From: a virus | Lineage: Duplodnaviria > Heunggongvirae > Uroviricota > Caudoviricetes | Length of the DNA: 48,141 bases | Strand: one strand, 5' to 3' | Virus record (IMG/VR): IMGVR_UViG_2675903658_000004 | Part shown: one piece after another, positions 1 through 48,141 of the stretch | How positions within the stretch are numbered: position 1 is the stretch's first letter | How the letters are laid out: every line of letters starts with the position of its first letter | Notes under the pieces: model-generated | The model's database searches: none | What the model was told of the DNA's origin: nothing | The model's input: only the letters and a program-made list of their open reading frames with translations | Program-made: the position numbers and the translations under genes

Positions 1-1143
1 CTATGCTGTTTTGATATCTACGATAATCCAGTCTTTACCACGATCATCATTGTATCGGTCGGTCATTTTTCTGGATTTATGACCTAACAACTTTTGCGTA
101 TCCAGACCCTGTTCCCGATATAACCGTTCTGACAGAGATCGCTGCTCATGAAATGTGGGCGCAGTTCCTGGCTCCCATTTTATGCCACATTTTTCCCTGG
201 CCTTTTTAAAAGCCGTTGTAAGAGTATTTGCAGACACCTGGTCTCCTCTGTTTGCTTGAGAGGTAGTGTGACGGTAATGGACCAGATATTTACTAACAAC
301 AGCATCCCTGCACTGAGATATAACTTCACGAAGGGTAATATTCAGAGCATCGCATTTCAGGTTAAGCGGAATAGCAAGTTTTGAACCGGTTTTTTCCTGA
401 GTAATGTGCAACATGTCGTCCCAGATATCAGAGAATTTCAAATTGCAGATATCGCCTAAACGTTGTCCAGTGACAAGAGCAAGTAGCATCCCGCATTTTA
501 AATAGGGCTGCCGTCTGCTTACGCTGTCAAATATTGCCTGCCATTCGGGCAGTGATAATCTTTGGCGGTTTACTCGATTTCGCGGTTGTTTTGTTGCCTG
601 CGCTGGGTTAAATCCTGGCGGAACATGTCCTGCGTGTTGTGCTTCTTTGAAGACGTCGATCAACACCATTCTCACGACTTGCGCCATCCTGTTATGACCT
701 TCAGCCTTTACAGCATCAATTATTTCGGCAATATCAAGTGCGGTAATATCCTTGAGGTGTTGCATTCCACAATGCTCACGGAAAAGACGAATGGGTTTGC
801 CTTTTTGCCGATAGGAGTTGGGTCTTAGTTCATTATGTTGCAGCCTGTCCTCCTGGATAGAAATATATTTATCAAGCCATTCTGTCACCGTAATGTCTGA
901 GCGCCTGCCTTTCATTCTTTCTAGACGCTCATTGACGCTTAATATTTGTCGGGTACGTTGTTCAGCAATAATGGTATTTGCTTCAGTAGCAACTTGTTTT
1001 GCTTCATTCTCATCAGTTCCTAAGCTATGAAAACGACCGGATAGTGGATGTTTGTATTGCCAATATACCTTTCCGGTTCGCTTATCTAATTTGCAATATA
1101 AATTGGGTATAGAGATTTTGTGAGATCGGGGTCTAGCAGCCAT
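1..1143 (-). CDS. int: phage integrase (tyrosine recombinase)
   Basis: 380-aa ORF at the prophage edge next to an excisionase; C-terminal region typical of tyrosine recombinases; stop codon is the first 3 bases of the window. Confidence 0.85.
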   Translation of the reverse strand: MAARPRSHKISIPNLYCKLDKRTGKVYWQYKHPLSGRFHSLGTDENEAKQVATEANTIIAEQRTRQILSVNERLERMKGRRSDITVTEWLDKYISIQEDRLQHNELRPNSYRQKGKPIRLFREHCGMQHLKDITALDIAEIIDAVKAEGHNRMAQVVRMVLIDVFKEAQHAGHVPPGFNPAQATKQPRNRVNRQRLSLPEWQAIFDSVSRRQPYLKCGMLLALVTGQRLGDICNLKFSDIWDDMLHITQEKTGSKLAIPLNLKCDALNITLREVISQCRDAVVSKYLVHYRHTTSQANRGDQVSANTLTTAFKKAREKCGIKWEPGTAPTFHEQRSLSERLYREQGLDTQKLLGHKSRKMTDRYNDDRGKDWIIVDIKTA

Positions 1144-1369
1144 CAGCGATTATCCGTTGGAGTTTTGGGTTTGCGTTTATTGGGAGTTGCGGTTCTGCAA
1201 GCGTTCCTACAAAACGGGAATTTCGGTCAATCATCCAGTAGCGACCAACTTTTATAGCGGGTGGGGCCATCATTTTCCCTTGCGCGTATTTTTTCAGAAC
1301 TCGCTCACTTGGTGCTAAGTCCCCAAATTCTTCTTTAGCCCAGTCCTGTAAAGTGATTAGTCGAGACAT
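1133..1369 (-). CDS. xis: excisionase-like DNA-binding protein
   Basis: 78-aa ORF immediately upstream of int with an 11-nt overlap; small basic protein in the position of Xis. Confidence 0.65.
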   Translation of the reverse strand: MSRLITLQDWAKEEFGDLAPSERVLKKYAQGKMMAPPAIKVGRYWMIDRNSRFVGTLAEPQLPINANPKLQRIIADGC

Positions 1370-1508
1370 TTGTCCTCCTCTTAGCTGCTGAGGGAGTTTG
1401 TGACCGATATATCTGACATGATATTAAGCTCATGGCAGGTACATCTCTTGACTGGTCATAGAGATAAATTTAATGCTGAGAAATGCAGTATTGAATTTAT
1501 CAATTTTT

Positions 1509-1748
1509 CTATTTCCTGCGTATGGCACGTAACTTCTTAATGTGTTCTGCTGTTTCGATCTCTTCAGCTATCCGATCTGCGTCAGCTTTATTCACAGGTT
1601 CAAAGTCATGATTAAAGCGGAACATGCTGGCGATACATGTTCTGCCTTTTCGGATGTAGTGAACTTTGTTGTGAGTGGAACGCAGGATTTTGCAGGGAGT
1701 GCCGTGGTGGTCGACGTACCAGGTGTTAGGGTAAATCACTCTGAACAT
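1509..1748 (-). CDS. hypothetical phage early protein
   Basis: 79-aa ORF co-oriented with the early-left operon; no recognisable motif. Confidence 0.45.
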   Translation of the reverse strand: MFRVIYPNTWYVDHHGTPCKILRSTHNKVHYIRKGRTCIASMFRFNHDFEPVNKADADRIAEEIETAEHIKKLRAIRRK

Positions 1749-1773
1749 TCTTGACCTTGTGTTGTGCGGATTG

Positions 1774-2058
1774 TTATTCAGTGCCGATATTTACCTTTAT
1801 CGCGTATACCTTTACCGGTTTATCACCGAAGTGCGGATGTGTGATTGTCTTCACTTCATATCCGTCATACGGAACATCAACTCTGCGGCTGGAATCGTCG
1901 CGCTTCGGATATCCCTTTGTGATAATCAGGCGGTCATGCTTACGGTTAACGAGGCGCTTTTTCCAGTAGTCATTACACAGGCGATACTCTTCCGTTTTCT
2001 CTCCGCGAATCATGGCATCGAAGTATTCACCTTTAACGGCAAGTTGCAGGTTAGCCAC
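1774..2058 (-). CDS. hypothetical phage early protein (start uncertain; GTG at 2058 or ATG at 2013)
   Basis: ORF 1774..2142 overlaps the upstream gene; a GTG start at 2058 gives a GTGGCTAA stop/start overlap with the 2051 stop. Confidence 0.4.
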   Translation of the reverse strand: MANLQLAVKGEYFDAMIRGEKTEEYRLCNDYWKKRLVNRKHDRLIITKGYPKRDDSSRRVDVPYDGYEVKTITHPHFGDKPVKVYAIKVNIGTE

Positions 2059-2791
2059 GGTTAACTCCTTGCTGTGTGGCGTCGAGTAATAAATCCCACA
2101 ACCGCTGAGAGCAATTTCCGCATGTACAGCGTTGACCCACAACGTTTATCGCGTTGCTGATTTCCGGCGTTACCTGTTTAGGAACCATAACCCAACCATC
2201 CGGAGTTACCGGAAGCGAGAACGGCAGCACATCTCTGTGAACAAGTTTTTGCTGTGACAGGTTATCCAGAACTTTCTGTACTGCTGCATCACCGAATACA
2301 CCAAGCGCATCTGCCATAACTCCTACAACCTGATAAGCCTCAGCGCATACCGTGGATAAACCATCCGGAATTACCGGAGAGTTGCCGGGTTCTTTAATGT
2401 GCAAGCGAGGCTCACCATCTTTTGGCTCAGGCCACTGGCGCTCCATGTTGATCTTCAATTTATCTTCCATAGCAACGGTAATTTCAGCATCGCTGATGCC
2501 AGCACGGCGCTGTGCATCCCACAACAGAAACTGCATATCAGCCCACTCGCTAAGATCGTCTGGTTCGGCTGCGGCTTCCAGTGCCTCTTTTGAGAGGTGT
2601 TTCAGTGGACCAATGGGGCCAACGCAGCCAAATGTGGAGTCAGACCATTTGGCATGCTCGTGGCGAATCTGTTCGCGTTCCAGTGATGCCAGTGCAATTC
2701 GTGCTAGTTCCATTTGTTCGCCACGAGTAAGCCCGTTTTCAAGCGGATTTTTAATGAACAATTCAATACGTTCTTTGGTAATAGTGGTCAT
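2051..2791 (-). CDS. hypothetical phage early protein (246 aa)
   Basis: Long ORF in the early-left operon; contains NSPVIPDG and LPVTPDG motifs shared with neighbouring genes. Confidence 0.6.
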   Translation of the reverse strand: MTTITKERIELFIKNPLENGLTRGEQMELARIALASLEREQIRHEHAKWSDSTFGCVGPIGPLKHLSKEALEAAAEPDDLSEWADMQFLLWDAQRRAGISDAEITVAMEDKLKINMERQWPEPKDGEPRLHIKEPGNSPVIPDGLSTVCAEAYQVVGVMADALGVFGDAAVQKVLDNLSQQKLVHRDVLPFSLPVTPDGWVMVPKQVTPEISNAINVVGQRCTCGNCSQRLWDLLLDATQQGVNRG

Positions 2792-2997
2792 GTGTTAATC
2801 CTCAAAACTTTATGCCCGGGCGCAAAAGTACGTGTTTTGTCTTTGCTTATTCGCCACCCGTCTTTACGGGCCTCTTTTGCACAACCAGACCATGACGTAC
2901 CGATATACTCACCGAAGTCTGGCACTGGATATACACCTTCCGTACACTGGCGACAATCACAATAGAGATGCATGGTGTAACTTGCGGCAATAGCCAT
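2788..2997 (-). CDS. small Cys-rich hypothetical protein
   Basis: ORF 2788..3039 trimmed to the internal ATG at 2997 that abuts the upstream stop; several Cys residues suggest a possible zinc-binding protein. Confidence 0.4.
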   Translation of the reverse strand: MAIAASYTMHLYCDCRQCTEGVYPVPDFGEYIGTSWSGCAKEARKDGWRISKDKTRTFAPGHKVLRINT

Positions 2998-2998
2998 A

Positions 2999-3532
2999 TC
3001 ACTCTCTTTTTCCCTGAAGCATGGCAGCGTGGCAGGCATCCTCTACGCCCTTAACTGCATCTGCGCAGTAGTTATAGCGATTGCATTCCACTAACTTCTG
3101 CCTGAGATTTTCAATTGCTTGCGCGACATCAGCCTGTATTACAGGAACTGGCGGAACGGCTGTCTGCTGCTCTCGAACGTCATTAGTCGCTATCGGTTCT
3201 GCTGCCAACTGACTGGCATATTTGTTAATGGTAACGATAAGCTCTTGCTCAGCCTCATCCAGACAATCACCGATACCTCGCCTGTCGCCGTCAAAATCAT
3301 CGAAATCAGCACGAACTCTGGCAAATTTCAGGATTGCGGACAACACCTCACCAGGAATTACCGGAGAGTTGGTTGACGTTTCCGAAATTTCCCGAAAATT
3401 ATTGGTTGACGAATTCGCGTTTTCCCGAAAGTTTCCGGCATGAAGCATAGCCGCGCGGCAGGCGTTCCAGCCTCTCACCTCTGCAATAGCGGCAACAGCA
3501 TCGACCGCGTACATGCTAAGAGGGTTAGGCAT
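2999..3532 (-). CDS. hypothetical phage early protein
   Basis: ORF 2999..3607 trimmed to an internal ATG to avoid overlap with the upstream gene; contains an NSPVIPGE motif. Confidence 0.5.
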   Translation of the reverse strand: MPNPLSMYAVDAVAAIAEVRGWNACRAAMLHAGNFRENANSSTNNFREISETSTNSPVIPGEVLSAILKFARVRADFDDFDGDRRGIGDCLDEAEQELIVTINKYASQLAAEPIATNDVREQQTAVPPVPVIQADVAQAIENLRQKLVECNRYNYCADAVKGVEDACHAAMLQGKRE

Positions 3533-3549
3533 TGGTTTTTCTTCAGGTA

Positions 3550-3804
3550 CTACTGGCACTGGCTTGGCATATATAGCGGCTGAACATACCAACCCTTTGA
3601 TAACCAACTGTCAGCAATGTTTTTACTCCTCGTTATTGCCGGAATACCTAAGCCATTGTCTGAATGCAGCCATGCCACCGGATTCTCTTCCAGCGATGCC
3701 AGAGCAATTTCATAAGCCCGGCGCTCAACATTGTCTCGCACATCCAAACTGCTGATACGCTCTTTGATTTCTTTAATCAGTTCTTTGTCGGTAAAAGTGC
3801 TCAT
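3550..3804 (-). CDS. hypothetical phage early protein
   Basis: ORF 3550..3825 trimmed to the internal ATG adjacent to the stop of the Ea22-like gene. Confidence 0.4.
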   Translation of the reverse strand: MSTFTDKELIKEIKERISSLDVRDNVERRAYEIALASLEENPVAWLHSDNGLGIPAITRSKNIADSWLSKGWYVQPLYMPSQCQ

Positions 3805-3805
3805 A

Positions 3806-4570
3806 TCAATCTCCATTGGTATCAATGTTTACAGCCTGACAAGACTCTTTGAGCACCCAGTCAATAGCGTCTTTCCATGCCTCTGTTTCGACTGGTGGAT
3901 TTTCACGCTTAACCTGTTCATAGAAGCGCACTGCTTTAACCAGTCCTTCCGGTACTACTGGTGATGGCTGTTTAGCTTCTAAATCAGCAATTCTGTCAAC
4001 CACGGCATCGACAGCATCTGAAAAGCCGAACCAGTTGCTCCACTCCGGCTCATCCCCGGTTGCTGCAAAGTACATATCTGCTAAAGCAGATTCAGCATGG
4101 TCACGCTCGTTAATGAGTTGCTCTTCGCTTTTCTCCAGTTCAGCAATACGCTTACCCCCATCCGAGATAACACCTTCGTAATACTCACGCTGCTCGTTGA
4201 GTTTTGATTTTGTCTCCTCAAGCTCAACTCTCAGCTTCCCAACAGTAAGAGCAATATCCTCGTTCTCCTGGTCGCGGCGTTTTATGTATTGCTGGTTTCT
4301 TTCCCGTTCATCCAGCAGTGCCAGCACAGTAGCCGGATTGGCTGCGGCGATGAATTCAGCATTGGCCTGCTGTTCCATTTGGAAATCTTCATCGAAACCG
4401 CTTTCTGGATGCGCTCCTTCAATTCTGCAAATGGGAATATATCCAGCAACTTCACGATGAATTAGCGCATAATCACCATCAAATCGGCTCTCTCCATATT
4501 CGAGCGACCACTCACCACACGTTGCTTTTTCTGCCGCTTCACGCAGTGCCTGATAGTTAATTTCGCTCAC
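3806..4570 (-). CDS. Ea22-like phage early protein with coiled-coil middle region
   Basis: 254-aa ORF in the ea22 position between xis and the Red genes; acidic, coiled-coil-rich, as recalled for the lambda Ea22 family. Confidence 0.55.
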   Translation of the reverse strand: MSEINYQALREAAEKATCGEWSLEYGESRFDGDYALIHREVAGYIPICRIEGAHPESGFDEDFQMEQQANAEFIAAANPATVLALLDERERNQQYIKRRDQENEDIALTVGKLRVELEETKSKLNEQREYYEGVISDGGKRIAELEKSEEQLINERDHAESALADMYFAATGDEPEWSNWFGFSDAVDAVVDRIADLEAKQPSPVVPEGLVKAVRFYEQVKRENPPVETEAWKDAIDWVLKESCQAVNIDTNGD

Positions 4571-4788
4571 TTCGAACCTCTCTGTTTACTGATAAGCTCC
4601 AGATCCTCCTGGCAACTTGCACAAGTCCGACAACCCTGAACGACCAGGCGTCTTCGTTCATCTATGGGATCGCCACACTCACAACAATGAGTGGCGGATA
4701 TAGTCTGGTAGTTCAGACGACGCATTTTTATTGCTGTATTGCGCTGTAATTCTTCAATTTCTGATGCTGAATCAATGATGTCCGCCAT
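4567..4788 (-). CDS. TraR/DksA-family C4 zinc-finger protein
   Basis: 73 aa with CxxC...CxxC spacing (CCECGDPI ... CRTCASC); ATGA overlap with the downstream gene. Confidence 0.6.
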   Translation of the reverse strand: MADIIDSASEIEELQRNTAIKMRRLNYQTISATHCCECGDPIDERRRLVVQGCRTCASCQEDLELISKQRGSK

Positions 4789-4886
4789 CTTTCATTAATC
4801 CCTGAATTGTTGGTTAATACGCTTGAGGGTGAATGCGAATAATAAAAAAGGAGCCTGTAGCTCCCTGATGATTTTGCTTTTCATGT

Positions 4887-5168
4887 TCACCGTTCCTTAA
4901 AGACGCCGTTTAACATGCCGATCGCCAGGCTTAAATGAGTCGGTGTGAATCCCATCAGCGTTACCGTTTCGCGGTGCTTCTTTAGTACGCTACGGCAAAT
5001 GTCATCGACGTTTTTATCCGGAAACTGCTGTCTGGCTTTTTTGATTTCAGAATTAGCCTGACGGGCAATGCTGCGAAGGGCGTTTTCTTGCTGAGGTGTC
5101 ACTGAACAAGCCCCATGTCGGCAAGCATAAGCACACAGAATATGAAGCCCGCTGCCAGAAAAATGCAT
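4887..5168 (-). CDS. hypothetical phage early protein
   Basis: 93-aa ORF starting 11 nt downstream of the reconstructed stop of the IS-disrupted gene. Confidence 0.45.
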   Translation of the reverse strand: MHFSGSGLHILCAYACRHGACSVTPQQENALRSIARQANSEIKKARQQFPDKNVDDICRSVLKKHRETVTLMGFTPTHLSLAIGMLNGVFKER

Positions 5169-5321
5169 TCAGTGGTTGTCATACCTGGTCTCTCTCATCT
5201 GCTTCTGCTTTCGCCACCATCATTTCCAGCTTTTGTGAAAGGGATGTGGCTAACGTATGAAATTCTTTGAACCGCCCCGGGAATCCTGGAGACTAAACTT
5301 CCTGAGAAAGAGGTAAACAGG

Positions 5322-5648
5322 ATGACTAAAAATACTCGTTTTTCCCCCGAAGTCCGTCAACGGGCAGTCCGTATGGTTCTGGAAAGTCAGAGCGAATATG
5401 ACTCACAATGGGCGACAATTTGTTCCATTGCTCCAAAGATTGGCTGTACGCCGGAGACTCTGCGTGTCTGGGTTCGCCAGCATGAGCGGGATACCGGGGG
5501 CGGTGATGGAGGGCTCACCACCGCTGAACGTCAGCGTCTGAAAGAGCTGGAACGTGAAAATCGTGAACTGCGCTGCAGTAACGATATCCTTCGCCAGGCT
5601 TCCGCTTATTTTGCGAAGGCGGAGTTCGACCGCCTCTGGAAAAAATGA
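5322..5648 (+). CDS. IS629 OrfA (HTH transposase subunit)
   Basis: 108-aa ORF with HTH and leucine-zipper-like region; ends in an A-run where orfB overlaps in the -1 frame. Confidence 0.9.
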
Positions 5649-6535
5649 TGCCACTGCTGGATAAGCTGCGTGAGCAGTACGGGGTCGGACCGCTATGCAG
5701 CGAACTGCATATTGCCCCGTCAACGTATTACCACTGTCAGCAACAGCGACATCATCCGGATAAACGCAGTGCCCGTGCGCAGCGCGATGACTGGCTGAAG
5801 AAAGAGATACAGCGCGTATACGATGAAAATCACAAGGTATACGGTGTGCGTAAAGTCTGGCGTCAGTTGTTACGGGAAGGTATCAGAGTGGCCAGATGCA
5901 CTGTGGCACGTCTCATGGCGGTTATGGGACTTGCCGGTGTTCTCCGGGGTAAAAAGGTCCGTACGACCATCAGCCGGAAAGCCGTTGCCGCAGGCGACCG
6001 CGTAAACCGTCAGTTCGTGGCAGAACGACCTGACCAGCTGTGGGTGGCTGATTTTACTTACGTCAGCACATGGCGGGGCTTCGTCTATGTGGCGTTCATC
6101 ATTGATGTGTTTGCCGGATACATCGTGGGGTGGCGGGTCTCATCGTCCATGGAAACGACATTCGTGCTGGATGCACTGGAGCAGGCGTTATGGGCCCGTC
6201 GACCGTCCGGCACGGTCCATCACAGTGATAAAGGTTCTCAGTATGTATCGCTGGCCTACACACAGCGGCTTAAGGAAGCCGGATTACTGGCATCAACAGG
6301 AAGTACAGGCGACTCGTATGACAACGCGATGGCGGAGAGCATCAATGGTCTTTACAAAGCGGAGGTAATACACCGTAAGAGCTGGAAAAACCGTGCAGAA
6401 GTGGAACTGGCCACACTCACGTGGGTGGACTGGTATAACAATCGACGATTGCTGGAAAGGCTGGGCCATACTCCTCCGGCAGAAGCAGAAAAAGCTTATT
6501 ATGCTTCCATCGGAAACGATGATCTGGCAGCCTGA
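5645..6535 (+). CDS. IS629 OrfB (DDE integrase-core transposase)
   Basis: 296-aa ORF with an rve/DDE core; -1 frame relative to orfA. Confidence 0.9.
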
Positions 6536-6655
6536 GTTCACAGATAAAACACTCTCCAGGAAACCCGGGGCGGTTCACTTCGTCTGTTTCTACTGGTATT
6601 GGCACAAACCTGACTCCAATTTGAGCAAGGCTATGTGCCATCTCAATACTCGTTC

Positions 6656-6838
6656 TTAACTCAACAGGAGATGCTTTGTGCATACCGCCTCCCGTTTATT
6701 ATTTATCTTCTCAGCCAGCCGCTGTGCTTTCAGTGGATTTCTGATAACAGAAAGGCCGGGAAATACCCAGCCTCGCTTTGTAACGGAGTAGACGAAAGTG
6801 ATCGCGCCTACCCGGATATTATCGTGAGGATGCGTCAT
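6656..6838 (-). CDS. hypothetical small protein downstream of exo
   Basis: ORF 6656..6844 trimmed to the ATG whose first base overlaps the exo stop. Confidence 0.35.
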   Translation of the reverse strand: MTHPHDNIRVGAITFVYSVTKRGWVFPGLSVIRNPLKAQRLAEKINNKREAVCTKHLLLS

Positions 6839-7515
6839 CACCATTGCTCCCCAAATACAAAACTAATTTCAGCCAGTGCCTCGTCCATTTTTTCGATGAA
6901 CTCCGGCACCATCTCGTCAAAACTCGCCATGTACTTTTCATCCCGCTCAACCACGACATAATGCAGTCCTTCACGCTTCATACGCGGGTCATAGTTGGCA
7001 AAGTACCAGGCATCTTTTCGCGTCACCCACATGCTGTACTGCACCTGGGCCATGTAAGCCGATTTTATGGCCTCGAAACCACCGAGCCGGAACTTCATGA
7101 AATCCCGGGAGGTAAACGGGCATTTCAGCTCAAGGCCGTTGCCGTCACTGCATAAACCATCGGGAGAGCAGGCGGTGCGCATACTTTCGTCGCGATAGAT
7201 GATCGGGGATTCAGTAACATTCACGCCGGAAGTAAACTCAAACAGGGCTCTGGCGTCGTTCTCGTACTGTTTTCCCCAAGCCAGCGCCTTAGCGTTAACT
7301 TCCGGAGCCACACCGGTGCAAACCTCAGCAAGCAGGGTGTGGAAGTAGGACATTTTCATGTCAGGCCATTTCTTTCCGGAGCGGGGTTTTGCTATCACGT
7401 TGTGAACTTCTGAAGCGGTGATGACGCCGAGCCGTAATTTGTGCCATGCATCATCCCCCTGTTCGACAGCTCTCACGTCGATCCCGGTACGCTGCAGGAT
7501 AATGTCCGGTGTCAT
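6838..7515 (-). CDS. exo: lambda exonuclease (Red-alpha)
   Basis: 225-aa protein near-identical to recalled lambda Exo; immediately downstream of bet. Confidence 0.95.
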
Positions 7516-8297
7516 GCTGCCACCTTCTGCTCAGTGGCTTTCTGTTTCAGGAATCCAAGAGCTTTCACTGCTTCGGCCTGTGTCAGTTCTGACGATGCGC
7601 GAATGTCGCGGCGAAATATCTGGGAACAGAGCGGCAATAAGTCGTCATCCCATGTTTTATCCAGGGCGATCAGCAGAGTGTTAATCTCCTGCATGGTTTC
7701 ATCGTTAACCGGAGTGATGTCGCGTTCCGGCTGACGTTCTGCAGTGTATGCGGTATTTTCGACAATGCGCTCGGCTTCATCCTTGTCATAGATACCAGCA
7801 AATCCGAAGGCGAGACGGGCACACTGAATCATGGCTTTATGCCGTAACATCCGTTTGGGATGCGACTGCCACGGCCCCGTGATTTCTCTGCCTTCGCGGG
7901 TTTTGAATGGTTCGCGGCGGCATTCATCCATCCACTCGGTAACGCAGATCGGATGATTGCGGTCTTTGCGGTAAATCCGGCATGTACATGATTCATTGTC
8001 CTGCTCAAAGTCCATACCATCAAACTGCTGGTTTTCATTGATGATGCGGGACCAGCCATCAACGCCCACCACCGGAACAATGCCGTTCTGCTTATCAGGG
8101 AAGGCGTAAATTTCTTTCGTCCACGGATTAAGGCCGTACTGGTTGGCGACGATCAACAATGCGATGAACTGCGCATCGCTGGCATCACCTTTAAATGCCG
8201 TCTGGCGAAGAGTGGTGATCAGTTCCTGTGGGTCGACAGAATCCATGCCGACACGTTCAGCCAGCTTCCCTGCCAGCGTTGCGAGTGCTGTACTCAT
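7512..8297 (-). CDS. bet: Red-beta single-strand annealing recombinase
   Basis: 261-aa protein matching recalled lambda Bet. Confidence 0.95.
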
Positions 8298-8302
8298 CCG
8301 TT

Positions 8303-8599
8303 TTATACCTCTGAATCAATATCAGCCTGATGGTGAGCAATGGTTTCAACTATGTACCGGATGTGTTCTGCCATGCGCTCCTGAAACTCAACATCGTCAT
8401 CAAACGCACGGGTAATGGCTTTTTTGCTGGCCCCGTGGCGTTGTAAATGATCGATGCATAGCGATTCAAACAGGTGCTGGGGCAGGCCTTTTTCCATGTC
8501 GTCTGCCAGTTCTGCCTCTTTCTCTTCACGGGCGATCTGCTGGTAGTGACGCGCCCAGCTCTGAGCCTCAAGACGATCCTGAATGTAATAAGCGTTCAT
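8303..8599 (-). CDS. gam: Gam (RecBCD inhibitor), short form
   Basis: 98-aa ORF beginning [21 protein letters not shown], matching the lambda GamS sequence. Confidence 0.9.
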
Positions 8600-8674
8600 G
8601 GCTGAACTCCTGAAAATGGCTGTGAAAATATCGCCCGCGAAATGCCAGGCTGATTAGGAAAACAGGAAAGGGGG

Positions 8675-8818
8675 TTAGTGAATGCTTTTGCTTGATCTCA
8701 GTTTCAGTATTAATATCCATTTTTTATAAGCGTCGACGGCCTCACGAAACATCTTTTCATCGCCAATAAAAGTGGCGATAGTGAATTTAGTCTGGATAGC
8801 CATAATTGTTTGATCCAT
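8675..8818 (-). CDS. kil: Kil (host cell-division inhibitor)
   Basis: Internal ATG of ORF 8675..8944 gives a 47-aa [22 protein letters not shown]... product matching lambda Kil. Confidence 0.85.
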
Positions 8819-8951
8819 TTTTTGGGACTCCTGGCTGATTAAGTATGTCGATAAGGCGTTTCCATCCGTCACGTAATTTACGGGTGATTCGTTCAAGTAA
8901 AGATTCGGAAGGGCAGCCAGCAACAGGCCACCCTGCAATGGCATATTGCAT
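8787..8951 (-). CDS. cIII: CIII (FtsH protease inhibitor)
   Basis: Not in the ORF track (under 60 aa); hand translation from the ATG at 8951 gives [54 protein letters not shown], matching lambda CIII; overlaps the kil start. Confidence 0.85.
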   Translation of the reverse strand: MQYAIAGWPVAGCPSESLLERITRKLRDGWKRLIDILNQPGVPKNGSNNYGYPD

Positions 8952-9023
8952 GGTGTGCTCCTTATTTATACATAACGAAAAACGCCTCGAGTGAAGCGTA
9001 ATTGGTATGCGGTAACGCCGCGC

Positions 9024-9392
9024 TCAGGCGGCCTTGATAGTCATATCATCTGAATCAAATATTCCTGATGTATCGATATCGGTAATTCTTATTCCTTCAC
9101 TACCATCCATTGGAGGCCATCCTTCCTGACCATTTCCATCATTCCAGTCGAACTCACACACAACACCATATGCATTTAAGTCGCTTGAAATTGCTATAAG
9201 CAGAGCATGTTGCGCCAGCATGATTAATACAGCATTTAATACAGAGCCGTGTTTATTGAGTCGGTATTCAGAGTCTGACCAGAAATTATTAATCTGGTGA
9301 AGTTTTTCCTCTGTCATTACGTCATGGTCAATTTCAATTTCTATTGATGCTTTCCAGTCGTAATCAATGATGTATTTTTTGATGTTTGACAT
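9024..9392 (-). CDS. ea10: Ea10-like early protein
   Basis: 122-aa ORF matching recalled lambda Ea10; correct position between cIII and ral. Confidence 0.8.
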   Translation of the reverse strand: MSNIKKYIIDYDWKASIEIEIDHDVMTEEKLHQINNFWSDSEYRLNKHGSVLNAVLIMLAQHALLIAISSDLNAYGVVCEFDWNDGNGQEGWPPMDGSEGIRITDIDTSGIFDSDDMTIKAA

Positions 9393-9574
9393 CTATTCAT
9401 ATCCTCATAGATAAAAAATCGCCCTCACACTGGAGGGCAAAGAAGATTTCCAATAATCAGAACAAGTCGGCTCCTGTTTAGTTACGAGCGACATTGCTCC
9501 GTGTATTCACTCGTTGGAATGAATACACAGTGCAGTGTTTATTCTGTTATTTATGCCAAAAATAAAGGCCACTA

Positions 9575-9775
9575 TCAGGCAGCTTTGTTGTTCTGTTTAC
9601 CAAGTTCTCTGGCAATCATTGCCGTCGTTCGTATTGCCCATTTATCGACATATTTCCCATCTTCCATTACAGGAAACATTTCTTCAGGCTTAACCATGCA
9701 TTCCGATTGCAGCTTGCATCCATTGCATCGTTTGAATTGTCCACACCATTGATTTGTATCAATAGTCGTAGTCAT
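9575..9775 (-). CDS. ral: Ral (restriction alleviation protein)
   Basis: 66-aa MTTTIDTNQWCGQFKRCNGCKLQSECMV... matching lambda Ral. Confidence 0.9.
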   Translation of the reverse strand: MTTTIDTNQWCGQFKRCNGCKLQSECMVKPEEMFPVMEDGKYVDKWAIRTTAMIARELGKQNNKAA

Positions 9776-9845
9776 ACGGATAGTCCTGGTATTGTTCCAT
9801 CACATCTTGAGGATGCTCTTCGAACTCTTCAAATTCTTCTTCCAT
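9759..9845 (-). CDS. 28-codon acidic ORF upstream of ral (MEEEFEEFEEHPQDVMEQYQDYPYDYDY)
   Basis: Hand-translated; ATG at 9845, TGA at 9759-9761, overlaps the ral start; identity with a lambda small ORF is only from uncertain memory. Confidence 0.3.
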   Translation of the reverse strand: MEEEFEEFEEHPQDVMEQYQDYPYDYDY

Positions 9846-9988
9846 ATATCACCTTAAATAGTGGATTGCGGTAGTAAAGATTGTGCCTGTCTTTTAACCA
9901 CATCAGGCTCGGTGGTTCTCGTGTACCCCTACAACGAGAAATCGGATAAACTCTATTCACCCCTACAGAGAGCAAAAGAGAAACGCCG

Positions 9989-10570
9989 ATGAACAACTCA
10001 TGGTGGCAGGAACTAATGCATTTTTTCCTGCAAGGAATGACACTTAAACAGTTGATTCATATGCTAATCATCCTGATCATATTGATTATTGTTATGCCGG
10101 TAAGCGTAAAAGAATGGATAAACCTGCATAGTCCAGAAATCCTTCCTCATTACTGGATGTATTACATCCTGTTGTTTTGCGTTAGCTATGTGCTTAACGG
10201 CGTTGTTAATTCCGCTTATCACGCTGTGACTGAAAGAATTGAGGTATTCGCTGCTCAGAAGCGCAAATCTAAAGAAGAAAAATATGTGCAAGATTTGTTT
10301 GATTCGTTAACTCTTGGAGAAAGAGCGTATTTGGCATTCGCTGTAGCCGCTAATAACCAGCTACAAACGGAAAAGGGCGCTCATGAATCAATTTCATTGC
10401 TCAAAAAAGGACTCCTCGTTCGAAGGCCTCCTGCTGTTGGATATCCTGATACCGACCGTTTCGTTATCCCTGAAAGCTATAGACATGAGTGCTACATTAG
10501 GTTTGCCGGGAAGGCAGACAGCCTTATGGATGAACTTATCGCTCAGGATAAGCATGGCAAAAACAAGTAA
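9989..10570 (+). CDS. sieB: SieB superinfection exclusion protein
   Basis: 193-aa protein with an N-terminal hydrophobic segment, matching recalled lambda SieB; opposite strand to the pL operon as in lambda. Confidence 0.9.
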   Translation: MNNSWWQELMHFFLQGMTLKQLIHMLIILIILIIVMPVSVKEWINLHSPEILPHYWMYYILLFCVSYVLNGVVNSAYHAVTERIEVFAAQKRKSKEEKYVQDLFDSLTLGERAYLAFAVAANNQLQTEKGAHESISLLKKGLLVRRPPAVGYPDTDRFVIPESYRHECYIRFAGKADSLMDELIAQDKHGKNK

Positions 10571-10586
10571 TTAGCAAATGAATTTA

Positions 10587-10859
10587 TCATCTCGCCGTCA
10601 GTTGTTTTGATTTCCGGTAGCCTGCCGCGTAAAGAGCTACGTTCGGAAGACAAGTTGAACCTTCATATTTTCTGGTCAACGTTGTCAGAGTTATCACTTC
10701 TGCTCTCATTGCTGGTTTGAGCTTGCATTGCAAGACCACTCGTGAAGGGGTTGGCCTGTGTAGCTTGTCGGAGCTGATCGCCTCCTGACTTTGCAGATTT
10801 GCGCGACGAGCTCTACGGCGAGAAGCTGCGGTGCCTTTAAATTCTGTTTTTCTGGACAT
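10587..10859 (-). CDS. N: N-like transcription antitermination protein (non-lambda specificity type)
   Basis: Arg-rich N-terminus (TAASRRRARRANLQ) and a C-terminus ...CLPNVALYAAGYRKSKQLTAR recalled from H-19B/933W-type N; ATG at 10859 preceded by GGAGG; ORF track start at 10931 is probably too far upstream. Confidence 0.7.
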   Translation of the reverse strand: MSRKTEFKGTAASRRRARRANLQSQEAISSDKLHRPTPSRVVLQCKLKPAMRAEVITLTTLTRKYEGSTCLPNVALYAAGYRKSKQLTAR

Positions 10860-10971
10860 GGATTCCTCCCGAATAAACTTTGGCGATGCAATCTCGAAGC
10901 TCCTCCTGAGACGGTTGCTTCGGCATTGCATCCCACAGCTTATGTGGTTGGGTGATCTGGCTTTTCAGCCA

Positions 10972-11002
10972 CGTAGTCGAGAGTCGACGTTGTTTAAAGA
11001 GC
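10972..11002 (-). promoter_or_regulatory. putative nutL (boxA-like GCTCTTTAAACAA plus boxB-like hairpin)
   Basis: Minus-strand GCTCTTTAAACAA followed by a GTCGA/TCGAC hairpin and TACG; the same architecture recurs at nutR (13639..13666). Confidence 0.45.
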
Positions 11003-11019
11003 CTGCCAGTCTGTTCCAT

Positions 11020-11110
11020 TTGGCTTCCAGCGTCCTGCTGACGGTTAAATAGTACGATATGTACTTTACAAGATCAATACAATTTGTTGTAAGTTGGCGT
11101 GGTTTTTTAT
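11020..11110 (-). promoter_or_regulatory. probable oL/pL region
   Basis: Intergenic, AT-rich, upstream of N; contains the palindrome AGTACGATATGTACT (11051..11065) and TTACAA...TTGTAA inverted repeats; operators not resolved. Confidence 0.35.
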
Positions 11111-11270
11111 AACGCTTTGTATTTAATAGTGTTGTTTTTTAGCGTGGATGTATTGCCTCGGCGATGTAAGGAGAGATCAGAATTGCGTGGTTTAGTGGGT
11201 TGCATCTATTTATTTTTCAATAAATATAATTGGTTATGTGTTTTTAGGTGGGCGAACGTGAGGCAAAGAA

Positions 11271-11292
11271 AACCCGGCGCTGAGGCCGGGTT
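11271..11292 (-). terminator. rho-independent terminator ending the cI/rex-slot operon
   Basis: Perfect 8-bp stem AACCCGGC/GCCGGGTT with a 6-nt loop, followed on the minus strand by UUUUCUUUG (plus 11262..11270); lies 4 nt past the 250-aa ORF stop. Confidence 0.55.
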
Positions 11293-11295
11293 GTA

Positions 11296-12048
11296 TTATG
11301 CTGCAAGTCTCTTAACCCAAGTCTCTCTTTTGGAGAATGGTAGAACTTGGCTTGATTCATGGAAGAGTAAGGAGAGTTGTTGCATTTGATCACCAATTGC
11401 TTCGCTGTCTATAACAACAAATCTGTTGTTATACTCCTCACTTGAAGCTTTAAGATCAATTAGTTTCCCAAGCAATGAGTAAGCACTATTCCAGCTTCCT
11501 CCGTGTTTCACGCTTGATGTAAAAACGTATTTAGGTATGTCGGTTTTTATTGTTACAGGGACGGTAATTTGATGTCCACTCAAGCCATATACGTTTTCAC
11601 GAAGAGAAAGTGCGTCTCTAAGCTCTGTGTGATATAGATAATCAATAACCATACTTTCAAACTTTTCAGCTTGAACTGGCTGATACCAGTCTAACGACAA
11701 AGTTGATGCGAGTATACCAGCTCTAATTATGTTCGATGTAATCGCACCGACATCCTTTTCTGTTGCCCAAGCAATGATTTCTCCTCGAGCATTGAGTTCT
11801 GCGCCTTCTTTAAGCAGTAATTGTCGTATCTCATCAAGTCGTTTTTTGGTAAGCGAGATCCCTCTTGCCTCCATATTCATTAAGGCATCGCATCTGTCAC
11901 TAACTAAATACCTACCATTGACTTCACGGATAAAGGCACCGACATGCTCTCCATCATCACAGTAAGTGAATGGACTGATAATTCTCAAGGTCTTGCCTAT
12001 TGGATGGCATTCGAAACCTAGTTGTGAGATCACTGTTGAGCACATCAT
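11296..12048 (-). CDS. hypothetical protein, rex-slot gene 2 (250 aa), candidate defence/exclusion component
   Basis: ATG at 12048 overlaps the upstream stop in an ATGA arrangement; AT-rich; no recognisable motif; occupies the rexB position. Confidence 0.6.
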   Translation of the reverse strand: MMCSTVISQLGFECHPIGKTLRIISPFTYCDDGEHVGAFIREVNGRYLVSDRCDALMNMEARGISLTKKRLDEIRQLLLKEGAELNARGEIIAWATEKDVGAITSNIIRAGILASTLSLDWYQPVQAEKFESMVIDYLYHTELRDALSLRENVYGLSGHQITVPVTIKTDIPKYVFTSSVKHGGSWNSAYSLLGKLIDLKASSEEYNNRFVVIDSEAIGDQMQQLSLLFHESSQVLPFSKRETWVKRLAA

Positions 12049-12602
12049 ATTCCAAACCCCATTTGCCCCGACTCATCTTCAAGCGGTAAAGGTATTCTCC
12101 CAGAGTAAGTTATGTTCAGATGTTTACAGAAGTAATTCCAATACCCTACCAGGTCATCTGGGTTTATGTCATCTTCGATTGGAAACGCTATTCTATCACT
12201 ATAGTATCCAGCTTCTTCATAGTATACATGGTAGTGAGCACCGTAAATGATATCTTGGTACTTCGGATGATCGACCTTGTAACTATTCGTGTGTTTGTCA
12301 AAGTGATAGGTATCTACCGCGAAAACCCTCTTGTTATGATAGAAAGCAATAATATTTATTTTAGGGTAAGAAATCGGGTCATCAGGTTCTGAATCCTGAT
12401 CTGGTTTCCATTTCAGTTCAAACTTTAGCCCTTGTATAGGTATACAATCCTCATCCAAGGGGATGATATGGGCTTGTAGCCACATATCAGAGCGACTTGG
12501 TTTCTGTTTCCATTTAACGCCAGAAAAGTTAACTATTTTTTTACAATAAAGTACTTTATCAACTTCTACTTGGCTTGGCTGATAATCATCTATTTTTGCC
12601 AA
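12045..12602 (-). CDS. hypothetical protein, rex-slot gene 1 (185 aa), candidate defence/exclusion component
   Basis: Begins 39 nt downstream of the cI stop, same strand; annotated start is TTG (non-ATG), so the true start is uncertain; Tyr/His/Asp-rich, no TM segment seen. Confidence 0.55.
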   Translation of the reverse strand: MAKIDDYQPSQVEVDKVLYCKKIVNFSGVKWKQKPSRSDMWLQAHIIPLDEDCIPIQGLKFELKWKPDQDSEPDDPISYPKINIIAFYHNKRVFAVDTYHFDKHTNSYKVDHPKYQDIIYGAHYHVYYEEAGYYSDRIAFPIEDDINPDDLVGYWNYFCKHLNITYSGRIPLPLEDESGQMGFGI

Positions 12603-12641
12603 TGTTTACCGCCCTGTAAATTGTAGATAAAAGTGGTTTCA

Positions 12642-13301
12642 TCACCCAAACGTCTCTTCAGGCCATTGGCTGGCGATAACTTTCCCCACAACGGAACAAC
12701 TCTCATTGCATGGGATCATTGGGTATTGTGGGTTTAGTGGCTGTAGAAACACCTGACCGCTATCCCTGATCAGTTTCTTGAAGGTAAATTCATCACCACC
12801 AAGTCTGGCTATGCAGAAATCGCCGGGCTCAACAGCTTGCTCAGGGTCAACCAGAATTAACATCCCGTCAGGAAAGCTGGGTTTGGAACCTGTTGGTGCG
12901 GTCATTGAGTTACCTTCAACCTCAAGCCAGAATGCAGAGTCACTGGCTTTTTTGGTTGTGCTTACCAATCTCTCCGCATCGCCTTTGGTAAAGGTTCTGA
13001 GTTCTGGAGAGAACATCCCAGCCTGAACATGAGAAAAAACAGGGTACTCATATTGTTTTTTAACTGGGGCCGATGAGTATTCGCCAACAGGTGAAAATGT
13101 CCCGTCGTGGTTGAATGATATGTTATCAATACCAAGGTATTTAAACACCACACCAATATCACTAAGAGATGGATGACGAGATCCGCGCAACCAGTGTCCA
13201 ATCCCACCCTGCGTCATACCTAGCTCTTCGGCTAACTTCTCTTGAGTTATGCCGAGCTCTTTCATTCTGGATCTAGCCAGTTCATACCATTTCATTTTCA
13301 T
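12642..13301 (-). CDS. cI: CI-type prophage repressor (HTH plus S24/LexA-like autocleavage domain)
   Basis: N-terminal HTH ([22 protein letters not shown]), C-terminal GNSM...K motifs of S24 peptidases; divergent from cro across an operator region; start taken at an internal ATG. Confidence 0.85.
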
Positions 13302-13412
13302 GTCCTTATTATTACGCTCTGTACTGGAACCATCCATGCACAATGTGTATTTTTACTTGTATTCGCAAAGTACATATTGTATTTTTTTATTCGTGTTTAC
13401 TATGGAGGGCAT
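13302..13412. promoter_or_regulatory. oR/pRM/pR divergent promoter-operator region
   Basis: About 110-bp AT-rich intergenic region between divergent cI and cro; contains TACTTGTATTCGCAAAGTA-type partial inverted repeats; GGAGGG precedes the cro ATG. Confidence 0.5.
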
Positions 13413-13628
13413 ATGAGCAACCTACGAAAATATCGAGAGTCACTGAATATCTCTCAAACAACACTTGCTAAGGCAGTTGGATGCACACAGGGAGCTATCG
13501 GACATTGGGAATCTGGTCGTCGCTTCCCAGACCTTAAAACATGCCGTGCTCTTGTTGCGTGCCTAAACAAGTTAGGCGCAAAAGTCAGTCTTGATGACGT
13601 GTTCCCGCCGGAACACAAAGCCGCTTAA
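13413..13628 (+). CDS. cro: Cro-like HTH repressor
   Basis: 71-aa product from the internal ATG at 13413 (ORF track start 13242 is too far upstream); HTH QTTLAKAVGCTQGAIGHWESG. Confidence 0.8.
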   Translation: MSNLRKYRESLNISQTTLAKAVGCTQGAIGHWESGRRFPDLKTCRALVACLNKLGAKVSLDDVFPPEHKAA

Positions 13629-13638
13629 TAAGCGGATC

Positions 13639-13666
13639 CGCTCTTTGTAACAACGGACATTCGTCC
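13639..13666 (+). promoter_or_regulatory. putative nutR (boxA-like CGCTCTTTGTAACAA plus boxB-like hairpin GGACATTCGTCC)
   Basis: Located just downstream of cro; shares boxA + hairpin + TACG architecture with the nutL candidate. Confidence 0.45.
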
Positions 13667-13769
13667 TACGTCGCTGAAAAGCGAGTTCCAAGATATCTGA
13701 CCAACTAAGGCCATATGCGTTTCCACGCATACCTTTCAACTAACTATTCACTATTGGAAATCTTAAGAA

Positions 13770-14066
13770 ATGGAAAGAACAAGTTACAGCAAACTATCAC
13801 AGCGTGACGTTGATCGCGCAGAAACAGATTTACTTATCAATCTGTCAGCTATTACCCAGCGCGGTCTGGCAAAGATGATTGGCTGTCATGAATCGAAGAT
13901 AAGCAGAACGGACTGGAGATTTATTGCTTCGGTCTTGTGTGCTTTCGGAATGGCATCAGACATCAGTCCGATTAGCAGGGCTTTTAAGTATGCGCTTGAT
14001 GGACTCACCAATAAAAAACGCCCGGCGGCAACCGAGCGTTCTGAACAAATCCAGATGGAATTCTGA
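13770..14066 (+). CDS. cII: CII transcriptional activator
   Basis: C-terminus ...TNKKRPAATERSEQIQMEF matches lambda CII. Confidence 0.9.
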   Translation: MERTSYSKLSQRDVDRAETDLLINLSAITQRGLAKMIGCHESKISRTDWRFIASVLCAFGMASDISPISRAFKYALDGLTNKKRPAATERSEQIQMEF

Positions 14067-14088
14067 GGTCATTACTGGATCAATCCAC
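14012..14088 (-). ncRNA. oop: oop antisense RNA (putative)
   Basis: Minus-strand sequence matches recalled lambda OOP RNA, including the terminator GCCGCCGGGCG followed by UUUUUUAUU; antisense to the cII 3' end. Confidence 0.5.
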
Positions 14089-14446
14089 AGGAGTCATTAT
14101 GACAAATACAGCAAAAATACTCAACTTCTGCAGAGGTAACTTTGCCAAACAGGAGCGTAATGTGGCAGATCTCGATGATGGTTACGCCAGACTATCAAAT
14201 ATGCTGCTTGAGGCTTATTCAGGCGCAGATCTGACCAAGCGACAGTTTAAAGTGCTGCTTGCCATTCTGCGTAAAACCTATGGATGGAATAAACCAATGG
14301 ACAGAATCACCGATTCTCAACTTAGCGAGATTACAAAGTTACCCGTCAAACGGTGCAATGAAGCCAAGTTAGAACTCGTCAGAATGAATATTATCAAGCA
14401 GCAAGGCGGCATGTTTGGACCAAATAAAAACATCTCAGAATGGTGT

Positions 14447-14580
14447 ATCCCTCAAAACGAGGGAAAATCCCCTAAAACGAGGGATAAAACATCCCTCAAA
14501 TTGGGGGATTGCTATCCCTCAAAACAGGGGGACACAAAAGACACTATTACAAAAGAAAAAAGAAAAGATTATTCGTCAGA
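14447..14580. other. ori-lambda: four iterons (ATCCCTCAAAACGAGGGA-type) plus adjacent AT-rich segment
   Basis: Four tandem 18/19-bp iterons at about 14447-14531 followed by an A-rich stretch, inside the O coding region as in lambda. Confidence 0.8.
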
Positions 14581-14727
14581 GAATTCTGGCGAATCCTCTG
14601 ACCAGCCAGAAAACGACCTTTCTGTGGTGAAACCGGATGCTGCAATTCAGAGCGGCAGCAAGTGGGGGACAGCAGAAGACCTGACTGAACCGCCCCGGGT
14701 TTCCTGGAGAGTGTTTTATCTGTGAAC

Positions 14728-15618
14728 TCAGGCTGCCAGATCATCGTTTCCGATGGAAGCATAATAAGCTTTTTCTGCTTCTGCCGGAGGAGTATGGCCC
14801 AGCCTTTCCAGCAATCGTCGATTGTTATACCAGTCCACCCACGTGAGTGTGGCCAGTTCCACTTCTGCACGGTTTTTCCAGCTCTTACGGTGTATTACCT
14901 CCGCTTTGTAAAGACCATTGATGCTCTCCGCCATCGCGTTGTCATACGAGTCGCCTGTACTTCCTGTTGATGCCAGTAATCCGGCTTCCTTAAGCCGCTG
15001 TGTGTAGGCCAGCGATACATACTGAGAACCTTTATCACTGTGATGGACCGTGCCGGACGGTCGACGGGCCCATAACGCCTGCTCCAGTGCATCCAGCACG
15101 AATGTCGTTTCCATGGACGATGAGACCCGCCACCCCACGATGTATCCGGCAAACACATCAATGATGAACGCCACATAGACGAAGCCCCGCCATGTGCTGA
15201 CGTAAGTAAAATCAGCCACCCACAGCTGGTCAGGTCGTTCTGCCACGAACTGACGGTTTACGCGGTCGCCTGCGGCAACGGCTTTCCGGCTGATGGTCGT
15301 ACGGACCTTTTTACCCCGGAGAACACCGGCAAGTCCCATAACCGCCATGAGACGTGCCACAGTGCATCTGGCCACTCTGATACCTTCCCGTAACAACTGA
15401 CGCCAGACTTTACGCACACCGTATACCTTGTGATTTTCATCGTATACGCGCTGTATCTCTTTCTTCAGCCAGTCATCGCGCTGCGCACGGGCACTGCGTT
15501 TATCCGGATGATGTCGCTGTTGCTGACAGTGGTAATACGTTGACGGGGCAATATGCAGTTCGCTGCATAGCGGTCCGACCCCGTACTGCTCACGCAGCTT
15601 ATCCAGCAGTGGCATCAT
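14728..15618 (-). CDS. IS629 OrfB transposase
   Basis: Protein identical to copy 1 OrfB. Confidence 0.9.
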
Positions 15619-15941
15619 TTTTTCCAGAGGCGGTCGAACTCCGCCTTCGCAAAATAAGCGGAAGCCTGGCGAAGGATATCGTTACTGCAGCGCAGTTCAC
15701 GATTTTCACGTTCCAGCTCTTTCAGACGCTGACGTTCAGCGGTGGTGAGCCCTCCATCACCGCCCCCGGTATCCCGCTCATGCTGGCGAACCCAGACACG
15801 CAGAGTCTCCGGCGTACAGCCAATCTTTGGAGCAATGGAACAAATTGTCGCCCATTGTGAGTCATATTCGCTCTGACTTTCCAGAACCATACGGACTGCC
15901 CGTTGACGGACTTCGGGGGAAAAACGAGTATTTTTAGTCAT
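15615..15941 (-). CDS. IS629 OrfA
   Basis: Protein identical to copy 1 OrfA. Confidence 0.9.
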
Positions 15942-16307
15942 CCTGTTTACCTCTTTCTCAGGAAGTTTAGTCTCCAGGATTCCCGGGGCGGTTCAGACCG
16001 CCGCAGAATGGATGTTTGACATGGTGAAGACCATCGCGCCATCAGCCAGAAAACCGAATTTTGCAGGGTGGGCTAACGATATCCGCCTGATGCGTGAACG
16101 TGACGGACGTAACCATCGCGACATGTGTGTACTGTTCCGCTGGGCATGCCAGGACAACTTCTGGTCCGGTAACGTGCTGAGCCCGGCCAAACTCCGCGAC
16201 AAGTGGACCCAGCTCGAAATCAACCGTAACAAGCAACAGGCAGGTGTGACAGCCTGCAAACCAAAACTCGACCTGACAAACACTGACTGGATTTACGGGG
16301 TGGATTT

Positions 16308-17009
16308 ATGAAAAACATCGCCGCACAGATGGTTAATTTTGACCGTGAGCAGATGCGTCGGATCGCCAACAACATGCCGGAACAGTACGACGAAAAGCCG
16401 CAGGTACAGCAGGTAGCGCAGATCATCAACGGTGTGTTCAGCCAGTTACTGGCAACTTTCCCGGCGAGTCTGGCTAACCGTGACCAGAACGAACTGAACG
16501 AAATCCGCCGCCAGTGGGTTCTGGCTTTCCGGGAAAACGGGATCACCACAATGGAACAGGTTAACGCAGGAATGCGCGTAGCCCGTCGGCAGAATCGACC
16601 ATTTCTGCCATCACCCGGGCAGTTTGTTGCATGGTGCCGGGAAGAAGCATCCGTTATCGCCGGACTGCCAAACGTCAGCGAGCTGGTTGATATGGTTTAC
16701 GAGTATTGCCGGAAGCGAGGCCTGTATCCGGATGCAGAGTCTTATCCGTGGAAATCGAACGCGCACTACTGGCTGGTTACCAACCTGTACCAGAACATGC
16801 GGGCCAATGCGCTGACTGACGCGGAATTACGACGCAAGGCTGCCGATGAACTGACCTGTATGACAGCGCGAATTAACCGTGGTGAGACGATACCTGAACC
16901 AGTAAAACAACTTCCTGTCATGGGCGGCAGACCTCTAAATCGTGTTCAGGCGCTGGCGAAGATCGCAGAAATTAAAGCTAAGTTAGGACTGAAAGGAGCA
17001 AGTGTATGA
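16308..17009 (+). CDS. P: replication protein P (DnaB helicase loader)
   Basis: 233-aa protein matching recalled lambda P. Confidence 0.95.
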   Translation: MKNIAAQMVNFDREQMRRIANNMPEQYDEKPQVQQVAQIINGVFSQLLATFPASLANRDQNELNEIRRQWVLAFRENGITTMEQVNAGMRVARRQNRPFLPSPGQFVAWCREEASVIAGLPNVSELVDMVYEYCRKRGLYPDAESYPWKSNAHYWLVTNLYQNMRANALTDAELRRKAADELTCMTARINRGETIPEPVKQLPVMGGRPLNRVQALAKIAEIKAKLGLKGASV

Positions 17010-17296
17010 CGGGCAAAGAGGCAATTATTCATTACCTGGGGACGCATAATAGCTTCTGTGCGCCGGACGTTGCCGCGCTAACAGGCGCAACAGTAACCAG
17101 CATAAATCAGGCCGCGGCTAAAATGGCACGGGCAGGTCTTCTGGTTATCGAAGGTAAGGTCTGGCGAACGGTGTATTACCGGTTTGCTACCAAGGAAGAA
17201 CGGGAAGGAAAGATGAGCACGAACCTGATTTTTAAGGAGTGTCGCCAGAGTGCCACGATGAAACGGATATTGGCGGTATATGGAGTTAAAAGATGA
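17006..17296 (+). CDS. ren: Ren exclusion protein
   Basis: 96-aa protein matching recalled lambda Ren. Confidence 0.85.
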   Translation: MTGKEAIIHYLGTHNSFCAPDVAALTGATVTSINQAAAKMARAGLLVIEGKVWRTVYYRFATKEEREGKMSTNLIFKECRQSATMKRILAVYGVKR

Positions 17297-17369
17297 CCAT
17301 CTACATCACTGAGCTAATAACAGGCCTGCAGGTAATCGCAGGCCTTTTTATTTGGGGGAGAGGGAAGTC

Positions 17370-17810
17370 ATGAAAAAACTAACCTTTGAAATTCGATCTC
17401 CGGCACATCAGCAAAACGCTATTCACGCAGTACAGCAAATCCTTCCAGACCCAACCAAACCAATCGTAGTAACCATTCAGGAACGCAACCGCAGCTTAGA
17501 CCAAAACAGGAAGCTATGGGCCTGCTTAGGTGACGTCTCTCGTCAGGTTGAATGGCATGGTCGCTGGCTGGATGCAGAAAGCTGGAAGTGTGTGTTTACC
17601 GCAGCATTAAAGCAGCAGGATGTTGTTCCTAACCTTGCCGGGAATGGCTTTGTGGTAATAGGCCAGTCAACCAGCAGGATGCGTGTAAGCGAATTTGCGG
17701 AGCTATTAGAGCTTATACAGGCATTCGGTACAGAGCGTGGCGTTAAGTGGTCAGACGAAGCGCGACTGGCTCTCGAATGGAAAGCGCGATGGGGAGATCG
17801 GGCTGCATGA
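17370..17810 (+). CDS. ninB: NinB (Orf family recombination mediator)
   Basis: MKKLTFEIRSPAHQQNAIHAVQQILPDP... matches lambda NinB; ATG at 17370. Confidence 0.9.
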   Translation: MKKLTFEIRSPAHQQNAIHAVQQILPDPTKPIVVTIQERNRSLDQNRKLWACLGDVSRQVEWHGRWLDAESWKCVFTAALKQQDVVPNLAGNGFVVIGQSTSRMRVSEFAELLELIQAFGTERGVKWSDEARLALEWKARWGDRAA

Positions 17811-18334
17811 CTATCAAATCAAATACGCCAGCACACGACAAGGACTGCTGGCAAACGCCGCTTTGGCTTTTTGATGCACTGGATATTGAGTTTGGATTCT
17901 GGCTGGATTCGGCAGCGAGCGACAAAAATGCTCTGTGCGCTCACTGGCTAACTGAGGACGACGACGCGCTCAATTCTGAGTGGGTAAGCCACGGTGCAAT
18001 CTGGAATAACCCACCGTACAGCAATATCAGGCCGTGGGTGGAAAAAGCCGCTGAGCAGTGTATACAACAGCGACAGACGGTAGTGATGCTTGTGCCAGAG
18101 GATATGTCTGTCGGATGGTTCAGCAAGGCTCTGGAGAGTGTTGACGAAGTTCGTATTATCACTGATGGACGGATTAATTTTATCGAACCATCGACAGGGC
18201 TGGAGAAGAAGGGAAACAGCAAAGGCTCCATGCTGCTGATTTGGCGACCGTTCATCAGTCCTCGACGGATGTTTACTACCGTATCCAAAGCGGCATTGAT
18301 GGCGATCGGGCAGGGCGTCAGGAGGGCTGCATGA
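17807..18334 (+). CDS. phage DNA N6-adenine methyltransferase
   Basis: NPPY motif ([10 protein letters not shown]) typical of N6-adenine methyltransferases; ATGA overlap with the ninB stop. Confidence 0.75.
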
Positions 18335-18507
18335 GACGACAGCGACGAAGCATCACCGACATAATCTGCGAAAACTGCAAATACCTTCCAACGAAACGCT
18401 CCAGAAATAAACGCAAGCTAATCCCAAAAGAATCTGACGTAAAAACCTTCAATTACACAGCCCACCTGTGGGATATCCGGTGGCTAAGATATCGTGCGAG
18501 GAAATGA
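18331..18507 (+). CDS. ninE: NinE
   Basis: [29 protein letters not shown]... matches lambda NinE; internal start of ORF 18241..18507. Confidence 0.8.
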
Positions 18508-18851
18508 CAATGGATTATTCACAGTTAAGTGATTTTGAAATTAACAGAATGGTAGGAGACATAATTTTTAAAGGCCTTTGGGCAAGTAAACCGGAAACAT
18601 CAGGGAATAACACCAACAAATGGTATTACGGAAATGCTGATACAACTTTTGAGCCATTAAATCATTTGCCTGACTACTGCAATGATCCGAGCGCTTCATG
18701 GCCGATTATTGAGAAATACAGGATTTCTATCTTAGACCAGTTAACTGAATGGTGTGTGGATGCAAAAGGCGTAAGCCCAATATTTGATACCAGACCTCTC
18801 CGCGCCGCCATGATTGTCTTTCTCCTGATGCAGGAGGCCAATAATGCTTAG
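18504..18851 (+). CDS. hypothetical nin-region protein
   Basis: ORF 18468..18851 trimmed to the ATG overlapping the ninE stop. Confidence 0.45.
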
Positions 18852-19038
18852 CCCATCTCAATCCCTTCAATACCTGAAAGAAAGCATAGAGCGGGCTTCA
18901 ATGTGCACAGAGTGGATTCTATCTAGGTTTAGCGCATACAGAAGATTGCCGGTAAAGGGCATGCCAAGCAAGTCGATGCTGCATATGCAAAAGAATGCGC
19001 GCTGGAAGGTATGGCGAGAACACAGGTTATGTGGCTGA
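18844..19038 (+). CDS. NinF-like small protein (divergent)
   Basis: N-terminus [10 protein letters not shown] resembles recalled lambda NinF, remainder diverges. Confidence 0.4.
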
Positions 19039-19057
19039 AAGAGGGGGTTATTAAGGC

Positions 19058-29367: not shown

Positions 29368-30862
29368 TCTTTCACACATTATTGCCGCAGCATTCAATGA
29401 ACCGCTGCTTCTGGAGCCCGCCTATGCGCGGGTTTTCTTTTGCGCGCTCGGGCGCGAGATGGGGGCAGCAAGTCTTTCGGTACCACAACAGCAGGTACAG
29501 TTTGATGCTCCCGGAATGCTGGCTGAAACGGACGAGTACATGGCCGGAGGTAAACGACCGGCCCGTGTTTACCGGGTGGTGAACGGTATTGCTGTACTGC
29601 CGGTGACCGGCACGCTGGTGCACCGGCTGGGTGGTATGCGGCCATTTTCCGGAATGACAGGCTATGACGGCATTGTCGCCTGTCTTCAGCAGGCAATGGC
29701 GGATAGCCAGGTGCGGGGCGTACTGCTGGACATTGACAGTCCGGGCGGGCAGGCCGCCGGCGCGTTTGACTGCGCTGACATGATTTACCGCCTCCGTCAG
29801 CAGAAGCCGGTCTGGGCACTGTGCAATGACACGGCCTGTTCTGCAGCCATGCTGCTGGCGTCGGCCTGCTCCCGACGGCTGGTTACCCAGACATCCCGTA
29901 TCGGCTCCATTGGCGTGATGATGAGCCATGTCAGCTATGCCGGTCATCTGGCGCAGGCCGGTGTGGATATCACGCTGATTTACTCAGGGGCGCACAAGGT
30001 GGATGGCAATCAGTTTGAAGCGTTGCCGGCAGAGGTTCGCCAGGACATGCAGCAGCGGATTGATGCGGCGCGCCGGATGTTTGCCGAAAAAGTGGCGATG
30101 TATACCGGTCTGTCTGTTGATGCCGTCACGGGAACAGAGGCTGCCGTTTTTGAAGGTCAGTCCGGCATTGAGGCCGGGCTGGCGGATGAATTAATCAATG
30201 CGTCGGATGCCATCAGTGTGATGGCCACGGCGCTGAACAGTAATGTCAGAGGAGGCACTATGCCGCAATTAACTGCAACGGAAGCCGCCGCGCAGGAGAA
30301 CCAGCGAGTGATGGGGATCCTGACATGCCAGGAAGCGAAAGGACGTGAACAGCTTGCCACGATGCTGGCAGGACAACAGGGCATGAGCGTTGAACAGGCC
30401 CGGGCGATTCTGGCCGCGGCGGCACCGCAGCAGCCGGTGGCATCCACGCAGAGTGAAGCCGATCGCATTATGGCGTGTGAAGAAGCGAACGGTCGTGAAC
30501 AACTGGCGGCAACGCTGGCGGCGATGCCGGAGATGACGGTGGAAAAAGCCCGCCCGATCCTGGCTGCTTCACCGCAGGCGGATGCCGGACCATCACTCCG
30601 TGATCAGATCATGGCACTGGATGAGGCAAAAGGGGCTGAGGCGCAGGCTGAACAGCTGGCTGCCTGCCCGGGAATGACAGTGGAGAGCGCCCGGGCTGTG
30701 CTGGCTGCGGGATCAGGTAAGGCAGAACCGGTCTCTGCATCCACAACCGCCATGTTTGAACATTTCATGGCGAACCATTCACCGGCAGCGGTACAGGGTG
30801 GCGTGGCACAGACGTCAGCAGACGGTGATGCGGACGTGAAAATGCTCATGGCCATGCCATGA
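29357..30862 (+). CDS. C: head maturation protease C (S49/ClpP-like) with nested Nu3-like scaffold region
   Basis: N-terminal region matches lambda gpC; C-terminal region carries three tandem copies of a scaffold-like motif. Confidence 0.85.
   Translation: MRRNLSHIIAAAFNEPLLLEPAYARVFFCALGREMGAASLSVPQQQVQFDAPGMLAETDEYMAGGKRPARVYRVVNGIAVLPVTGTLVHRLGGMRPFSGMTGYDGIVACLQQAMADSQVRGVLLDIDSPGGQAAGAFDCADMIYRLRQQKPVWALCNDTACSAAMLLASACSRRLVTQTSRIGSIGVMMSHVSYAGHLAQAGVDITLIYSGAHKVDGNQFEALPAEVRQDMQQRIDAARRMFAEKVAMYTGLSVDAVTGTEAAVFEGQSGIEAGLADELINASDAISVMATALNSNVRGGTMPQLTATEAAAQENQRVMGILTCQEAKGREQLATMLAGQQGMSVEQARAILAAAAPQQPVASTQSEADRIMACEEANGREQLAATLAAMPEMTVEKARPILAASPQADAGPSLRDQIMALDEAKGAEAQAEQLAACPGMTVESARAVLAAGSGKAEPVSASTTAMFEHFMANHSPAAVQGGVAQTSADGDADVKMLMAMP
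30305..30725 (+). repeat. three tandem in-frame repeats (about 40-50 codons each) inside the C/Nu3 region
   Basis: Protein segments MGILTCQEAKGREQLATMLAGQQGMSVEQARAILAA / IMACEEANGREQLAATLAAMPEMTVEKARPILAA / IMALDEAKGAEAQAEQLAACPGMTVESARAVLAA. Confidence 0.6.
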
Positions 30863-30898
30863 AGTCAGTGCTGACCATCAATAGGAGGTTTTTACAAT

Positions 30899-31246
30899 AT
30901 GGTGACGAAAACCATCACTGAACAGCGTGCGGAAGTACGTATTTTTGCCGGTAATGATCCGGCTCATACCGCCACAGGCAGCAGCGGGATTTCCTCGCCA
31001 ACACCGGCACTGACGCCCCTGATGCTGGATGAAGCCACCGGGAAACTGGTGGTCTGGGACGGACAGAAAGCCGGTAGTGCGGTTGGCATACTGGTACTGC
31101 CGCTTGAAGGCACAGAGACGGCGCTGACGTATTACAAGTCGGGAACCTTTGCGACGGAGGCAATCCACTGGCCTGAAAGTGTGGATGAACACAAAAAGGC
31201 CAACGCCTTTGCTGGCAGTGCCCTGAGTCACGCGGCGCTGCCGTAA
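30899..31246 (+). CDS. D: head decoration protein D
   Basis: 115-aa protein matching recalled lambda gpD. Confidence 0.9.
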   Translation: MVTKTITEQRAEVRIFAGNDPAHTATGSSGISSPTPALTPLMLDEATGKLVVWDGQKAGSAVGILVLPLEGTETALTYYKSGTFATEAIHWPESVDEHKKANAFAGSALSHAALP

Positions 31247-31303
31247 CACGTTATCAGGCCACCGCGGTGGCCTGACTGATTTCTGAATGAAAGGAACTGA
31301 TTT

Positions 31304-32332
31304 ATGGGATTGTTTACGACCCGCCAGTTACTCGGTTATACCGAACAAAAAGTTAAATTCCGTGCGCTGTTTCTGGAGCTGTTTTTCCGCCGTACGGTGA
31401 ATTTCCATACCGAAGAGGTGATGCTGGACAAAATTACCGGAAAAACGCCGGTGGCGGCCTATGTCTCCCCGGTTGTTGAAGGAAAAGTGCTGCGTCATCG
31501 TGGTGGTGAAACCCGCGTGTTGCGTCCGGGCTACGTCAAGCCGAAACACGAATTTAATTACCAGCAGGCGGTTGAGCGCCTTCCTGGTGAAGATCCATCT
31601 CAACTGAATGATCCGGCTTACCGCCGTCTGCGTATCATTACCGATAACCTCAAACAGGAAGAGCACGCGATTGTCCAGGTGGAAGAAATGCAGGCGGTAA
31701 ATGCTGTGTTGTATGGCAAATACACCATGGAAGGAGACCAGTTCGAGAAAATTGAGGTCGATTTTGGCAGGTCGACGAAGAATAACATCACTCAGGGTAG
31801 TGGTAAGGAGTGGTCAAAACAGGATCGTGACACGTTCGATCCTACACATGATATTGACCTCTACTGCGACCTGGCCAGCGGTCTTGTGAATATTGCCATT
31901 ATGGACGGTACCGTCTGGCGTCTTCTGAATGGTTTTAAGCTGTTCCGCGAAAAACTGGATACCCGTCGCGGTTCAAATTCTCAACTCGAAACGGCAGTGA
32001 AAGATCTGGGCGCAGTGGTGTCCTTCAAGGGGTATTACGGCGATCTGGCCATTGTGGTGGCGAAAACGTCTTATGTGGCAGAGGACGGTACCGAAAAACG
32101 TTATCTGCCGGAGGGCACACTGGTCCTGGGGAATACGGCAGCAGAGGGCATTCGTTGCTATGGTGCCATTCAGGATGCGCAGGCGTTGTCCGAAGGTGTG
32201 GTGGCCTCTTCCCGTTATCCGAAACACTGGCTGACTGTGGGCGATCCGGCCCGTGAATTCACCATGACGCAGTCCGCACCGCTGATGGTGTTGCCGGACC
32301 CGGATGAGTTTGTGGTGGTACAGGTGAAATAA
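31304..32332 (+). CDS. E: major capsid protein E
   Basis: 342-aa protein matching recalled lambda gpE. Confidence 0.95.
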   Translation: MGLFTTRQLLGYTEQKVKFRALFLELFFRRTVNFHTEEVMLDKITGKTPVAAYVSPVVEGKVLRHRGGETRVLRPGYVKPKHEFNYQQAVERLPGEDPSQLNDPAYRRLRIITDNLKQEEHAIVQVEEMQAVNAVLYGKYTMEGDQFEKIEVDFGRSTKNNITQGSGKEWSKQDRDTFDPTHDIDLYCDLASGLVNIAIMDGTVWRLLNGFKLFREKLDTRRGSNSQLETAVKDLGAVVSFKGYYGDLAIVVAKTSYVAEDGTEKRYLPEGTLVLGNTAAEGIRCYGAIQDAQALSEGVVASSRYPKHWLTVGDPAREFTMTQSAPLMVLPDPDEFVVVQVK

Positions 32333-32340
32333 TCCGTGAG

Positions 32341-32369
32341 CGGGGGCGAAATGCCCCCGTGTCTTTTTT
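32341..32369 (+). terminator. hairpin plus T-run immediately after E (likely partial terminator/attenuator)
   Basis: Perfect 7-bp stem CGGGGGC/GCCCCCG with loop GAAAT, followed by TGTCTTTTTT, 9 nt after the E stop. Confidence 0.5.
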
Positions 32370-32383
32370 CACAGGGGGCTGAT

Positions 32384-32758
32384 ATGGCAACGAAAGAGCA
32401 AAATCTGAAACGGCTTGATGAACTGGCCCTGATTCTGGGGCGTGAGCCGGATATATCCGGGAGTGCCGCAGAGATAGCGCAGCGGGTGGCAGAATGGGAA
32501 GAGGAAATGCAGTCATCCGGCGATGATGTACAGGTTATGAATATGGATATCCGGGAGCGGGAAACCGCGGCTCATGATGTTCGTGAGGAAACATCCGGCG
32601 CGTTAACGCGCATCAGAGTTCTGACCTGCCTCCATCTCTGTGGCGTTGATGGTGAAACGGGGGAATCCGTTGAGCTTGCGGATGTTGGTCGGGTGATTCT
32701 GATTATGTCCTCAGATGCAAAAACACACGTTGATGGTGGAATGGCTGTTTATGCGTGA
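32384..32758 (+). CDS. FI: DNA packaging protein FI
   Basis: Position and size match lambda FI; ATG at 32384. Confidence 0.75.
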   Translation: MATKEQNLKRLDELALILGREPDISGSAAEIAQRVAEWEEEMQSSGDDVQVMNMDIRERETAAHDVREETSGALTRIRVLTCLHLCGVDGETGESVELADVGRVILIMSSDAKTHVDGGMAVYA

Positions 32759-33104
32759 TTTTCAGAATGCCTTTGATGCCGCCCTTGCCGGGGTGGACAG
32801 TACGATTGTTGAAGTGATGGGCATCAGTGCGCAGTTCACCTCCGGTGCACAGCGTGGCGGCGAGGTTCATGGCGTTTTTGACGATCCGGAGTCGCTGGGT
32901 TTTGCCAGTAGTGGGATCCGTATTGAAGGAAGTAACCCGTCATTATTTGTGCTTACGGATACGGTTTGTGCTGTACGGCGTGGTGACACGCTGACCATTA
33001 ACGGCGAGATGTTCTGGGTGGACCGTGTTTCTCCGGATGACGGAGGGAGTTGTTATCTCTGGCTCAACCGGGGGCAACCACCTGCCGCCAGCCGTCGCCG
33101 CTGA
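32751..33104 (+). CDS. FII: head completion protein FII
   Basis: C-terminus ...FWVDRVSPDDGGSCYLWL... matches lambda gpFII; ATG at 32751. Confidence 0.85.
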   Translation: MRDFQNAFDAALAGVDSTIVEVMGISAQFTSGAQRGGEVHGVFDDPESLGFASSGIRIEGSNPSLFVLTDTVCAVRRGDTLTINGEMFWVDRVSPDDGGSCYLWLNRGQPPAASRRR

Positions 33105-33115
33105 AAGGGGGATGT

Positions 33116-33694
33116 ATGGCCATAAAAGGTCTTGAGCAGGCCGTTGAAAACCTCAGCCGTATCAGCAAAACGGCAGTGCCTGGTGCCGCCGCAATGGCCA
33201 TTAACCGCGTTGCTTCATCCGCGATATCGCAGTCGGCGTCACTGGTTGCCCGTGAGACAAAGGTACGCCGGAAACTGGTAAAGGAAAGGGCCAGGCTGAA
33301 AAGGGCCACGGTCAAAAATCCGCAGGCCAGAATCAAAGTTAACCGGGGGGATTTGCCCGTAATCAGGCTGGGTAATGCGCGGGTTGTCCTTTCGCGCCGC
33401 AGGCGTCGTAAAAAGGGGCAGCGTTCATCCCTGAAAGGTGGCGGCAGCGTGCTTGTGGTGGGTAACCGTCGTATTCCCGGCGCGTTTATTCAGCAACTGA
33501 AAAATGGCCGCTGGCATGTCATGCAGCGTGTGGCCGGGAAAAACCGTTACCCCATTGATGTGGTGAAAATTCCGATGGCGGTGCCGCTGACCACGGCGTT
33601 TAAACAGAATATTGAGCGGATACGGCGTGAGCGTCTTCCGAAAGAGCTGGGCTATGCGCTGCAGCATCAACTGAGGATGGTAATAAAGCGATGA
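33116..33694 (+). CDS. Z: tail completion protein Z
   Basis: MAIKGLEQAVENLSRISKTAVPGAAAMAINRVASS... matches lambda gpZ. Confidence 0.9.
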   Translation: MAIKGLEQAVENLSRISKTAVPGAAAMAINRVASSAISQSASLVARETKVRRKLVKERARLKRATVKNPQARIKVNRGDLPVIRLGNARVVLSRRRRRKKGQRSSLKGGGSVLVVGNRRIPGAFIQQLKNGRWHVMQRVAGKNRYPIDVVKIPMAVPLTTAFKQNIERIRRERLPKELGYALQHQLRMVIKR

Positions 33695-34086
33695 AACATA
33701 CTGAATTCCGTGCAGCCGTACTGGATGCACTGGAAAAACATGACACCGGGGCGACGCTTTTTGATGGTCGCCCCGCTGTTTTTGATGAGGCGGATTTTCC
33801 GGCAATTGCCGTTTATCTCACCGGCGCTGAATACACGGGCGAAGAGCTGGACAGCGATACCTGGCAGGCGGAGCTGCATATTGAAGTTTTCCTGCCTGCT
33901 CAGGTGCCGGATTCAGAGCTGGATTCGTGGATGGAAAGCCGGATTTATCCGGCGATGAGCGATATCCCGGCACTGTCAGATTTGATCACCAGTATGGTGG
34001 CCAGTGGCTATGACTACCGGCGCGACGATGATGCGGGCCTGTGGAGTTCAGCCGATCTGACTTATGTCATTACCTATGAAATGTGA
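33691..34086 (+). CDS. U: tail tube terminator U
   Basis: 131-aa protein matching recalled lambda gpU. Confidence 0.9.
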
Positions 34087-34093
34087 GGACGAT

Positions 34094-34834
34094 ATGCCAA
34101 CACCAAATCCTCTGGCACCGGTGAAAGGGGCCGGAACCACACTGTGGGTTTATAACGGGAGCGGCGACCCTTATGCAAACCCGCTTTCAGACAATGACTG
34201 GTCGCGTCTGGCAAAAATTAAAGACCTGACGCCCGGCGAACTGACCGCTGAGTCCTATGACGACAGTTATCTCGATGATGAAGATGCGGACTGGACCGCG
34301 ACCGGGCAGGGGCAGAAATCCGCCGGAGATACCAGCTTCACGCTGGCGTGGATGCCCGGAGAGCAGGGGCAGCAGGCGCTGCTGGCGTGGTTTAATGAAG
34401 GTGATACCCGTGCCTATAAAATCCGCTTCCCGAACGGCACGGTCGATGTGTTCCGTGGCTGGGTCAGCAGTATCGGTAAGGCGGTGACGGCGAAGGAAGT
34501 GATCACCCGTACGGTGAAGGTCACCAATGTGGGCCGTCCGTCAATGGCAGAAGATCGCAGTACGGTGACGGCGGCAACCGGTATGACCGTGACGCCTGCC
34601 AGCTCCTCGGTGGTGAAAGGGCAGAGCACCACGCTGACCGTGGCCTTCCAGCCGGAGGGCGCAACTGACAAGAGCTTCCGTGCGGTGTCAGCGGATAAAA
34701 CAAAAGCCACCGTGTCGGTCAGTGGTATGACCATCACCGTGAACGGCGTTGCTGCAGGCAAGGTCAACATTCCGGTTGTATCCGGTAATGGTGAACTTGC
34801 TGCGGTTGCAGAAATCACTGTCACCGACAGTTAA
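34094..34834 (+). CDS. V: major tail tube protein V (with C-terminal Ig-like domain)
   Basis: Matches recalled lambda gpV; ATG at 34094. Confidence 0.9.
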
Positions 34835-34849
34835 TCCGGAGAGTCAGCG

Positions 34850-35272
34850 ATGTTCCTGAAAACCGAATCATTTGAACATAACGGCGTGACCGTCACGCTT
34901 TCTGAACTGTCAGCCCTGCAGCGTATTGAGCATCTCGCCCTGATGAAACAGCAGGCAGAACAGGCGGAGTCAGACAGCAACCGGCAGGTTACTGTGGAAG
35001 ACGCCATCAGAACCGGTGCTTTTGTGGTGGCGATGTCCCTGTGGCATAACCATCCGCAGAAGACAAAGCAGCCTTCCATGAATGAAGCCGTTAAACAGAT
35101 TGAGCAGGAAGTGCTTACCACCTGGCCCGCGGAGGCAATTTCTCATGCTGAAAACGTGGTGTACCGGCTGTCCGGTATGTATGGGTTTGTGGTGAATGAT
35201 GCCCCTGACCAGGCAGAGGACTCCGGGCCTGCAGAGCCTGTTTCTGCGGGAAAGTGTTCGACGGTGAGCTGA
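34850..35272 (+). CDS. G: tail assembly chaperone G
   Basis: 140-aa protein matching recalled lambda gpG; ends just after the slippery site. Confidence 0.9.
   Translation: MFLKTESFEHNGVTVTLSELSALQRIEHLALMKQQAEQAESDSNRQVTVEDAIRTGAFVVAMSLWHNHPQKTKQPSMNEAVKQIEQEVLTTWPAEAISHAENVVYRLSGMYGFVVNDAPDQAEDSGPAEPVSAGKCSTVS
35248..35254 (+). promoter_or_regulatory. programmed -1 frameshift slippery heptamer G GGA AAG (G to G-T)
   Basis: GGGAAAG lies in the G frame as GGA AAG, as in lambda; the T frame follows in -1. Confidence 0.8.
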
Positions 35273-35688
35273 GTTTTGCCCTGAAACTGGCGCGAGAGAT
35301 GGGGCGACCTGACTGGCGCGCCATGCTTGCCGGGATGTCATCCACGGAGTATGCCGACTGGCACCGCTTTTACAGTACCCATTATTTTCATGATGTTCTG
35401 CTGGATATGCACTTTTCCGGGCTGACGTACACTGTGCTCAGCCTGTTTTTCAGCGATCCGGATATGCATCCGCTGGATTTCAGTTTGCTGAACCGGCGTG
35501 AGGATGACGAAGAGCCTGAAGATGATGTGCTGATGCAGAAAGCGGCAGGGCTTACCGGAGGCGTCCGCTTTGACCCGGACGGAAATGAAGTTATCCCCGC
35601 TTCCCCGGATATGGCGGGCATGACGGAGGATGACGTAATGCTGATGACAGTATCAGAAGGGATCGCAGGAGGAGTCCGGTATGGCTGA
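35254..35688 (+). CDS. T: tail assembly protein T (made as a G-T fusion by -1 frameshift)
   Basis: -1 frame ORF matching recalled lambda gpT; has no independent ATG start. Confidence 0.85.
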   Translation: MFDGELSFALKLAREMGRPDWRAMLAGMSSTEYADWHRFYSTHYFHDVLLDMHFSGLTYTVLSLFFSDPDMHPLDFSLLNRREDDEEPEDDVLMQKAAGLTGGVRFDPDGNEVIPASPDMAGMTEDDVMLMTVSEGIAGGVRYG

Positions 35689-38242
35689 ACCGGTAGGCGA
35701 TCTGGTCGTTGATTTAAGTCTGGATGCGGCCAGATTTGACGAGCAGATGGCCAGAGTCAGGCGTCATTTTTCCGGTACGGAAAGTGATGCGAAAAAAACA
35801 GCGGCAGTCGTTGAACAGTCGCTGAGCCGACAGGCGCTGGCTGCACAGAAAGCGGGGATTTCCGTCGGGCAGTATAAAGCCGCCATGCGTATGCTGCCTG
35901 CACAGTTCACCGACGTGGCCACGCAGCTTGCAGGCGGGCAAAGCCCGTGGCTGATCCTGCTGCAACAGGGTGGTCAGGTTAAGGACTCCTTCGGCGGGAT
36001 GATCCCCATGTTCCGGGGGCTTGCCGGTGCGATCACCCTGCCGATGGTCGGGGCCACCTCGCTGGCGGTGGCGACCGGTGCGCTGGCGTATGCCTGGTAT
36101 CAGGGTAACTCAACCCTGTCCGATTTCAACAAAACGCTGGTCCTTTCCGGCAATCAGTCGGGTCTGACGGCAGATCGTATGCTGGTCCTGTCCAGAGCCG
36201 GGCAGGCGGCAGGGCTGACGTTTAACCAGACCAGCGAGTCACTCAGCGCACTGGTTAAGGCGGGAGTAAGCGGTGAGGCTCAGATTGCATCCATCAGCCA
36301 GAGTGTGGCGCGTTTCTCCTCTGCATCCGGCGTGGAGGTGGACAAGGTCGCTGAAGCCTTCGGGAAGCTGACCACTGACCCGACGTCGGGGCTGACGGCG
36401 ATGGCGCGCCAGTTCCATAACGTAACGGCGGAGCAGATTGCGTATGTTGCTCAGTTGCAGCGTTCCGGCGATGAAACCGGGGCATTGCAGGCGGCGAACG
36501 AGGCCGCAACGAAAGGGTTTGATGACCAGACCCGACGCCTGAAAGAGAACATGGGCACGCTGGAAACCTGGGCAGACAGGACAGCGCGGGCATTCAAATC
36601 CATGTGGGATGCGGTGCTGGATATTGGTCGTCCTGATACCGCTCAGGAGATGCTGATTAAGGCAGAGGCTGCGTTTAAGAAAGCGGACGACATCTGGAAT
36701 CTGCGCAAGGATGATTATTTTGTTAACGATGAAGCGCGGGCGCGTTACTGGGATGATCGTGAAAAGGCCCGTCTTGCGCTTGAAGCCGCCCGAAAGAAGG
36801 CTGAGCAGCAGACTCAACAGGACAAAAATGCGCAGCAGCAGAGCGATACCGAAGCATCACGGCTGAAATATACCGAAGAGGCGCAGAAGGCTTACGAACG
36901 GCTGCAGACGCCGCTGGAGAAATATACCGCCCGTCAGGAAGAACTGAACAAGGCACTGAAAGACGGGAAAATCCTGCAGGCAGATTACAACACGCTGATG
37001 GCGGCGGCGAAAAAGGATTATGAAGCGACGCTGAAAAAGCCGAAACAGTCCGGCGTGAAGGTGTCTGCGGGCGATCGTCAGGAAGACAGTGCTCATGCTG
37101 CCCTGCTGACGCTTCAGGCTGAACTCCGGACGCTGGAGAAGCATGCCGGAGCAAATGAGAAAATCAGCCAGCAGCGCCGGGATTTGTGGAAGGCGGAGAG
37201 TCAGTTCGCGGTACTGGAGGAGGCGGCGCAACGTCGCCAGCTGTCTGCACAGGAGAAATCCCTGCTGGCGCATAAAGATGAGACGCTGGAGTACAAACGC
37301 CAGCTGGCTGCACTTGGCGACAAGGTTACGTATCAGGAGCGCCTGAACGCGCTGGCGCAGCAGGCGGATAAATTCGCACAGCAGCAACGGGCAAAACGGG
37401 CCGCTATTGATGCGAAAAGCCGGGGGCTGACTGACCGGCAGGCAGAACGGGAAGCCACGGAACAGCGCCTGAAGGAACAGTATGGCGATAATCCTCTGGC
37501 GCTGAATAACGTCATGTCAGAGCAGAAAAAGACCTGGGCGGCTGAAGACCTGCTTCGCGGGAACTGGATGGCAGGCCTGAAGTCCGGCTGGAGTGAGTGG
37601 GAAGAGAGTGCCACGGACAGTATGTCGCAGGTTAAAAGTGCTGCCACGCAGACCTTTGATGGTATTGCGCAGAATATGGCGGCGATGCTGACCGGCAGTG
37701 AACAGAACTGGCGCAGCTTCACCCGTTCCGTGCTGTCCATGATGACAGAAATTCTGCTTAAGCAGGCAATGGTGGGGATTGTCGGGAGTATCGGCAGCGC
37801 TATTGGCGGGGCTGTTGGTGGCGGCGCATCCGCGTCAGGCGGTACAGCCATTCAGGCCGCTGCGGCGAAACTCCATTTTGCAACCGGAGGATTTACGGGA
37901 ACCGGCGGCAAATATGAGCCAGCGGGGATTGTTCACCGTGGTGAATTTGTCTTCACGAAGGAGGCAACCAGCCGGATTGGCGTGGGAAATCTCTACCGGC
38001 TGATGCGCGGCTATGCCACCGGCGGTTATGTCGGTGGCACCGGAAGTCCGGCGCAAATGCGGCGTTCAGAGGGTATCAGGTTTGAGCAGAACAACAACGT
38101 GGTGATTCAGAACGACGGTACGAATGGTCTGCCAGGTCCACAGATGATGAAGGCGGTGTATGACATGGCCCGCAAGGGTGCCCGTGATGAAATCCAGGCA
38201 CAGATGCGCGATGGTGGTCTGTTCTCCGGAGGTGGACGATGA
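35681..38242 (+). CDS. H: tail tape-measure protein H
   Basis: 853 aa, lambda gpH-like, long coiled-coil and Gly-rich C-terminus. Confidence 0.95.
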   Translation: MAEPVGDLVVDLSLDAARFDEQMARVRRHFSGTESDAKKTAAVVEQSLSRQALAAQKAGISVGQYKAAMRMLPAQFTDVATQLAGGQSPWLILLQQGGQVKDSFGGMIPMFRGLAGAITLPMVGATSLAVATGALAYAWYQGNSTLSDFNKTLVLSGNQSGLTADRMLVLSRAGQAAGLTFNQTSESLSALVKAGVSGEAQIASISQSVARFSSASGVEVDKVAEAFGKLTTDPTSGLTAMARQFHNVTAEQIAYVAQLQRSGDETGALQAANEAATKGFDDQTRRLKENMGTLETWADRTARAFKSMWDAVLDIGRPDTAQEMLIKAEAAFKKADDIWNLRKDDYFVNDEARARYWDDREKARLALEAARKKAEQQTQQDKNAQQQSDTEASRLKYTEEAQKAYERLQTPLEKYTARQEELNKALKDGKILQADYNTLMAAAKKDYEATLKKPKQSGVKVSAGDRQEDSAHAALLTLQAELRTLEKHAGANEKISQQRRDLWKAESQFAVLEEAAQRRQLSAQEKSLLAHKDETLEYKRQLAALGDKVTYQERLNALAQQADKFAQQQRAKRAAIDAKSRGLTDRQAEREATEQRLKEQYGDNPLALNNVMSEQKKTWAAEDLLRGNWMAGLKSGWSEWEESATDSMSQVKSAATQTFDGIAQNMAAMLTGSEQNWRSFTRSVLSMMTEILLKQAMVGIVGSIGSAIGGAVGGGASASGGTAIQAAAAKLHFATGGFTGTGGKYEPAGIVHRGEFVFTKEATSRIGVGNLYRLMRGYATGGYVGGTGSPAQMRRSEGIRFEQNNNVVIQNDGTNGLPGPQMMKAVYDMARKGARDEIQAQMRDGGLFSGGGR

Positions 38243-38568
38243 AAACCTTCCGCTGGAAAGTGAAACCCGGGATGGATGTGACATCGGCTCCTTCCGTCAG
38301 GGAGGTGCGCTTTGGTGATGGCTATTCCCAGCGTGCGCCTGCCGGGCTGAACGCTGACCTGAAAACGTACAGCGTGACGCTGTCTGTCTCCCGTGAGGAG
38401 GCCACGGCGCTGGAGTCGTTTCTGGCTGAGCACGGGGGCTGGAAGGCCTTTCTGTGGACGCCGCCTTATGGTTACAGGCAGATAAAGGTGACCTGCGCAA
38501 AATGGTCGTCGCGGGTCAGTATGCTGCGTGTTGAGTTCAGCGCAGAGTTTGAACAGGTGGTGAACTGA
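38239..38568 (+). CDS. M: minor tail protein M
   Basis: 109-aa protein matching recalled lambda gpM. Confidence 0.9.
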   Translation: MKTFRWKVKPGMDVTSAPSVREVRFGDGYSQRAPAGLNADLKTYSVTLSVSREEATALESFLAEHGGWKAFLWTPPYGYRQIKVTCAKWSSRVSMLRVEFSAEFEQVVN

Positions 38569-39266
38569 TGCAGGATATCCGGCAGGAAACATTGAATGAA
38601 TGCACCCGTGCGGAGCAGTCGGCCAGCGTGGTGCTCTGGGAAATCGATCTGACAGAGGTCGGTGGAGAACGTTATTTTTTCTGTAATGAGCAGAACGAAA
38701 AAGGTGAGCCGGTCACCTGGCAGGGGCGACAGTATCAGCCGTATCCCATTCAGGGGAGTAGTTTTGAACTGAATGGCAAAGGCACCAGTACGCGCCCCAC
38801 GCTGACGGTTTCTAACCTGTACGGTATGGTCACCGGGATGGTGGAAGATCTGCAGAGTCTGGTCGGCGGAACGGTGGTCAGGCGTAAGGTTTACGCCCGT
38901 TTTCTGGATGCGGTGAACTTCGTCAACGGAAACAGCGACGCCGATCCGGAGCAGGAGGTGATCAGCCGCTGGCGCATCGAGCAGTGCAGCGAACTGAGTG
39001 CGGTCAGTGCCTCCTTTGTACTGTCCACACCGACGGAAACGGATGGTGCCGTTTTTCCGGGGCGCATCATGCTGGCTAATACCTGCACCTGGACCTATCG
39101 CGGTGATGAGTGCGGTTATCACGGTCCGGCGGTCGCGGATGAATATGATCAGCCGACTTCCGATATCACGAAGGATAAATGCAGCAAATGCCTGAGCGGC
39201 TGTAAGTTTCGCAATAACGTCGGCAACTTTGGCGGCTTCCTTTCCATTAACAAACTTTCGCAGTAA
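38568..39266 (+). CDS. L: minor tail protein L
   Basis: 232-aa protein matching recalled lambda gpL. Confidence 0.9.
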   Translation: MQDIRQETLNECTRAEQSASVVLWEIDLTEVGGERYFFCNEQNEKGEPVTWQGRQYQPYPIQGSSFELNGKGTSTRPTLTVSNLYGMVTGMVEDLQSLVGGTVVRRKVYARFLDAVNFVNGNSDADPEQEVISRWRIEQCSELSAVSASFVLSTPTETDGAVFPGRIMLANTCTWTYRGDECGYHGPAVADEYDQPTSDITKDKCSKCLSGCKFRNNVGNFGGFLSINKLSQ

Positions 39267-39271
39267 ATCCC

Positions 39272-40015
39272 ATGACAGAGACAGAATCAGCGATTCTGGC
39301 GCATGCCCGGCGATGTGCGCCAGCGGAGTCGTGCGGCTTCGTGGTGAGAGCGCCGGAGGGGGAAAGATATTTTCCCTGCGTGAATATCTCCGGTGAGCCG
39401 GAGGCGTATTTCCGGATGGCTCCGGAGGACTGGCTGCAGGCAGAGATGCAGGGTGAGATTGTGGCGCTGGTCCACAGTCATCCCGGTGGTCTGCCCTGGC
39501 TGAGTGAGGCCGACCGGCGGCTGCAGGTGCAGAGTGATTTGCCGTGGTGGCTGGTCTGCCGGGGGGCGATTCATAAGTTCCGCTGTGTGCCGCATCTCAC
39601 CGGGCGGCGCTTTGAGCACGGGGTGACGGACTGTTACACGCTGTTCCGGGACGCTTACCATCTGGCGGGGATTGAGATGCCGGACTTTCATCGTGAGGAT
39701 GACTGGTGGCGTAACGGCCAGAATCTCTATCTTGATAATCTGGAGGCCACAGGGCTGTATCAGGTGCCGTTGTCAGCGGCGCAGCCGGGCGATGTGCTGC
39801 TGTGCTGCTTTGGTTCATCGGTGCCGAATCATGCCGCTATTTACTGTGGTGACGGCGAGCTGCTGCACCATATTCCTGAACAACTGAGTAAACGAGAGAG
39901 GTATACCGACAAATGGCAGCGACGCACACACTCCCTCTGGCGTCACCGGGCATGGCGCGCATCTGCCTTTACGGGGATTTACAACGATTTGGCCGCCGCA
40001 TCGACCTTCGTGTGA
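39272..40015 (+). CDS. K: tail tip assembly protein K (JAB/MPN plus NlpC/P60-like domains)
   Basis: 247-aa protein matching recalled lambda gpK. Confidence 0.9.
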   Translation: MTETESAILAHARRCAPAESCGFVVRAPEGERYFPCVNISGEPEAYFRMAPEDWLQAEMQGEIVALVHSHPGGLPWLSEADRRLQVQSDLPWWLVCRGAIHKFRCVPHLTGRRFEHGVTDCYTLFRDAYHLAGIEMPDFHREDDWWRNGQNLYLDNLEATGLYQVPLSAAQPGDVLLCCFGSSVPNHAAIYCGDGELLHHIPEQLSKRERYTDKWQRRTHSLWRHRAWRASAFTGIYNDLAAASTFV

Positions 40016-40584
40016 AAACGGGGGCTGAAGCCATCCGCGCACTGGCCACACAGCTCCCGGTGTTTCGTCAGAAACTGAGCGACGGCTGGTATCAGGTACG
40101 GATTGCCGGGCGGGACGTCAGCACGTCCGGGTTAACGGCGCAGTTACATGAGACTCTGCCTGATGGCGCTGTGATTCATATTGTTCCCAGAGTCGCCGGG
40201 GCCAAGTCAGGTGGCGTATTCCAGATTGTCCTGGGGGCTGCCGCCATTGCCGGATCATTCTTTACCGCCGGAGCCACCCTTGCAGCATGGGGGGCAGCCA
40301 TTGGGGCCGGTGGTATGACCGGCATCCTGTTTTCTCTCGGTGCCAGTATGGTGCTCGGTGGTGTGGCGCAGATGCTGGCACCGAAAGCCAGAACTCCCCG
40401 TACACAGACAACGGATAACGGCAAACAGAACACCTATTTCTCCTCACTGGATAACATGGTTGCCCAGGGCAATGTTCTGCCGGTTCTGTACGGTGAAATG
40501 CGCGTGGGGTCACGCGTGGTTTCTCAGGAGATCAGCACGGCAGACGAAGGGGATGGTGGTCAGGTTGTGGTGATTGGTCGCTGA
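39913..40584 (+). CDS. I: tail assembly protein I
   Basis: 223-aa protein matching recalled lambda gpI. Confidence 0.9.
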   Translation: MAATHTLPLASPGMARICLYGDLQRFGRRIDLRVKTGAEAIRALATQLPVFRQKLSDGWYQVRIAGRDVSTSGLTAQLHETLPDGAVIHIVPRVAGAKSGGVFQIVLGAAAIAGSFFTAGATLAAWGAAIGAGGMTGILFSLGASMVLGGVAQMLAPKARTPRTQTTDNGKQNTYFSSLDNMVAQGNVLPVLYGEMRVGSRVVSQEISTADEGDGGQVVVIGR

Positions 40585-40644
40585 TGCAAAATGTTTTATG
40601 TGAAACCGCCTCCGGGCGGTTTTATCGTTTATGGAGCATGAGGA

Positions 40645-43600
40645 ATGGGTAAAGGCAGCAGTAAGGGGCATACCCCGCGCGAAGCGAAGGACAACCTGAA
40701 ATCATCCCAGATGCTGAGCGTGATAGACGCCATCAGCGAAGGGCCGGTTGAAGGTCCGGTGGATGGATTAAAAAGCGTGCTGCTGAACAGTACGCCGGTG
40801 CTGGACAGTGAGGGGAATACCAATATATTCGGCGTCACGGTGGTGTTCCGGGCCGGTGAGCAGGAGCAGACACCGCCGGAGGGATTTGAATCCTCCGGCT
40901 CCGAGACGGTGCTCGGTACAGAAGTGAAATATGACACGCCGATCACCCGGACCATCACGTCGGCAAACATTGACCGTCTGCGTTTTACTTTCGGCGTGCA
41001 GGCACTGGTGGAAACCACCTCAAAGGGGGACAGGAATCCATCGGAAGTCCGCCTGCTGGTTCAGATTCAACGTAACGGTGGCTGGGTGACGGAAAAAGAC
41101 ATCACCATTAAGGGCAAAACCACGTCGCAGTATCTGGCCTCGGTGGTGGTGGATAACCTGCCGCCGCGCCCGTTTAATATCCGGATGCGCAGGATGACGC
41201 CGGACAGCACCACAGACCAGTTGCAGAACAAAACGCTCTGGTCGTCATACACCGAAATCATCGATGTGAAACAGTGCTACCCGAACACGGCACTGGTCGG
41301 CGTACAGGTGGACTCGGAGCAGTTCGGCAGCCAGCAGGTGAGCCGTAATTATCATCTTCGCGGGCGCATTCTGCAGGTGCCGTCGAACTATAACCCGCAG
41401 ACGCGGCAATACAGCGGTATCTGGGACGGAACGTTTAAGCCAGCATACAGCAACAACATGGCCTGGTGTCTGTGGGATATGCTGACCCATCCGCGCTACG
41501 GCATGGGGAAACGTCTTGGTGCGGCAGATGTGGATAAATGGGCGCTGTATGTCATCGGCCAGAATTGCGACCAGTCAGTGCCGGACGGCTTTGGCGGCAC
41601 GGAGCCGCGCATCACCTGTAATGCGTACCTGACCACACAGCGCAAGGCGTGGGATGTGCTCAGTGATTTTTGCTCGGCGATGCGCTGTATGCCGGTATGG
41701 AACGGGCAGACGCTGACATTCGTGCAGGACCGACCGTCGGATAAGGTGTGGACCTATAACCGCAGTAATGTGGTGATGCCGGATGATGGCGCGCCGTTCC
41801 GCTACAGCTTCAGCGCCCTGAAAGACCGCCATAATGCCGTTGAGGTGAACTGGATTGACCCGGATAACGGCTGGGAGACGGCGACAGAGCTTGTGGAGGA
41901 CACGCAGGCCATTGCCCGTTACGGTCGTAACGTCACGAAGATGGATGCCTTTGGCTGTACCAGCCGGGGGCAGGCACACCGCGCCGGGCTGTGGCTGATT
42001 AAAACGGAGCTGCTGGAAACGCAGACCGTGGACTTCAGCGTGGGTGCAGAAGGGCTTCGCCATGTACCGGGCGATGTCATTGAAATCTGTGATGATGACT
42101 ATGCGGGGATCAGCATCGGCGGGCGCGTGCTGGCGGTGAACAACCAGACGCGGACACTGACGCTCGACCGTGAAATCACGCTGCCATCCTCCGGCACCAC
42201 GCTGATAAGCCTGGCTGACGGACAGGGGAATCCGGTCAGCGTGGAGGTCCAGTCCGTCACCGACGGCGTGAAGGTAAAAGTGAGCCGTGTTCCTGACGGC
42301 GTTGCAGAATACAGCGTGTGGGGGCTGAAGTTGCCAACGTTGCGCCAGCGCCTGTTCCGCTGTGTGAGTATCCGTGAGAACGATGACGGCACGTATGCCA
42401 TCACTGCCGTGCAGCATGTACCGGAAAAAGAGGCCATCGTGGATAACGGGGCGCACTTTGACGGCGACCAGAGCGGCACGGTGAATGGTGTCACGCCGCC
42501 AGCGGTGCAGCACCTGACTGCCGAAGTCACCGCAGACAGCGGGGAATATCAGGTGCTGGCGCGCTGGGACACGCCGAAGGTGGTGAAGGGGGTGAGCTTT
42601 ATGCTTCGCCTGACCGTGGCAGCGGATGACGGCAGTGAGCGGCTGGTCAGCACGGCCCGGACGACGGAAACCACATACCGCTTCAGGCAACTGGCGCTGG
42701 GGAACTACAGGCTGACAGTCCGGGCGGTAAATGCGTGGGGGCAGCAGGGCGATCCGGCATCGGTATCGTTCCGGATTGCCGCACCGGCAGCGCCGTCGCA
42801 GATTGAGCTGACACCGGGGTATTTTCAGATAACCGCCACGCCGCATCTTGCGGTTTATGATCCGACGGTACAGTTTGAGTTCTGGTTCTCGGAAAAGCGG
42901 ATTGCGGATATCAGGCAGGTTGAAACCACAGCACGCTATCTTGGCACGGCGCTGTACTGGATAGCCGCCAGTATCAATATCAAACCGGGCCATGATTATT
43001 ATTTTTACATCCGCAGTGTGAACACCGTTGGCAAATCGGCATTTGTGGAGGCTGTTGGCCAGCCGAGTGATGATGCATCCGGCTATCTGAATTTTTTCAA
43101 AGGAGAGATAGGGAAAACCCATCTGGCTCAGGAGTTGTGGACGCAGATTGATAACGGTCAGCTTGCGCCTGACCTGGCTGAAATCAGGACGTCCATTACG
43201 GGTGTCAGCAATGAAATCACGCAGACCGTCAATAAGAAACTGGAAGACCAGAGTGCAGCGATCCAGCAGATACAGAAGGTTCAGGTTGATACAAATAATA
43301 ACCTGAACAGCATGTGGGCTGTGAAGCTGCAGCAGATGCAGGACGGACGCCTTTATATCGCGGGTATTGGTGCCGGTGTTGAGAATACTCCTGACGGTAT
43401 GCAGAGTCAGGTGCTGCTGGCGGCGGACAGGATTGCGATGATTAATCCTGCGAATGGCAACACAAAGCCGATGTTTGTTGGGCAGGGCGATCAGATATTC
43501 ATGAACGAAGTGTTCCTGAAATATCTGACGGCTCCCACCATTACCAGCGGTGGCAATCCCCCAACGTTTTCACTGACACCTGATGGTCGACTTTCTGCGA

Positions 43601-44127
43601 AAAATGCGGATATCAGCGGTAACGTGAACGCGAACTCCGGGACGCTCAACAACGTCACGATTAATCAGAACTGTCGGATTCTGGGAAAACTGTCAGCTAA
43701 CCAGATTGAAGGTGATATTGTCAAAACGGTGGGAAAAGCCTTTCCGAGAAATGGCAGTTATGCCAGCGGTACAATAACGGTCACTGTGTACGATGACCAG
43801 GCTTTTGACCGTCAGATAGTAGTCCCCCCCGTTCTGTTTCGTGGGGGTAAGCATGAAAACTTCAACAGCAACAACCAACAGTCATACTGGTATTCAACCT
43901 GTAAGCTGCAGGTACTGAAGAACGGACAGGAAATCTTTCAGCAACCCGCGACGGATGTCAGCAGGGTATTTTCATCAGTCATTGATATGCCTGCCGGACA
44001 CGGCCATGTCACCCTGACTTTCAATGTTTCTTCATATGGTGCTAATAACTGGACGCCAACGACCAGTATCAGCGACCTTCTTGTTGTTGTGATGAAGAAA
44101 TCTACAGCCGGTATCAGTATCAGTTGA
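40645..44127 (+). CDS. J: central tail fiber / host specificity protein J
   Basis: 1160 aa, lambda gpJ-like over most of its length. Confidence 0.95.
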
Positions 44128-44146
44128 ATTTTATAACCCAGATACG

Positions 44147-44170
44147 GGCGCCAGAAATGGCGCCTTTTTT
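44147..44170 (+). terminator. rho-independent terminator after J
   Basis: GGCGCC / GGCGCC perfect 6-bp stem with loop AGAAAT, followed by TTTTTT. Confidence 0.55.
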
Positions 44171-44179
44171 ATTTGTGGA

Positions 44180-46189
44180 GTGAATATGGCAGTACAGATT
44201 TCAGGCGTGCTGAAAGACGGTGCAGGAAAACCGATACAGAACTGCACCATTCAGCTCAAAGCAAAACGTAACAGCACCACGGTTGTGGTGAACACGGTGG
44301 CCTCAGAAAATCCGGATGAAGCCGGACGTTACAGCATGGATGTCGAGTATGGCCAGTACAGCGTTATCCTGCTGGTTGAAGGTTTTCCGCCTTCACATGC
44401 CGGGGCCATCACCGTGTATGAGGATTCTAAGCCGGGGACATTGAATGATTTTCTGGGCGCTGCAACAGAAGATGATGTTCGTCCGGAGGCACTGTATCGT
44501 TTTGAAAAGATGGTGGAAGAGGTGGCACGCAACGCTGAAGCCGCCTCTCAGAGCGCAGCGGCAGCAAAGAAATCAGAAACAGCAGCGGCATCGTCCAGGA
44601 ATGCGGCGAAAACATCAGAGACGAATGCAGGTAACAGCGCGAAAGCGGCAGCTTCTTCAAAAACAGCCGCACAAAACGCAGCAACAGCGGCAGAACGTTC
44701 AGAGACAAATGCCCGTGCGTCAGAAGAAGCCTCCGCAGACAGTGAAGAGGCTTCCCGCCGTAATGCAGAGTCAGCCGCTGAAAATGCCGGAGTCGCCACC
44801 ACAAAAGCGCGGGAGGCCGCAGCAGACGCAACAAAGGCCGGGCAGAAAAAGGATGAGGCTCTGTCGGCAGCGACACGGGCTGAAAAGGCGGCAGACCGCG
44901 CAGAAGTCGCAGCGGAAGTGACTGCAGAGCCCTATGCGAATATAGTGCCGCCGCTGCCTGATGTGTGGATACCGTTTAACGATTCACTGGATATGATTGC
45001 GGGTTTTTCTCCGGGCTATAAAAAAATAGCTATTGGTGACGATGTGGTTCAGGTCGCCAGTGATAAACAGGTTAATTTCAGTCGCGCATCAACGGCAACA
45101 TATATCAACAAATCTGGCGAACTGAAAACGGCGGAAATTAATGAGCCGCGATTTGAGTGTGATGGCCTGCTTATTGAGGGACAAAGAACGAACTACATGC
45201 TCAATTCGGAAAGTCCAGCCAGCTGGGGGAAGTCATCAAACATGGATGTGCCCGAAACCGGGACAGATAGTTTTGGTTTTACTTATGGAAAGTTTGTCTG
45301 CAACGATTCTCTGGTTGGGCAAACTTCGGCTATTAATATGGCATCAATTGCTGCAACAAAGTCAGTTGATGTCTCAGGCGATAACAAGTACGTGACAACC
45401 TCATGCCGTTTTAAAACAGAACGACAGGTAAGGTTACGTATACGGTTTGATAAGTATGATGGTAGTGCAACAACTTTTCTTGGCGATGCGTACATTGATA
45501 CGCAAACGCTTGAAATTAATATGACAGGTGGGGCTGCCGGCAGAATTACGGCACGAGTCAGGAAGGATAAGACCACAGGCTGGATTTTTGCAGAGGCAAC
45601 GATTCAGGCAATTGATGGTGAGTTAAAAATAGGCTCTCAGATACAGTATTCTCCTGAGCGGGGTGGGGCAACAGTATCTGGTGACTATATTTATCTTGCC
45701 ACCCCACAAGTAGAGAATGGGCCGTGTGTATCATCATTTATTATTTCAGGAGGCAGCGCAACGACAAGAGCCAGTGATTTGGTTAGTATCCCCACCAGAA
45801 ATAATCTTTATAAGTTACCATTTACTTTTTTACTTGAGATTCATAAAAACTGGGATATTGCACCAAACGCCGCACCCCGCGTGTGGGATATAGCAGCAGC
45901 CAATACCGGGCAATCAGCAATTGCAGCAATCAACAGAGGTAGTGGTAAGTTATATATGAGTCTGTCAAACCCTTCAGGCTTGTATGTTAATAGCGCAGCG
46001 ACAGATGTATTTGCAGAGAAAACCACATTTGGATGTATTGCAAAAGCTGATGGTCACTTTCATGTGGTGACAAATGGTAAAGCGGTTAATGAAGTTTATT
46101 GTGAATATAATGGTGTGACCGCTGATAAAAATATCCGATTTGGAGGGCAGACGAATACTGGAGAACGACATCTGTTTGGCCATATTTGA
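44180..46189 (+). CDS. stf: side tail fiber protein (Stf-like N-terminus, distinct C-terminal domain); last 20 codons displaced by IS629 copy 3
   Basis: N-terminus MAVQISGVLKDGAGKPIQNCTIQLKAKRNSTTVVVNTV... matches lambda Stf; Ala/Ser-rich repeats; the ORF's stop TGA is the first three bases of the IS629 terminus. Confidence 0.85.
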   Translation: MNMAVQISGVLKDGAGKPIQNCTIQLKAKRNSTTVVVNTVASENPDEAGRYSMDVEYGQYSVILLVEGFPPSHAGAITVYEDSKPGTLNDFLGAATEDDVRPEALYRFEKMVEEVARNAEAASQSAAAAKKSETAAASSRNAAKTSETNAGNSAKAAASSKTAAQNAATAAERSETNARASEEASADSEEASRRNAESAAENAGVATTKAREAAADATKAGQKKDEALSAATRAEKAADRAEVAAEVTAEPYANIVPPLPDVWIPFNDSLDMIAGFSPGYKKIAIGDDVVQVASDKQVNFSRASTATYINKSGELKTAEINEPRFECDGLLIEGQRTNYMLNSESPASWGKSSNMDVPETGTDSFGFTYGKFVCNDSLVGQTSAINMASIAATKSVDVSGDNKYVTTSCRFKTERQVRLRIRFDKYDGSATTFLGDAYIDTQTLEINMTGGAAGRITARVRKDKTTGWIFAEATIQAIDGELKIGSQIQYSPERGGATVSGDYIYLATPQVENGPCVSSFIISGGSATTRASDLVSIPTRNNLYKLPFTFLLEIHKNWDIAPNAAPRVWDIAAANTGQSAIAAINRGSGKLYMSLSNPSGLYVNSAATDVFAEKTTFGCIAKADGHFHVVTNGKAVNEVYCEYNGVTADKNIRFGGQTNTGERHLFGHI

Positions 46190-46240
46190 ACCGCCCCGGG
46201 AATCCTGGAGACTAAACTTCCTGAGAAAGAGGTAAACAGG

Positions 46241-46567
46241 ATGACTAAAAATACTCGTTTTTCCCCCGAAGTCCGTCAACGGGCAGTCCGTATGGTTCTG
46301 GAAAGTCAGAGCGAATATGACTCACAATGGGCGACAATTTGTTCCATTGCTCCAAAGATTGGCTGTACGCCGGAGACTCTGCGTGTCTGGGTTCGCCAGC
46401 ATGAGCGGGATACCGGGGGCGGTGATGGAGGGCTCACCACCGCTGAACGTCAGCGTCTGAAAGAGCTGGAACGTGAAAATCGTGAACTGCGCTGCAGTAA
46501 CGATATCCTTCGCCAGGCTTCCGCTTATTTTGCGAAGGCGGAGTTCGACCGCCTCTGGAAAAAATGA
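46241..46567 (+). CDS. IS629 OrfA
   Basis: Protein identical to copy 1 OrfA. Confidence 0.9.
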
Positions 46568-47454
46568 TGCCACTGCTGGATAAGCTGCGTGAGCAGTACG
46601 GGGTCGGACCGCTATGCAGCGAACTGCATATTGCCCCGTCAACGTATTACCACTGTCAGCAACAGCGACATCATCCGGATAAACGCAGTGCCCGTGCGCA
46701 GCGCGATGACTGGCTGAAGAAAGAGATACAGCGCGTATACGATGAAAATCACAAGGTATACGGTGTGCGTAAAGTCTGGCGTCAGTTGTTACGGGAAGGT
46801 ATCAGAGTGGCCAGATGCACTGTGGCACGTCTCATGGCGGTTATGGGACTTGCCGGTGTTCTCCGGGGTAAAAAGGTCCGTACGACCATCAGCCGGAAAG
46901 CCGTTGCCGCAGGCGACCGCGTAAACCGTCAGTTCGTGGCAGAACGACCTGACCAGCTGTGGGTGGCTGATTTTACTTACGTCAGCACATGGCGGGGCTT
47001 CGTCTATGTGGCGTTCATCATTGATGTGTTTGCCGGATACATCGTGGGGTGGCGGGTCTCATCGTCCATGGAAACGACATTCGTGCTGGATGCACTGGAG
47101 CAGGCGTTATGGGCCCGTCGACCGTCCGGCACGGTCCATCACAGTGATAAAGGTTCTCAGTATGTATCGCTGGCCTACACACAGCGGCTTAAGGAAGCCG
47201 GATTACTGGCATCAACAGGAAGTACAGGCGACTCGTATGACAACGCGATGGCGGAGAGCATCAATGGTCTTTACAAAGCGGAGGTAATACACCGTAAGAG
47301 CTGGAAAAACCGTGCAGAAGTGGAACTGGCCACACTCACGTGGGTGGACTGGTATAACAATCGACGATTGCTGGAAAGGCTGGGCCATACTCCTCCGGCA
47401 GAAGCAGAAAAAGCTTATTATGCTTCCATCGGAAACGATGATCTGGCAGCCTGA
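46564..47454 (+). CDS. IS629 OrfB transposase
   Basis: Protein identical to copy 1 OrfB. Confidence 0.9.
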
Positions 47455-47556
47455 GTTCACAGATAAAACACTCTCCAGGAAACCCGGGGCGGTTCATATT
47501 CGCAATTTCCGCATATGGCATAAAGAATTAAATGACAGGCAATTAAAAGAGGTCGT

Positions 47557-47835
47557 ATGAAAGATTTAACTTTGAAGTTTCATGACAAACTGCAGTTTAA
47601 GGCCTTCCTGTCATCTCTTGACTGGGAGGAGGATGAAGACCTCCAGAATAAACTGTTAGTCGATGAAATTGGTTTCACCTACACAGAAACAGGGGTAACA
47701 GAAGAGGGAGAACCTGTCTGTGTCCGGAATGACGGTTATTTTGTCAACATTCGCATTCTTGATGACTTGTTTGATGTTTCTGTATTCTCTGATTATGTCG
47801 TGGAGCTGGAAACACCGCTTCGGGAATGGAGCTGA
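47557..47835 (+). CDS. hypothetical acidic protein downstream of the tail fiber
   Basis: 92-aa ORF whose ATG overlaps the reconstructed tail-fiber stop (GTATGA). Confidence 0.45.
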   Translation: MKDLTLKFHDKLQFKAFLSSLDWEEDEDLQNKLLVDEIGFTYTETGVTEEGEPVCVRNDGYFVNIRILDDLFDVSVFSDYVVELETPLREWS

Positions 47836-47847
47836 AAGGAGGAAATA

Positions 47848-48141
47848 ATGGATATAAGCCCCTTACTTCATGCGCTTTGTGCTGTGGCTGCGCAGATACT
47901 GGTTGGTCTTTTTACCGGAAACTGGGCTTACGGAGCGATAGCCGGTTGTACGTTCTTCATTGCGCGTGAACATACCCAGGCAGAATATCGCTGGATTGAA
48001 ATGTTCGGGCATGGCAAGCGAATGAATATGCCGTGGTGGGGCGGTTTTGATCCGCGAGCTTGGGATGTGGCAAGCCTGATGGATTTTGCTGTGCCGGTGG
48101 TGGCGTGTCTGCTGGTCTGGCTGTTGGTTAATCGTGGGTGA
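47848..48141 (+). CDS. hypothetical small membrane protein
   Basis: 97-aa ORF with two hydrophobic segments; GGAGG 7 nt upstream of the ATG; stop is the last codon of the window. Confidence 0.45.
   Translation: MDISPLLHALCAVAAQILVGLFTGNWAYGAIAGCTFFIAREHTQAEYRWIEMFGHGKRMNMPWWGGFDPRAWDVASLMDFAVPVVACLLVWLLVNRG

Follow-up and report, generated by a model that had tools for sequence, protein, structure and literature searches.

IS629 belongs to the IS3 family, has the isoforms IS1203 and IS3411, and is known from Shigella sonnei and from EHEC O157:H7, O26 and O121. Members of the IS3 family produce OrfAB through a −1 frameshift, and they transpose by a copy-out step that yields a circle, whose insertion at the target then generates a short duplication. 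The subtypes of IS629 differ by 4-5%, its target duplications measure 3-4 bp, and 62% of its copies in O157 reside in prophages (Rump et al. 2011, PMC3271280). Rearrangements mediated by IS elements, among them the IS629-associated structural polymorphisms of O157 and large prophage-mediated rearrangements of the chromosome, share a common logic in which identical copies act as portable homology: direct copies yield a deletion, at which a single IS with hybrid flanks remains, and inverted copies yield an inversion with exchanged flanks. The locus described here follows the same logic; it differs in that both products and their precursor are found within one prophage, in near-identical natural genomes, and in scale, with segments of 8 kb and 41 kb as compared to the Mb-scale inversions of O157.

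A further described system to which this locus compares is PAI-icd, a lambdoid prophage of B2 ExPEC at the phage-21/e14 site, with 'PAI-icd (Iss, Sit system)' being listed for many B2 strains (PMC7545054). The prophage studied here resembles PAI-icd in its integration at icd, with a partial icd' duplicate at the far end, in its content (iss, a phage porin gene and the adjacent sitABCD), and in its size of about 47-54 kb. Published variants of PAI-icd carry ISEc52 in ATCC 25922 and IS21-type elements in CFT073, or are shorter and Sit-only, as in UM146. Unlike these, the copy studied here has three IS629 insertions and a nonsense codon in its terminase gene.

Repeat detection over the window (the whole 48,141-nucleotide stretch that we analyzed) retrieved one direct repeat family and two inverted pairs, which resolve to three 1310-bp elements, denoted A, B and C (Table 1). 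Direct string comparison showed that A, the reverse complement of B, and C are 100% identical over all 1310 bp each, so that their OrfA and OrfB proteins are identical as well; a perfect repeat of this length cannot have arisen by chance. The initial annotation had described three identical 1310-bp IS629 copies, two direct and one inverted, and every base and coordinate agrees with this description, the nucleotide-level comparison revealing zero divergence. The direct copies A and C lie 40,919 bp apart, start to start. Beyond the 1310 bp, repeat detection found no sequence in the window that is shared among the copies, and each copy is bordered by a short duplication of its own (aaattCTT-IS-CTTcgtc for A, gacctGAC-IS-GACcgcc for B, and ggccaTATT-IS-TATTcgca for C).

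Table 1. Features of the IS629-bearing prophage, in window coordinates
Feature	Position	Strand	Details
IS629 copy A	5268..6577	+	1310 bp; repeat detection and string comparison
Copy A, terminal inverted repeats	5268-5292 and 6553-6577		23/25 match
Copy A, orfA	5322-5648
Copy A, orfB	5645-6535		−1 frame
Copy A, A6 run	5640-5645
Copy A, ALIL frameshift pseudoknot	5603-5719
Copy A, target-site duplication	5265..5267 (left) and 6578-6580 (right)		CTT
IS629 copy B	14686..15995	-	1310 bp; inverted relative to A and C
Copy B, orfA	15615-15941
Copy B, orfB	14728-15618
Copy B, ALIL pseudoknot	15544-15660
Copy B, target-site duplication	14683..14685 (left) and 15996-15998 (right)		GAC
IS629 copy C	46187..47496	+	1310 bp; orientation as A
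Copy C, orfA	46241-46567
Copy C, orfB	46564-47454
Copy C, ALIL pseudoknot	46522-46638
Copy C, target-site duplication	46183..46186 (left) and 47497-47500 (right)		TATT
DUF1382-family early gene, split by copy A	5179..6683	-	fragments 5179-5268 and 6579-6683
Lambda-type replication initiator gene O, split by copy B	14099..16311	+
Large terminase gene	25660-27588	+
Nonsense codon in large terminase gene	26560..26562		TGG to TGA, W301*
Tail-fibre gene ('head spike fiber domain'), truncated by copy C	44522..46189	+	574 to 555 aa
Segment missing from SFAD3	6578..47496		40,919 bp; product of A×C direct recombination
Segment inverted in GCA_964044925.1 and GCA_031020785.1	6578..14685		8108 bp; exo ... 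cI-cro-cII-O'; A×B product
Further IS629 insertion, HM670 gpJ	43537-43539		3-bp duplication, window-equivalent position
Further IS629 insertion, FDAARGOS_1301	47845-47848
Further IS629 insertion, NMBU-W13E19	47638-47640

Each element encodes an OrfA of 108 aa and an OrfB of 296 aa in two overlapping reading frames, whose offset of 323 nt puts orfB into −1 relative to orfA. In identical IS copies PGAP records a programmed frameshift, and an A6 run directly 5' of the orfA stop codon probably marks the slip site. All three copies also give a full-length match to the ALIL pseudoknot (RF01497; 120.2 bits, gathering score 50). In Pfam searches OrfA matched HTH_Tnp_1 (3.9e-12), and OrfB matched HTH_21 (3.1e-18) and the rve integrase core (8.3e-28), a DDE domain of the rve type with an RNase H-like fold; OrfB further scored 314.6 bits against the NCBIfam model NF033516, 'IS3 family transposase' (cutoff 160). 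The element ends in TG...CA inverted repeats (TGAACCGCCCCGGGAATCCTGGAGA and TGAACCGCCCCGGGTTTCCTGGAGA) that match at 23 of 25 positions, and the CTT, GAC and TATT duplications have the 3-4-bp length typical of IS629.

An element was assigned to IS629 if it measured 1310 bp and was 95% or more identical in nucleotide sequence to a reference copy, for which we took the mobile_element of LC567824.1 (Stx2a phage Stx2_499), annotated by its depositors as 'IS3 family IS629' with the TSD CCAG. Identity to this element was 99.5%. Since every IS3- and IS629-defining feature that could be tested was found, the elements are, as judged from their sequence, an IS3-family IS629 isoform, and the name IS629 is justified. 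They share with the IS629 of S. sonnei and EHEC the 1310-bp length, the TG...CA repeats, the −1 frameshift with its ALIL pseudoknot, the rve-type DDE transposase, the 3-4-bp duplications, and a preference for, or survival in, prophages. The isoform is nevertheless not that of O157: the copy in O157:H7 TW14359, named 'IS1203 family' by PGAP, is only 96.2% identical, with 50 substitutions and no gaps, and the O157-type isoform was therefore rejected. As compared to the commonest close variant, our element has a private base, T307, which changes Arg85 of OrfA to Cys (R85C). HM670 and Z22-2 each also have a copy of the T307 variant between tia and papG-II, and this copy is a plausible source of those in the prophage.

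The host, an E. coli, likewise differs from the EHEC in which IS629 is known. The best matches to the window were the ExPEC genomes HM670, KE51, FCI5 and OZ546918, which are kin of CFT073, ABU 83972 and ATCC 25922; given these CFT073-like matches and the 96.2% identity of the O157 IS copy, an origin in O157:H7 or another EHEC was rejected. The neighboring genomes suggest that the host belongs to the ST73 group. The annotation of the near-identical region in HM670 describes a lambdoid prophage that runs from int-xis through early genes, exo-bet-gam-kil-cIII, the immunity region and O-P-ren-nin-Q to the phage porin gene, the lysis genes, iss (bor-like), and the head and tail genes, followed by sitDCBA. 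In strain SFAD3 int adjoins icd, and part of icd recurs on the far side of sitABCD, so that the prophage occupies the icd attachment site; it corresponds to PAI-icd. A search of the window for tRNA genes found none.

It had been proposed that almost the whole prophage would be lost if the direct copies A and C recombined, and SFAD3 carries precisely this product. The strain was retrieved by a search with the C junction, in which one 100% piece, beside a DUF1382 fragment, covered the IS together with C's right flank. We constructed the predicted A×C product by joining window positions 1-6577 to 47497-48141, and found that this one assembly matches it without gaps at 7222 of 7222 bases. The annotation of SFAD3 reads icd, int-xis ... 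DUF1382', IS, two small ORFs and sitDCBA, with a single IS that has CTT on its left and TATT on its right (gaaattCTT-IS-TATTcgcaattt). SFAD3 retains an int-xis arm of 5.3 kb, a single IS, 0.65 kb from the right end, and the sitABCD cargo. Lost with the deleted segment are exo-bet-gam, the immunity region, O/P, Q, the porin and lysis genes, iss, and every head and tail gene.

The flanks are a CTT/TATT hybrid and the right boundary is exactly that of C, which points to an ancestor arranged like the window in which the direct copies A and C underwent homologous recombination. A deletion made by the transposase, through intramolecular transposition or an adjacent deletion starting at A, or by the IS-excision enhancer, would also have precedent, as IS629 is linked to genomic deletions and the enhancer promotes its excision in EHEC (PMC9943667); an adjacent deletion, moreover, likewise leaves one IS with unmatched flanks. 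However, the right junction of SFAD3 falls on the exact nucleotide where copy C ends, with TATT kept, so that an independent adjacent deletion would have had to strike 1 position in about 41,000, and the IS in SFAD3 is complete rather than excised. We therefore regard a transposase- or enhancer-driven deletion as very unlikely.

The initial annotation further held that pairing with the inverted copy would invert early or late segments. The early inversion, A×B, exists in nature: GCA_964044925.1 matches the predicted inversion product at 17,163 of 17,164 bases (1 mismatch in this one assembly) and shows exchanged flanks, GTC-IS-CTT and GAC-IS-AAG, and GCA_031020785.1 contains the same junction, in which the left flank of B is followed by the IS and the reverse complement of the left flank of A. 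As in SFAD3, where one IS is left, the flanks of the two ISs in GCA_964044925.1 are reassorted from those of the parental copies. No A×B inversion junction was present in the 5426 complete RefSeq genomes; the inversions were found only in a larger assembly collection, by means of the protein in which the N-terminal part of O runs into copy B (O'-IS). Among 24 contigs retrieved in this way and read, 3 were grouped as inverted and 21 had the orientation of the window. The late inversion, B×C, was not observed, its junction being absent from the 5426 complete RefSeq genomes and not found in the assemblies either. As a side observation, the gene orientations imply that after the A×B inversion pL would face the O'-P-Q side and pR would face xis-int, although the significance of this re-orientation in a defective prophage is doubtful.

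Related genomes also preserve the sites as they were before insertion. CFSAN067215 has the same prophage without A or B and carries, in exact 80-nt matches, a single CTT and a single GAC at the very sites, and FDAARGOS_1301 and HM670 show, again in exact 80-nt matches, a single TATT at an uninterrupted site C. Since the empty sites carry each motif once, CTT, GAC and TATT are real target-site duplications rather than chance repeats, as had been claimed for each copy.

The distribution of the copies among genomes differs between A and B on the one hand and C on the other. A search with window positions 1-25000, requiring at least 80% of this region to be present, retrieved 79 complete genomes, of which four (HM670, KE51, FCI5 and OZ546918) have both A and B and about 75 have neither; the genomes listed after those four cover 90% of this region, as would be expected of IS-free copies of the prophage. 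Junction searches agreed, finding A and B in 4 of the 5426 complete RefSeq genomes, and A was never encountered without B, nor B without A. Junction hits in O157, O103 and others were considered as possible same-site hot spots and rejected, as they represent insertions at other sites (exo, P and upstream of O). Copy C is absent from all 5426 complete RefSeq genomes and occurs only in the window and in 2-3 draft assemblies: the exact 555-aa truncated fibre protein is encoded on short contigs of GCA_001521355.1 and GCA_001520555.1, which enter the IS by 67 nt. HM670, in addition to A and B, has its third copy in gpJ, with a duplication of its own. Within the large assembly collection, 169 index blocks list the 208-aa O'-IS fusion protein, so that the A/B lineage is not rare. 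The comparison of IS629 positions across related genomes thus places A and B in four complete genomes and C in drafts only and, together with the separate duplications and the empty sites in relatives, upholds the claim that the insertions were independent.

The claim of recent transposition activity was sustained as well, with the exact IS sequence being private to 6 of the 5426 complete RefSeq genomes. Perfect identity might in principle also be retained by old insertions, through gene conversion or through assembly polishing; homogenization of repeats is a known assembly artefact, which makes perfect identity slightly less informative, and one older scaffold assembly has 5 mismatches in copy A. 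We nevertheless give an old origin very little credence, because the same prophage lacks A and B in about 75 complete genomes at ~100% identity and has both in only 4, because C is so narrowly confined, because the flanks are essentially undiverged (KE51 matches window positions 1-25000 as one single piece at 100.0% identity, and HM670 has only 15 differences over 43.5 kb), and because identical copies are also found in independent assemblies.

That the three copies stem from duplication or rearrangement of one IS-bearing segment, or from an IS-bounded composite transposon, as two direct copies bracketing a large segment might suggest, is effectively refuted and deserves almost no weight: each copy has its own 3-4-bp duplication at a site that is uninterrupted and single-copy in relatives, no repeat extends beyond the 1310 bp, the phylogenetic distributions differ, the outer flanks (CTT left of A, TATT right of C) do not match, and the intervening DNA is resident prophage that occupies the same locus in IS-free relatives.

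The insertions interrupt three prophage genes. Copy A splits a DUF1382-family early gene that is intact (192 bp) in CFSAN067215. Copy B breaks gene O after codon 196 of 299, and the N-terminal fragment runs into the IS and stops at 14725, giving a protein of 208 aa as compared to 299 aa when intact. In the tail-fibre gene truncated by copy C, the stop codon is the TGA that opens the IS, the last 19 codons are lost, and the 3' end is displaced to 47497-47559. The large terminase gene carries W301* in both the window and HM670 but not in ABU 83972, where it is intact; this codon signals, independently of the insertions, that the prophage is decaying. With gene O, the tail-fibre gene and the DUF1382 gene broken and the terminase carrying a nonsense codon, the prophage is very probably unable to replicate or package.

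We therefore consider it very likely that three IS629 copies entered PAI-icd by separate insertions and later recombined with one another. Under this model, IS629 would make OrfAB by a programmed −1 frameshift between orfA and orfB and, as in other members of its family, would transpose by copy-out-paste-in with a 3-4-bp target duplication at each new site. Activity through a circular copy-out intermediate is suggested by family membership, and at least four lineage-restricted insertions of the identical variant lend it indirect support. In one CFT073-like B2 ExPEC sublineage, the T307 variant would have inserted three separate times into the icd-integrated prophage, hitting the DUF1382 gene, gene O and the tail-fibre gene and, along with the terminase nonsense codon, leaving the prophage crippled. 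The identical copies would then have provided 1.3-kb substrates for homologous recombination, either RecA-mediated or possibly driven by the prophage's own Exo/Bet (Red) system. Pairing of the direct repeats A and C would remove 40.9 kb and retain int-xis, one IS and the sitABCD cargo, and pairing of the inverted repeats A and B would flip an 8.1-kb block of early and immunity genes.

This is textbook IS-mediated prophage decay; prophages are already well known to harbor IS629, and IS elements to mediate deletions and inversions, and this case leaves general knowledge of either unchanged. What is added is that natural genomes bear out the predicted A×C deletion and A×B inversion, and that the host and the isoform are corrected. 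Near-identical genomes form a natural decay series produced by a single IS, from the intact prophage through IS insertions to the 8-kb inversion and the 41-kb deletion, the latter keeping sitABCD and int-xis at the cost of iss, the phage porin gene and the entire set of lysis and virion genes. Such a series is of use as a worked example and, within this ExPEC lineage, as a marker for strain typing. It also carries a warning, as short-read assemblies break at these IS sites and thereby conceal such variants.

Across four lineages, this prophage has received at least six independent, near-identical IS629 insertions: A, B, C, the one in gpJ of HM670, and one each in FDAARGOS_1301 and NMBU-W13E19, with four of the six lying within the last 4.6 kb. 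Either targeting or simply neutral survival within dead phage DNA could account for these insertions. We think it unlikely that IS629 truly targets PAI-icd, by local hopping or regional preference, beyond what neutral survival would give, or that the R85C change in OrfA alters activity. In HM670, 3 of the 7 genomic IS matches fall in 0.94% of the genome, a concentration whose nominal P of 2.8e-5 applies to a region chosen post hoc.

The prophage integrated at icd gathers insertion sequences in several lineages. In other strains, IS629 has inserted independently at three more sites within the tail end of this prophage, with a duplication of 3-4 bp at each; this could mark the region as a hot spot or reflect insertions that accumulated neutrally. 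A further icd-site prophage carrying IS629 is seen in AF017626.1, a record labelled "phage 21 int" that dates from around 1997 and comes from E. coli strain EC38; a 99.9% identical element (731-2040) lies within its integrase region. Other element types have also entered this prophage: ISEc52 near the ead/DUF1382 genes in ATCC 25922 and its relatives, and the IS21-family elements ISEc10 and IS100 in CFT073, MS 200-1 and RIVM_C040753.

The IS629 of the present lineage carries a private T at IS position 307 (window 5574, 15689 and 46493), which results in an R85C change within the coiled-coil part of OrfA. The same variant was found between tia and papG-II in HM670, a near-identical relative, and in Z22-2, making this copy a candidate source copy. 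In an older scaffold assembly (GCA_000457755.1, L019 1170-2479), copy B is identical to the IS of the window and copy A is 5 bases off; this difference probably stems from noise in the short-read consensus of the repeat, although it could be a real variant.

The IS-bearing lineage has a second inactivating lesion, independent of the IS: residue 301 of the large terminase is changed from TGG to a TGA nonsense codon, common to the window and HM670 and absent in the related genome ABU 83972. Directly upstream of the fibre gene lies a gene fragment for a "prophage tail fiber N-terminal domain", which is a pseudogene in HM670, ABU 83972 and FDAARGOS_1301 as well; its decay is earlier than the IS insertions.

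There are 15 differences between the window and HM670: 12 form clusters in the portal and tape-measure genes, and the remaining three fall in the early and replication region. All 12 clustered positions also separate the window from ABU 83972, and the major capsid gene has a denser patch that appears only in the comparison with ABU 83972. The patches in these three genes resemble short tracts recombined in from another lambdoid prophage.

Also present in this prophage are a phage-borne OmpC-like porin gene and the bor-like iss. Since sitABCD sits between the last phage gene and the partial icd duplicate, Sit is cargo inside the att-bounded element. In SFAD3, which carries the deletion between copies A and C, iss and the porin gene were lost and Sit was kept. 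The lambda cIII thermoregulator RNA element (RF01804) is matched over its full length, at 88.5 bits, by a stretch upstream of the prophage's cIII gene.

Positions of features in the window and in loci of related strains
Feature	Strain or locus	Locus position	Window position	Strand
IS629 in gpJ	HM670, L001	43540-44849	43537-43539 (equivalent)	
IS629 near last small ORFs	FDAARGOS_1301, L003	3849-5158	47845-47848 (equivalent)	
IS629 near last small ORFs	NMBU-W13E19, L004	4121-5430	47638-47640 (equivalent)	
T307 IS629, tia/papG-II	HM670 and Z22-2; L012; L009	5001-6310; 7001-8310		
sitABCD, partial icd duplicate	L002	11049-14498, 16412-16579		
cIII RNA element			8906-8964	-
OmpC-like porin gene			20215-21297	-
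iss			23088-23381	-
Large terminase gene			25660-27588	
Terminase nonsense codon			26560-26562	
Difference patch, portal			28362-29145	
Difference patch, major capsid			32075-32278	
Difference patch, tape-measure			36476-36910	
Tail fiber N-terminal fragment			~44186-44549

Follow-up and report, generated by a model that had tools for sequence, protein, structure and literature searches.

A probable N/nut antitermination module of the P22/H-19B family with GAAA-tetraloop boxB candidates in a partly lambda-like prophage

Introduction

The window, as we call the whole stretch of DNA analysed (48,141 nucleotides), is a 48-kb lambdoid prophage with prophage gene order, and its leftward early operon raises the question of which N antiterminator it encodes and which RNA elements this protein would recognize. 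A preliminary description had assigned the N gene to the H-19B/933W type and had proposed that it was exchanged together with its cognate nut sites into a genome otherwise like that of lambda. Our results favor, with a probability of roughly 0.85, a complete N/nut module for processive antitermination whose protein is of the P22/H-19B family; the module would have been swapped, along with an immunity region that is likewise not that of lambda, into a prophage that resembles lambda only in part. Such an exchange is textbook modular exchange, comparable to that of the imm21 region. We computed the family to which N belongs, the positions of the elements, the covariation of the boxB helix, and the association between the ARM of N and the boxB loop; from this basis we infer binding, use of Nus factors, and antitermination.

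Results

Genome context. Similarity to lambda is interrupted across the prophage (Table 1). The view of an otherwise lambda-like genome fits the regions from exo to ral and from cII to ren as well as the tail genes; it does not fit the head genes. Similarly, the cI/cro region, which had been called non-lambda, lacks a lambda match in the N-terminal half of cI, the operators, and cro, but not in the C-terminal half of cI. The DNA from N to cII (10400..14100) was 100% identical in ev207, ev017, PhiR57_1, and PhiR63_2 and, genes between N and cI excepted, about 95.5% identical in many Stx phages (YYZ-2008, 1717, 2851, Nil2, and Stx2 II among them). On the minus strand, the order is pL, nutL, leader, and N; no other gene precedes N in the leftward early operon, and the cI/cro immunity region adjoins. 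The left operon contains intrinsic terminators (e.g., at 9440..9419), and the sequence immediately past nutR has its homologue at the same place in the H-19B-type phages Phi24B and mEp234. Three IS copies are present in the prophage, one of them inside gene O; given these, the N/nut module may not be driving a productive cycle in the present host.

Table 1. Coordinates of the N/nut features and of segments compared with lambda
Feature	Coordinates	Strand	Details
N antiterminator gene	10587..10859	minus	90 aa; Pfam PF25694, homologue alignment
N leader long hairpin	10873..10943	minus	between boxB and the N ribosome-binding site; inverted repeat GATGCAATGCCGAAGC...GCTTCGAGATTGCATC
nutL, 5' to 3'	10958..11002	minus	GCUCUUUAAACAAC, GUCGA-cuc-UCGAC, UACG, UGGCU-GAAA-AGCCA
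nutL boxB (likely)	10958..10971	minus	UGGCU-GAAA-AGCCA; 5-bp stem, GNRA tetraloop; 3' of UACG
nutL UACG linker	10972..10975	minus	spacer hairpin to boxB; CTACG invariant in 16/16 aligned nut sites, 8 phages
nutL spacer hairpin	10976..10988	minus	GUCGA-CUC-UCGAC; fold and per-sequence analysis
nutL boxA	10990..11002	minus	GCUCUUUAAACAA (GCTCTTTAAACAA); rrn type (GCUCUUUA)
pL promoter (probable)	11049..11077	minus	-35 TTGATC 11072..11077, 17-nt spacer, -10 TACTAT 11049..11054
cro, non-lambda allele	13413..13628	plus	HTH_3 E = 4e-12; Cro in PV340574; no lambda match
nutR, 5' to 3'		plus	GCUCUUUGUAACAAC, GGAC-auuc-GUCC, UACG, UCGCU-GAAA-AGCGA
nutR boxA	13640..13653	plus	GCUCUUUGUAACAA (GCTCTTTGTAACAA); sole zero-mismatch match to GCTCTTTNNAACAA in the window
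nutR spacer hairpin	13655..13666	plus	GGAC-AUUC-GUCC; UACG next, 13667..13670
nutR boxB (likely)	13671..13684	plus	UCGCU-GAAA-AGCGA; 5-bp stem, GNRA tetraloop
exo to ral	6578..9968		97.7% identity to lambda
sieB, N, nutL, pL/oL	9968..11171		no lambda match
Short terminator-bearing stretch just downstream of the DUF1828 gene	11171..11292		90% to lambda
Genes in the rexAB position	11296..12602		no lambda match
cI C-terminal half	12641..13052		93% to lambda
cI N-terminal half, oR, cro, nutR, 5' part of cII	13052..14004		no lambda match
cII-O-P-ren, split by IS	14004..14685 and 15996..17810		97-98.5% to lambda
Head genes	24952..32322		66-68% to lambda
Tail genes	32976..43141		95% to lambda

The N protein. 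The minus-strand open reading frame with its end at 10587 has the C terminus ...CLPNVALYAAGYRKSKQLTAR, as had been reported from the sequence, and this C terminus is common to N proteins of the H-19B/933W/HK97 type. The protein matched Pfam PF25694 (N_peptide) with E = 9.7e-33 and 113.1 bits (cutoff 27.9) over profile positions 3-100 of 100, a match that marks N as a member of the P22/H-19B N family. Translation most likely starts at ATG 10859 (90 aa) and not at 10931 (114 aa), because a GGAGG lies 5 nt before the former, the N homologues in our alignment begin M[ST]R[RK]TxFxG, and a 273-nt N gene is annotated in newer records, PV340574 included; the Pfam match to the 114-aa frame begins at residue 23. 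A search of PDB sequences with N, covering chains of at least 20 residues only, gave no hits.

This N allele was found in about 90 phage records of the collection searched. It is 100% identical to the N of ev207, ev017, and PhiR63_2 and about 99% identical to that of many Stx phages (98.9% for YYZ-2008 and the PA-series Stx2 phages). Identity to the 127-aa N of Phi24B, 933W-like, BP-4795, and mEp234 phages was only about 41%, with 37 gap positions in the alignment with Phi24B, and in the phage collection this 41% group stands clearly apart from a group at 84-100%. Residues 9-25 of N, GTAASRRRARRANLQSQ, form its ARM and align with the H-19B-type ARM 12-RSRRRER-18; the two ARMs differ, RRRARRANLQ (SRRRARRANLQ) in the window versus RRRERLKAKALA (RSRRRERLKAKALA) in the H-19B type. 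The low identity, the gaps, the difference in length (90 versus 127 aa), and the different ARM contradict the assignment to the H-19B/933W type. The C terminus on which that assignment was built does not discriminate between types: the last 21 residues (CLPNVA[LI]YAAGYRKSKQLTAR) match mEp234 N at 21/21 and Phi24B N at 20/21 positions, but they are found on P22-type (Lambda_2E9) and HK620-type (HK140) N as well. As judged from these comparisons, the window module stands beside the H-19B/933W and P22 systems as a sister and falls outside the H-19B type. That N is not lambda N was borne out; the pairwise match between the two proteins is confined to the ARM (21.9 bits, E = 8e-4), and DNA similarity to lambda is absent around the gene.

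Anatomy of the nut sites. Transcription from pL probably starts near 11042, by homology to the lambda sequence ATCAGCAGGACGC, and the -10 and -35 positions coincide with the annotation in AP005153 (offset applied); a consensus promoter scan did not report pL because it scores 8/12. Cro is encoded just upstream of nutR. Both nut sites have a boxA upstream of boxB, GCUCUUUA at nutL and GCUCUUUG at nutR; for comparison, boxA reads UGCUCUUUA in rrn and CGCUCUUA in lambda (PMC2724277). The boxA-like sequences, the short hairpins that follow them, and the trailing TACG had all been noticed in the preliminary description and are present at both sites. Directly 3' of UACG, and just beyond the nut segments delimited there, lies a second pair of hairpins, each with a 5-bp stem and a GAAA loop. 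The pattern TSGCTGNAAAGCSA has only two matches in the 48-kb window, which are these nutL and nutR hairpins, against a chance mean of 0.39. Both are in the transcribed orientation, the one at nutL about 70 nt past the probable pL start and the one at nutR 43 nt past the cro stop, and the two stems differ from each other by a compensatory change from G-C to C-G.

Between the nutL boxB and N, the segment 10857..10957 was predicted to fold with -39.3 kcal/mol, and its long hairpin may be, by analogy, the counterpart of the RNase III-sensitive structure in the lambda N leader. Rfam holds no nut-site family, and a search with it gave only three ALIL pseudoknots and a cIII thermometer; in the records inspected, nut sites for this N allele carry no annotation.

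Covariation of the boxB helix. Single-sequence folding of 51-nt nut segments showed only the spacer hairpins, which are thus present in minimum-energy folds, although with z scores of -0.14 and -0.41 that are not significant against shuffles; support for boxB is therefore comparative. Among 14 nut sites from seven phages and prophages (E. coli, Shigella, Salmonella, Citrobacter, Enterobacter, Kluyvera, and an Enterobacteriaceae genome), all 65 boxB pair cells are standard pairs (100% paired), and the 5-bp stem is paired in every one of 16 sites from eight phages. The two outer pairs each occur as three pair types (UA/AU/CG and GC/CG/AU) and thus show compensatory changes; the three inner pairs, CUACG, and the loop are invariant save for one GCAA. 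The observed covariation score was reached by 0 of 500 shuffles, and no slid register comes near it. RNAalifold, applied to 16 sites that included two with GACAA, returned the boxB helix only, with 0 broken pairs.

In the minimum-energy fold of nutL, boxA is paired with the 3' half of boxB (-14.1 versus -12.0 kcal/mol), and the boxB pair probabilities are about 0.04; the corresponding alternative at nutR has -11.9 versus -11.7 kcal/mol. Since several relatives have no boxA, this pairing is probably incidental, and a conserved boxA:boxB switch is unlikely as a general feature.

The spacer hairpin. The hairpins adjacent to boxA had been taken as boxB, and their position, a few nucleotides past boxA as for lambda boxB, together with their appearance in minimum-energy folds, accords with this reading. 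We nevertheless regard it as highly improbable that they are the boxB bound by N. Within this one phage, GUCGA-CUC-UCGAC and GGAC-AUUC-GUCC share neither stem nor loop, contrary to the expectation that they would be conserved between nutL and nutR, and one ARM could hardly recognize both. Among near-identical phages whose N proteins are 98-100% identical, the nutL stem is kept but the loop varies (CTC, ACAC, ACTC, or ATC), while the identical GGAC-AUUC-GUCC hairpin occurs at nutR of Phi24B and mEp234, two phages in which the ARM of N is different. Moreover, the loops are not GNRA-like, and the nut annotations of Phi24B reach the downstream hairpin: in that record, nutL and nutR end at the homologous GCGCU-GACAA-AGCGC and UCGCU-GACAA-AGCGA hairpins, P22-type boxB, and the boxB of the window's nutR is the homologue of this nutR end minus the loop C. 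The proposed co-exchange of N with its nut sites survives because of the neighboring GAAA hairpins, not through the hairpins first named.

The spacer hairpin itself, closed by G...C and located directly before UACG, was found at 18/18 sites, with four unrelated stems (GUCGA, GGAC, GGCC, and GAUUCA), a conservation that supports a structural role as far as sequence comparison can indicate. RNAalifold did not recover it, as stems of unequal length were misaligned, so its support comes from per-sequence analysis. An extended ACG...CGU pairing around the hairpin was dropped, since it is not kept in nutL of the S135 type. Published work shows that NusA binds the lambda spacer (PMC2724277) and that H-19B nutR has two hairpins, its spacer being protected by N with NusA/NusG and by Rho (PMC3526286). 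The nut site might thus be tripartite, with both the covarying spacer hairpin and UACG required, for example to present the spacer to NusA, to keep Rho from loading, or to toggle with the alternative boxA:boxB pairing; this would extend, and does not exclude, the reading of the GAAA hairpins as boxB. The presence of the hairpin and UACG at every site despite unrelated stems, the two hairpins and protected spacer of H-19B nutR, and an alternative boxA:boxB fold iso-energetic with the two-hairpin fold are all in keeping with such a requirement. On the other side, the alternative pairing is not general, given the relatives that lack boxA, and conservation of a hairpin is no proof that it is required; we consider a tripartite site a real possibility, though one that falls somewhat short of an even chance.

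Association between ARM class and boxB loop. We collected 169 loci whose N starts with M[ST]R[RK]TxF[KN]G and sorted them by ARM class. Loci with the RRA class, RRR[AE][RH]RA..[LVM]Q, had GAAA at 131 nutL sites (GCAA at 1) and at 123 nutR sites, and those with the RLK class of H-19B, RRRERLK, had GACAA at 29 nutL and 33 nutR sites. The loop followed the ARM class in 161/161 nutL and 156/156 nutR sites, with 0/169 discordant loci; many of these loci are near-duplicates, and the independent observations are far fewer, roughly on the order of the 19 cro clusters or the 20 or so ARM variants. In addition, P22-type ARMs pair with GACAA and HK620-type ARMs with a CCCGC-CGAAAU-GCGGG hairpin. At the level of sequence association, the comparison shows that a one-ARM-one-loop rule is general in this N family.

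The same pattern might arise by neutral hitch-hiking, with either N class able to work on either loop and the GAAA/GACAA difference merely linked within exchanged modules. The loci are phylogenetically related, the module is compact, and P22 N reportedly tolerates various GNRA-like loops, all of which speak for such linkage. However, between N and nutR lie 1.3-3.7 kb of variable, freely recombining immunity genes; five of the 19 cro clusters hold both ARM classes, yet the loop matches N every time; and some nutR contexts that are identical outside boxB carry the loop that fits their own N. Furthermore, an H-19B-like middle is combined with an RRA-class ARM in the 120-aa N found in Salmonella phage S135 and in prophages of Enterobacter and Kluyvera; this N has GAAA loops, indicating that the loop tracks the ARM and not the rest of N. 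Linkage alone is for these reasons unlikely, and we judge neutral hitch-hiking to be improbable. The comparisons instead support N and both nut sites as a matched set in which the loops of the nutL and nutR boxB can be predicted from the ARM class.

Discussion

The combined results are consistent with a mechanism in which the pL and pR transcripts would present, in order, an rrn-type boxA, a variable spacer hairpin, the invariant UACG, and a GAAA boxB. NusB/NusE would bind boxA, by analogy; the ARM of N (about residues 9-25) would bind the boxB tetraloop; and NusA would bind the spacer and N, as in lambda, P22, and H-19B. The C-terminal 21 residues of N would engage the RNA polymerase elongation complex; in H-19B N, RNA polymerase is bound by a CTD that comprises the last 27 residues (101-127), and RNA by the ARM 12-RSRRRER-18 (PMC3526286). 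Together with the Nus factors, N would allow polymerase to read through early terminators, both in the region after nutR and at the intrinsic terminators of the left operon. Specificity would lie in the ARM/loop pair, an RRA-class ARM with a GNRA tetraloop versus the H-19B/933W class with the P22-type GACAA pentaloop, a loop that would differ from GAAA by one looped-out C.

Among known systems, the H-19B/933W/Phi24B/HK97-type N (127 aa) belongs to the same Pfam family, with the N-terminal M-x-R-x-T-x-F-x-G and near-identical C-terminal 21 residues. Its nut sites have a layout like that in the window (ACAA, spacer hairpin, UACG, and a 5-bp boxB closed by U-A), and the region from nutR to cII is homologous, the identical spacer hairpin included. 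Apart from the ARM, the differences are the boxB loop, GAAA at both window sites versus GACAA, and boxA at nutL, which is a consensus boxA in the window whereas Phi24B and mEp234 have none there. N of P22 (gp24) likewise shares the family and the C terminus (Lambda_2E9 and E. albertii P22-type N), and the P22 boxB, GCGCU-GACAA-AGCGC (PDB 1A4T), has the same top of the stem (GCU...AGC) and a GNRA-type fold; its pentaloop has a looped-out C versus no extra nucleotide in the window, and the window ARM differs (GNAKTRRHERRRKLAIER). The 120-aa N systems (S135 and Enterobacter, Kluyvera, and Citrobacter prophages) have the same ARM class, G-S-A-[AS]-G-RRRERRAALQ, and a GAAA boxB at both sites, but an H-19B-like middle and, at most of their nut sites, no recognizable boxA.

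Lambda N shares the gene position and, as we infer for the window N, the overall mechanism. Its ARM is recognizably similar (AASRRRARRANLQSQ versus AQTRRRERRAEKQAQ, 9/15 positions by eye), but outside the ARM the two proteins have no similarity, and the window N has no equivalent of Trp18. The window loop corresponds to the lambda loop GAAAA minus one A, the lambda loop being a pentaloop (GAAAA/GAAGA), and the lambda boxA contrasts with the rrn-like GCUCUUUA in the window. In phage 21 (PDB 1NYB), an ARM peptide recognizes a hairpin loop, as N would in the window, but this GNRA-mimicking loop is a CUAACC hexaloop of other chemistry and length (PMC12550061). The solved boxB classes, GAAAA/GAAGA of lambda, GACAA of P22, and CUAACC of phage 21, are all GNRA mimics with extra nucleotides, their loops of 5-6 nt extruding a base; in P22, the C of GACAA is looped out onto the peptide while the rest takes up a GNRA-like fold (PMC12550061).

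A boxB with a GAAA tetraloop (GCUGAAAAGC or GCTGAAAAGC in nut context) was not found in the searchable literature, and a search on Stx phage nut sites and tetraloop boxB gave nothing specific; an earlier description in subscription literature is possible. We tentatively suggest, while holding it rather more likely to be wrong than right, that the boxB naturally used by RRA-class N is a true GNRA tetraloop and that a 1-nt indel in the loop, coupled to a change in the ARM (RRA..LQ versus RLKAKALA), constitutes a natural orthogonality switch among co-circulating Stx and lambdoid phages. The extruded base of the lambda loop has been proposed to serve the assembly of a NusA-dependent complex. If our suggestion is true, the tetraloop class would have no extruded base and might rely differently on NusA or the spacer hairpin.

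The analysis gives a corrected nut anatomy for an N allele that is widespread and occurs in many phages of E. coli O157, both Stx1 and Stx2. The GAAA boxB and the distinct ARM, which covary tightly, would represent a natural minimal peptide-RNA specificity pair that is 1 nt away from the H-19B/P22 boxB. This pair could be used for studies of ARM-hairpin recognition and of the contribution of the extruded base, as well as for orthogonal tethering. It also bears on cross-activation of early operons between co-resident Stx prophages.

State of the prophage and its modular composition

An IS3-family element with an ALIL frameshift pseudoknot is present in the window in three identical copies, of which the middle one splits the replication gene O. 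This marks the window as an IS-ridden, probably replication-defective prophage. E. coli O2:H1 HM670 and three further human isolates carry the junction between the IS and O with 100% identity, whereas O is intact in PhiR63_2, a phage with identical N-to-cII DNA. The lambda-like left arm carries a cIII RNA thermometer. The head genes (24952..32322) share 66 to 68% DNA identity with lambda and the adjoining tail genes (32976..43141) 95%; judged by these identities, the mosaic junction between the two modules is sharp. Where lambda has rexA/rexB, between pL and cI, the window has two overlapping genes that match the PADLOC candidate defense system PDC-M24, with E = 4.7e-10 for B and E = 4.8e-4 for A; the content of this slot varies among phages with the same N and immunity region.

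Features located in the window
Feature	Coordinates	Strand	Details
IS3-family element, copy 1	5268..6577		1310 bp
IS3-family element, copy 2	14686..15995		1310 bp; inside O
IS3-family element, copy 3	46187..47496		1310 bp
lambda cIII RNA thermometer	8906..8964	minus	Rfam RF01804, 88.5 bits
N-leader hairpin	10873..10943	minus	very stable; predicted fold of 10857..10957, about -39 kcal/mol
Alternative boxA:boxB pairing, nutL	10955..11004	minus	predicted fold
Alternative boxA:boxB pairing, nutR	13638..13687	plus	predicted fold
DUF1828 gene and DUF6978-like gene	11296..12602	minus	250 aa and 185 aa; overlapping

The N gene and its leader

Translation of lambda N is controlled by a leader that is processed by RNase III. 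The hairpin predicted in the N leader of the window, located after boxB and before the Shine-Dalgarno sequence, may be a counterpart reminiscent of that leader. Among the related N/nut loci gathered for comparison, the N proteins of two from Lonsdalea britannica (L103 and L104) combine a P22-type arginine-rich motif and a CLPNVAIYAAGHRK core with an additional lambda-N-like C-terminal tail, ...CRGTQKFKGKSIPLI, and their nutL boxB loop is GACAA; the composition of these proteins suggests mosaicism inside the N gene itself. E. coli-type lambdoid N/nut sequences were also seen on contigs binned as a Segatella copri metagenome-assembled genome (L091 and L098) and on a 394-bp Xanthomonas pisi contig (L096), organisms unrelated to E. 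coli, most likely as a result of contamination or mis-binning in the assemblies concerned.

Variation at the nut sites

In the IMG/VR relatives with 98 to 100% identical N (L004 to L083), the spacer hairpin of nutL, which lies between boxA and UACG, is polymorphic in its loop (CTC, 47; ACAC, 20; ACTC, 13; ATC, 1; plus one variant with a longer stem), whereas the nutR region is near-invariant. At both nut sites, an alternative fold is predicted in which boxA (GCUCUUU) forms base pairs with AAAAGC, the 3' half of boxB, and the spacer hairpin is enclosed between the paired strands; the predicted energy of this fold is equal to or better than that of the two-hairpin form. This pairing is not kept in relatives without boxA: no recognizable GCUCUUU was found at nutL and nutR of L089, L093, L094, and L095 or at nutL of L084 and L086, where just ...ACAAC is left ahead of the spacer hairpin. 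Absence of a recognizable boxA is common to many relatives sharing the nut architecture of the window. The title of a study of H-19B (Neely & Friedman 2000) names a reduced host-factor requirement for that phage, and the absence of boxA in these relatives may fit such a reduced requirement.

What the first reader, a model, noticed from the sequence alone, without database searches (positions are those of the whole stretch)
11262..12602. Uncharacterised two-gene operon in the rexAB slot between cI and pL/N: candidate novel anti-phage exclusion module
In lambda the interval between cI and pL holds rexA-rexB, co-transcribed with cI from pRM, and this slot is a known hotspot for exclusion cargo in lambdoid prophages. 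Here it holds two translationally coupled genes (185 aa, annotated start TTG at 12602; 250 aa, ATG at 12048 in an ATGA overlap with the upstream stop) on the cI strand, 39 nt after the cI stop, ending in a hairpin terminator (11271..11292 plus U-run) just before pL. The DNA is visibly AT-rich compared with flanking cI and N (exact GC not computed), which suggests horizontally acquired cargo. Neither protein resembles RexA/RexB, and I see no kinase, Walker, or transmembrane motifs. Genes here would be expressed in the lysogen, so a superinfection-exclusion or abortive-infection role is the natural hypothesis.
Basis: partly seen in the sequence, partly recalled or inferred. Interest (0 to 1): 0.85.

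Follow-up and report, generated by a model that had tools for sequence, protein, structure and literature searches.

The report
Untested two-gene prophage defence candidate
Two coupled genes of unknown function sit where phage lambda keeps its rexAB exclusion genes, and three computational lines (position next to the prophage repressor, remote PADLOC homology, a published machine-learning prediction) mark them as a probable anti-phage system that nobody has tested.

Summary
Gene A (185 aa, TTG start at 12602) begins 39 nt after the cI stop. Gene B (250 aa) starts in an ATGA overlap at 12048. B's stop is followed 3 nt later by a hairpin identical to lambda's Timm terminator, upstream of oL/pL and N. 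The pair has 39.6% GC against 50.6% for the window.

- The exact proteins (WP_001062368.1, WP_000968518.1) are already listed as "predicted novel defense genes" in DefensePredictor Table S5. They were not among the units that study cloned and tested.
- Both proteins are remote relatives of the untested PADLOC candidate PDC-M24.
- In 80 of 80 viral contigs and about 25 further loci from at least 12 genera, A directly precedes B. The pair almost always lies just downstream of the prophage repressor, whatever the repressor type.

B combines a type III secretion chaperone-like domain (DUF1828) with a restriction-endonuclease-fold domain (DUF1829) that lacks a canonical D…(D/E)xK motif. A has no recognisable fold relative, an invariant R/D/H/N/H/H cluster, and always a GTG or TTG start in its enterobacterial clade.

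Best reading: a lysogen-expressed sensor/effector exclusion module (confidence about 0.55). Its mechanism is unknown.

The parts
12642..13343 (-). cI-type prophage repressor (HTH_3 + Peptidase_S24). The first gene of the presumed pRM operon. NCBI starts it at 13337.
   Evidence: Pfam Peptidase_S24 E 1.3e-28 and HTH_3 E 2.1e-10. Annotated as a LexA family protein in Nissle 1917.
12603..12641 (-). 39-nt cI-A spacer with a Shine-Dalgarno-like AGGGCGG. No terminator.
   Evidence: Sequence read. No terminator-like site here, and only one 9/12 promoter-like match, which is not above shuffled expectation.
12045..12602 (-). Gene A, 185 aa, TTG start. An orphan-fold, mostly beta protein with invariant K22, W31, R92, D97, H104, N106, G121, H123, H125. 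Its C-terminal tail is conserved but predicted disordered (P173, E175, S178, G179, Q180, G182). It is a remote DUF6978 / PDC-M24A relative.
11296..12048 (-). Gene B, 250 aa, ATG in an ATGA overlap with A's stop. The N-terminal domain (about 1-121) is DUF1828, with a type III secretion chaperone-like fold. The C-terminal domain (about 129-250) is DUF1829, with a PD-(D/E)xK restriction-endonuclease fold but no canonical catalytic motif.
11261..11292 (-). Intrinsic terminator (stem-loop 11292..11271 plus T-rich tail), identical to lambda Timm. It marks the left edge of the cargo cassette.
   Evidence: Terminator scan. 92% identity to lambda from 11292 leftwards, with the hairpin itself identical.
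11047..11090 (.). oL operator-like palindromes / pL region. The sequence is shared with oR.
   Evidence: Inverted repeats I1 and I9 pair 11047-11067 and 11076-11087 with 13367-13387.
13344..13415 (.). cI/cro divergent control region (oR, pRM/pR), the presumed source of the cI-A-B transcript in the lysogen.
   Evidence: Sequence read and operator sharing. Analogous features are annotated in HK542. Promoter activity itself is inferred.
10587..10931 (-). N antiterminator, the first gene of the pL operon. It bounds the slot on the left.
   Evidence: Pfam N_peptide E 9.7e-33.

Best explanation
A and B form a prophage-borne, lysogen-expressed two-protein module that excludes or aborts superinfecting phages. 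It is a diverged branch of the untested PADLOC candidate PDC-M24, and it occupies the lambda rexAB position.

**Shown here.**
- The two genes lie between cI and the Timm terminator on the cI strand, with no terminator before them.
- They are translationally coupled.
- They travel as an inseparable A-then-B unit next to prophage repressors of several unrelated types.
- They are under purifying selection.
- They have foreign base composition.

**Inferred.**
- The genes are transcribed with cI from pRM and kept at low level. This rests on the conserved GTG/TTG start of A, with B translation coupled to A.
- The proteins form a complex. A's conserved but disordered C-terminal tail may dock on B's chaperone-like DUF1828 domain.
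- In the resting lysogen the complex is inert.
- A product or DNA/nucleotide signal of an incoming phage is sensed, either by the faster-evolving A surface or by B's DUF1828/DUF1829 domains.
- Sensing releases an enzymatic activity that stops the infection.

**Which protein is the effector is unsettled.** I lean to A as effector and B as sensor/regulator.
- A has the invariant R92/D97/H104/N106/H123/H125 cluster.
- B's nuclease-fold domain lacks the canonical catalytic residues.
- This would parallel the DUF1829 partner in HipAD.
- The reverse arrangement, with B as a non-canonical nuclease, is not excluded.
For: **Anatomy.** Gene order, spacing, overlap, terminator and operators are as described.

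**Synteny.**
- A directly precedes B in 80 of 80 IMG/VR loci.
- The same order holds in loci from Aeromonas, Pectobacterium, Izhakiella, Yersinia, Providencia, Xenorhabdus, Pantoea, Salmonella and Klebsiella, and in metagenomes where A is only 22-28% identical.
- The gene just upstream is an S24 repressor from four separate sequence clusters in 67 of the 80 viral loci, and a short CI-type HTH repressor in 7. One further locus has a 137-aa protein without a Pfam match, which I judge repressor-like from a shared C-terminal motif only.

**Selection.** dS is saturated while dN is 0.09-0.68. A's dN is about 1.5-2 times B's.

**Composition.** 39.6% GC against 50.6% for the window.

**PADLOC.** B matches PDC-M24B at E 4.7e-10 over its full length, and 9 of 9 family members match it (best 1.8e-15). 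A matches PDC-M24A at E 4.8e-4. PDC systems were defined by embedding inside BREX, DISARM or type I RM loci.

**DefensePredictor.** The exact B scores log-odds 5.64 and the exact A 4.90, against a strict cut-off of 4.

**Structure.** B combines a chaperone-like domain with a restriction-endonuclease-fold domain. A has an invariant polar cluster and a conserved disordered tail.

**Start codon.** A starts with GTG or TTG in all 80 viral loci, covering 41 alleles.

**Known precedents.** Lambda rexAB sits in the identical slot. A validated system, HipAD/DS-6, uses a DUF1829 partner protein.
Against: **No experimental support.**
- No experiment on this pair or on any PDC-M24 member was found.
- The pair is absent from the tested and validated tables (S6-S8) of the DefensePredictor study.
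- 55% of the predictions tested there failed.

**The prediction lines are not fully independent or strong.**
- DefensePredictor uses neighbouring genes and GC content, so it is not independent of the positional argument.
- A's links to DUF6978 and PDC-M24A are weak: E about 1e-4, 60 residues, below Pfam's gathering score.

**No assignable enzyme activity.**
- B's DUF1829 domain has no conserved D…(D/E)xK. The invariant polar residues are only S157, T177 and D198, plus a near-invariant H159.
- A has no fold relative.
- No catalytic activity can therefore be assigned to either protein.

**Other points against.**
- A evolves faster than B, which is unusual for an effector.
- RexAB itself also has a role in the lysis-lysogeny switch, so the slot does not by itself imply defence.
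Confidence: 0.55

Rival explanations
1. A-B serves the prophage's own lysis-lysogeny decision rather than acting against other phages. For example, it could bind the repressor or operator DNA to tune induction. A role of this kind has been reported for lambda RexA (from my own knowledge; not checked here).
For: The pair is strictly linked to the repressor gene, whatever the repressor family. B has a DNA-enzyme fold without catalytic residues, which would suit DNA binding. The DUF1829 partner of HipAD is predicted to bind DNA.
Against: The same A-B alleles sit beside repressors of unrelated sequence, and beside both S24 and non-S24 types. A specific repressor-binding partner would be expected to co-vary with its repressor. 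A distant pair lies in a primase-bearing element with no repressor identified next to it. PDC-M24 relatives are embedded in RM/BREX/DISARM loci, not in prophage switches.
Confidence: 0.12
2. A-B is a toxin-antitoxin-like addiction module. It stabilises the prophage (post-segregational killing) and has no anti-phage activity.
For: The arrangement is a small, translationally coupled two-gene operon. The first gene has a conserved weak start codon, consistent with a dose-sensitive product. The pair is retained in defective prophages: the O gene is split by an IS element here, and int is truncated in Nissle.
Against: There is no match to any known toxin or antitoxin family in Pfam, NCBIfam or PADLOC. 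Both proteins are larger than typical type II components. Many toxin-antitoxin modules in prophages act in defence anyway, so this rival overlaps the main reading.
Confidence: 0.1
3. A-B is lysogenic-conversion cargo that benefits the host in a way unrelated to phages, such as stress tolerance, metabolism or virulence.
For: The genes are expressed-in-lysogen morons of foreign composition. They are common in extraintestinal-pathogenic (ExPEC) / phylogroup-B2-type and other clinical strains and in Nissle 1917. B's N-terminal domain has the fold of type III secretion chaperones.
Against: Neither protein has a signal peptide, membrane span or metabolic domain. The chaperone-like fold also occurs in cytoplasmic proteins unrelated to secretion (DUF2170, Tll0839). 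The family also occurs embedded in restriction/BREX loci. Both defence predictors flag it.
Confidence: 0.1

Closest known systems
Lambda RexA/RexB exclusion system
   Same: The slot is identical: directly after cI, on the same strand, ended by the same Timm hairpin, upstream of oL/pL. Both are two genes presumed to be expressed in the lysogen.
   Different: There is no sequence similarity (BLASTP E>=1) and no RexA Pfam match. Neither A nor B has the membrane spans of RexB. The genes here overlap by 4 nt, while rexA and rexB are separated by 15 nt. The mechanism cannot be an ion-channel depolarisation of the RexB kind.
PADLOC phage defence candidate PDC-M24 (Payne et al. 2024, bioRxiv 10.1101/2024.01.29.577857)
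   Same: It is a two-gene A+B cassette of the same sizes. B matches PDC-M24B over its full length, and A matches PDC-M24A over the H104-H125 core.
   Different: The relationship is distant (E 1e-4 to 1e-10), so this is a separate clade. PDC systems were defined by embedding in BREX, DISARM or type I RM loci, whereas this clade sits next to prophage repressors. PDC-M24 has not been tested experimentally.
HipAD / DS-6 (DefensePredictor, Science 2026, PMC13092281)
   Same: It is a validated two-protein defence system whose second protein carries a DUF1829 domain. That protein is thought to be the regulatory, DNA-binding partner of the effector.
   Different: The partner there is a HipA-like kinase and the DUF1829 protein carries DUF3037. 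Here the partner is an orphan-fold protein with no kinase motif, and the DUF1829 domain is fused to DUF1828.
BstA (prophage BTP1, Owen et al. 2021, PMC8585504)
   Same: It is prophage-encoded abortive-infection cargo. Its location downstream of the repressor gene is from my own knowledge; only the abstract was seen here.
   Different: It is a single protein of an unrelated family. No PADLOC match was found between A or B and any named system.
PD-(D/E)xK restriction-endonuclease-fold effectors (NgoMIV/PspGI family; Can2/Card1 nuclease domains)
   Different: The invariant columns contain no acidic/lysine catalytic triad, so nuclease activity is not supported by sequence.

Membership tests
Lambda RexAB | RexA homology (Pfam PF15969) | tested here: not met
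   The Pfam scan of A and B gives no RexA hit. BLASTP against lambda RexA gives E>=16.
Lambda RexAB | RexB-type polytopic membrane protein | tested here: not met
   Maximum 19-residue hydropathy is 0.45 (A) and 1.19 (B), against 2.39 for RexB. BLASTP against RexB gives E>=1.
Lambda RexAB | Position between cI and Timm/pL, on the cI strand | tested here: met
Lambda RexAB | Exclusion of T4 rII and other phages in lysogens | not testable with these tools
   Needs plaque assays.
PADLOC PDC-M24 | B component matches the PDC-M24B profile | tested here: met
   E 4.7e-10, residues 2-249 on profile positions 4-254 of 256. 9 of 9 family members match, best E 1.8e-15.
PADLOC PDC-M24 | A component matches the PDC-M24A profile / DUF6978 | tested here: inconclusive
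   PDC-M24A E 4.8e-4 over residues 104-163 only. DUF6978 scores 22 bits against a cut-off of 29.6, and 5 of 17 family members hit it.
PADLOC PDC-M24 | A and B adjacent and co-oriented | tested here: met
   80 of 80 viral loci and all other loci examined.
PADLOC PDC-M24 | Embedded in BREX, DISARM or type I RM loci (the basis of the PDC definition) | tested here: not met
   Here and in all fetched loci the pair is in a prophage immunity region or another mobile element.
PD-(D/E)xK nucleases (B C-terminal domain) | Restriction-endonuclease-like alpha/beta core fold | tested here: met
PD-(D/E)xK nucleases (B C-terminal domain) | Conserved catalytic D…(D/E)xK or a known variant | tested here: inconclusive
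   Invariant columns in residues 129-250 are F130, V134, L138, G155, S157, G158, P164, T177, G194, D198 and V211. K173 and K181 vary, and there is no acidic residue at the start of strand 2. No structural superposition of side chains was possible.
Type III secretion chaperone-like / YbjN-like fold (B N-terminal domain, DUF1828) | Fold similarity and Pfam DUF1828 match | tested here: met
HipAD (DS-6) | HipA-like Ser/Thr kinase partner | tested here: not met
   No kinase domain in A or B.
Validated anti-phage defence system (any) | Experimentally shown protection | not testable with these tools
   The pair is not in the tested or validated tables of PMC13092281. No other paper in the held library mentions the proteins or domains.

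The most novel reading that the evidence does not exclude
A is the founding member of a new enzyme fold. Its catalytic site would be a His/Asp/Asn cluster (R92, D97, H104, N106, H123, H125). It would be held in check by a chaperone-like, degenerate-nuclease-fold partner (B).

Together they would form a mechanistically new abortive-infection system carried next to prophage repressors across Enterobacterales and Aeromonas.

This system would also be the unidentified factor behind the complete resistance of E. coli Nissle 1917 to lambda and Stx phages reported in 2018.
Probability: 0.2. Interest if true: 0.75.

Novelty: new variant of a known kind. Interest (0 to 1): 0.5.

Why it matters
If the pair defends, it adds a system with an unassigned fold and no assignable chemistry to the known bacterial immune repertoire. 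It would also show that the rexAB slot is a general repressor-linked landing pad for two-gene immunity cassettes across several genera.

The pair is present with 100% identity in widely used strains:
- the probiotic Nissle 1917
- ATCC 25922
- the E. coli type strain ATCC 11775
- about 4% of complete E. coli genomes
- many Salmonella assemblies (its B homologue P0024, 84% identical, is indexed in 505 blocks of the assembly collection)

It could therefore affect phage therapy, phage-based engineering of probiotics and Stx-phage spread.

It also offers a concrete, cheap test of a high-scoring but untested machine-learning prediction. And it offers a candidate for an unexplained published phenotype: Nissle's block to lambdoid phages without lysogeny.

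Tried and rejected
**Homology to known slot cargo.**
- RexA/RexB: none.
- The unrelated two-gene pair in the same slot of phage HK542/HK244: none. That pair is itself unassigned in Pfam and PADLOC.

**Library scans.**
- NCBIfam: nothing meaningful.
- PHROGs: only 'unknown function' families 2017 and 1960.

**Sequence searches of PDB chains with single proteins and with profiles.**
- The one 'significant' hit was the designed Kelch propeller SAKe6AC, E 9e-12.
- It is an artefact. It sums six sub-threshold matches of one hairpin motif (RIYAVD…H.N) to six identical designed repeats.

**Fold searches for A.**
- Foldseek against BFVD: nothing at E<=0.001.
- The AlphaFold-database library was not available.

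**Catalytic motif in B.** I looked for a canonical or CCGG-family-type PD-(D/E)xK site. The candidate lysines (K173, K181) are not conserved.

**Literature.**
- Searches for DUF1828, DUF6978, PDC-M24, the protein accessions and the PHROG numbers gave nothing relevant.
- Brenes & Laub 2025, the most likely place for a test of this slot, is not held. A validation there cannot be excluded.
- I checked whether the Nissle 2018 'phage repressor' was this cI. It is not; it is the cII gene.

**Failed call.** The search for related loci with the broad B alignment failed for lack of a conserved stretch.
Full report
**1. The observation**

Every structural statement in the finding checks out.
- The six-frame ORF list gives cI at 12642..13343(-), gene A at 12045..12602(-) (185 aa, TTG start) and gene B at 11296..12048(-) (250 aa, ATG start).
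- The minus-strand sequence shows 39 nt between the cI stop and the TTG. It also shows ...GGA ATA TGA overlapping ATG ATG TGC, which is the ATGA junction.
- NCBI's pipeline calls the same two genes with the same ends in E. coli Nissle 1917 (WP_001062368.1 and WP_000968518.1).
- The terminator scan finds a stem-loop at 11292..11271(-) with 8 pairs, 6 of them G-C, followed by TTCTTTGCCT.
- That hairpin is base-for-base the lambda Timm terminator. Similarity to lambda (92-93.5%) starts exactly at 11292, 3 nt after B's stop codon. In lambda it starts at the rexB stop codon.
- Operator-like palindromes at 11047-11090 are shared with the cI/cro intergenic region at 13367-13387, and N lies at 10587-10931(-).

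| Region | GC |
|---|---|
| A+B | 39.6% |
| cI | 46.3% |
| N | 49.9% |
| whole window | 50.6% |

Only 3.5% of equal-length windows are as AT-rich.

The negative statements also hold. There is no Rex similarity, no Walker A motif, no membrane span and no kinase domain.

**2. These are real, selected genes that travel as a unit**

The A family is very small. A profile search of 1.84 billion cluster representatives finds only 20 at E<=0.001. B has more relatives, all annotated only as 'DUF1828 domain-containing'.

*Adjacency of A and B.*
- Wherever I fetched DNA, an A homologue directly precedes a B homologue on the same strand, usually with a 4-nt overlap.
- This holds in Aeromonas, Pectobacterium, Izhakiella, Yersinia, Providencia, Xenorhabdus, Pantoea, Salmonella and Klebsiella.
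- It also holds in metagenomic contigs where A is only 22-28% identical.
- In an IMG/VR scan, 109 viral contigs encode a B relative. In all 80 loci returned, an A homologue sits immediately upstream.

*Link to the repressor.* The nearest upstream same-strand gene in the 80 viral loci is:

| Upstream gene | Loci |
|---|---|
| S24 (LexA-like) repressor, four separate sequence clusters | 67 |
| short CI-type helix-turn-helix repressor | 7 |
| 137-aa protein, no Pfam match; I judge it repressor-like from a shared C-terminal motif only | 1 |
| small DUF3024 gene inserted between A and whatever lies further upstream | 5 |

- In the two Providencia loci the cI-like match ends about 400-550 nt before A, which leaves room for one small gene.
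- In Salmonella and Klebsiella the pair follows a 128-131-aa non-S24 repressor.

*Selection and spread.*
- Synonymous sites are saturated while dN is 0.09-0.68. A's dN is 1.5 to 2 times B's.
- The locus is 100% identical in Nissle 1917, ATCC 11775, ATCC 25922 and viable temperate phages (ev017, ev207, PhiR57_1, PhiR63_2).
- It covers at least 80% of the query in 239 of 5,426 complete E. coli genomes.

**3. What the proteins look like**

*Protein B.*
- The model has pLDDT 84.5 and two domains.
- Residues 129-250 superpose on restriction-endonuclease-fold proteins: Can2 10.2, PspGI 10.0, BstEII 9.7, NgoMIV 9.4, I-Bth0305I 8.5, Cfr10I 8.0.
- A published HHpred run on this exact protein agrees: DUF1828 99.5% (residues 25-114) and DUF1829 98.8% (residues 155-241, Pfam clan PDDEXK).
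- Across relatives down to 31% identity, the invariant residues of the second domain are F130, V134, L138, G155, S157, G158, P164, T177, G194, D198 and V211.
- No conserved acidic residue sits at the start of strand 2, and no conserved lysine sits on strand 3. A canonical nuclease site is therefore not supported.
- The N-terminal domain keeps C3, C14, D32, E34, D51 and E90.

*Protein A.*
- The model has pLDDT 82 and pTM 0.81 and is mostly beta.
- Its only family link is a weak match of residues 104-163 to DUF6978 and PDC-M24A.
- K22, W31, R92, D97, N106, G121, H123 and H125 are invariant, and H104 nearly so, down to about 22% identity. This looks like a catalytic or metal/ligand site, but that is inference.
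- The last 13 residues are strongly conserved (P173, E175, S178, G179, Q180, G182) yet predicted disordered. I read them as a docking tail for a partner, most simply B. This too is inference.
- A starts with GTG or TTG in all 80 viral loci (41 distinct alleles) and in the Salmonella, Klebsiella, Pectobacterium, Aeromonas and Pantoea loci. Only two very distant homologues use ATG.
- A weak start conserved over this divergence points to selection for low dosage.

**4. Independent pointers to defence**

*PADLOC.*
- B hits PDC-M24B over its full length (E 4.7e-10), all nine family members hit it (best 1.8e-15), and A hits PDC-M24A weakly.
- PDC systems are 145 candidates defined because their cassettes are embedded inside BREX, DISARM or type I RM loci. 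They were added to PADLOC untested.

*DefensePredictor (Science 2026).*
- Table S5 lists exactly these proteins from an assembly in its 69-strain, mostly ECOR, set as 'Predicted novel defense gene'. The log-odds are 5.64 (B) and 4.90 (A), above the strict cut-off of 4.
- Table S10 lists them again in a larger E. coli set.
- They do not appear in Tables S6-S8, which hold the 118 cloned units and the 42 validated systems. They are therefore predicted but untested.
- That study's overall validation rate was 45%.
- Its validated system DS-6/HipAD carries a DUF1829 domain in the non-kinase partner. That partner is thought to bind the toxin and DNA.

**5. Most likely mechanism**

*Shown.*
- The genes lie on the cI strand with no terminator before them and with a lambda Timm after them.
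- They are translationally coupled.
- They are linked to the repressor across genera.
- They are under purifying selection.
- Their base composition is foreign.

*Inferred.*
- The pair is transcribed with cI from pRM in the lysogen.
- The proteins form a low-abundance complex.
- An infection cue is sensed and an activity is released that blocks the superinfecting phage.

*Which protein does what.* I lean to A as effector and B as sensor/regulator for four reasons:
- A's invariant polar cluster
- A's weak start codon
- B's degenerate nuclease fold
- the HipAD analogy

A's faster evolution argues the other way, and B could be a non-canonical nuclease. I give the defence role about 0.55, and any specific assignment of roles much less.

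**6. Rivals**

- A role in the prophage's own switch (0.12) is weakened because the same pair sits beside unrelated repressor types.
- A pure addiction module (0.10) and non-phage lysogenic conversion (0.10) are not excluded.
- Chance ORFs are excluded by conservation.

**7. Comparison with known systems and novelty**

- The pair works like lambda RexAB in position and presumed expression, but it fails both protein-level membership tests.
- It is a distant, differently located clade of the untested candidate PDC-M24.
- It shares one domain with HipAD's partner protein.
- It is not a member of any validated system represented in PADLOC v2.
- The candidate is not new as a prediction, but it is uncharacterised as biology.
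- I rate it a new variant of a known kind (repressor-linked prophage exclusion cargo), with interest 0.5.

**8. Caveat**

Brenes & Laub 2025, which screened E. coli prophage fragments against temperate phages, could not be read. The GenBank records of the PhiR phages, which I assume but could not confirm come from that work, still call both genes 'hypothetical protein'. A prior test cannot be excluded.

Noticed in passing
window 13725-14091 (cII gene 13770-14066, +): The 'phage repressor (pr)' of Nissle 1917 prophage 3 was cloned by Bury et al. 2018 (PMC5987069) and credited with partial resistance to lambda and Stx phages. Its cloning and qPCR primers map exactly onto the CII-family activator gene of this prophage type, not onto cI. 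That paper's 'unidentified factor' giving complete resistance lies in the same prophage as the A-B pair.
   Followed up: partly
window 5268-6577 (+), 14686-15995 (-), 46187-47496 (+): There are three 100% identical 1310-bp IS3-family elements, each with an ALIL frameshifting pseudoknot (Rfam RF01497). The middle copy truncates the replication gene O at about 14725, so this prophage is probably replication-defective while keeping its immunity region and the A-B pair.
   Followed up: partly
window 12600-12602, and loci L027-L106: Gene A uses a GTG (56) or TTG (24) start in all 80 viral loci, covering 41 alleles. The same holds in loci from Salmonella, Klebsiella, Pectobacterium, Aeromonas and Pantoea. 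Only two very distant homologues use ATG. This is a conserved weak start codon.
   Followed up: yes
window 9989-10570 (+): A SieB superinfection-exclusion homologue (Pfam SieB E 9e-22, PHROG 1301 E 1e-121) lies just beyond N on the opposite strand, in a second AT-rich stretch (9000-10586, 40.7% GC). The prophage therefore carries at least one further exclusion gene near the A-B pair.
   Followed up: partly
L002 (phage HK542 immunity region) 1450-2501: HK542 and HK244 carry a different, unrelated two-gene pair (144 aa + 206 aa, also with a 4-nt overlap) in the same cI-Timm slot. Neither protein has a Pfam or PADLOC assignment. The slot looks like a general landing pad for coupled two-gene cassettes.
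   Followed up: partly
L061 2052-2393 and four similar viral loci; L010/L011 (Providencia): In some prophages a small DUF3024 gene (113 aa) lies immediately upstream of A in the viral loci. In Providencia a gap of about 400-550 nt between the cI-like match and A could hold such a gene. Function unknown.
   Followed up: no
window 8906-8964 (-): A lambda cIII thermoregulator RNA element (Rfam RF01804, 88.5 bits) is present, marking the cIII gene of this prophage.
   Followed up: no
protein A residues about 80-110: The hairpin motif R-[IV]-[FY]-A-V-D…H-x-N resembles one blade of Kelch repeats. This produces a spurious E 9e-12 profile hit to a designed six-bladed Kelch protein (8pjr) through six summed sub-threshold matches.
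   Followed up: yes
L014 (JGI metagenome contig, 22 kb): A very distant A-B pair (A 23% identical) sits at the end of an element encoding a D5_N/DUF5906 primase and an SRAP protein, rather than in a lambdoid prophage. No repressor was identified next to it.
   Followed up: no

Follow-up and report, generated by a model that had tools for sequence, protein, structure and literature searches.

An IS629-type insertion divides the replication initiator gene O of a lambda-like prophage in B2 Escherichia coli

Introduction

The O protein of phage lambda binds the iterons of the origin with its N-terminal part and the P protein with its C-terminal part, and a linker joins the two (PMC6022878). The allele Oam29 encodes 294 of the 299 aa and is inactive (PMC6022878), so the last five residues of O are essential. 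With plasmid-borne O, alleles giving 76 or 294 aa were complemented weakly and an allele giving 37 aa not at all (PMC6022878). Insertions in O have been recovered among laboratory survivors of prophage derepression, and they belong to a known replication-null class of lambda (PMC6022878). The lambda null alleles (Oam29, Oam8, and the RK- 'ilr' insertion and deletion mutants) are the closest described relatives of the allele reported here, designated O::IS629, as they concern the same protein (99% identical) and the same origin. Without the C-terminal part, O of these mutants no longer supports initiation, and the same is expected of O::IS629. Unlike the laboratory alleles, O::IS629 is natural, resides in a wild prophage, is fixed in a clade, and leaves a fragment of 196 aa with a foreign tail of 12 aa.

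IS629 is documented as one of the main forces behind prophage diversification and gene disruption in E. coli (PMC4587872, PMC2669165). In the Sakai prophage Sp4, nu1 is disrupted by an IS (PMC2669165), and Stx2a phages carry IS629 in roi, lysozyme, and methylase genes (PMC4587872). The element and the process of diversification and inactivation are the same in the prophages of enterohaemorrhagic E. coli and in the prophage described here, but the host here is of a B2 non-STEC lineage, the IS isoform shares about 96% identity with the O157 copies, and the target is O. A literature search on IS629 in prophage replication protein O found no paper on this allele. A close relative with an undamaged gene is the icd-adjacent prophage of CFT073, UTI89, and Nissle 1917, which has the same backbone and integration site and an O gene identical over 900 nt but intact. 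In Nissle 1917, the prophage with the identical O is probably 'prophage 3', as inferred from gene numbering; the prophages of this strain were reported as non-inducible (PMC5987069).

Results

The window, a stretch of 48,141 nt (IMG/VR record IMGVR_UViG_2675903658_000004), is an entire lambda-like prophage that begins with the integrase gene beside icd and ends, ahead of sitD, with the final gene of the tail region; the extent was mapped through near-identical annotated genomes. Intact ORFs were found for int, xis, exo-bet-gam-kil-cIII, a LexA-type repressor (cI), cro, cII, P, ren, Q, and the lysis cassette. The N-like antiterminator (phrog_271) is intact as well. The cargo useful to the host consists of immunity, sieB, iss/bor, a porin gene, and, where rex would be, a candidate defence pair.

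The start codon of O is at 14099 on the plus strand, and the gene is interrupted by an IS. Its 5' fragment (14099..14685) comprises codons 1-195 and two bases of codon 196 and aligns with nt 1-587 of lambda O. As 587 nt of O precede the IS, the break lies within codon 196, after its second base, in agreement with the codon named in the earlier note. The 3' fragment (15997..16311, plus strand) comprises codons 196-299 and the stop and aligns with nt 585-900 of lambda O. The trinucleotide GAC stands on either flank of the IS, at 14683..14685 on the left and 15996..15998 on the right, and alignment places a single copy of it at the insertion point in lambda and in intact O alleles. When the IS and one GAC were removed in silico, an ORF of 900 nt coding for 299 aa was obtained. 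It aligns with lambda O without gaps, with 296 of the 299 aa identical, and has 100.0% nt identity across the 900 nt to intact O of many B2 E. coli genomes. Exact empty-site alleles are present in CFT073, UTI89, Nissle 1917, ATCC 25922, APEC O1, IHE3034, and others. These empty sites prove that the IS inserted in a simple manner and duplicated 3 bp, and the lack of any difference (0/900 nt) between the O fragments and the intact alleles means that the insertion is evolutionarily recent. The alignment to lambda O had been proposed in the earlier note as a check of its claims of a lambda-like frame on both sides of the element and of a simple insertion with duplicated GAC; both are borne out by the ungapped match, the GAC flanks, the collinear flanking sequence, and the exact empty sites. 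Because 1310 bp interrupt the frame at codon 196 and an undivided ORF of about 299 aa exists only after in silico repair, O is regarded here as a pseudogene of the lambda-type O family and not as a functional member of it. A sequence search of the restored O against PDB chains revealed no solved relative at E<=0.01.

The inserted element (14686..15995, minus strand) is 1310 bp long, apparently intact, and belongs to the IS3 family. Its ends are imperfect inverted repeats of about 25-26 nt, starting with TGAAC and 92% complementary (14686-14710 and 15971-15995); this size and these ends are those of IS629. Elements with at least 95% nt identity are treated as isoforms of one IS in ISfinder practice. 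Judged against annotated elements, the element is 99.5% identical over exactly 1310 bp to one annotated as 'IS3 family IS629' in an Stx2a phage record (LC567824.1), and 95.8-96.2% identical to the O157 copies, labelled IS1203 by PGAP. These values justify the name IS629 at the level of isoform, as it was called from the letters alone. Two ORFs are encoded on the minus strand: orfA (15615..15941) with a product of 108 aa and an HTH domain (PF01527 HTH_Tnp_1, E=4e-12), and orfB (14728..15618) with a product of 296 aa and a DDE/rve domain (PF00665 rve, E=8e-28; NF033516 transpos_IS3, E=1e-93). They overlap at 15615-15618, an arrangement of two ORFs with programmed -1 frameshift. An ALIL pseudoknot, the -1 frameshift stimulator of IS3-family transposases, was recognized on the same strand at 15544..15660 (Rfam RF01497, 120.2 bits; gathering score 50).

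Two further copies, both on the plus strand and 100% identical to the one in O, are present in the window. The second (5268..6577) lies within a DUF1382 gene in the early-left region, and the third (46187..47496) occupies a tail-fibre-like gene close to its 3' end. Recombination between three identical copies that lie in both orientations inside 42 kb is conceivable, and the IS in O might then mark a larger IS-mediated deletion or inversion. Each copy, however, has its own matching target duplication of 3-4 bp, as is typical of IS629 (CTT at the second copy, GAC in O, and TATT at the third), the flanks are collinear with KE51, AHB19, FCI5, and CFT073, and O is perfectly restored by removal of the IS. 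The separate duplications and the collinear flanks show that no such rearrangement took place, and this reading is refuted, with practically no probability left to it.

The origin lies upstream of the insertion. A family of four direct repeats with spacing of 20/24/23 was found at 14447..14533, equivalent to lambda ITN1-4, and the annotated iterons 1-4 of lambda, when mapped through the alignment, fall exactly on 14447..14531, where they had been placed before. As in ori-lambda, the four iterons of 18-19 bp are situated within O and are followed by an AT-rich segment. This unwinding segment and the adjacent right arm of the ori, including a palindrome centred on an EcoRI site, occupy 14534..14600 and are identical to lambda; the G+C content across 14534-14574 is about 22%, counted by hand from the sequence. 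From iteron 1 through the insertion point the sequence is lambda's base for base, and a single-base mismatch immediately before iteron 1 is the closest departure from it. The earlier description of the iterons and AT-rich segment as intact is therefore correct. The conserved unit of the pO promoter and oop antisense RNA at the cII-O junction (14015..14124, minus strand) is likewise untouched by the insertion. It consists of a promoter-like site at 14124..14096 and a terminator with a 12-bp stem at 14042..14015, which we take to be oop from its likeness to lambda.

The 5' part of O continues into the IS as a chimeric ORF (14099..14725, plus strand) of 208 aa, with 196 native O residues, 12 residues from the IS end (EPPRVSWRVFYL), and a stop; Thr is retained at codon 196. 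The whole N-terminal iteron-binding domain is kept in this ORF (PF04492 Phage_rep_O, residues 22-115, E=3e-36, 124 bits; TIGR01610 phage_O_Nterm, E=3e-39, 133 bits), and so is the linker, as the break is at the end of the Ser/Asp/Glu-rich linker. The detached part, about 103-104 C-terminal codons, is the region assigned to P binding; the 3' fragment gave no Pfam or NCBIfam match. Its first in-frame ATG is at 16012 (Met201) and opens a possible ORF of 99 aa to the native stop. Since both domains are left whole by a break in this position, the split O could in theory still work, either by association of the N-terminal fragment with an independently translated C-terminal one starting at Met201, or because the N-terminal fragment is sufficient. 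However, no recognisable Shine-Dalgarno sequence precedes the ATG at 16012 when the sequence is read by eye, and no promoter-like site faces it. A P-binding piece would also have to be tethered to origin-bound O, as an untethered one would not bring P to the origin, and the nonsense alleles of O giving 76 or 294 aa are null (PMC6022878). A working split O is accordingly considered extremely improbable, and the reading preferred here is loss of function.

Replication gene P (16308..17009, plus strand) is intact and encodes 233 aa (PF06992 Phage_lambda_P, E=1e-61). Its ATG overlaps the stop codon of O (ATGA), a purine-rich stretch stands ahead of it, and its product has the same RefSeq accession as that of CFT073 (WP_000788872.1). 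At the thresholds of the scan, no promoter-like site on the plus strand from which the O 3' fragment or P might be transcribed was found within the IS or between the IS and P, so expression of P depends on read-through from pR. No strong plus-strand terminator was found inside the IS. The transcription from pR that reaches P is probably N-modified. The 1.3-kb IS may nevertheless be polar on P and lower its expression.

Besides the three IS copies, the large terminase subunit gene carries a nonsense codon (26560..26562, plus strand), TGA at codon 301 (W301*), where CFT073 and FCI5 have TGG. An 'internal stop' in the terminase is annotated in HM670, KE51, and AHB19. Considering W301* and the two further IS copies, repairing O alone would not yield a viable phage. 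With O split, a nonsense codon in the terminase, and an IS in the tail-fibre-like gene, the prophage is, with high confidence, best explained as a decaying and non-propagating element.

Both junctions of O::IS629 were found as single 100% matches in four of 5426 complete E. coli genomes. The carriers are HM670 (O2:H1, stool, USA), KE51 (urine, USA), AHB19 (blood, UK), and FCI5 (urine, Colombia). Of public contigs, 108 encode the exact chimeric product of 208 aa; 'replication protein O [E. coli HVH 109]' is one of the names it goes by. The occurrence of the junctions in four complete genomes and of the product on these contigs shows that the insertion is no assembly artefact. In RefSeq, the halves of O are already entered as pseudogenes, each an incomplete 'replication protein', on either side of an IS3-family transposase. 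The window is closest to KE51, AHB19, and HM670 (99.96-99.97%), and it represents a fifth, slightly different strain: the third IS position (46187..47496) is unique to it and absent from all four complete genomes with the O insertion, and HM670 has an IS in J instead. The insertions in O and in the DUF1382 gene are common to all five members, and those in tail genes are private. The O::IS629 allele is a marker of a clade of B2 (extraintestinal/intestinal) E. coli.

FCI5 has the O insertion and an intact terminase codon 301, but this gives no order of the lesions: 91 of its 98 differences are clustered in a patch at 26-30 kb that includes this codon, so recombination is not separable from ancestry.

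The same icd-adjacent prophage in CFT073 has intact O and P, but other lesions, namely an IS in xis, ISEc10 in ea22, an IS between ren and ninB, and a split cI. As these lesions are distinct, the same prophage is decaying independently in different B2 lineages.

Insertions of IS629/IS1203 were also found elsewhere in lambda-type O genes: at about nt 231 in O157 strain AR-0430; probably also at about nt 231 in the Stx1a phages LC727896-99, from a matching multi-piece match; at about nt 90 in UTAK-6; and at about nt 594 in AUSMDU00014361, together with an upstream deletion. Several further IS insertions in lambda-type O are suggested by match geometry. In the named cases, the annotation splits O into two partial 'replication protein' pieces. 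The different positions and different prophages indicate separate events. In every O::IS629 case found the transposase is antisense to O, but an orientation bias was rejected, as the search joins same-strand pieces only and insertions in the opposite orientation would not show.

Discussion

O::IS629 is very probably a loss-of-function insertion, produced by one transposition of an active IS629-type element into the boundary of the linker and the C-terminal domain of O. Judged by lambda genetics, which transfer strongly to this allele because its O is 99% aa identical to that of lambda, the insertion has almost certainly stopped the prophage from initiating its own replication. After derepression, the 208-aa fragment would still be able to bind the iterons but would be missing the region needed to bring in the P-DnaB complex, so that the ori would receive no helicase and neither theta nor later rolling-circle replication would start from this prophage. 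The output of P would possibly be lowered too, through polarity.

The earlier note had allowed for rescue by O supplied in trans. This appears optimistic, as such complementation was weak or absent in lambda (PMC6022878), and the retained iteron-binding fragment of 196 aa could compete at the origin. Defective prophages are sometimes replicated or packaged with the help of co-resident prophages (PMC2669165). Since the ori is identical to that of lambda, a lambda-type O brought in by a co-infecting phage could in principle act on it and replicate the prophage, and help from a co-resident or co-infecting phage would be the only realistic route of mobility here. Prophage prediction software may class this prophage as 'intact', yet it ought to be recorded as replication-defective and non-propagating. 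Being non-propagating, it implies vertical inheritance of the virulence-associated cargo (iss/bor, porin gene, sieB, and candidate defence pair), unless a helper phage is present.

Whether loss of O was itself favoured has to be weighed against simple decay. The separate insertions of IS629/IS1203 in lambda-type O led to the idea that O inactivation is favoured. In one form of it, O::IS629 was the founding, positively selected immobilising event in the B2 clade, and O is a recurrent target of IS629 since a host runs less risk in keeping a prophage that is null for replication; on this view the alleles found in nature would be counterparts of the laboratory survivors of 'replicative killing'. 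This form is regarded as very unlikely. In another, selected domestication, knockout of O, perhaps with lowered P, removes prophage-driven replication and the toxicity of P on accidental derepression, and the cargo is kept. The occurrence of O insertions in unrelated lineages fits such selection, as do the O and DUF1382 insertions, which are the lesions shared by the whole clade. Kept cargo would fit the finding that in Nissle 1917 the repressor of 'prophage 3', probably the one with the identical intact O, protects against lambda and stx phages (PMC5987069). However, the laboratory selections that yielded O insertions used non-excisable prophage fragments without late and kil functions, and the int, xis, kil, Q, and lysis genes are intact here, so that from lambda biology induction would be expected to remain harmful even without replication. 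IS629 also strikes many prophage genes without evident selection (PMC4587872), and CFT073 retains an intact O and has its IS hits elsewhere in the same prophage. Domestication by selection is for these reasons regarded as very unlikely.

The event is known in kind and the allele was already annotated in public genomes; it is ordinary prophage decay and involves no new mechanism. It has little importance beyond annotation, where the insertion and its chimeric 208-aa product make a convenient marker of the clade.

Additional lesions and relatives of the prophage

The terminase large subunit gene (25660-27588) contains a TGA nonsense codon at codon 301 (26560-26562), where both CFT073 and FCI5 have TGG; in FCI5, which shares the O insertion, the intact codon lies inside a diverged patch at 26-30 kb. 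The nonsense codon is a block to packaging that is independent of the split of O. Two further copies of IS629 are present, each 100% identical to the copy inside O. One (5268-6577) is inserted in a DUF1382 gene and flanked by the target-site duplication CTT, and the other (46187-47496) lies in a tail-fibre-like gene, close to its 3' end, with the duplication TATT. All four complete genomes with the same O insertion lack IS629 at the latter position, and in one of them, HM670, gene J carries an IS in its place.

The same prophage lies next to icd in CFT073 (NC_004431.1, 1393891-1434790), but there its O and P are intact and its lesions are others. Its xis is hit by an IS3-family element, ea22 carries ISEc10, an IS lies between ren and ninB, cI is split, and one tail gene is frameshifted. 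The icd-adjacent prophage is thus undergoing independent decay in different lineages.

Lambda-type O genes elsewhere have separate insertions of IS629/IS1203 at positions unlike that in the window, namely at about nt 231 in O157 AR-0430 and probably in Stx1a phage LC727896, at about nt 90 in UTAK-6, and, accompanied by an upstream deletion, at about nt 594 in AUSMDU00014361. The geometry of the matches suggests that several further IS insertions in lambda-type O may exist.

Immunity region, cII-O junction, and cargo genes

The repressor is encoded at 12642-13337 on the minus strand. Its C-terminal (autocleavage) half we take to be near-identical to that of lambda cI, and its N-terminal DNA-binding part presumably differs, both as judged by eye against the lambda cI sequence. 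A repressor of this composition implies a prophage with a lambda-like backbone and probably different immunity. At the position of rexA/rexB in lambda, the window instead has, on the minus strand, a gene for a DUF1828 protein (11296-12048) and a gene for a hypothetical protein (12045-12602). The pair weakly matches PDC-M24, a candidate defence system in PADLOC, in both of its components (M24B, E=5e-10; M24A, E=5e-4).

A layout like that of the oop antisense RNA of lambda is conserved at the cII-O junction (14015-14124, minus strand), comprising a pO promoter-like site together with a strong terminator. According to annotations transferred from identical genomes, an OmpC-like porin gene (20215-21297, minus strand) lies between Q and the lysis genes, and iss/bor (23088-23381, minus strand) downstream of Rz. 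The same annotations show, as remnants on the plus strand, a DUF1364 gene that is truncated at its 5' end and lies in the nin region (18972-19061), and a truncated N-terminal tail-fibre fragment (44186-44549).

Follow-up and report, generated by a model that had tools for sequence, protein, structure and literature searches.

An intact orphan N6-adenine methyltransferase gene of the M.EcoVT2Dam type in the nin region of a defective lambda-like prophage

The open reading frame lying between ninB and ninE of the analysed lambda-like prophage is best explained as the gene of an active, SAM-dependent orphan methyltransferase of the PF05869/TIGR01712 family, an allele of M.EcoVT2Dam whose target is most likely GATC. 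Judged from the sequence and taken as a whole, this explanation is given a probability of about 0.85. The prophage was studied in a window of 48,141 nucleotides, which is the whole stretch of DNA analysed, and the coordinates of its main features are collected in Table 1. The frame is intact and runs from an ATG (17807-17809) to a TGA (18332-18334); its 528 nt comprise 175 codons and the stop, and the length of 176 aa given in an earlier note on this DNA had counted the stop codon. The gene itself is already known, being a common and characterised accessory gene of lambdoid and Stx phages.

Table 1. Coordinates of the methyltransferase gene, its motifs and junctions, the neighbouring genes and the insertion elements in the window
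Feature	Position	Strand	Evidence or remark
IS3-family element, copy 1	5268-6577	+	splits DUF1382 gene
IS3-family element, copy 2	14686-15995	-	splits replication gene O, between pR and the methyltransferase gene
Terminator-like hairpin and T run between ren and ninB	17322..17353	+	scan: AGGCCTGCAGGTAATCGCAGGCCT then TTTTATTT
ninB (orf), upstream, same operon	17370..17810	+	PF05772, E 1.1e-54; ~99% identical to lambda ninB
Upstream cassette junction GGGCTGCATGA (ninB end, methyltransferase ATG, ATGA)	17800..17810	+	
N6-adenine DNA methyltransferase gene, orphan, M.EcoVT2Dam allele	17807..18334	+	profile matches, VT2-Sakai identity
D13-C-W-Q-T17-P18 codons, conserved N-terminal element before the first helix	17843..17860	+	
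L33-D34-S35-A36-A37-S38 codons, probable SAM-binding motif I, end of strand 1	17903..17920	+	
N68-P69-P70-Y71 codons, catalytic motif IV (NPPY)	18008..18019	+	sequence, 43-homologue alignment
Downstream cassette junction, identical 11-mer GGGCTGCATGA (methyltransferase end, ninE ATG, ATGA)	18324..18334	+	
ninE, downstream, same operon	18331..18507	+	PF05322, E 1.8e-41; aligns with lambda ninE from codon 3
IS3-family element, copy 3	46187-47496	+	abuts end of 669-aa ORF (44180-46189)

The assignment to the N6-adenine methyltransferases, which had been proposed from the NPPY motif, was borne out by profile searches. The protein matches PF05869 "Dam" (DNA N-6-adenine-methyltransferase) with E 3.7e-65 and 219.1 bits (cut-off 28.1; positions 1-167 of the 169 in the profile), the NCBIfam equivalog TIGR01712 "phage N-6-adenine-methyltransferase" with 265.6 bits against a cut-off of 97.05 (positions 1-165 of 165), and PHROG 111 (phrog_111, "DNA methyltransferase") with E 8.3e-88. 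The PADLOC "orphan methyltransferase" models PDLC03721 and PDLC03726 were matched as well, and the RefSeq protein WP_000153286.1, "phage N-6-adenine-methyltransferase", is identical in sequence. Besides these full-length matches above cut-off, the protein carries a motif IV of the (N/D)PP(Y/F) form, the WxTP and LDxAA elements, and a class I (Rossmann-like) SAM-methyltransferase fold. A search of a large protein collection returned 273 matches; PF05869 was present in 120 of the 120 matches listed, and "phage N-6-adenine-methyltransferase" is the name of most listed matches for which a source name is given. The marks of the classical Dam family (E. coli Dam, T4 Dam, DpnM), namely its Pfam match, a DPPY motif and an inserted recognition domain, were absent from the window protein. 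No MT-A70 profile was found among its Pfam matches, and its motif is NPPY, not DPPW. Identity with the 16S rRNA methyltransferase of an Stx prophage (PMC10810198) was considered and rejected, that enzyme being an MT-A70 protein with a DPPW motif, encoded elsewhere in the phage. PF05869 is also mentioned in work on oomycete 6mA, the focus of which, in the part of the paper available, is on DAMT, N6-adenineMlase-domain proteins (PMC6211444).

The NPPY motif was read directly from the sequence at residues 68-71. A loss of catalytic residues was looked for by alignment, and NPPY proved invariant in 43 homologues and in the Dam enzymes of phages T1 and HP1. Both of these enzymes belong to PF05869 and are 33% (T1) and 35% (HP1) identical to the window protein (range 31-35%). 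Conservation extends to the N-terminal element, of which D13, T17 and P18 are the same in the window, VT2, T1 and HP1 proteins, and to L33, D34 and A37, invariant in the same four, D34 also in all 43 homologues. The residues common to the window protein, T1 Dam and HP1 Dam are thus D13, T17-P18, L33-D34, A37 and N68-P-P-Y71-S72, to which D99, S101, W104-F105, E114, R122, F125, T130-G131, N137 and K139 may be added. By analogy with M.TaqI-type enzymes, the L33-S38 element is the probable SAM-binding motif I. The element D13-P18 fits the N-terminal element which Iyer et al. described for enzymes of the M.EcoKI/M.TaqI type (PMC4738411), and it may have the same structural role.

A search of PDB sequences with the window protein gave chance-level matches only (E 0.31 and 0.69), PF05869 having no solved structure that a sequence search detects, and a confident AlphaFold2 model (m5f0574921ec2) was built on 43 homologues, with pLDDT 89.9 and pTM 0.87. 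In this model the L33-S38 element lies in strand 31-36 and NPPY follows strand 64-68. The best structural neighbours of the model are all N6-adenine methyltransferases, led by PCIF1/CAPAM (10.2), M.BseCI (9.3), M.TaqI (9.2), MmeI (8.9) and CamA (8.8), with the type I M subunits (~8), E. coli Dam (7.8), T4 Dam (7.2) and DpnM (6.8) lower in the same list; the Foldseek top match was also PCIF1 (E 3.9e-4). The solved fold nearest to the model is that of the eukaryotic mRNA cap m6Am methyltransferase, which agrees with a published M.EcoKI/M.TaqI-type grouping that takes in PCIF1 and the DIRS1 methyltransferase domain (PMC4738411). An enzyme acting on RNA rather than DNA, like PCIF1/CAPAM or M.EcoPA8orf6770P (M.EcoGV), is nevertheless very unlikely. 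PCIF1 is only 14-16% identical to the window protein and belongs to a group whose eukaryotic clades have been traced to transfers from bacteria (PMC4738411), while the PA8 enzyme is of another family, being an MT-A70 protein with DPPW which needs the partner PNB-2 (PMC10810198). For METTL3-METTL14 the Foldseek probability was only 0.08-0.15, and members of PF05869 make DNA sensitive to DpnI in vivo (PMC12435837, PMC4996451). In the model the window enzyme appears as a protein without a separate DNA-recognition domain. How GATC could be read by 175 residues lacking such a domain is a structural question of PF05869 at large and is not specific to this window.

The identity of the gene is fixed most closely by its counterpart in the Stx2 phage VT2-Sakai. 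The window protein and orf32 of VT2-Sakai (NP_050531), which is M.EcoVT2Dam, are identical at 174 of 175 residues (99.4%), the sole difference being D51 here and A51 there, at an alignment position where homologues vary freely. Between the nucleotide sequences of the two alleles there are 8 synonymous changes and 1 non-synonymous change (pN/pS 0.035), which reads as the signature of a gene under selection; this pattern of differences, together with the whole-profile Pfam match, shows that the gene is no chance open reading frame. The gene of M.EcoVT2Dam is also present in 933W, Phi24B, HK97 and 434, and proteins 98-99% identical to that of the window occur in 933W, 434 and Stx1/Stx2 phages. 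The whole segment from ninB to ninE is 100% identical in phages ev207, ev017, PhiR57_1 and PhiR63_2, and in many "Lambda_" isolates its identity reaches 98-99%. Relatives of the protein were detected by tblastn in 2158 phage records, and a copy of at least 95% identity was found in 1566 of 5426 complete E. coli genomes (~29%), with up to five copies per genome.

M.EcoVT2Dam has been included among the phage Dam-like enzymes (PMC7556043) and, according to a paper citing Radlinska & Bujnicki 2001 (PMID 11720311), "is known to target 5'-GATC-3'" (PMC6602927). GATC methylation is also reported for more distant members of the family. T1 Dam (M.EcoT1Dam) has been described as GATC-modifying, and its 35%-identical relative M.Btr190III methylated GATC when cloned (PMC4996451), while the Dam of the Haemophilus phage HP1 has been described as a Dam-like enzyme (PMC7556043). 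PamA of S. aureus USA300, an orphan, prophage-borne enzyme, methylates GATC so that the DNA becomes DpnI-sensitive, and this methylation is abolished by P65/P66 substitutions in its NPPY motif (PMC12435837). A 141-aa protein of the S. aureus phage Sushi, matched by PF05869 with E 4.3e-32 and having NPPY at 64-67 and a C-terminal Q141, fits the published description of PamA (141 aa, Q141, NPPY 64-67). The activities of T1 Dam, M.Btr190III and PamA make GATC methylation a recurrent property of the PF05869 family, and from them and from the 99.4% identity to M.EcoVT2Dam we infer that GATC is most likely also the specificity of the window allele.

The specificity of VT2 Dam was reportedly assigned by restriction digests only, and the missing recognition domain of the modelled protein would also suit an enzyme that is active on DNA with a specificity relaxed or other than strict GATC and that confers a wider protection from restriction; such an enzyme might modify sites related to GATC besides GATC itself, or adenines more generally. 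Moreover, cloned M.Btr190III methylated many sequences related to GATC and showed marked off-target activity when overexpressed (PMC4996451). Such off-target activity of overproduced Dam-like enzymes is, however, a known artefact (PMC10810198), the near-identical VT2 enzyme is reported as GATC-specific (PMC6602927), and T1 Dam and PamA are reported GATC methylases too (PMC4996451, PMC12435837), which leaves a relaxed or different specificity rather improbable. With GATC as the expected target, the window enzyme would share the target of host Dam, and its expression in a dam+ host would add no new motif. Therefore, the absence of a new motif in such a host would wrongly count against the methyltransferase.

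The gene lies in the rightward early operon, in the slot between ninB and ninE; P and ren precede ninB, and NinX, RusA and antiterminator Q follow NinE in the order given by Pfam. The lambda alignment upheld the replacement of lambda ninC and ninD (41081-42089, NC_001416) by the methyltransferase gene, since ninB is ~99% identical to lambda up to GGGCTGCATGA, after which homology is lost until codon 3 of ninE. The position proposed in the earlier note thus stands, but the gene is better read as an alternative cassette of a mosaic nin region than as "inserted" there, and the same ninB-methyltransferase-ninE arrangement is found in VT2-Sakai, 933W and many other sequenced lambdoid phages. The ATGA overlap with ninB was confirmed at 17807-17810, where the methyltransferase ATG overlies the ninB stop, and a second ATGA occurs at 18331-18334, where the methyltransferase stop overlies the ATG of ninE. 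Both overlaps suggest translational coupling of the methyltransferase with ninB and ninE; they are typical rather than special here, because nin regions generally show such overlaps (PMC8022706). The gene was also rightly called an orphan, since no nuclease gene is adjacent. A restriction-modification system in which the methyltransferase would be paired with a nuclease encoded nearby has practically no probability. Such a reading could draw solely on the general association of methyltransferases with nucleases, whereas the neighbours NinB, NinE, NinX, RusA and Q all belong to nin-region families, the PADLOC match is to an "orphan methyltransferase", and neither VT2-Sakai nor the matching E. 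coli chromosome has a nuclease in this context.

Both borders of the cassette carry the same 11-mer, GGGCTGCATGA; neither strand of the window has a third copy, and similarity to lambda and VT2-Sakai switches at the upstream one. From its sequence and position the 11-mer looks like a short shared junction for the exchange of nin cassettes. NinB and the methyltransferase both terminate in ...RAA-stop. The 11-mer also ends ninB in lambda and in VT2-Sakai, though the 3' end of VT2 ninB otherwise differs, and the downstream junction of VT2 has one mismatch (GGGCGGCATGA). Just upstream of rusA, the RefSeq annotation of the matching E. coli KE51 shows the remnant of a DUF1364 gene without its N-terminus (~18972-19061, +), which is another sign of cassette replacement in the nin region.

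The hairpin between ren and ninB is, by its position, presumably the equivalent of lambda tR2. An N homologue (PF25694, E 3.4e-32) is encoded at 10587-10856 (-), and therefore delayed-early rightward expression is expected for the methyltransferase. As a member of that operon, downstream of the tR2-like terminator, the gene would be expressed only after prophage induction or infection, once N permits read-through. A promoter of its own was not indicated for the methyltransferase by the promoter scan (7 matches against a mean of 11.4 in shuffled sequence), and in the Rfam scan the gene and its surroundings gave no match. In phage Phi24B, the identical dam gene was significantly changed in expression on prophage induction (PMC3342100). 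The enzyme itself would consist of one catalytic domain only, a Rossmann fold of the M.TaqI/HsdM/PCIF1 type. By analogy with such enzymes, D34 of the LDxAA element may help to bind SAM, the flipped adenine would be held against N68-P-P-Y71 and the conserved aromatic residue F125 of the GR(I/L)xF element, and the conserved loops at 120-140 probably read GATC.

The most likely role of the methyltransferase is a top-up of GATC methylation on replicating phage DNA. Where host Dam is limiting, the phage enzyme would supplement it, so that the DNA of a fast-replicating phage could be packaged fully methylated at GATC. Full methylation would in turn shield the progeny from those restriction enzymes that GATC methylation blocks, and phage growth would become independent of the Dam level of the host, also in Dam-poor hosts. 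Virion DNA of lambda and P22 is undermethylated at Dam sites, possibly as a result of replication outrunning the host enzyme (PMC8022706). The role of phage Dam enzymes is still poorly understood, and the benefit of a phage GATC methylase in a dam+ host is a general unsettled question that is not particular to this window (PMC7556043). The frequency of the presumed target in the DNA was also counted, and GATC was observed 130 times in the whole window (2.7 per kb) against 224 expected from trinucleotide frequencies. In lambda, which has no methyltransferase gene, GATC is under-represented to a similar degree, and the depletion is therefore no genomic signature of a protective role. A GATC-free stretch of 3.95 kb (43489-47440) spans the tail-fibre region and one IS copy, and CTAG is strongly depleted in the window (7 vs 24).

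Whether such a role can be played out in the present genome depends on the state of the prophage. Positions 8000-30000 of the window are reported as 100.0% identical to the chromosome of E. coli KE51. The prophage is lambda-like, with genes for integrase, Ral, SieB, cI, cro, cII, O, P, ren, the nin proteins, RusA and a QuuD-type Q, followed by a porin gene, lysis genes, Iss and lambda-type head and tail genes. The separate presence of Ral, already claimed for this DNA, agrees with the RefSeq annotation of the matching KE51 region, which places it at ~9575-9775 (-). Three IS3-family elements of 1310 bp, 100% identical to each other and each with an ALIL frameshift pseudoknot, are distributed over the window; from their length and the sequence of the transposase we take them to be IS629-like. 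Since they interrupt genes, one of them gene O, the prophage is defective, and the annotation of KE51 additionally records an internal stop in the large terminase gene. The 669-aa frame abutted by the third copy is probably the tail-fibre gene, and the oppositely oriented copies could mediate inversions. In the related strain ABU 83972, 94% of the 22-kb query was covered in two pieces and a "replication protein" is annotated where KE51 has the IS, which suggests that this strain lacks the insertion in gene O.

The element in gene O, situated between pR and the methyltransferase gene, may block or reduce transcription towards it. The gene may consequently be an unexpressed relic, its frame still intact through the recent decay of the prophage and contributing to neither host nor phage. 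This reading is plausible, though less likely than not; it gains from the three identical IS copies, from the terminase stop in the matching KE51 prophage and from the finding that prophage methyltransferases are often silent in lysogens (PMC4996451). On the other hand, the frame and all its motifs are intact and identical DNA is carried by sequenced phages such as ev207, ev017 and PhiR57_1, so that genes of this type are taken to be functional, and defective prophages are described, in the portion of the source available, as giving genes to infecting phages by recombination (PMC3945230). The reading bears on activity in the present host and leaves the identity of the gene unchanged. The methyltransferase gene is probably a silent passenger in the present genome, yet it could be acquired by an infecting phage.

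Several neighbouring features were observed in the course of the analysis. Where lambda has rexAB, a two-gene module (11296-12599, -) flanked by N and the gene of the cI-like repressor encodes a protein of 249 aa with DUF1828 and another of 184 aa that is weakly matched by DUF6978; the module matches the PADLOC candidate-defence models PDC-M24B (E 7e-10) and PDC-M24A (E 5e-4) and may be a prophage-encoded anti-phage module. Between Q and the lysis genes, and read in the opposite direction, lies an OmpC/NmpC-type porin gene (20215-21357, -), and a gene for the Bor-like lipoprotein Iss (increased serum survival; ~23088-23381, -) follows the lysis cassette. Porin and Iss are typical lysogenic-conversion genes of prophages of extraintestinal pathogenic E. 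coli. Rfam detected the lambda cIII thermoregulator RNA element at 8906-8964 (-) with 88.5 bits, so that the leftward operon is lambda-like in that detail too.

Summarizing the comparison with known systems, the closest is M.EcoVT2Dam, which shares with the window gene the length of 175 aa, the ninB-ninE slot, both ATGA overlaps, the Pfam and NCBIfam families and neighbours without a nuclease. Apart from the one residue and the synonymous changes given above, the differences lie in the 3' end of the upstream ninB and in the carrier, which is an Stx2 phage for M.EcoVT2Dam and here a lambda-like prophage, decayed and without Stx, in an extraintestinal E. coli. T1 Dam and HP1 Dam have in common with the window protein the NPPY, LDxAA, WxTP and GR(I/L)xF...GN.K elements and the status of orphans in phage genomes, but T1 Dam carries a 44-residue N-terminal extension and a 14-residue insertion, and the genomic contexts of the two are a virulent siphovirus and a P2-like phage, respectively. 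PamA is ~34% identical to the window protein, has a shorter C-terminus and acts in a host without Dam, where it brought a new methylation pattern and changed host expression (fnbA); a similar effect on the host would be masked in dam+ E. coli. It is distinctly improbable that the minimal window enzyme goes beyond a copy of Dam and, by relaxed specificity, a second substrate or low-level expression from the crippled prophage, might shift methylation and expression in a uropathogenic-type host as PamA does. With the M.TaqI/type I HsdM/PCIF1 enzymes (Group 2 of Iyer et al., PMC4738411), which are the best structural neighbours of the model, it is predicted to share the N-terminal helix, the coil around strand 3 and NPPY after strand 4; those enzymes, however, are proteins of 380-750 aa that have large recognition domains or rely on separate specificity subunits, and they are only 13-18% identical to the window protein, which corresponds to the catalytic domain alone. 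The classical Dam enzymes (E. coli Dam, T4 Dam, DpnM) share the presumed GATC target and the N6-adenine and SAM chemistry, and E. coli Dam and T4 Dam also the orphan status. The window enzyme is a functional analogue of host Dam that stands outside the family of host Dam.

Follow-up and report, generated by a model that had tools for sequence, protein, structure and literature searches.

The 48,141-nucleotide stretch of viral DNA analyzed here (the window) encodes a lambda gpC-like head maturation protease and, nested in frame within its gene, a Nu3-like predicted scaffolding protein, and the part of the sequence common to the long product (gp5) and the short product (gp6) contains three diverged tandem copies of a unit of ∼45 residues. 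We read the region as a protease/scaffold pair of the phage 21 type, in which three modules that were duplicated long ago would mediate contacts of the scaffold and the C-terminal tail would contact the coat protein, and we put the probability of this reading at roughly 80%. The triplication itself is already known because three "Tri" boxes mark it in the GenBank feature table of phage 21.

The coordinates of the features are collected in Table 1. The open reading frame of gp5 begins with a GTG start, and its 5' end overlaps the end of the portal gene. The protein corresponds over its whole length (residues 1-501) to the head maturation protease family phrog_53 (PHROGs, E 2.8e-229) and is 53% identical to lambda gpC. 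Its match to PF01343 has an E value of 3.7e-35 and a score of 121.6 bits against a cutoff of 24.9. Ser162 (29840-29842, in CSAA) and Lys214 (29996-29998, in HKVDG) align with Ser166 and Lys218 of lambda gpC, respectively, and Ser166 is reportedly the catalytic residue of the lambda enzyme. The ATG of the nested gene 6, at 30260, coincides with residue 302 of the gpC-like protein and lies 4 nt after the AGGAGG sequence. Both records of phage 21 (M81255 and OL657228) annotate this Shine-Dalgarno sequence as a ribosome binding site and the corresponding nested ORF as gene 6 or scaffolding protein. Further, three stretches of gp6 match phrog_8399, a head scaffolding protein profile of 131 positions. 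The neighboring genes follow the order portal, C/Nu3, D-like, and E-like, so that the protease/scaffold gene lies between the portal gene and the genes for the decoration and major capsid proteins. Thus, the S49 domain, the positions of the Ser and Lys residues, the internal Shine-Dalgarno sequence and start, and the gene order are all those of a lambda gpC/Nu3-type S49 protease.

Table 1. Features of the gene 5/6 region and its neighbors, with positions given in the numbering of the window
Feature	Position	Strand	Size or residues	Basis or detail
Portal-like protein	27745-29367		540 aa	61% identity to lambda B
gp5, gpC-like head maturation protease with C-terminal scaffold domain	29357-30862	+	501 aa	ORF list
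Peptidase S49 domain	29792-30235	+	residues 146-293	Pfam PF01343
Shine-Dalgarno AGGAGG of nested scaffold gene	30249-30255	+		sequence cagAGGAGGcact ATG
gp6, Nu3-like predicted scaffolding protein, in frame within gene 5	30260-30862	+	200 aa	internal ATG
Annotated CII binding site	30265-30278	-		OL657228
Repeat unit 1	30296-30433	+	residues 314-359	HMM 82.8 bits; putative ancestral type with long first helix
Tri1 box	30327-30430			M81255 2471-2574; inside unit 1
Repeat unit 2	30455-30580	+	residues 367-408	HMM 84.5 bits; first helix three residues shorter
Tri box	30467-30577			M81255 2611-2721; inside unit 2
Annotated CII binding site	30499-30512	-		OL657228
Repeat unit 3	30596-30724	+	residues 414-456	HMM 83.0 bits; most diverged
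Tri3 box	30608-30721			M81255 2752-2865; inside unit 3
C-terminal tail of gp5/gp6	30725-30859	+	residues 457-501	F..FM and D..LLM..P motifs
gpD-like decoration protein	30899-31246		115 aa	58% identity to lambda D
gpE-like major capsid protein	31304-32332		342 aa	62% identity to lambda E (341 aa)

The borders of the units were set by a profile HMM built from the three copies. All three units lie in the gpC frame, with start-to-start spacings of 159 and 141 nt; short linkers of Pro, Gln, Ala, and Ser join them, and a 45-residue tail follows the third. The initial annotation had described a motif in three in-frame copies in the C/Nu3 region at 30305-30725, and this description stands: the units found by the HMM span 30296-30724, and the consensus that we derived (IMACxEAKGREQLAxxLAAxPGMTVExARAILAA) agrees with that motif. 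A self-comparison of the 200-aa protein, run as a BLOSUM62 diagonal scan, gave three off-diagonals with best 30-aa scores of 89, 78, and 77 at offsets 50, 47, and 97, far above the best scores of 1000 shuffles of the same 200 residues (mean 29.8, sd 5.1, maximum 52). Between units, identity is 39-53% at the protein level and 52-66% at the DNA level, and the same codon is used in just 8-11 of the 19-25 columns with identical residues, which is under half. Over 30000-31000, no meaningful repeat at the DNA level emerged from either Tandem Repeats Finder or a separate DNA repeat search. The low DNA identity, the scrambled codons, and the lack of a Tandem Repeats Finder match therefore indicate that the copies are old and have been conserved as protein, which agrees with the earlier claim that recent duplication or faulty assembly does not account for them. 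The statement that lambda has only one copy was likewise correct, lambda gpC having a single unit at residues 357-400. The shortening of helix 1 by three residues is common to units 2 and 3. As a separate observation, Ala replaces the nearly invariant R21 in unit 3 (30635-30643), giving EAKGAE and not EAKGRE, and unit 3 of the Gifsy-1/Salmonella version retains GRE; the GAE may reflect relaxed or changed constraint on unit 3.

A megablast search of the gene against phage records returned 100% identity to ev017 and PhiR57_1 and 99.9% identity to phage 21. The match to phage 21 genes 5/6 (M81255.1 and OL657228.1) covers all 1506 bases, with the same gene 6 start and ribosome binding site; the products in phage 21 are the head-tail preconnector gp5 and the scaffold gp6. 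The record M81255 ("Bacteriophage 21 head gene operon"), presumably that of Smith & Feiss 1993 (Gene 126:1), marks three repeat_regions within gene 6 as "Tri1 box", "Tri box", and "Tri3 box" with the note "function unknown; putative". A single residue differs from M81255, in unit 2 (IMACEE here, IMVCEE in phage 21), and the genome around the gene belongs to the PhiR57_1/ev017 type and not to phage 21 itself. The triplication is thus neither novel nor uncommon, the boxes having been annotated in a near-identical gene. Of 5426 complete E. coli genomes, 1864 also contain a match to at least 80% of the 603-base scaffold region, examples being Nissle 1917 (100% identity) and O157:H7 strains (98.7%). 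The scaffold protein has matches in 113 records of the phage collection, and the 20 records in which the match extends over at least 80% of its length are the 21-like set plus Gifsy-1; in lambda, 434, HK629/630, the Stx1 phages, and N15, the match is confined to one unit.

Other parts of the window were also compared with these phages. Positions 1-25000 are in prophage order, with the integrase first, and, if the annotation of the matching phages PhiR57_1 and ev017 is followed, include a porin gene of the OmpD/NmpC type. Three 1310-bp IS3-family elements, 100% identical to each other, are located at 5268-6577 (+), 14686-15995 (-), and 46187-47496 (+). Each copy of the element, which we take to be IS629, has an orfA of 108 aa, an orfB of 296 aa, and terminal inverted repeats TGAACCGCCCCGGG..., and the copies have target duplications of 3-4 bp (CTT, GAC, and (T)ATT). 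Relative to PhiR57_1, to which the window is otherwise 100% identical, copy A is inserted in orf63 and copy B disrupts the replication gene O. The window thus has the appearance of a prophage form of this phage that is riddled with IS elements and is probably replication-defective.

When 1.84 billion representative proteins were searched with a profile of the three units, 461 were matched at E<=1e-3. Among the best 150 of these 461, 55 proteins are full-length (at least 380 aa), and exactly one unit is present in 54 of them, close to the C-terminus of these S49 prohead proteases, starting at median residue 346 and followed by a median of 48.5 residues. Multi-unit proteins are otherwise confined to the neighborhood of the query, with three exceptions: P0214, a more distant protein of 505 aa with three units; P0213, a Nu3-like protein of 195 aa with three units; and P0254, a distant Nu3-like protein of 198 aa with two. 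The two units of P0254 are each other's closest relatives, which points to an independent duplication of the module in another lineage. Pfam-A and NCBIfam contain no model covering the unit. HHH, DUF7178, T2SSK, and Asparaginase_C were rejected as its identity because their scores fell below threshold; the helix-hairpin-helix model PF00633 matched unit 3 alone, with 13.0-15.2 bits where the cutoff is 24.

An NJ tree of the units, which is built on ∼50 columns, has no bootstrap support, and can only be indicative, brings the first units of all triple proteins together, next to the single units of lambda, N15, and phi80. The second and third units make up another group, in which those of the set of 21, Gifsy-1, and P0046 sort by position. 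The simplest history would be that an ancestral unit was duplicated once and that the derived copy was then duplicated again, both events preceding the split of the 21-like (E. coli) and Gifsy-like (Salmonella) head modules, whose versions are now 54-63% identical. Judged from these sequences, unit 1 appears to keep the ancestral form, and the triplication is old.

Close homologues (82-96% identical) carry 2, ∼2.5, 4, or ∼5.5 units. P0175 (451 aa) has two units, with a unit 1/unit 2 hybrid joined at EA/NGREQLA (the slash marks the junction), and P0201 (472 aa) has a unit 1/unit 2 hybrid with another junction. In P0131 (482 aa), a 19-residue deletion removes helix 3 of unit 2, leaving ∼2.5 units, and this 482-aa form is present on at least 1000 contigs. 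Four units are found in P0094/P0095 (551 aa; junction PGMT/EMT), and a larger internal duplication gives ∼5.5 units in P0093 (657 aa), which is represented by a single member and may be an artefact. A further variant junction within the repeat segment is LAA/AP. A homologue search with the 200-aa protein yielded mainly fragments, and the cluster counts of the close homologues are not population frequencies. With their junctions inside conserved repeat segments, the variants look like products of unequal recombination, and the relatives with 2, ∼2.5, or 4 units suggest that the exact number is not critical.

Structure prediction with AF2 for unit 1 (30284-30442), using a 96-sequence alignment of diverse units, yielded a three-helix bundle with helices at residues 2-13, 22-29, and 36-45 (pLDDT 92, pTM 0.73). 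S49 prohead proteases modelled in BFVD have the same predicted fold (TM scores of 0.85-0.92, normalised to the query). A PDB sequence search with the 200-aa scaffold found no homologue, the best hit being a ribosomal protein at E 1.3. The AF2 model of the whole 200-aa gp6, based on 13 homologues, was poor (pLDDT 58, pTM 0.23) and was left out of the fold searches; it has a helix-loop-helix-turn-helix in each unit and, at this pTM, provides no confident packing between units. It also places low-confidence helices in the tail at Nu3 residues 160-173 and 190-197. Both tail motifs are conserved, F166 and M170 being conserved columns in a 13-sequence alignment, and the tail is a candidate coat-binding end.

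Within the unit, I12, E17, A18, G20, R21, A25, L28, A29, and A39 are nearly invariant and L43 is invariant, and these positions form mostly a small-residue core plus the EAKGRE loop. The stability of the fold alone can explain nearly all of them (I12, A18, G20, A25, L28, A29, A39, and L43), and conservation therefore singles out no binding surface. A confidently folded bundle sits uneasily with the title of Medina 2011, cited in PMC11922011, in which lambda gpNu3 is called "intrinsically disordered" and which counts against it; given this label, the bundle that AF2 predicts may have no more than marginal stability on its own.

We propose that each unit would fold independently as a small three-helix bundle and would act as a protein-protein contact element that joins scaffold molecules. 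The protease, carrying the same module, would be co-assembled into the procapsid core through the same contacts; because the protease contains the whole scaffold sequence, a scaffold-contact module would explain how the few protease molecules enter the core. The tail would probably contact the coat protein, the three modules would make a longer, multivalent scaffold in a head that is still lambda-like, and the S49 protease would degrade the scaffold after assembly. In lambda, C-Nu3, Nu3-Nu3, Nu3-B, and Nu3-E interactions have been published (PMC3224144), and by analogy these fit a contact module common to protease and scaffold. The binding partners of the unit and any effect of its valency are what we infer here, and as a counterweight to a role for three units in particular, variants with 2, ∼2.5, and 4 units exist, so that a three-fold valency is not clearly selected. 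The initial annotation had also suggested that extra repeats could alter procapsid assembly. The comparison lends this no support: the capsid proteins have the same length as those of lambda, genome sizes overlap (42.9-54.4 kb for three-unit phages versus ∼41.6-51.1 kb for one-unit phages), and unit number varies among the relatives. At the level of sequence, we see no sign of a capsid differing from that of lambda.

The main rival, which we regard as unlikely but worth serious attention, is that each unit is itself a coat-binding element, like the helix-turn-helix of P22, such that the triple would bind up to three capsid subunits per scaffold. The P22 scaffold helix-turn-helix binds coat protein, and the same has been proposed for phi29 (PMC11922011); the conserved EAKGRE loop of the unit is charged, and Nu3 and E of lambda interact by two-hybrid (PMC3224144). 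In other phages, the coat-binding element of the scaffold is usually terminal, and that of P22 (PMC11922011) is single and C-terminal, whereas the unit here is internal and repeated. A sequence and fold comparison with the P22 scaffold C-terminal domain found no match to the unit.

A weaker rival holds that the extra units are redundant or near-neutral and serve only as a spacer, their number drifting via unequal recombination. The relatives of 82-96% identity with two units (451 aa), a truncated second unit (482 aa), or four units (551 aa) would be accommodated by such drift, as would the variant junctions in EA/NGREQLA, LAA/AP, and PGMT/EMT, and the gap between the S49 domain and unit 1 is ∼18 residues in three-unit proteins versus ∼55 in lambda. 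We nevertheless consider this improbable: each of the three units can still be recognised, in the same register, in E. coli and Salmonella versions that share only 54-63% identity, which argues for purifying selection on each unit, and every isolated phage record of this head type has three full units. The notion that unit number (1, 2, ∼2.5, 3, or 4) is an adaptive valency setting in natural lambda/21-type head genes, reset by unequal recombination within the repeats of this widespread module, strikes us as a long shot. If it were true, the setting might tune procapsid nucleation, fidelity, or the amount of packaged protease.

That the repeats are DNA-level signals ("boxes" or CII sites) rather than protein modules is effectively refuted. 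Two minus-strand matches to TTGYN6TTGY are annotated within gene 6 in OL657228, but the pattern occurs 9 times in the window versus 11 times expected by chance, and the CII annotation is therefore probably spurious. Conservation at the amino acid level with scrambled codons and no detectable DNA tandem repeat likewise argues against a DNA signal, as does the recurrence of the protein motif in hundreds of distant S49 proteases. Finally, although the region is rich in Ala, Gln, and Glu and P0093 does look artefactual or very recently duplicated, a recent duplication, an assembly artefact, or a chance Ala-rich similarity is ruled out by the divergence of the copies at the DNA level, by the shuffle control, and by the presence of the same structure in independent phage isolates and the 1864 complete genomes.

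The discovery value of the triplication is small, as it entered the record of the phage 21 head operon decades ago and roughly one in three complete E. coli genomes carries it. What the analysis adds is the prediction of a three-helix fold, the family-wide rule of a single copy, the order of the duplications, and the natural copy-number variants. A unit that Pfam-A and NCBIfam do not model, together with natural variants of 2-4 units, offers an easy genetic handle on lambda-type scaffold contacts, be they with scaffold, coat, or protease. Lambda-21 hybrid phages carrying the 21 head genes are viable and would be suited to this use.

Among named systems, two different profiles count one unit each in lambda gpC, N15 gp5, and phi80 gp5 and three each in phage 21 gp5 and Gifsy-1 STM2605. 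Lambda gpC/gpNu3, and also N15 gp5/gp6 and phi80 gp5, resemble the pair described here in having an S49 protease with an in-frame nested scaffold gene, the same gene order, and a unit of ∼45 aa followed by a C-terminal tail. They differ in that ∼50 residues rich in Ser, Thr, Ala, and Gln precede the unit in lambda-type Nu3, compared with ∼10 here, and in that lambda-type Nu3 is 131-137 aa long, compared with 200 aa here. We also observed that the nu3 CDS of lambda (NC_001416) is annotated from 5132 (201 aa), where it is without a Shine-Dalgarno sequence, and that an ATG at 5342 (MTKETQ, 131 aa) has GGAGG upstream and corresponds to the phage 21 gene 6 start at 30260 of the window; judged from these signals, the annotated lambda nu3 is probably too long. 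Gifsy-1 STM2605, a gpC homologue of 498 aa, carries three units in the same order and register, and its scaffold part is 54% identical to that of the window. P22 gp8 and other helical phage scaffolds likewise act transiently inside the shell and contain a small helical module, and they are a plausible analogue for protein contacts made while the procapsid assembles. Tandem three-helix-bundle domains are found, among the nearest systems, in staphylococcal protein A/affibody and in GA modules.

Follow-up and report, generated by a model that had tools for sequence, protein, structure and literature searches.

An IS629 insertion near the end of stf, the side tail fibre gene, in a phage-21-like Escherichia coli prophage

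A copy of IS629 sits within the side tail fibre gene (stf), close to its 3' end, in the 48,141-nt viral sequence analysed here (IMG/VR record IMGVR_UViG_2675903658_000004, hereafter the window), a phage-21-like lambdoid prophage integrated at icd; the presence of this insertion is confirmed. The mechanism that we propose is that the element transposed into the stf gene of the icd-integrated prophage in an E. coli lineage, duplicating the sequence TATT. As IS629 begins with TGA and landed on a codon boundary, translation would stop at once, yielding a 667-aa fibre from which 19 of the 686 residues are missing at the C-terminus. The distal, presumably receptor-binding jelly-roll domain would thus be misfolded or unstable, with the N-terminal tail-attachment domain, the coiled coil, and the middle "spike fibre" domain left untouched. 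The insertion came after loss of the replication gene O (to another IS629) and of the large terminase (to a nonsense codon), and because the prophage had already lost both functions, it is best read as neutral, lineage-specific decay via local IS hopping and not as a functional change. We hold this joint reading, i.e., a late hit on the phage 21 stf of a defective prophage, with misfolding and neutral decay as its sequel, with high confidence.

Direct reading of the sequence places the 1310-bp element in the same orientation as stf (Table 1), bounded by imperfect terminal inverted repeats of ~25 bp that begin 5'-TG and end CA-3'; the left repeat and the reverse complement of the right one agree over a run of 14 positions and at 9 of the 11 that follow (23/25 altogether). 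The flanking duplication is perfect, and 4 bp is the only length that fits both abutting flanks. Within the element, orfB starts 1 nt ahead of the orfA stop, on an A6 run, and its product carries rve, HTH_21, and rve_3 domains by profile search, as well as a match to the NCBIfam model NF033516 (transpos_IS3; 314.6 bits, cut-off 160). For identical IS629 copies in the genome of E. coli O2:H1 HM670, the annotation gives a programmed-frameshift fusion and an AL1L pseudoknot, and the annotation of contig L002 calls a 404-aa fused orfA-orfB product. Over all 1310 bp, the copy in stf is 99.4-99.5% identical to the Stx-phage elements LC567824.1 and LC567828.1, both annotated "insertion sequence: IS3 family IS629." Its assignment to IS629 rests on length and ends, the orfA+orfB layout, a duplication of 3-4 bp, and identity of at least 95%.

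Table 1. Coordinates of the stf insertion, its neighbours, and other lesions in the window
Feature	Position	Strand	Remarks
IS629, second copy	5268..6577	+	100% identical; 3-bp duplication CTT; interrupts - strand DUF1382 gene
IS629, third copy	14686..15995	-	100% identical; 3-bp duplication GAC; interrupts lambda-O-type replication initiator gene
In-frame TGA in large terminase gene (25618..27588)	26560..26562	+	Reads ...CENTGM-stop-TRDG...
Gene J, central tail fibre/host-specificity protein	40645..44127	+	ORF; 1160 aa; intact here
Intrinsic-terminator-like hairpin and T-run, J-stf gap	44146..44165	+	8-pair stem, 6 GC pairs, then TTTTTTATTTG
Truncated side tail fibre ORF	44186..46189	+	667 aa; stop is the IS-derived TGA 46187..46189
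Target-site duplication TATT, left copy	46183..46186	.	Empty-site alleles read ...GGCCATATTCGCAATTTC, 100% identity
IS629 (IS3 family)	46187..47496	+	Ends TGAACCGCCCCGGG...CCCGGGGCGGTTCA
IS629 left terminal inverted repeat (IRL)	46187..46211	+	First three bases TGA are the new stf stop
IS629 orfA	46241..46567	+	108 aa; HTH_Tnp_1
IS629 orfB	46564..47454	+	296 aa; DDE integrase core (rve); in the -1 frame with respect to orfA
IS629 right terminal inverted repeat (IRR)	47472..47496	+	Direct sequence reading
Target-site duplication TATT, right copy	47497..47500	.	Direct sequence reading
Orphaned stf 3' end	47501..47560	+	19 codons (RNFRIWHKELNDRQLKEVV) and natural TGA stop
92-aa gene, function not assigned	47557..47835	+	PHROG 1361; equals phage 21 CPT_21_23
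97-aa putative membrane protein gene	47848..48141	+	PHROG 1443; equals phage 21 CPT_21_24

Once the element and one TATT are removed, a continuous ORF of 686 codons is obtained in which ...LFGHI runs directly into RNFRIWHKELNDRQLKEVV and the natural stop (47558..47560), which overlaps the ATG of the 92-aa gene. The restored gene (2061/2061 nt) is 100% identical to stf of Escherichia phage 21 (OL657228.1, CPT_21_22, 19234..21294), and the following 585 nt likewise show 0 mismatches. Chance is excluded because the empty site matches many E. coli genomes at 100% identity and the restored gene matches phage 21 without a mismatch. An initial annotation of this DNA had described an IS629 with its TATT duplication, an IS-derived TGA stop, and an in-frame ending restored upon excision, with the stop overlapping the next ATG; all of this is borne out by reading of the sequence, and its naming of the gene agrees with the phage 21 record, where the 686-aa product is annotated "side tail fiber." The truncation it reported stands, but its count of 20 lost residues does not: 19 residues are missing, the 20 codons including the stop.

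Judged by N-terminal domain, position, and orthology, the gene is a lambdoid side tail fibre gene of the phage 21 type. The Pfam domain phage_tail_N (PF08400, prophage tail fibre N-terminal) covers fibre residues 1-131 (230 bits, cut-off 26.6), and since its position 1 falls on MAVQISG, the likely start is the ATG at 44186, rather than the GTG at 44180 that the ORF tool gives. stf lies directly 3' of J, at the end of the lambda-type tail cluster (tape measure, M, L, K, I, J, stf). Further along the fibre, residues 329-529 match the NCBIfam model GTA_spike_fiber (NF048003; 55.3 bits, cut-off 36); the truncation, which falls further downstream, does not touch this GTA/phage head spike fibre domain. 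The RcGTA head spike fibre structure 6tb9 shares a motif with the fibre (Q-x-E-x-G...SS.I....TRA.D), this short linker-motif match being the only one returned by a profile search of the PDB by sequence. That search gave nothing for the LamG-like domain discussed below, for which a fold search was needed. A literature search on the function or receptor of phage 21 Stf found nothing specific.

The surroundings of stf are those of phage 21 as well, with the J-stf terminator, the ribosome-binding site, the 4-nt stop/start overlap, and the downstream sitABCD genes in common. Pfam GpJ domains are recorded for the identical J in contigs L002-L004, phage 21 J is annotated "central tail fiber," and the J-stf hairpin is identical in sequence to one annotated "terminator" in the phage 21 record. 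The ATG of the 92-aa gene overlaps the natural stf stop (ATGA) and is preceded by an AAGAGG Shine-Dalgarno sequence of its own; its phage 21 counterpart, CPT_21_23, is a hypothetical protein with an annotated RBS, and CPT_21_24 is annotated "putative membrane protein" with 2 TMDs. The window differs from phage 21 in that stf is cut by IS629 after codon 667, O and the DUF1382 gene carry further IS629 copies, and the terminase gene bears a nonsense codon.

The 19 lost residues form the most conserved part of what is predicted to be a C-terminal LamG/ConA-like jelly-roll domain. Nine of them (R164, N165, R167, W169, K171, L173, D175, Q177, and E180) are invariant among divergent domain variants that are 45-49% identical overall. 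On the restored protein, Pfam Laminin_G_3 (PF13385) matches residues 560-681 (profile positions 27-149 of 151, E = 5.1e-5), though at 23.9 bits this is below the gathering cut-off of 27.6; precomputed PF13385 hits exist for three close homologues (P0002, P0121, P0123), and the homologue P0186 is named "LamG-like jellyroll fold domain-containing protein." An AF2 model of the C-terminal 182 aa, built from a diverse 34-sequence alignment (pLDDT 75.6, pTM 0.74), has ~10 strands, GHIRNFRIW being modelled as a strand and DRQLKEV as a helix (pLDDT 81-85). A longer model, of residues 250-686 aligned with 27 close homologues, is good for the middle domain and has pLDDT <60 in the C-terminal domain. Foldseek searches with the C-terminal domain returned probability 1.0 to BoNT Hc-N, CBM40, and pentraxins (TMq ~0.6), as well as viral LamG-like proteins and E. 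coli phage tail fibres (TMq up to 0.77). The modelled fold is thus that of a beta-sandwich jelly-roll, shared over the C-terminal 155 residues with LamG/ConA-like jelly-rolls of tail-fibre tips and with lectin-type domains (Foldseek probability 1.0, TMq 0.6-0.77), although sequence identity to the solved structures is only 11-19% and the Pfam score is sub-threshold. In the model, the lost residues account for the greater part of the last beta-strand together with the terminal helix, and as this is also the domain's most conserved segment, the distal domain probably misfolds upon truncation. The suggestion in the initial annotation that folding may be affected is hence supported by conservation and by the model.

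Genome comparisons point to a late origin of the allele. The reconstructed empty site (800 bp) finds 100% identity matches in many E. coli genomes, and it is covered to at least 80% in 452 of 5426 complete E. coli genomes. The filled junction (probed by megablast with 500 bp of fibre and 500 bp of IS) is found in none of these 5426 complete RefSeq genomes, nor by exact search in the GTDB species-representative genomes, among which the source lineage evidently does not figure. Together with the exact 667-aa protein, it occurs in several NCBI E. coli assemblies and in metagenome contigs, some >5 Mb. The nearest complete genome is HM670, at 15 SNPs over 43.5 kb, in which the third IS629 sits in J (window-equivalent 43537..43539). 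HM670 shares the other three lesions, i.e., the IS629 copies in the DUF1382 gene and in O and the terminase stop, yet has an empty stf site; read from these alleles, the stf insertion is therefore a late, lineage-specific event in an already defective prophage. With respect to the older lesions, the left half of O carries Pfam Phage_rep_O, HM670 annotates two "replication protein" pseudogene halves, and the label given to its terminase is "phage terminase large subunit family protein, internal stop"; in the stretch of the terminase TGA, a 1-nt difference is seen in most relatives. No nucleotide differs among the three IS629 copies of the window, whose duplications measure 3, 3, and 4 bp.

Independent insertions at one hot spot were considered on account of two truncated homologues, P0078 and P0079, that are only 87% identical to the fibre of the window overall, and were rejected. 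The junction and 1.1-1.2 kb upstream are 100% identical to the window, with divergence only in the 5' coiled-coil region; in the metagenome contigs L010 and L011, the 5' part of stf ahead of this junction is divergent. The pattern fits one insertion followed by recombination upstream, or chimeric metagenome assembly.

Several other explanations were weighed against a damaging, neutral insertion. Were the fibre to end naturally near 46186, with the downstream 19 codons belonging to another gene or being non-coding, the IS would be harmless; we consider this to have practically no chance of being right. Among 120 stf homologues (modal length 686 aa), 117 continue past position 667 with a conserved tail, 88 with an identical one and 29 with a related one (RN[FL]R[IL]W.K.L.D.Q), and the remaining 3 are themselves cut short, 2 as copies of the same truncated allele and 1 ending earlier. 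Proteins ending in ...LFGHI are only copies of the same IS-bearing allele (P0078, P0079, P0141), the functional phage 21 encodes 686 aa from identical DNA, and PHROG and Pfam profiles reach ~19 positions past the truncation, with the match of the truncated fibre to PHROG 1419 ending at profile position 774 of 793, 19 short. The orthologue comparison proposed at the outset thus finds no natural end at ~46186, and the 19 codons, which might have belonged to another gene, are part of the fibre CDS in phage 21 and HM670. An assembly artefact, through collapse or mis-joining of the repeated IS629, seems just as implausible. The element is multicopy, short-read contigs often break there, and seven contigs (L005-L011) do end inside or just past the IS; however, each of the two junctions is there, the exact 4-bp target being perfectly duplicated, and three independent NCBI assemblies have the full insertion together with both flanks. 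Their contigs, from 1.09 Mb to 5.25 Mb long, show 0-7 mismatches to the window over 11,956 nt. That the truncated fibre still functions, the last 19 residues being a dispensable tail, is an unlikely reading, for which speak the variability of the final six residues (KEVV and similar) among homologues and a pLDDT of 65 at the last two; against this, the first 14 lost residues hold 8 invariant positions (in variants otherwise ~47% identical) and form the modelled core of the last strand (pLDDT ~85), and the sub-threshold LamG match vanishes on truncation.

An adaptive insertion, whether by abolishing the fibre or by changing expression of the 92-aa gene, the 97-aa gene, or sitABCD via polarity or an IS-borne outward promoter, is in our view very unlikely. 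The allele is indeed widespread (49 contigs with the exact protein, 72 index blocks), and stf loss-of-function mutants of lambda are readily selected under some conditions (PMC2762979). Yet with O and the large terminase already lost, virion phenotypes would not be under selection in this prophage, and the third IS629 of the sister HM670, in J, looks like random local hopping. No promoter-like site was found on the + strand at the right end of the IS, and no convincing + strand terminator inside it; promoter and terminator counts in the region show no excess over shuffles. The view of the initial annotation that the insertion shuts the downstream genes out of late transcription finds no support here, the IS being oriented like stf and the 92-aa gene retaining a Shine-Dalgarno sequence of its own. 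sitABCD is transcribed convergently and therefore does not lie downstream of the IS. There is a similarly slim chance that the insertion is functional in that IS629 uncouples or re-wires the 92-aa and 97-aa genes, or that the allele is kept because the lysogen gains by making no functional fibre, or for donation by recombination to incoming phages, in which case it would be a selected regulatory or host-range event and not decay. Under neutral decay, the reading that we prefer and draw from the shared lesions, the functional consequences of the stf truncation would be largely moot, with O::IS629 and the terminase nonsense codon already there. The truncated allele would not necessarily be without consequence, as a defective prophage can pass on fibre genes through recombination, or a helper phage can complement it.

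In lambda, the side fibres are accessory, J being the essential receptor-binding protein, and Stf has a C-terminus of the T4 gp37 type, which depends on Tfa. Phage 21 Stf, in contrast, has a LamG-like jelly-roll end, with no Tfa homologue downstream. As for J, phage 21 likewise uses it with LamB (PMC11336670). A loss-of-function lesion in a lambdoid stf also has a counterpart, of natural or laboratory origin, in lambda PaPa, there as a frameshift and not an IS insertion (Hendrix and Duda 1992, as cited in PMC2762979). IS629 itself makes target duplications of 3-4 bp and has a strong bias towards prophages, with sites that vary between close strains (Rump et al. 2011, PMC3271280); for its insertions in prophages of O157:H7 and other STEC, that paper also cites Ooka et al. 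2009. The O157:H7/STEC element is the same 1310-bp IS629, whereas the host here is of a non-O157 lineage, with HM670 as the nearest complete genome, and the target is a phage-21-type prophage at icd. In E. coli EC38 (AF017626.1), a gene of a phage-21-type prophage at icd has become a pseudogene through an IS629 with 99.9% identity to the window copy, the target being int and not stf.

IS decay of a prophage is ordinary, already known biology, and the insertion matters little beyond annotation: the 667-aa "tail fibre" of this lineage is what a pseudogene form of phage 21 stf encodes, and the orphaned end of that gene is the 60 nt that follow the IS. This fibre should accordingly be treated with caution in host-range prediction or engineering, and not as an intact receptor-binding protein. 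The three identical IS629 copies, together with the different third site in HM670, document recent local hopping, by which IS629 is taking apart, step by step, a phage-21-like prophage at icd that carries sitABCD. The stf::IS629 site could also serve as a lineage marker in IS-typing PCR. Finally, PGAP renders the stf genes of HM670 and SCU-108 in two pieces, an N-terminal fragment marked as pseudo and a CDS of 574 aa; a real frameshift in HM670 stf was rejected, as its DNA is identical to the continuous ORF of the window.

Direct reading of region 43800..48141, with the junctions scripted, places a 1310-bp element at 46187..47496 (left end TGAACCGCCCCGGGAATCCTGGAGA, right end TCTCCAGGAAACCCGGGGCGGTTCA); its ends are imperfect terminal inverted repeats, 23 of whose first 25 positions agree. 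The fibre ORF begins at ATG 44186 (MAVQISG...) and, as the initial annotation had claimed, is closed by a TGA at 46187..46189 made up of bases 1-3 of the element. The flanking TATT duplication it described is likewise present; its length is 4 bp, because a repeat of 3 or 5 bases would not fit both abutting flanks. Deletion in silico of the element and one TATT yields, again as proposed, an in-frame ORF of 2061 nt and 686 codons ending ...ERHLFGHI followed by RNFRIWHKELNDRQLKEVV and a stop, with this natural stop (47558..47560) overlapping the ATG (47557) of the next gene. The stated loss of 20 codons is right only if the stop is counted; i.e., 19 residues are lost.

Features of the window and of the restored side tail fibre protein (window positions, or residues where so marked)
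Feature	Position	Strand	Remarks
Second IS629	5268..6577	+	100% identical to stf copy; duplication CTT, 3 bp; inside DUF1382 gene
Third IS629	14686..15995	-	100% identical to stf copy; duplication GAC, 3 bp; splits lambda-O-type replication initiator gene
Terminase in-frame TGA	26560..26562, within 25618..27588	+	...CENTGM*TRDG...; HM670 PGAP note 'internal stop'
TATT target-site copies	46183..46186 and 47497..47500		flanking IS629 in stf
orfA of stf IS629	46241..46567		108 aa; Pfam HTH_Tnp_1
orfB of stf IS629	46564..47454		296 aa, -1 frame; rve, HTH_21, rve_3
92-aa acidic protein gene	47557..47835		PHROG 1361; conserved 3' of stf in phage 21 and relatives
97-aa membrane protein gene	47848..48141		two TMDs; PHROG 1443; conserved in phage 21 and relatives
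Stf N-terminal domain	residues 1-131		PF08400, 230 bits
Ala-rich coiled-coil region			second of four parts of restored Stf
'GTA/phage head spike fibre' domain	residues 329-529		NF048003, 55.3 bits, cut-off 36
C-terminal region	residues 560-681		Pfam Laminin_G_3, profile positions 27-149 of 151; 23.9 bits, below threshold 27.6

Along its full length, the element shares 99.4-99.5% identity with the 'insertion sequence: IS3 family IS629' of Stx-phage records, and its orfB scores 314.6 bits against NCBIfam transpos_IS3 (cut-off 160). Target duplications of 3-4 bp are published for IS629, 62% of whose copies sit within prophages (PMC3271280). Three identical copies within 42 kb suggest that the element has been hopping locally and recently. 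A further copy, 99.9% identical to that in stf, lies in a phage-21-like prophage of E. coli EC38 (AF017626.1); there, however, the interrupted gene is int, now a pseudogene, whereas in the window it is stf.

The reconstructed 800-bp empty site occurs at 100% identity in many complete E. coli genomes (e.g., ATCC 11775 and APEC O1:K1:H7), and at least 80% of this probe is covered in 452 of the 5426 complete E. coli genomes; in an annotated example, the fibre CDS stops exactly where predicted, with a 4-nt overlap with the 92-aa gene. Escherichia phage 21 (OL657228.1) and four further records of the phage collection, namely ev017 (under two accessions), PhiR57_1, and PhiR63_2, also contain these 800 bp at 100% identity. 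Base-by-base comparison with phage 21, in which the 'side tail fiber' CDS spans 19234..21294 (2061 nt, 686 aa), reveals 0 differences across the restored gene and 0 in the next 585 nt, thus confirming the identity first assigned to the gene.

The filled allele (i.e., with IS629 at 46187) is genuine, neither chance nor artefact. On NCBI E. coli contigs of 1.09-5.25 Mb, the gene for exactly this 667-aa protein precedes IS629, then the 92-aa and 97-aa genes and sitDCBA, and alignment to the window across 11,956 nt shows 0-7 mismatches; shorter contigs, which end within the element, carry the allele as well. Among 5426 complete E. coli genomes in RefSeq, none contains the filled junction, which marks it as a lineage-specific polymorphism. 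Two contigs (L005 and L009, locus positions 1..about 3000) carry the same junction behind another tape-measure gene (1075 vs 853 aa). On two short metagenome contigs (L010 and L011), it lies behind a divergent stf coiled-coil (stf 5' 200-900 nt), with the 1.1-1.2 kb preceding the junction still 100% identical. These differing upstream contexts reflect either recombination after insertion or chimeric assemblies.

That the fibre naturally ends beyond 46186 is upheld by its homologues, 117 of 120 of which carry the identical 19-residue tail (88/120) or a related one (RN[FL]R[IL]W[HN]K.L.D.Q; 29/120), with 686 aa, as in the phage 21 CDS, being the modal length. The remaining three stop before a natural C-terminal end: two, both copies of this IS allele, at ...GHI, and the third earlier, at ...EYNG. 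Variants of the C-terminal domain, 45-49% identical overall, are conserved at both edges and variable in the middle; invariant among them are nine of the 19 lost residues (R164, N165, R167, W169, K171, L173, D175, Q177, and E180, domain numbering), and six positions are still invariant in a 34-sequence alignment reaching 24% identity.

With AlphaFold, a first run covering residues 250-686 gave a good model of the middle domain and a poor one of the C-terminal domain. A second, on the last 182 residues with a more diverse alignment, gave a model (pLDDT 75.6, pTM 0.74) that is confident at every residue from 27 on. Its last β-strand comprises residues 161-169 (GHIRNFRIW; block pLDDT 85) and is followed by a helix at residues 175-181 (DRQLKEV; block pLDDT 81); because the cut falls after I163, the insertion costs the strand six of its nine residues and eliminates the helix entirely. 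By Foldseek, the model belongs to the ConA-like/LamG jelly-roll class, with matches to the BoNT Hc-N lectin-like domain, CBM40 sialic-acid-binding modules, and pentraxins (TMq about 0.6, probability 1.0); among viral models it best resembles the tail fibres of the E. coli phages rolling, EdH4, and NBEco002 (TMq 0.71-0.77), together with numerous 'LamG-like jellyroll' proteins. In agreement with this structural reading, the Laminin_G_3 match is entirely gone from the truncated protein, and its match to PHROG 1419 halts at profile position 774 of 793. Judged from model and profiles, the truncated distal domain would very probably be unable to fold properly.

The insertion had also been proposed to separate the downstream genes from late transcription. 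The element is co-oriented with stf, and the scan for terminator-like sites on its + strand returned one weak site only, with scan totals within shuffle expectation (6 vs 4.3 ± 1.8). A strong hairpin at 44146..44165, which the phage 21 record also labels a terminator, lies before stf; late transcription must therefore already pass terminators to reach the fibre gene. The 92-aa gene retains its own AAGAGG Shine-Dalgarno sequence, annotated as an RBS in phage 21, while its ATGA stop/start coupling to stf translation is certainly lost. Searches of the 92-aa and 97-aa proteins against Pfam and NCBIfam returned no match; from the translational coupling in the intact allele, one may speculate that the 92-aa protein is a fibre-assembly factor. 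Beyond the end of the window, the 97-aa gene is directly followed by the sitABCD iron/manganese transporter operon, encoded on the other strand (12048..15497 in the filled loci L002-L004; 4633..7800 in locus L013), which lies within the packaged phage 21 genome (OL657228.1) and is thus phage cargo as opposed to a neighbouring chromosomal island.

The window holds a lambdoid prophage with int, xis, exo/bet/gam, a cI-like gene, O, P, Q, a porin gene, lysis genes, Nu1/A, portal, the remaining head and tail cluster, J, and stf. Its counterpart in the nearest complete genome, E. coli O2:H1 strain HM670, adjoins icd (the phage 21 attachment site) and is near-identical (15 SNPs and no gaps over the 43.5 kb of window 1..43539; 100% over 43537..46186), differing only in the site of the third IS. 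Common to both are the IS629 insertions in the DUF1382 and lambda-O-type genes and the in-frame TGA that splits the gene for the large terminase subunit; the terminase stretch is identical in three complete genomes including HM670, with a one-base difference in most other relatives. In HM670, the stf site is empty and a third IS629 lies in J (45832..47141 of NZ_CP082772.1; 3-bp duplication; window-equivalent 43537..43539). By parsimony, the common lesions are the older ones, and the third insertion occurred independently in each lineage, in stf in the window and in J in HM670. The O-gene insertion and terminase TGA mark the prophage as defective; the stf insertion thus struck a prophage that was probably already unable to replicate or package DNA. 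In the lambda paradigm, side fibres are accessory, with mutants in stf being viable and readily obtained by selection (PMC2762979), and the receptor-binding system of phage 21 is J with LamB (PMC11336670).

The mechanism is not new: IS629 is well documented as pseudogenising prophage genes of E. coli (PMC3271280), and the EC38 case (AF017626.1) sets a precedent even within a phage-21-type prophage. The gene hit, phage 21 stf, is likewise known; the specific insertion site appears to be unreported. The case is of use for correct annotation and as a possible lineage marker, and it illustrates stepwise IS-driven decay of a sitABCD-carrying prophage.

Two typical lambdoid morons are also present: an OmpC/NmpC-type porin gene (20215..21357, - strand; NF007841, 521 bits), flanked by Q and the lysis genes, and an iss/bor-type serum-survival lipoprotein gene (about 23088..23381, - strand) after the latter, annotated in the near-identical HM670 prophage.

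In SCU-108 (locus L001, 4400..6460) and HM670 (47791..49851), PGAP presents the intact 686-aa stf as a pseudo 'N-terminal domain' fragment and adds an overlapping 574-aa 'phage head spike fiber domain-containing protein'. An stf frameshift in HM670 was ruled out, as its DNA equals the continuous ORF of the window; the split there is an annotation artefact. Other disruptions of the stf 3' region are seen in three homologues of residues about 600-686 (P0138, P0139, and P0080): an IS2-type OrfA-like ORF running into ...VFAEKTTFGC...EYNG, a methyltransferase-containing ORF that opens with the stf tail ...RNFRIWHKELN, and a 643-aa phage D2 'side tail fiber' record ending ...EYNG. Rearrangement seems to be frequent at the fibre 3' end.
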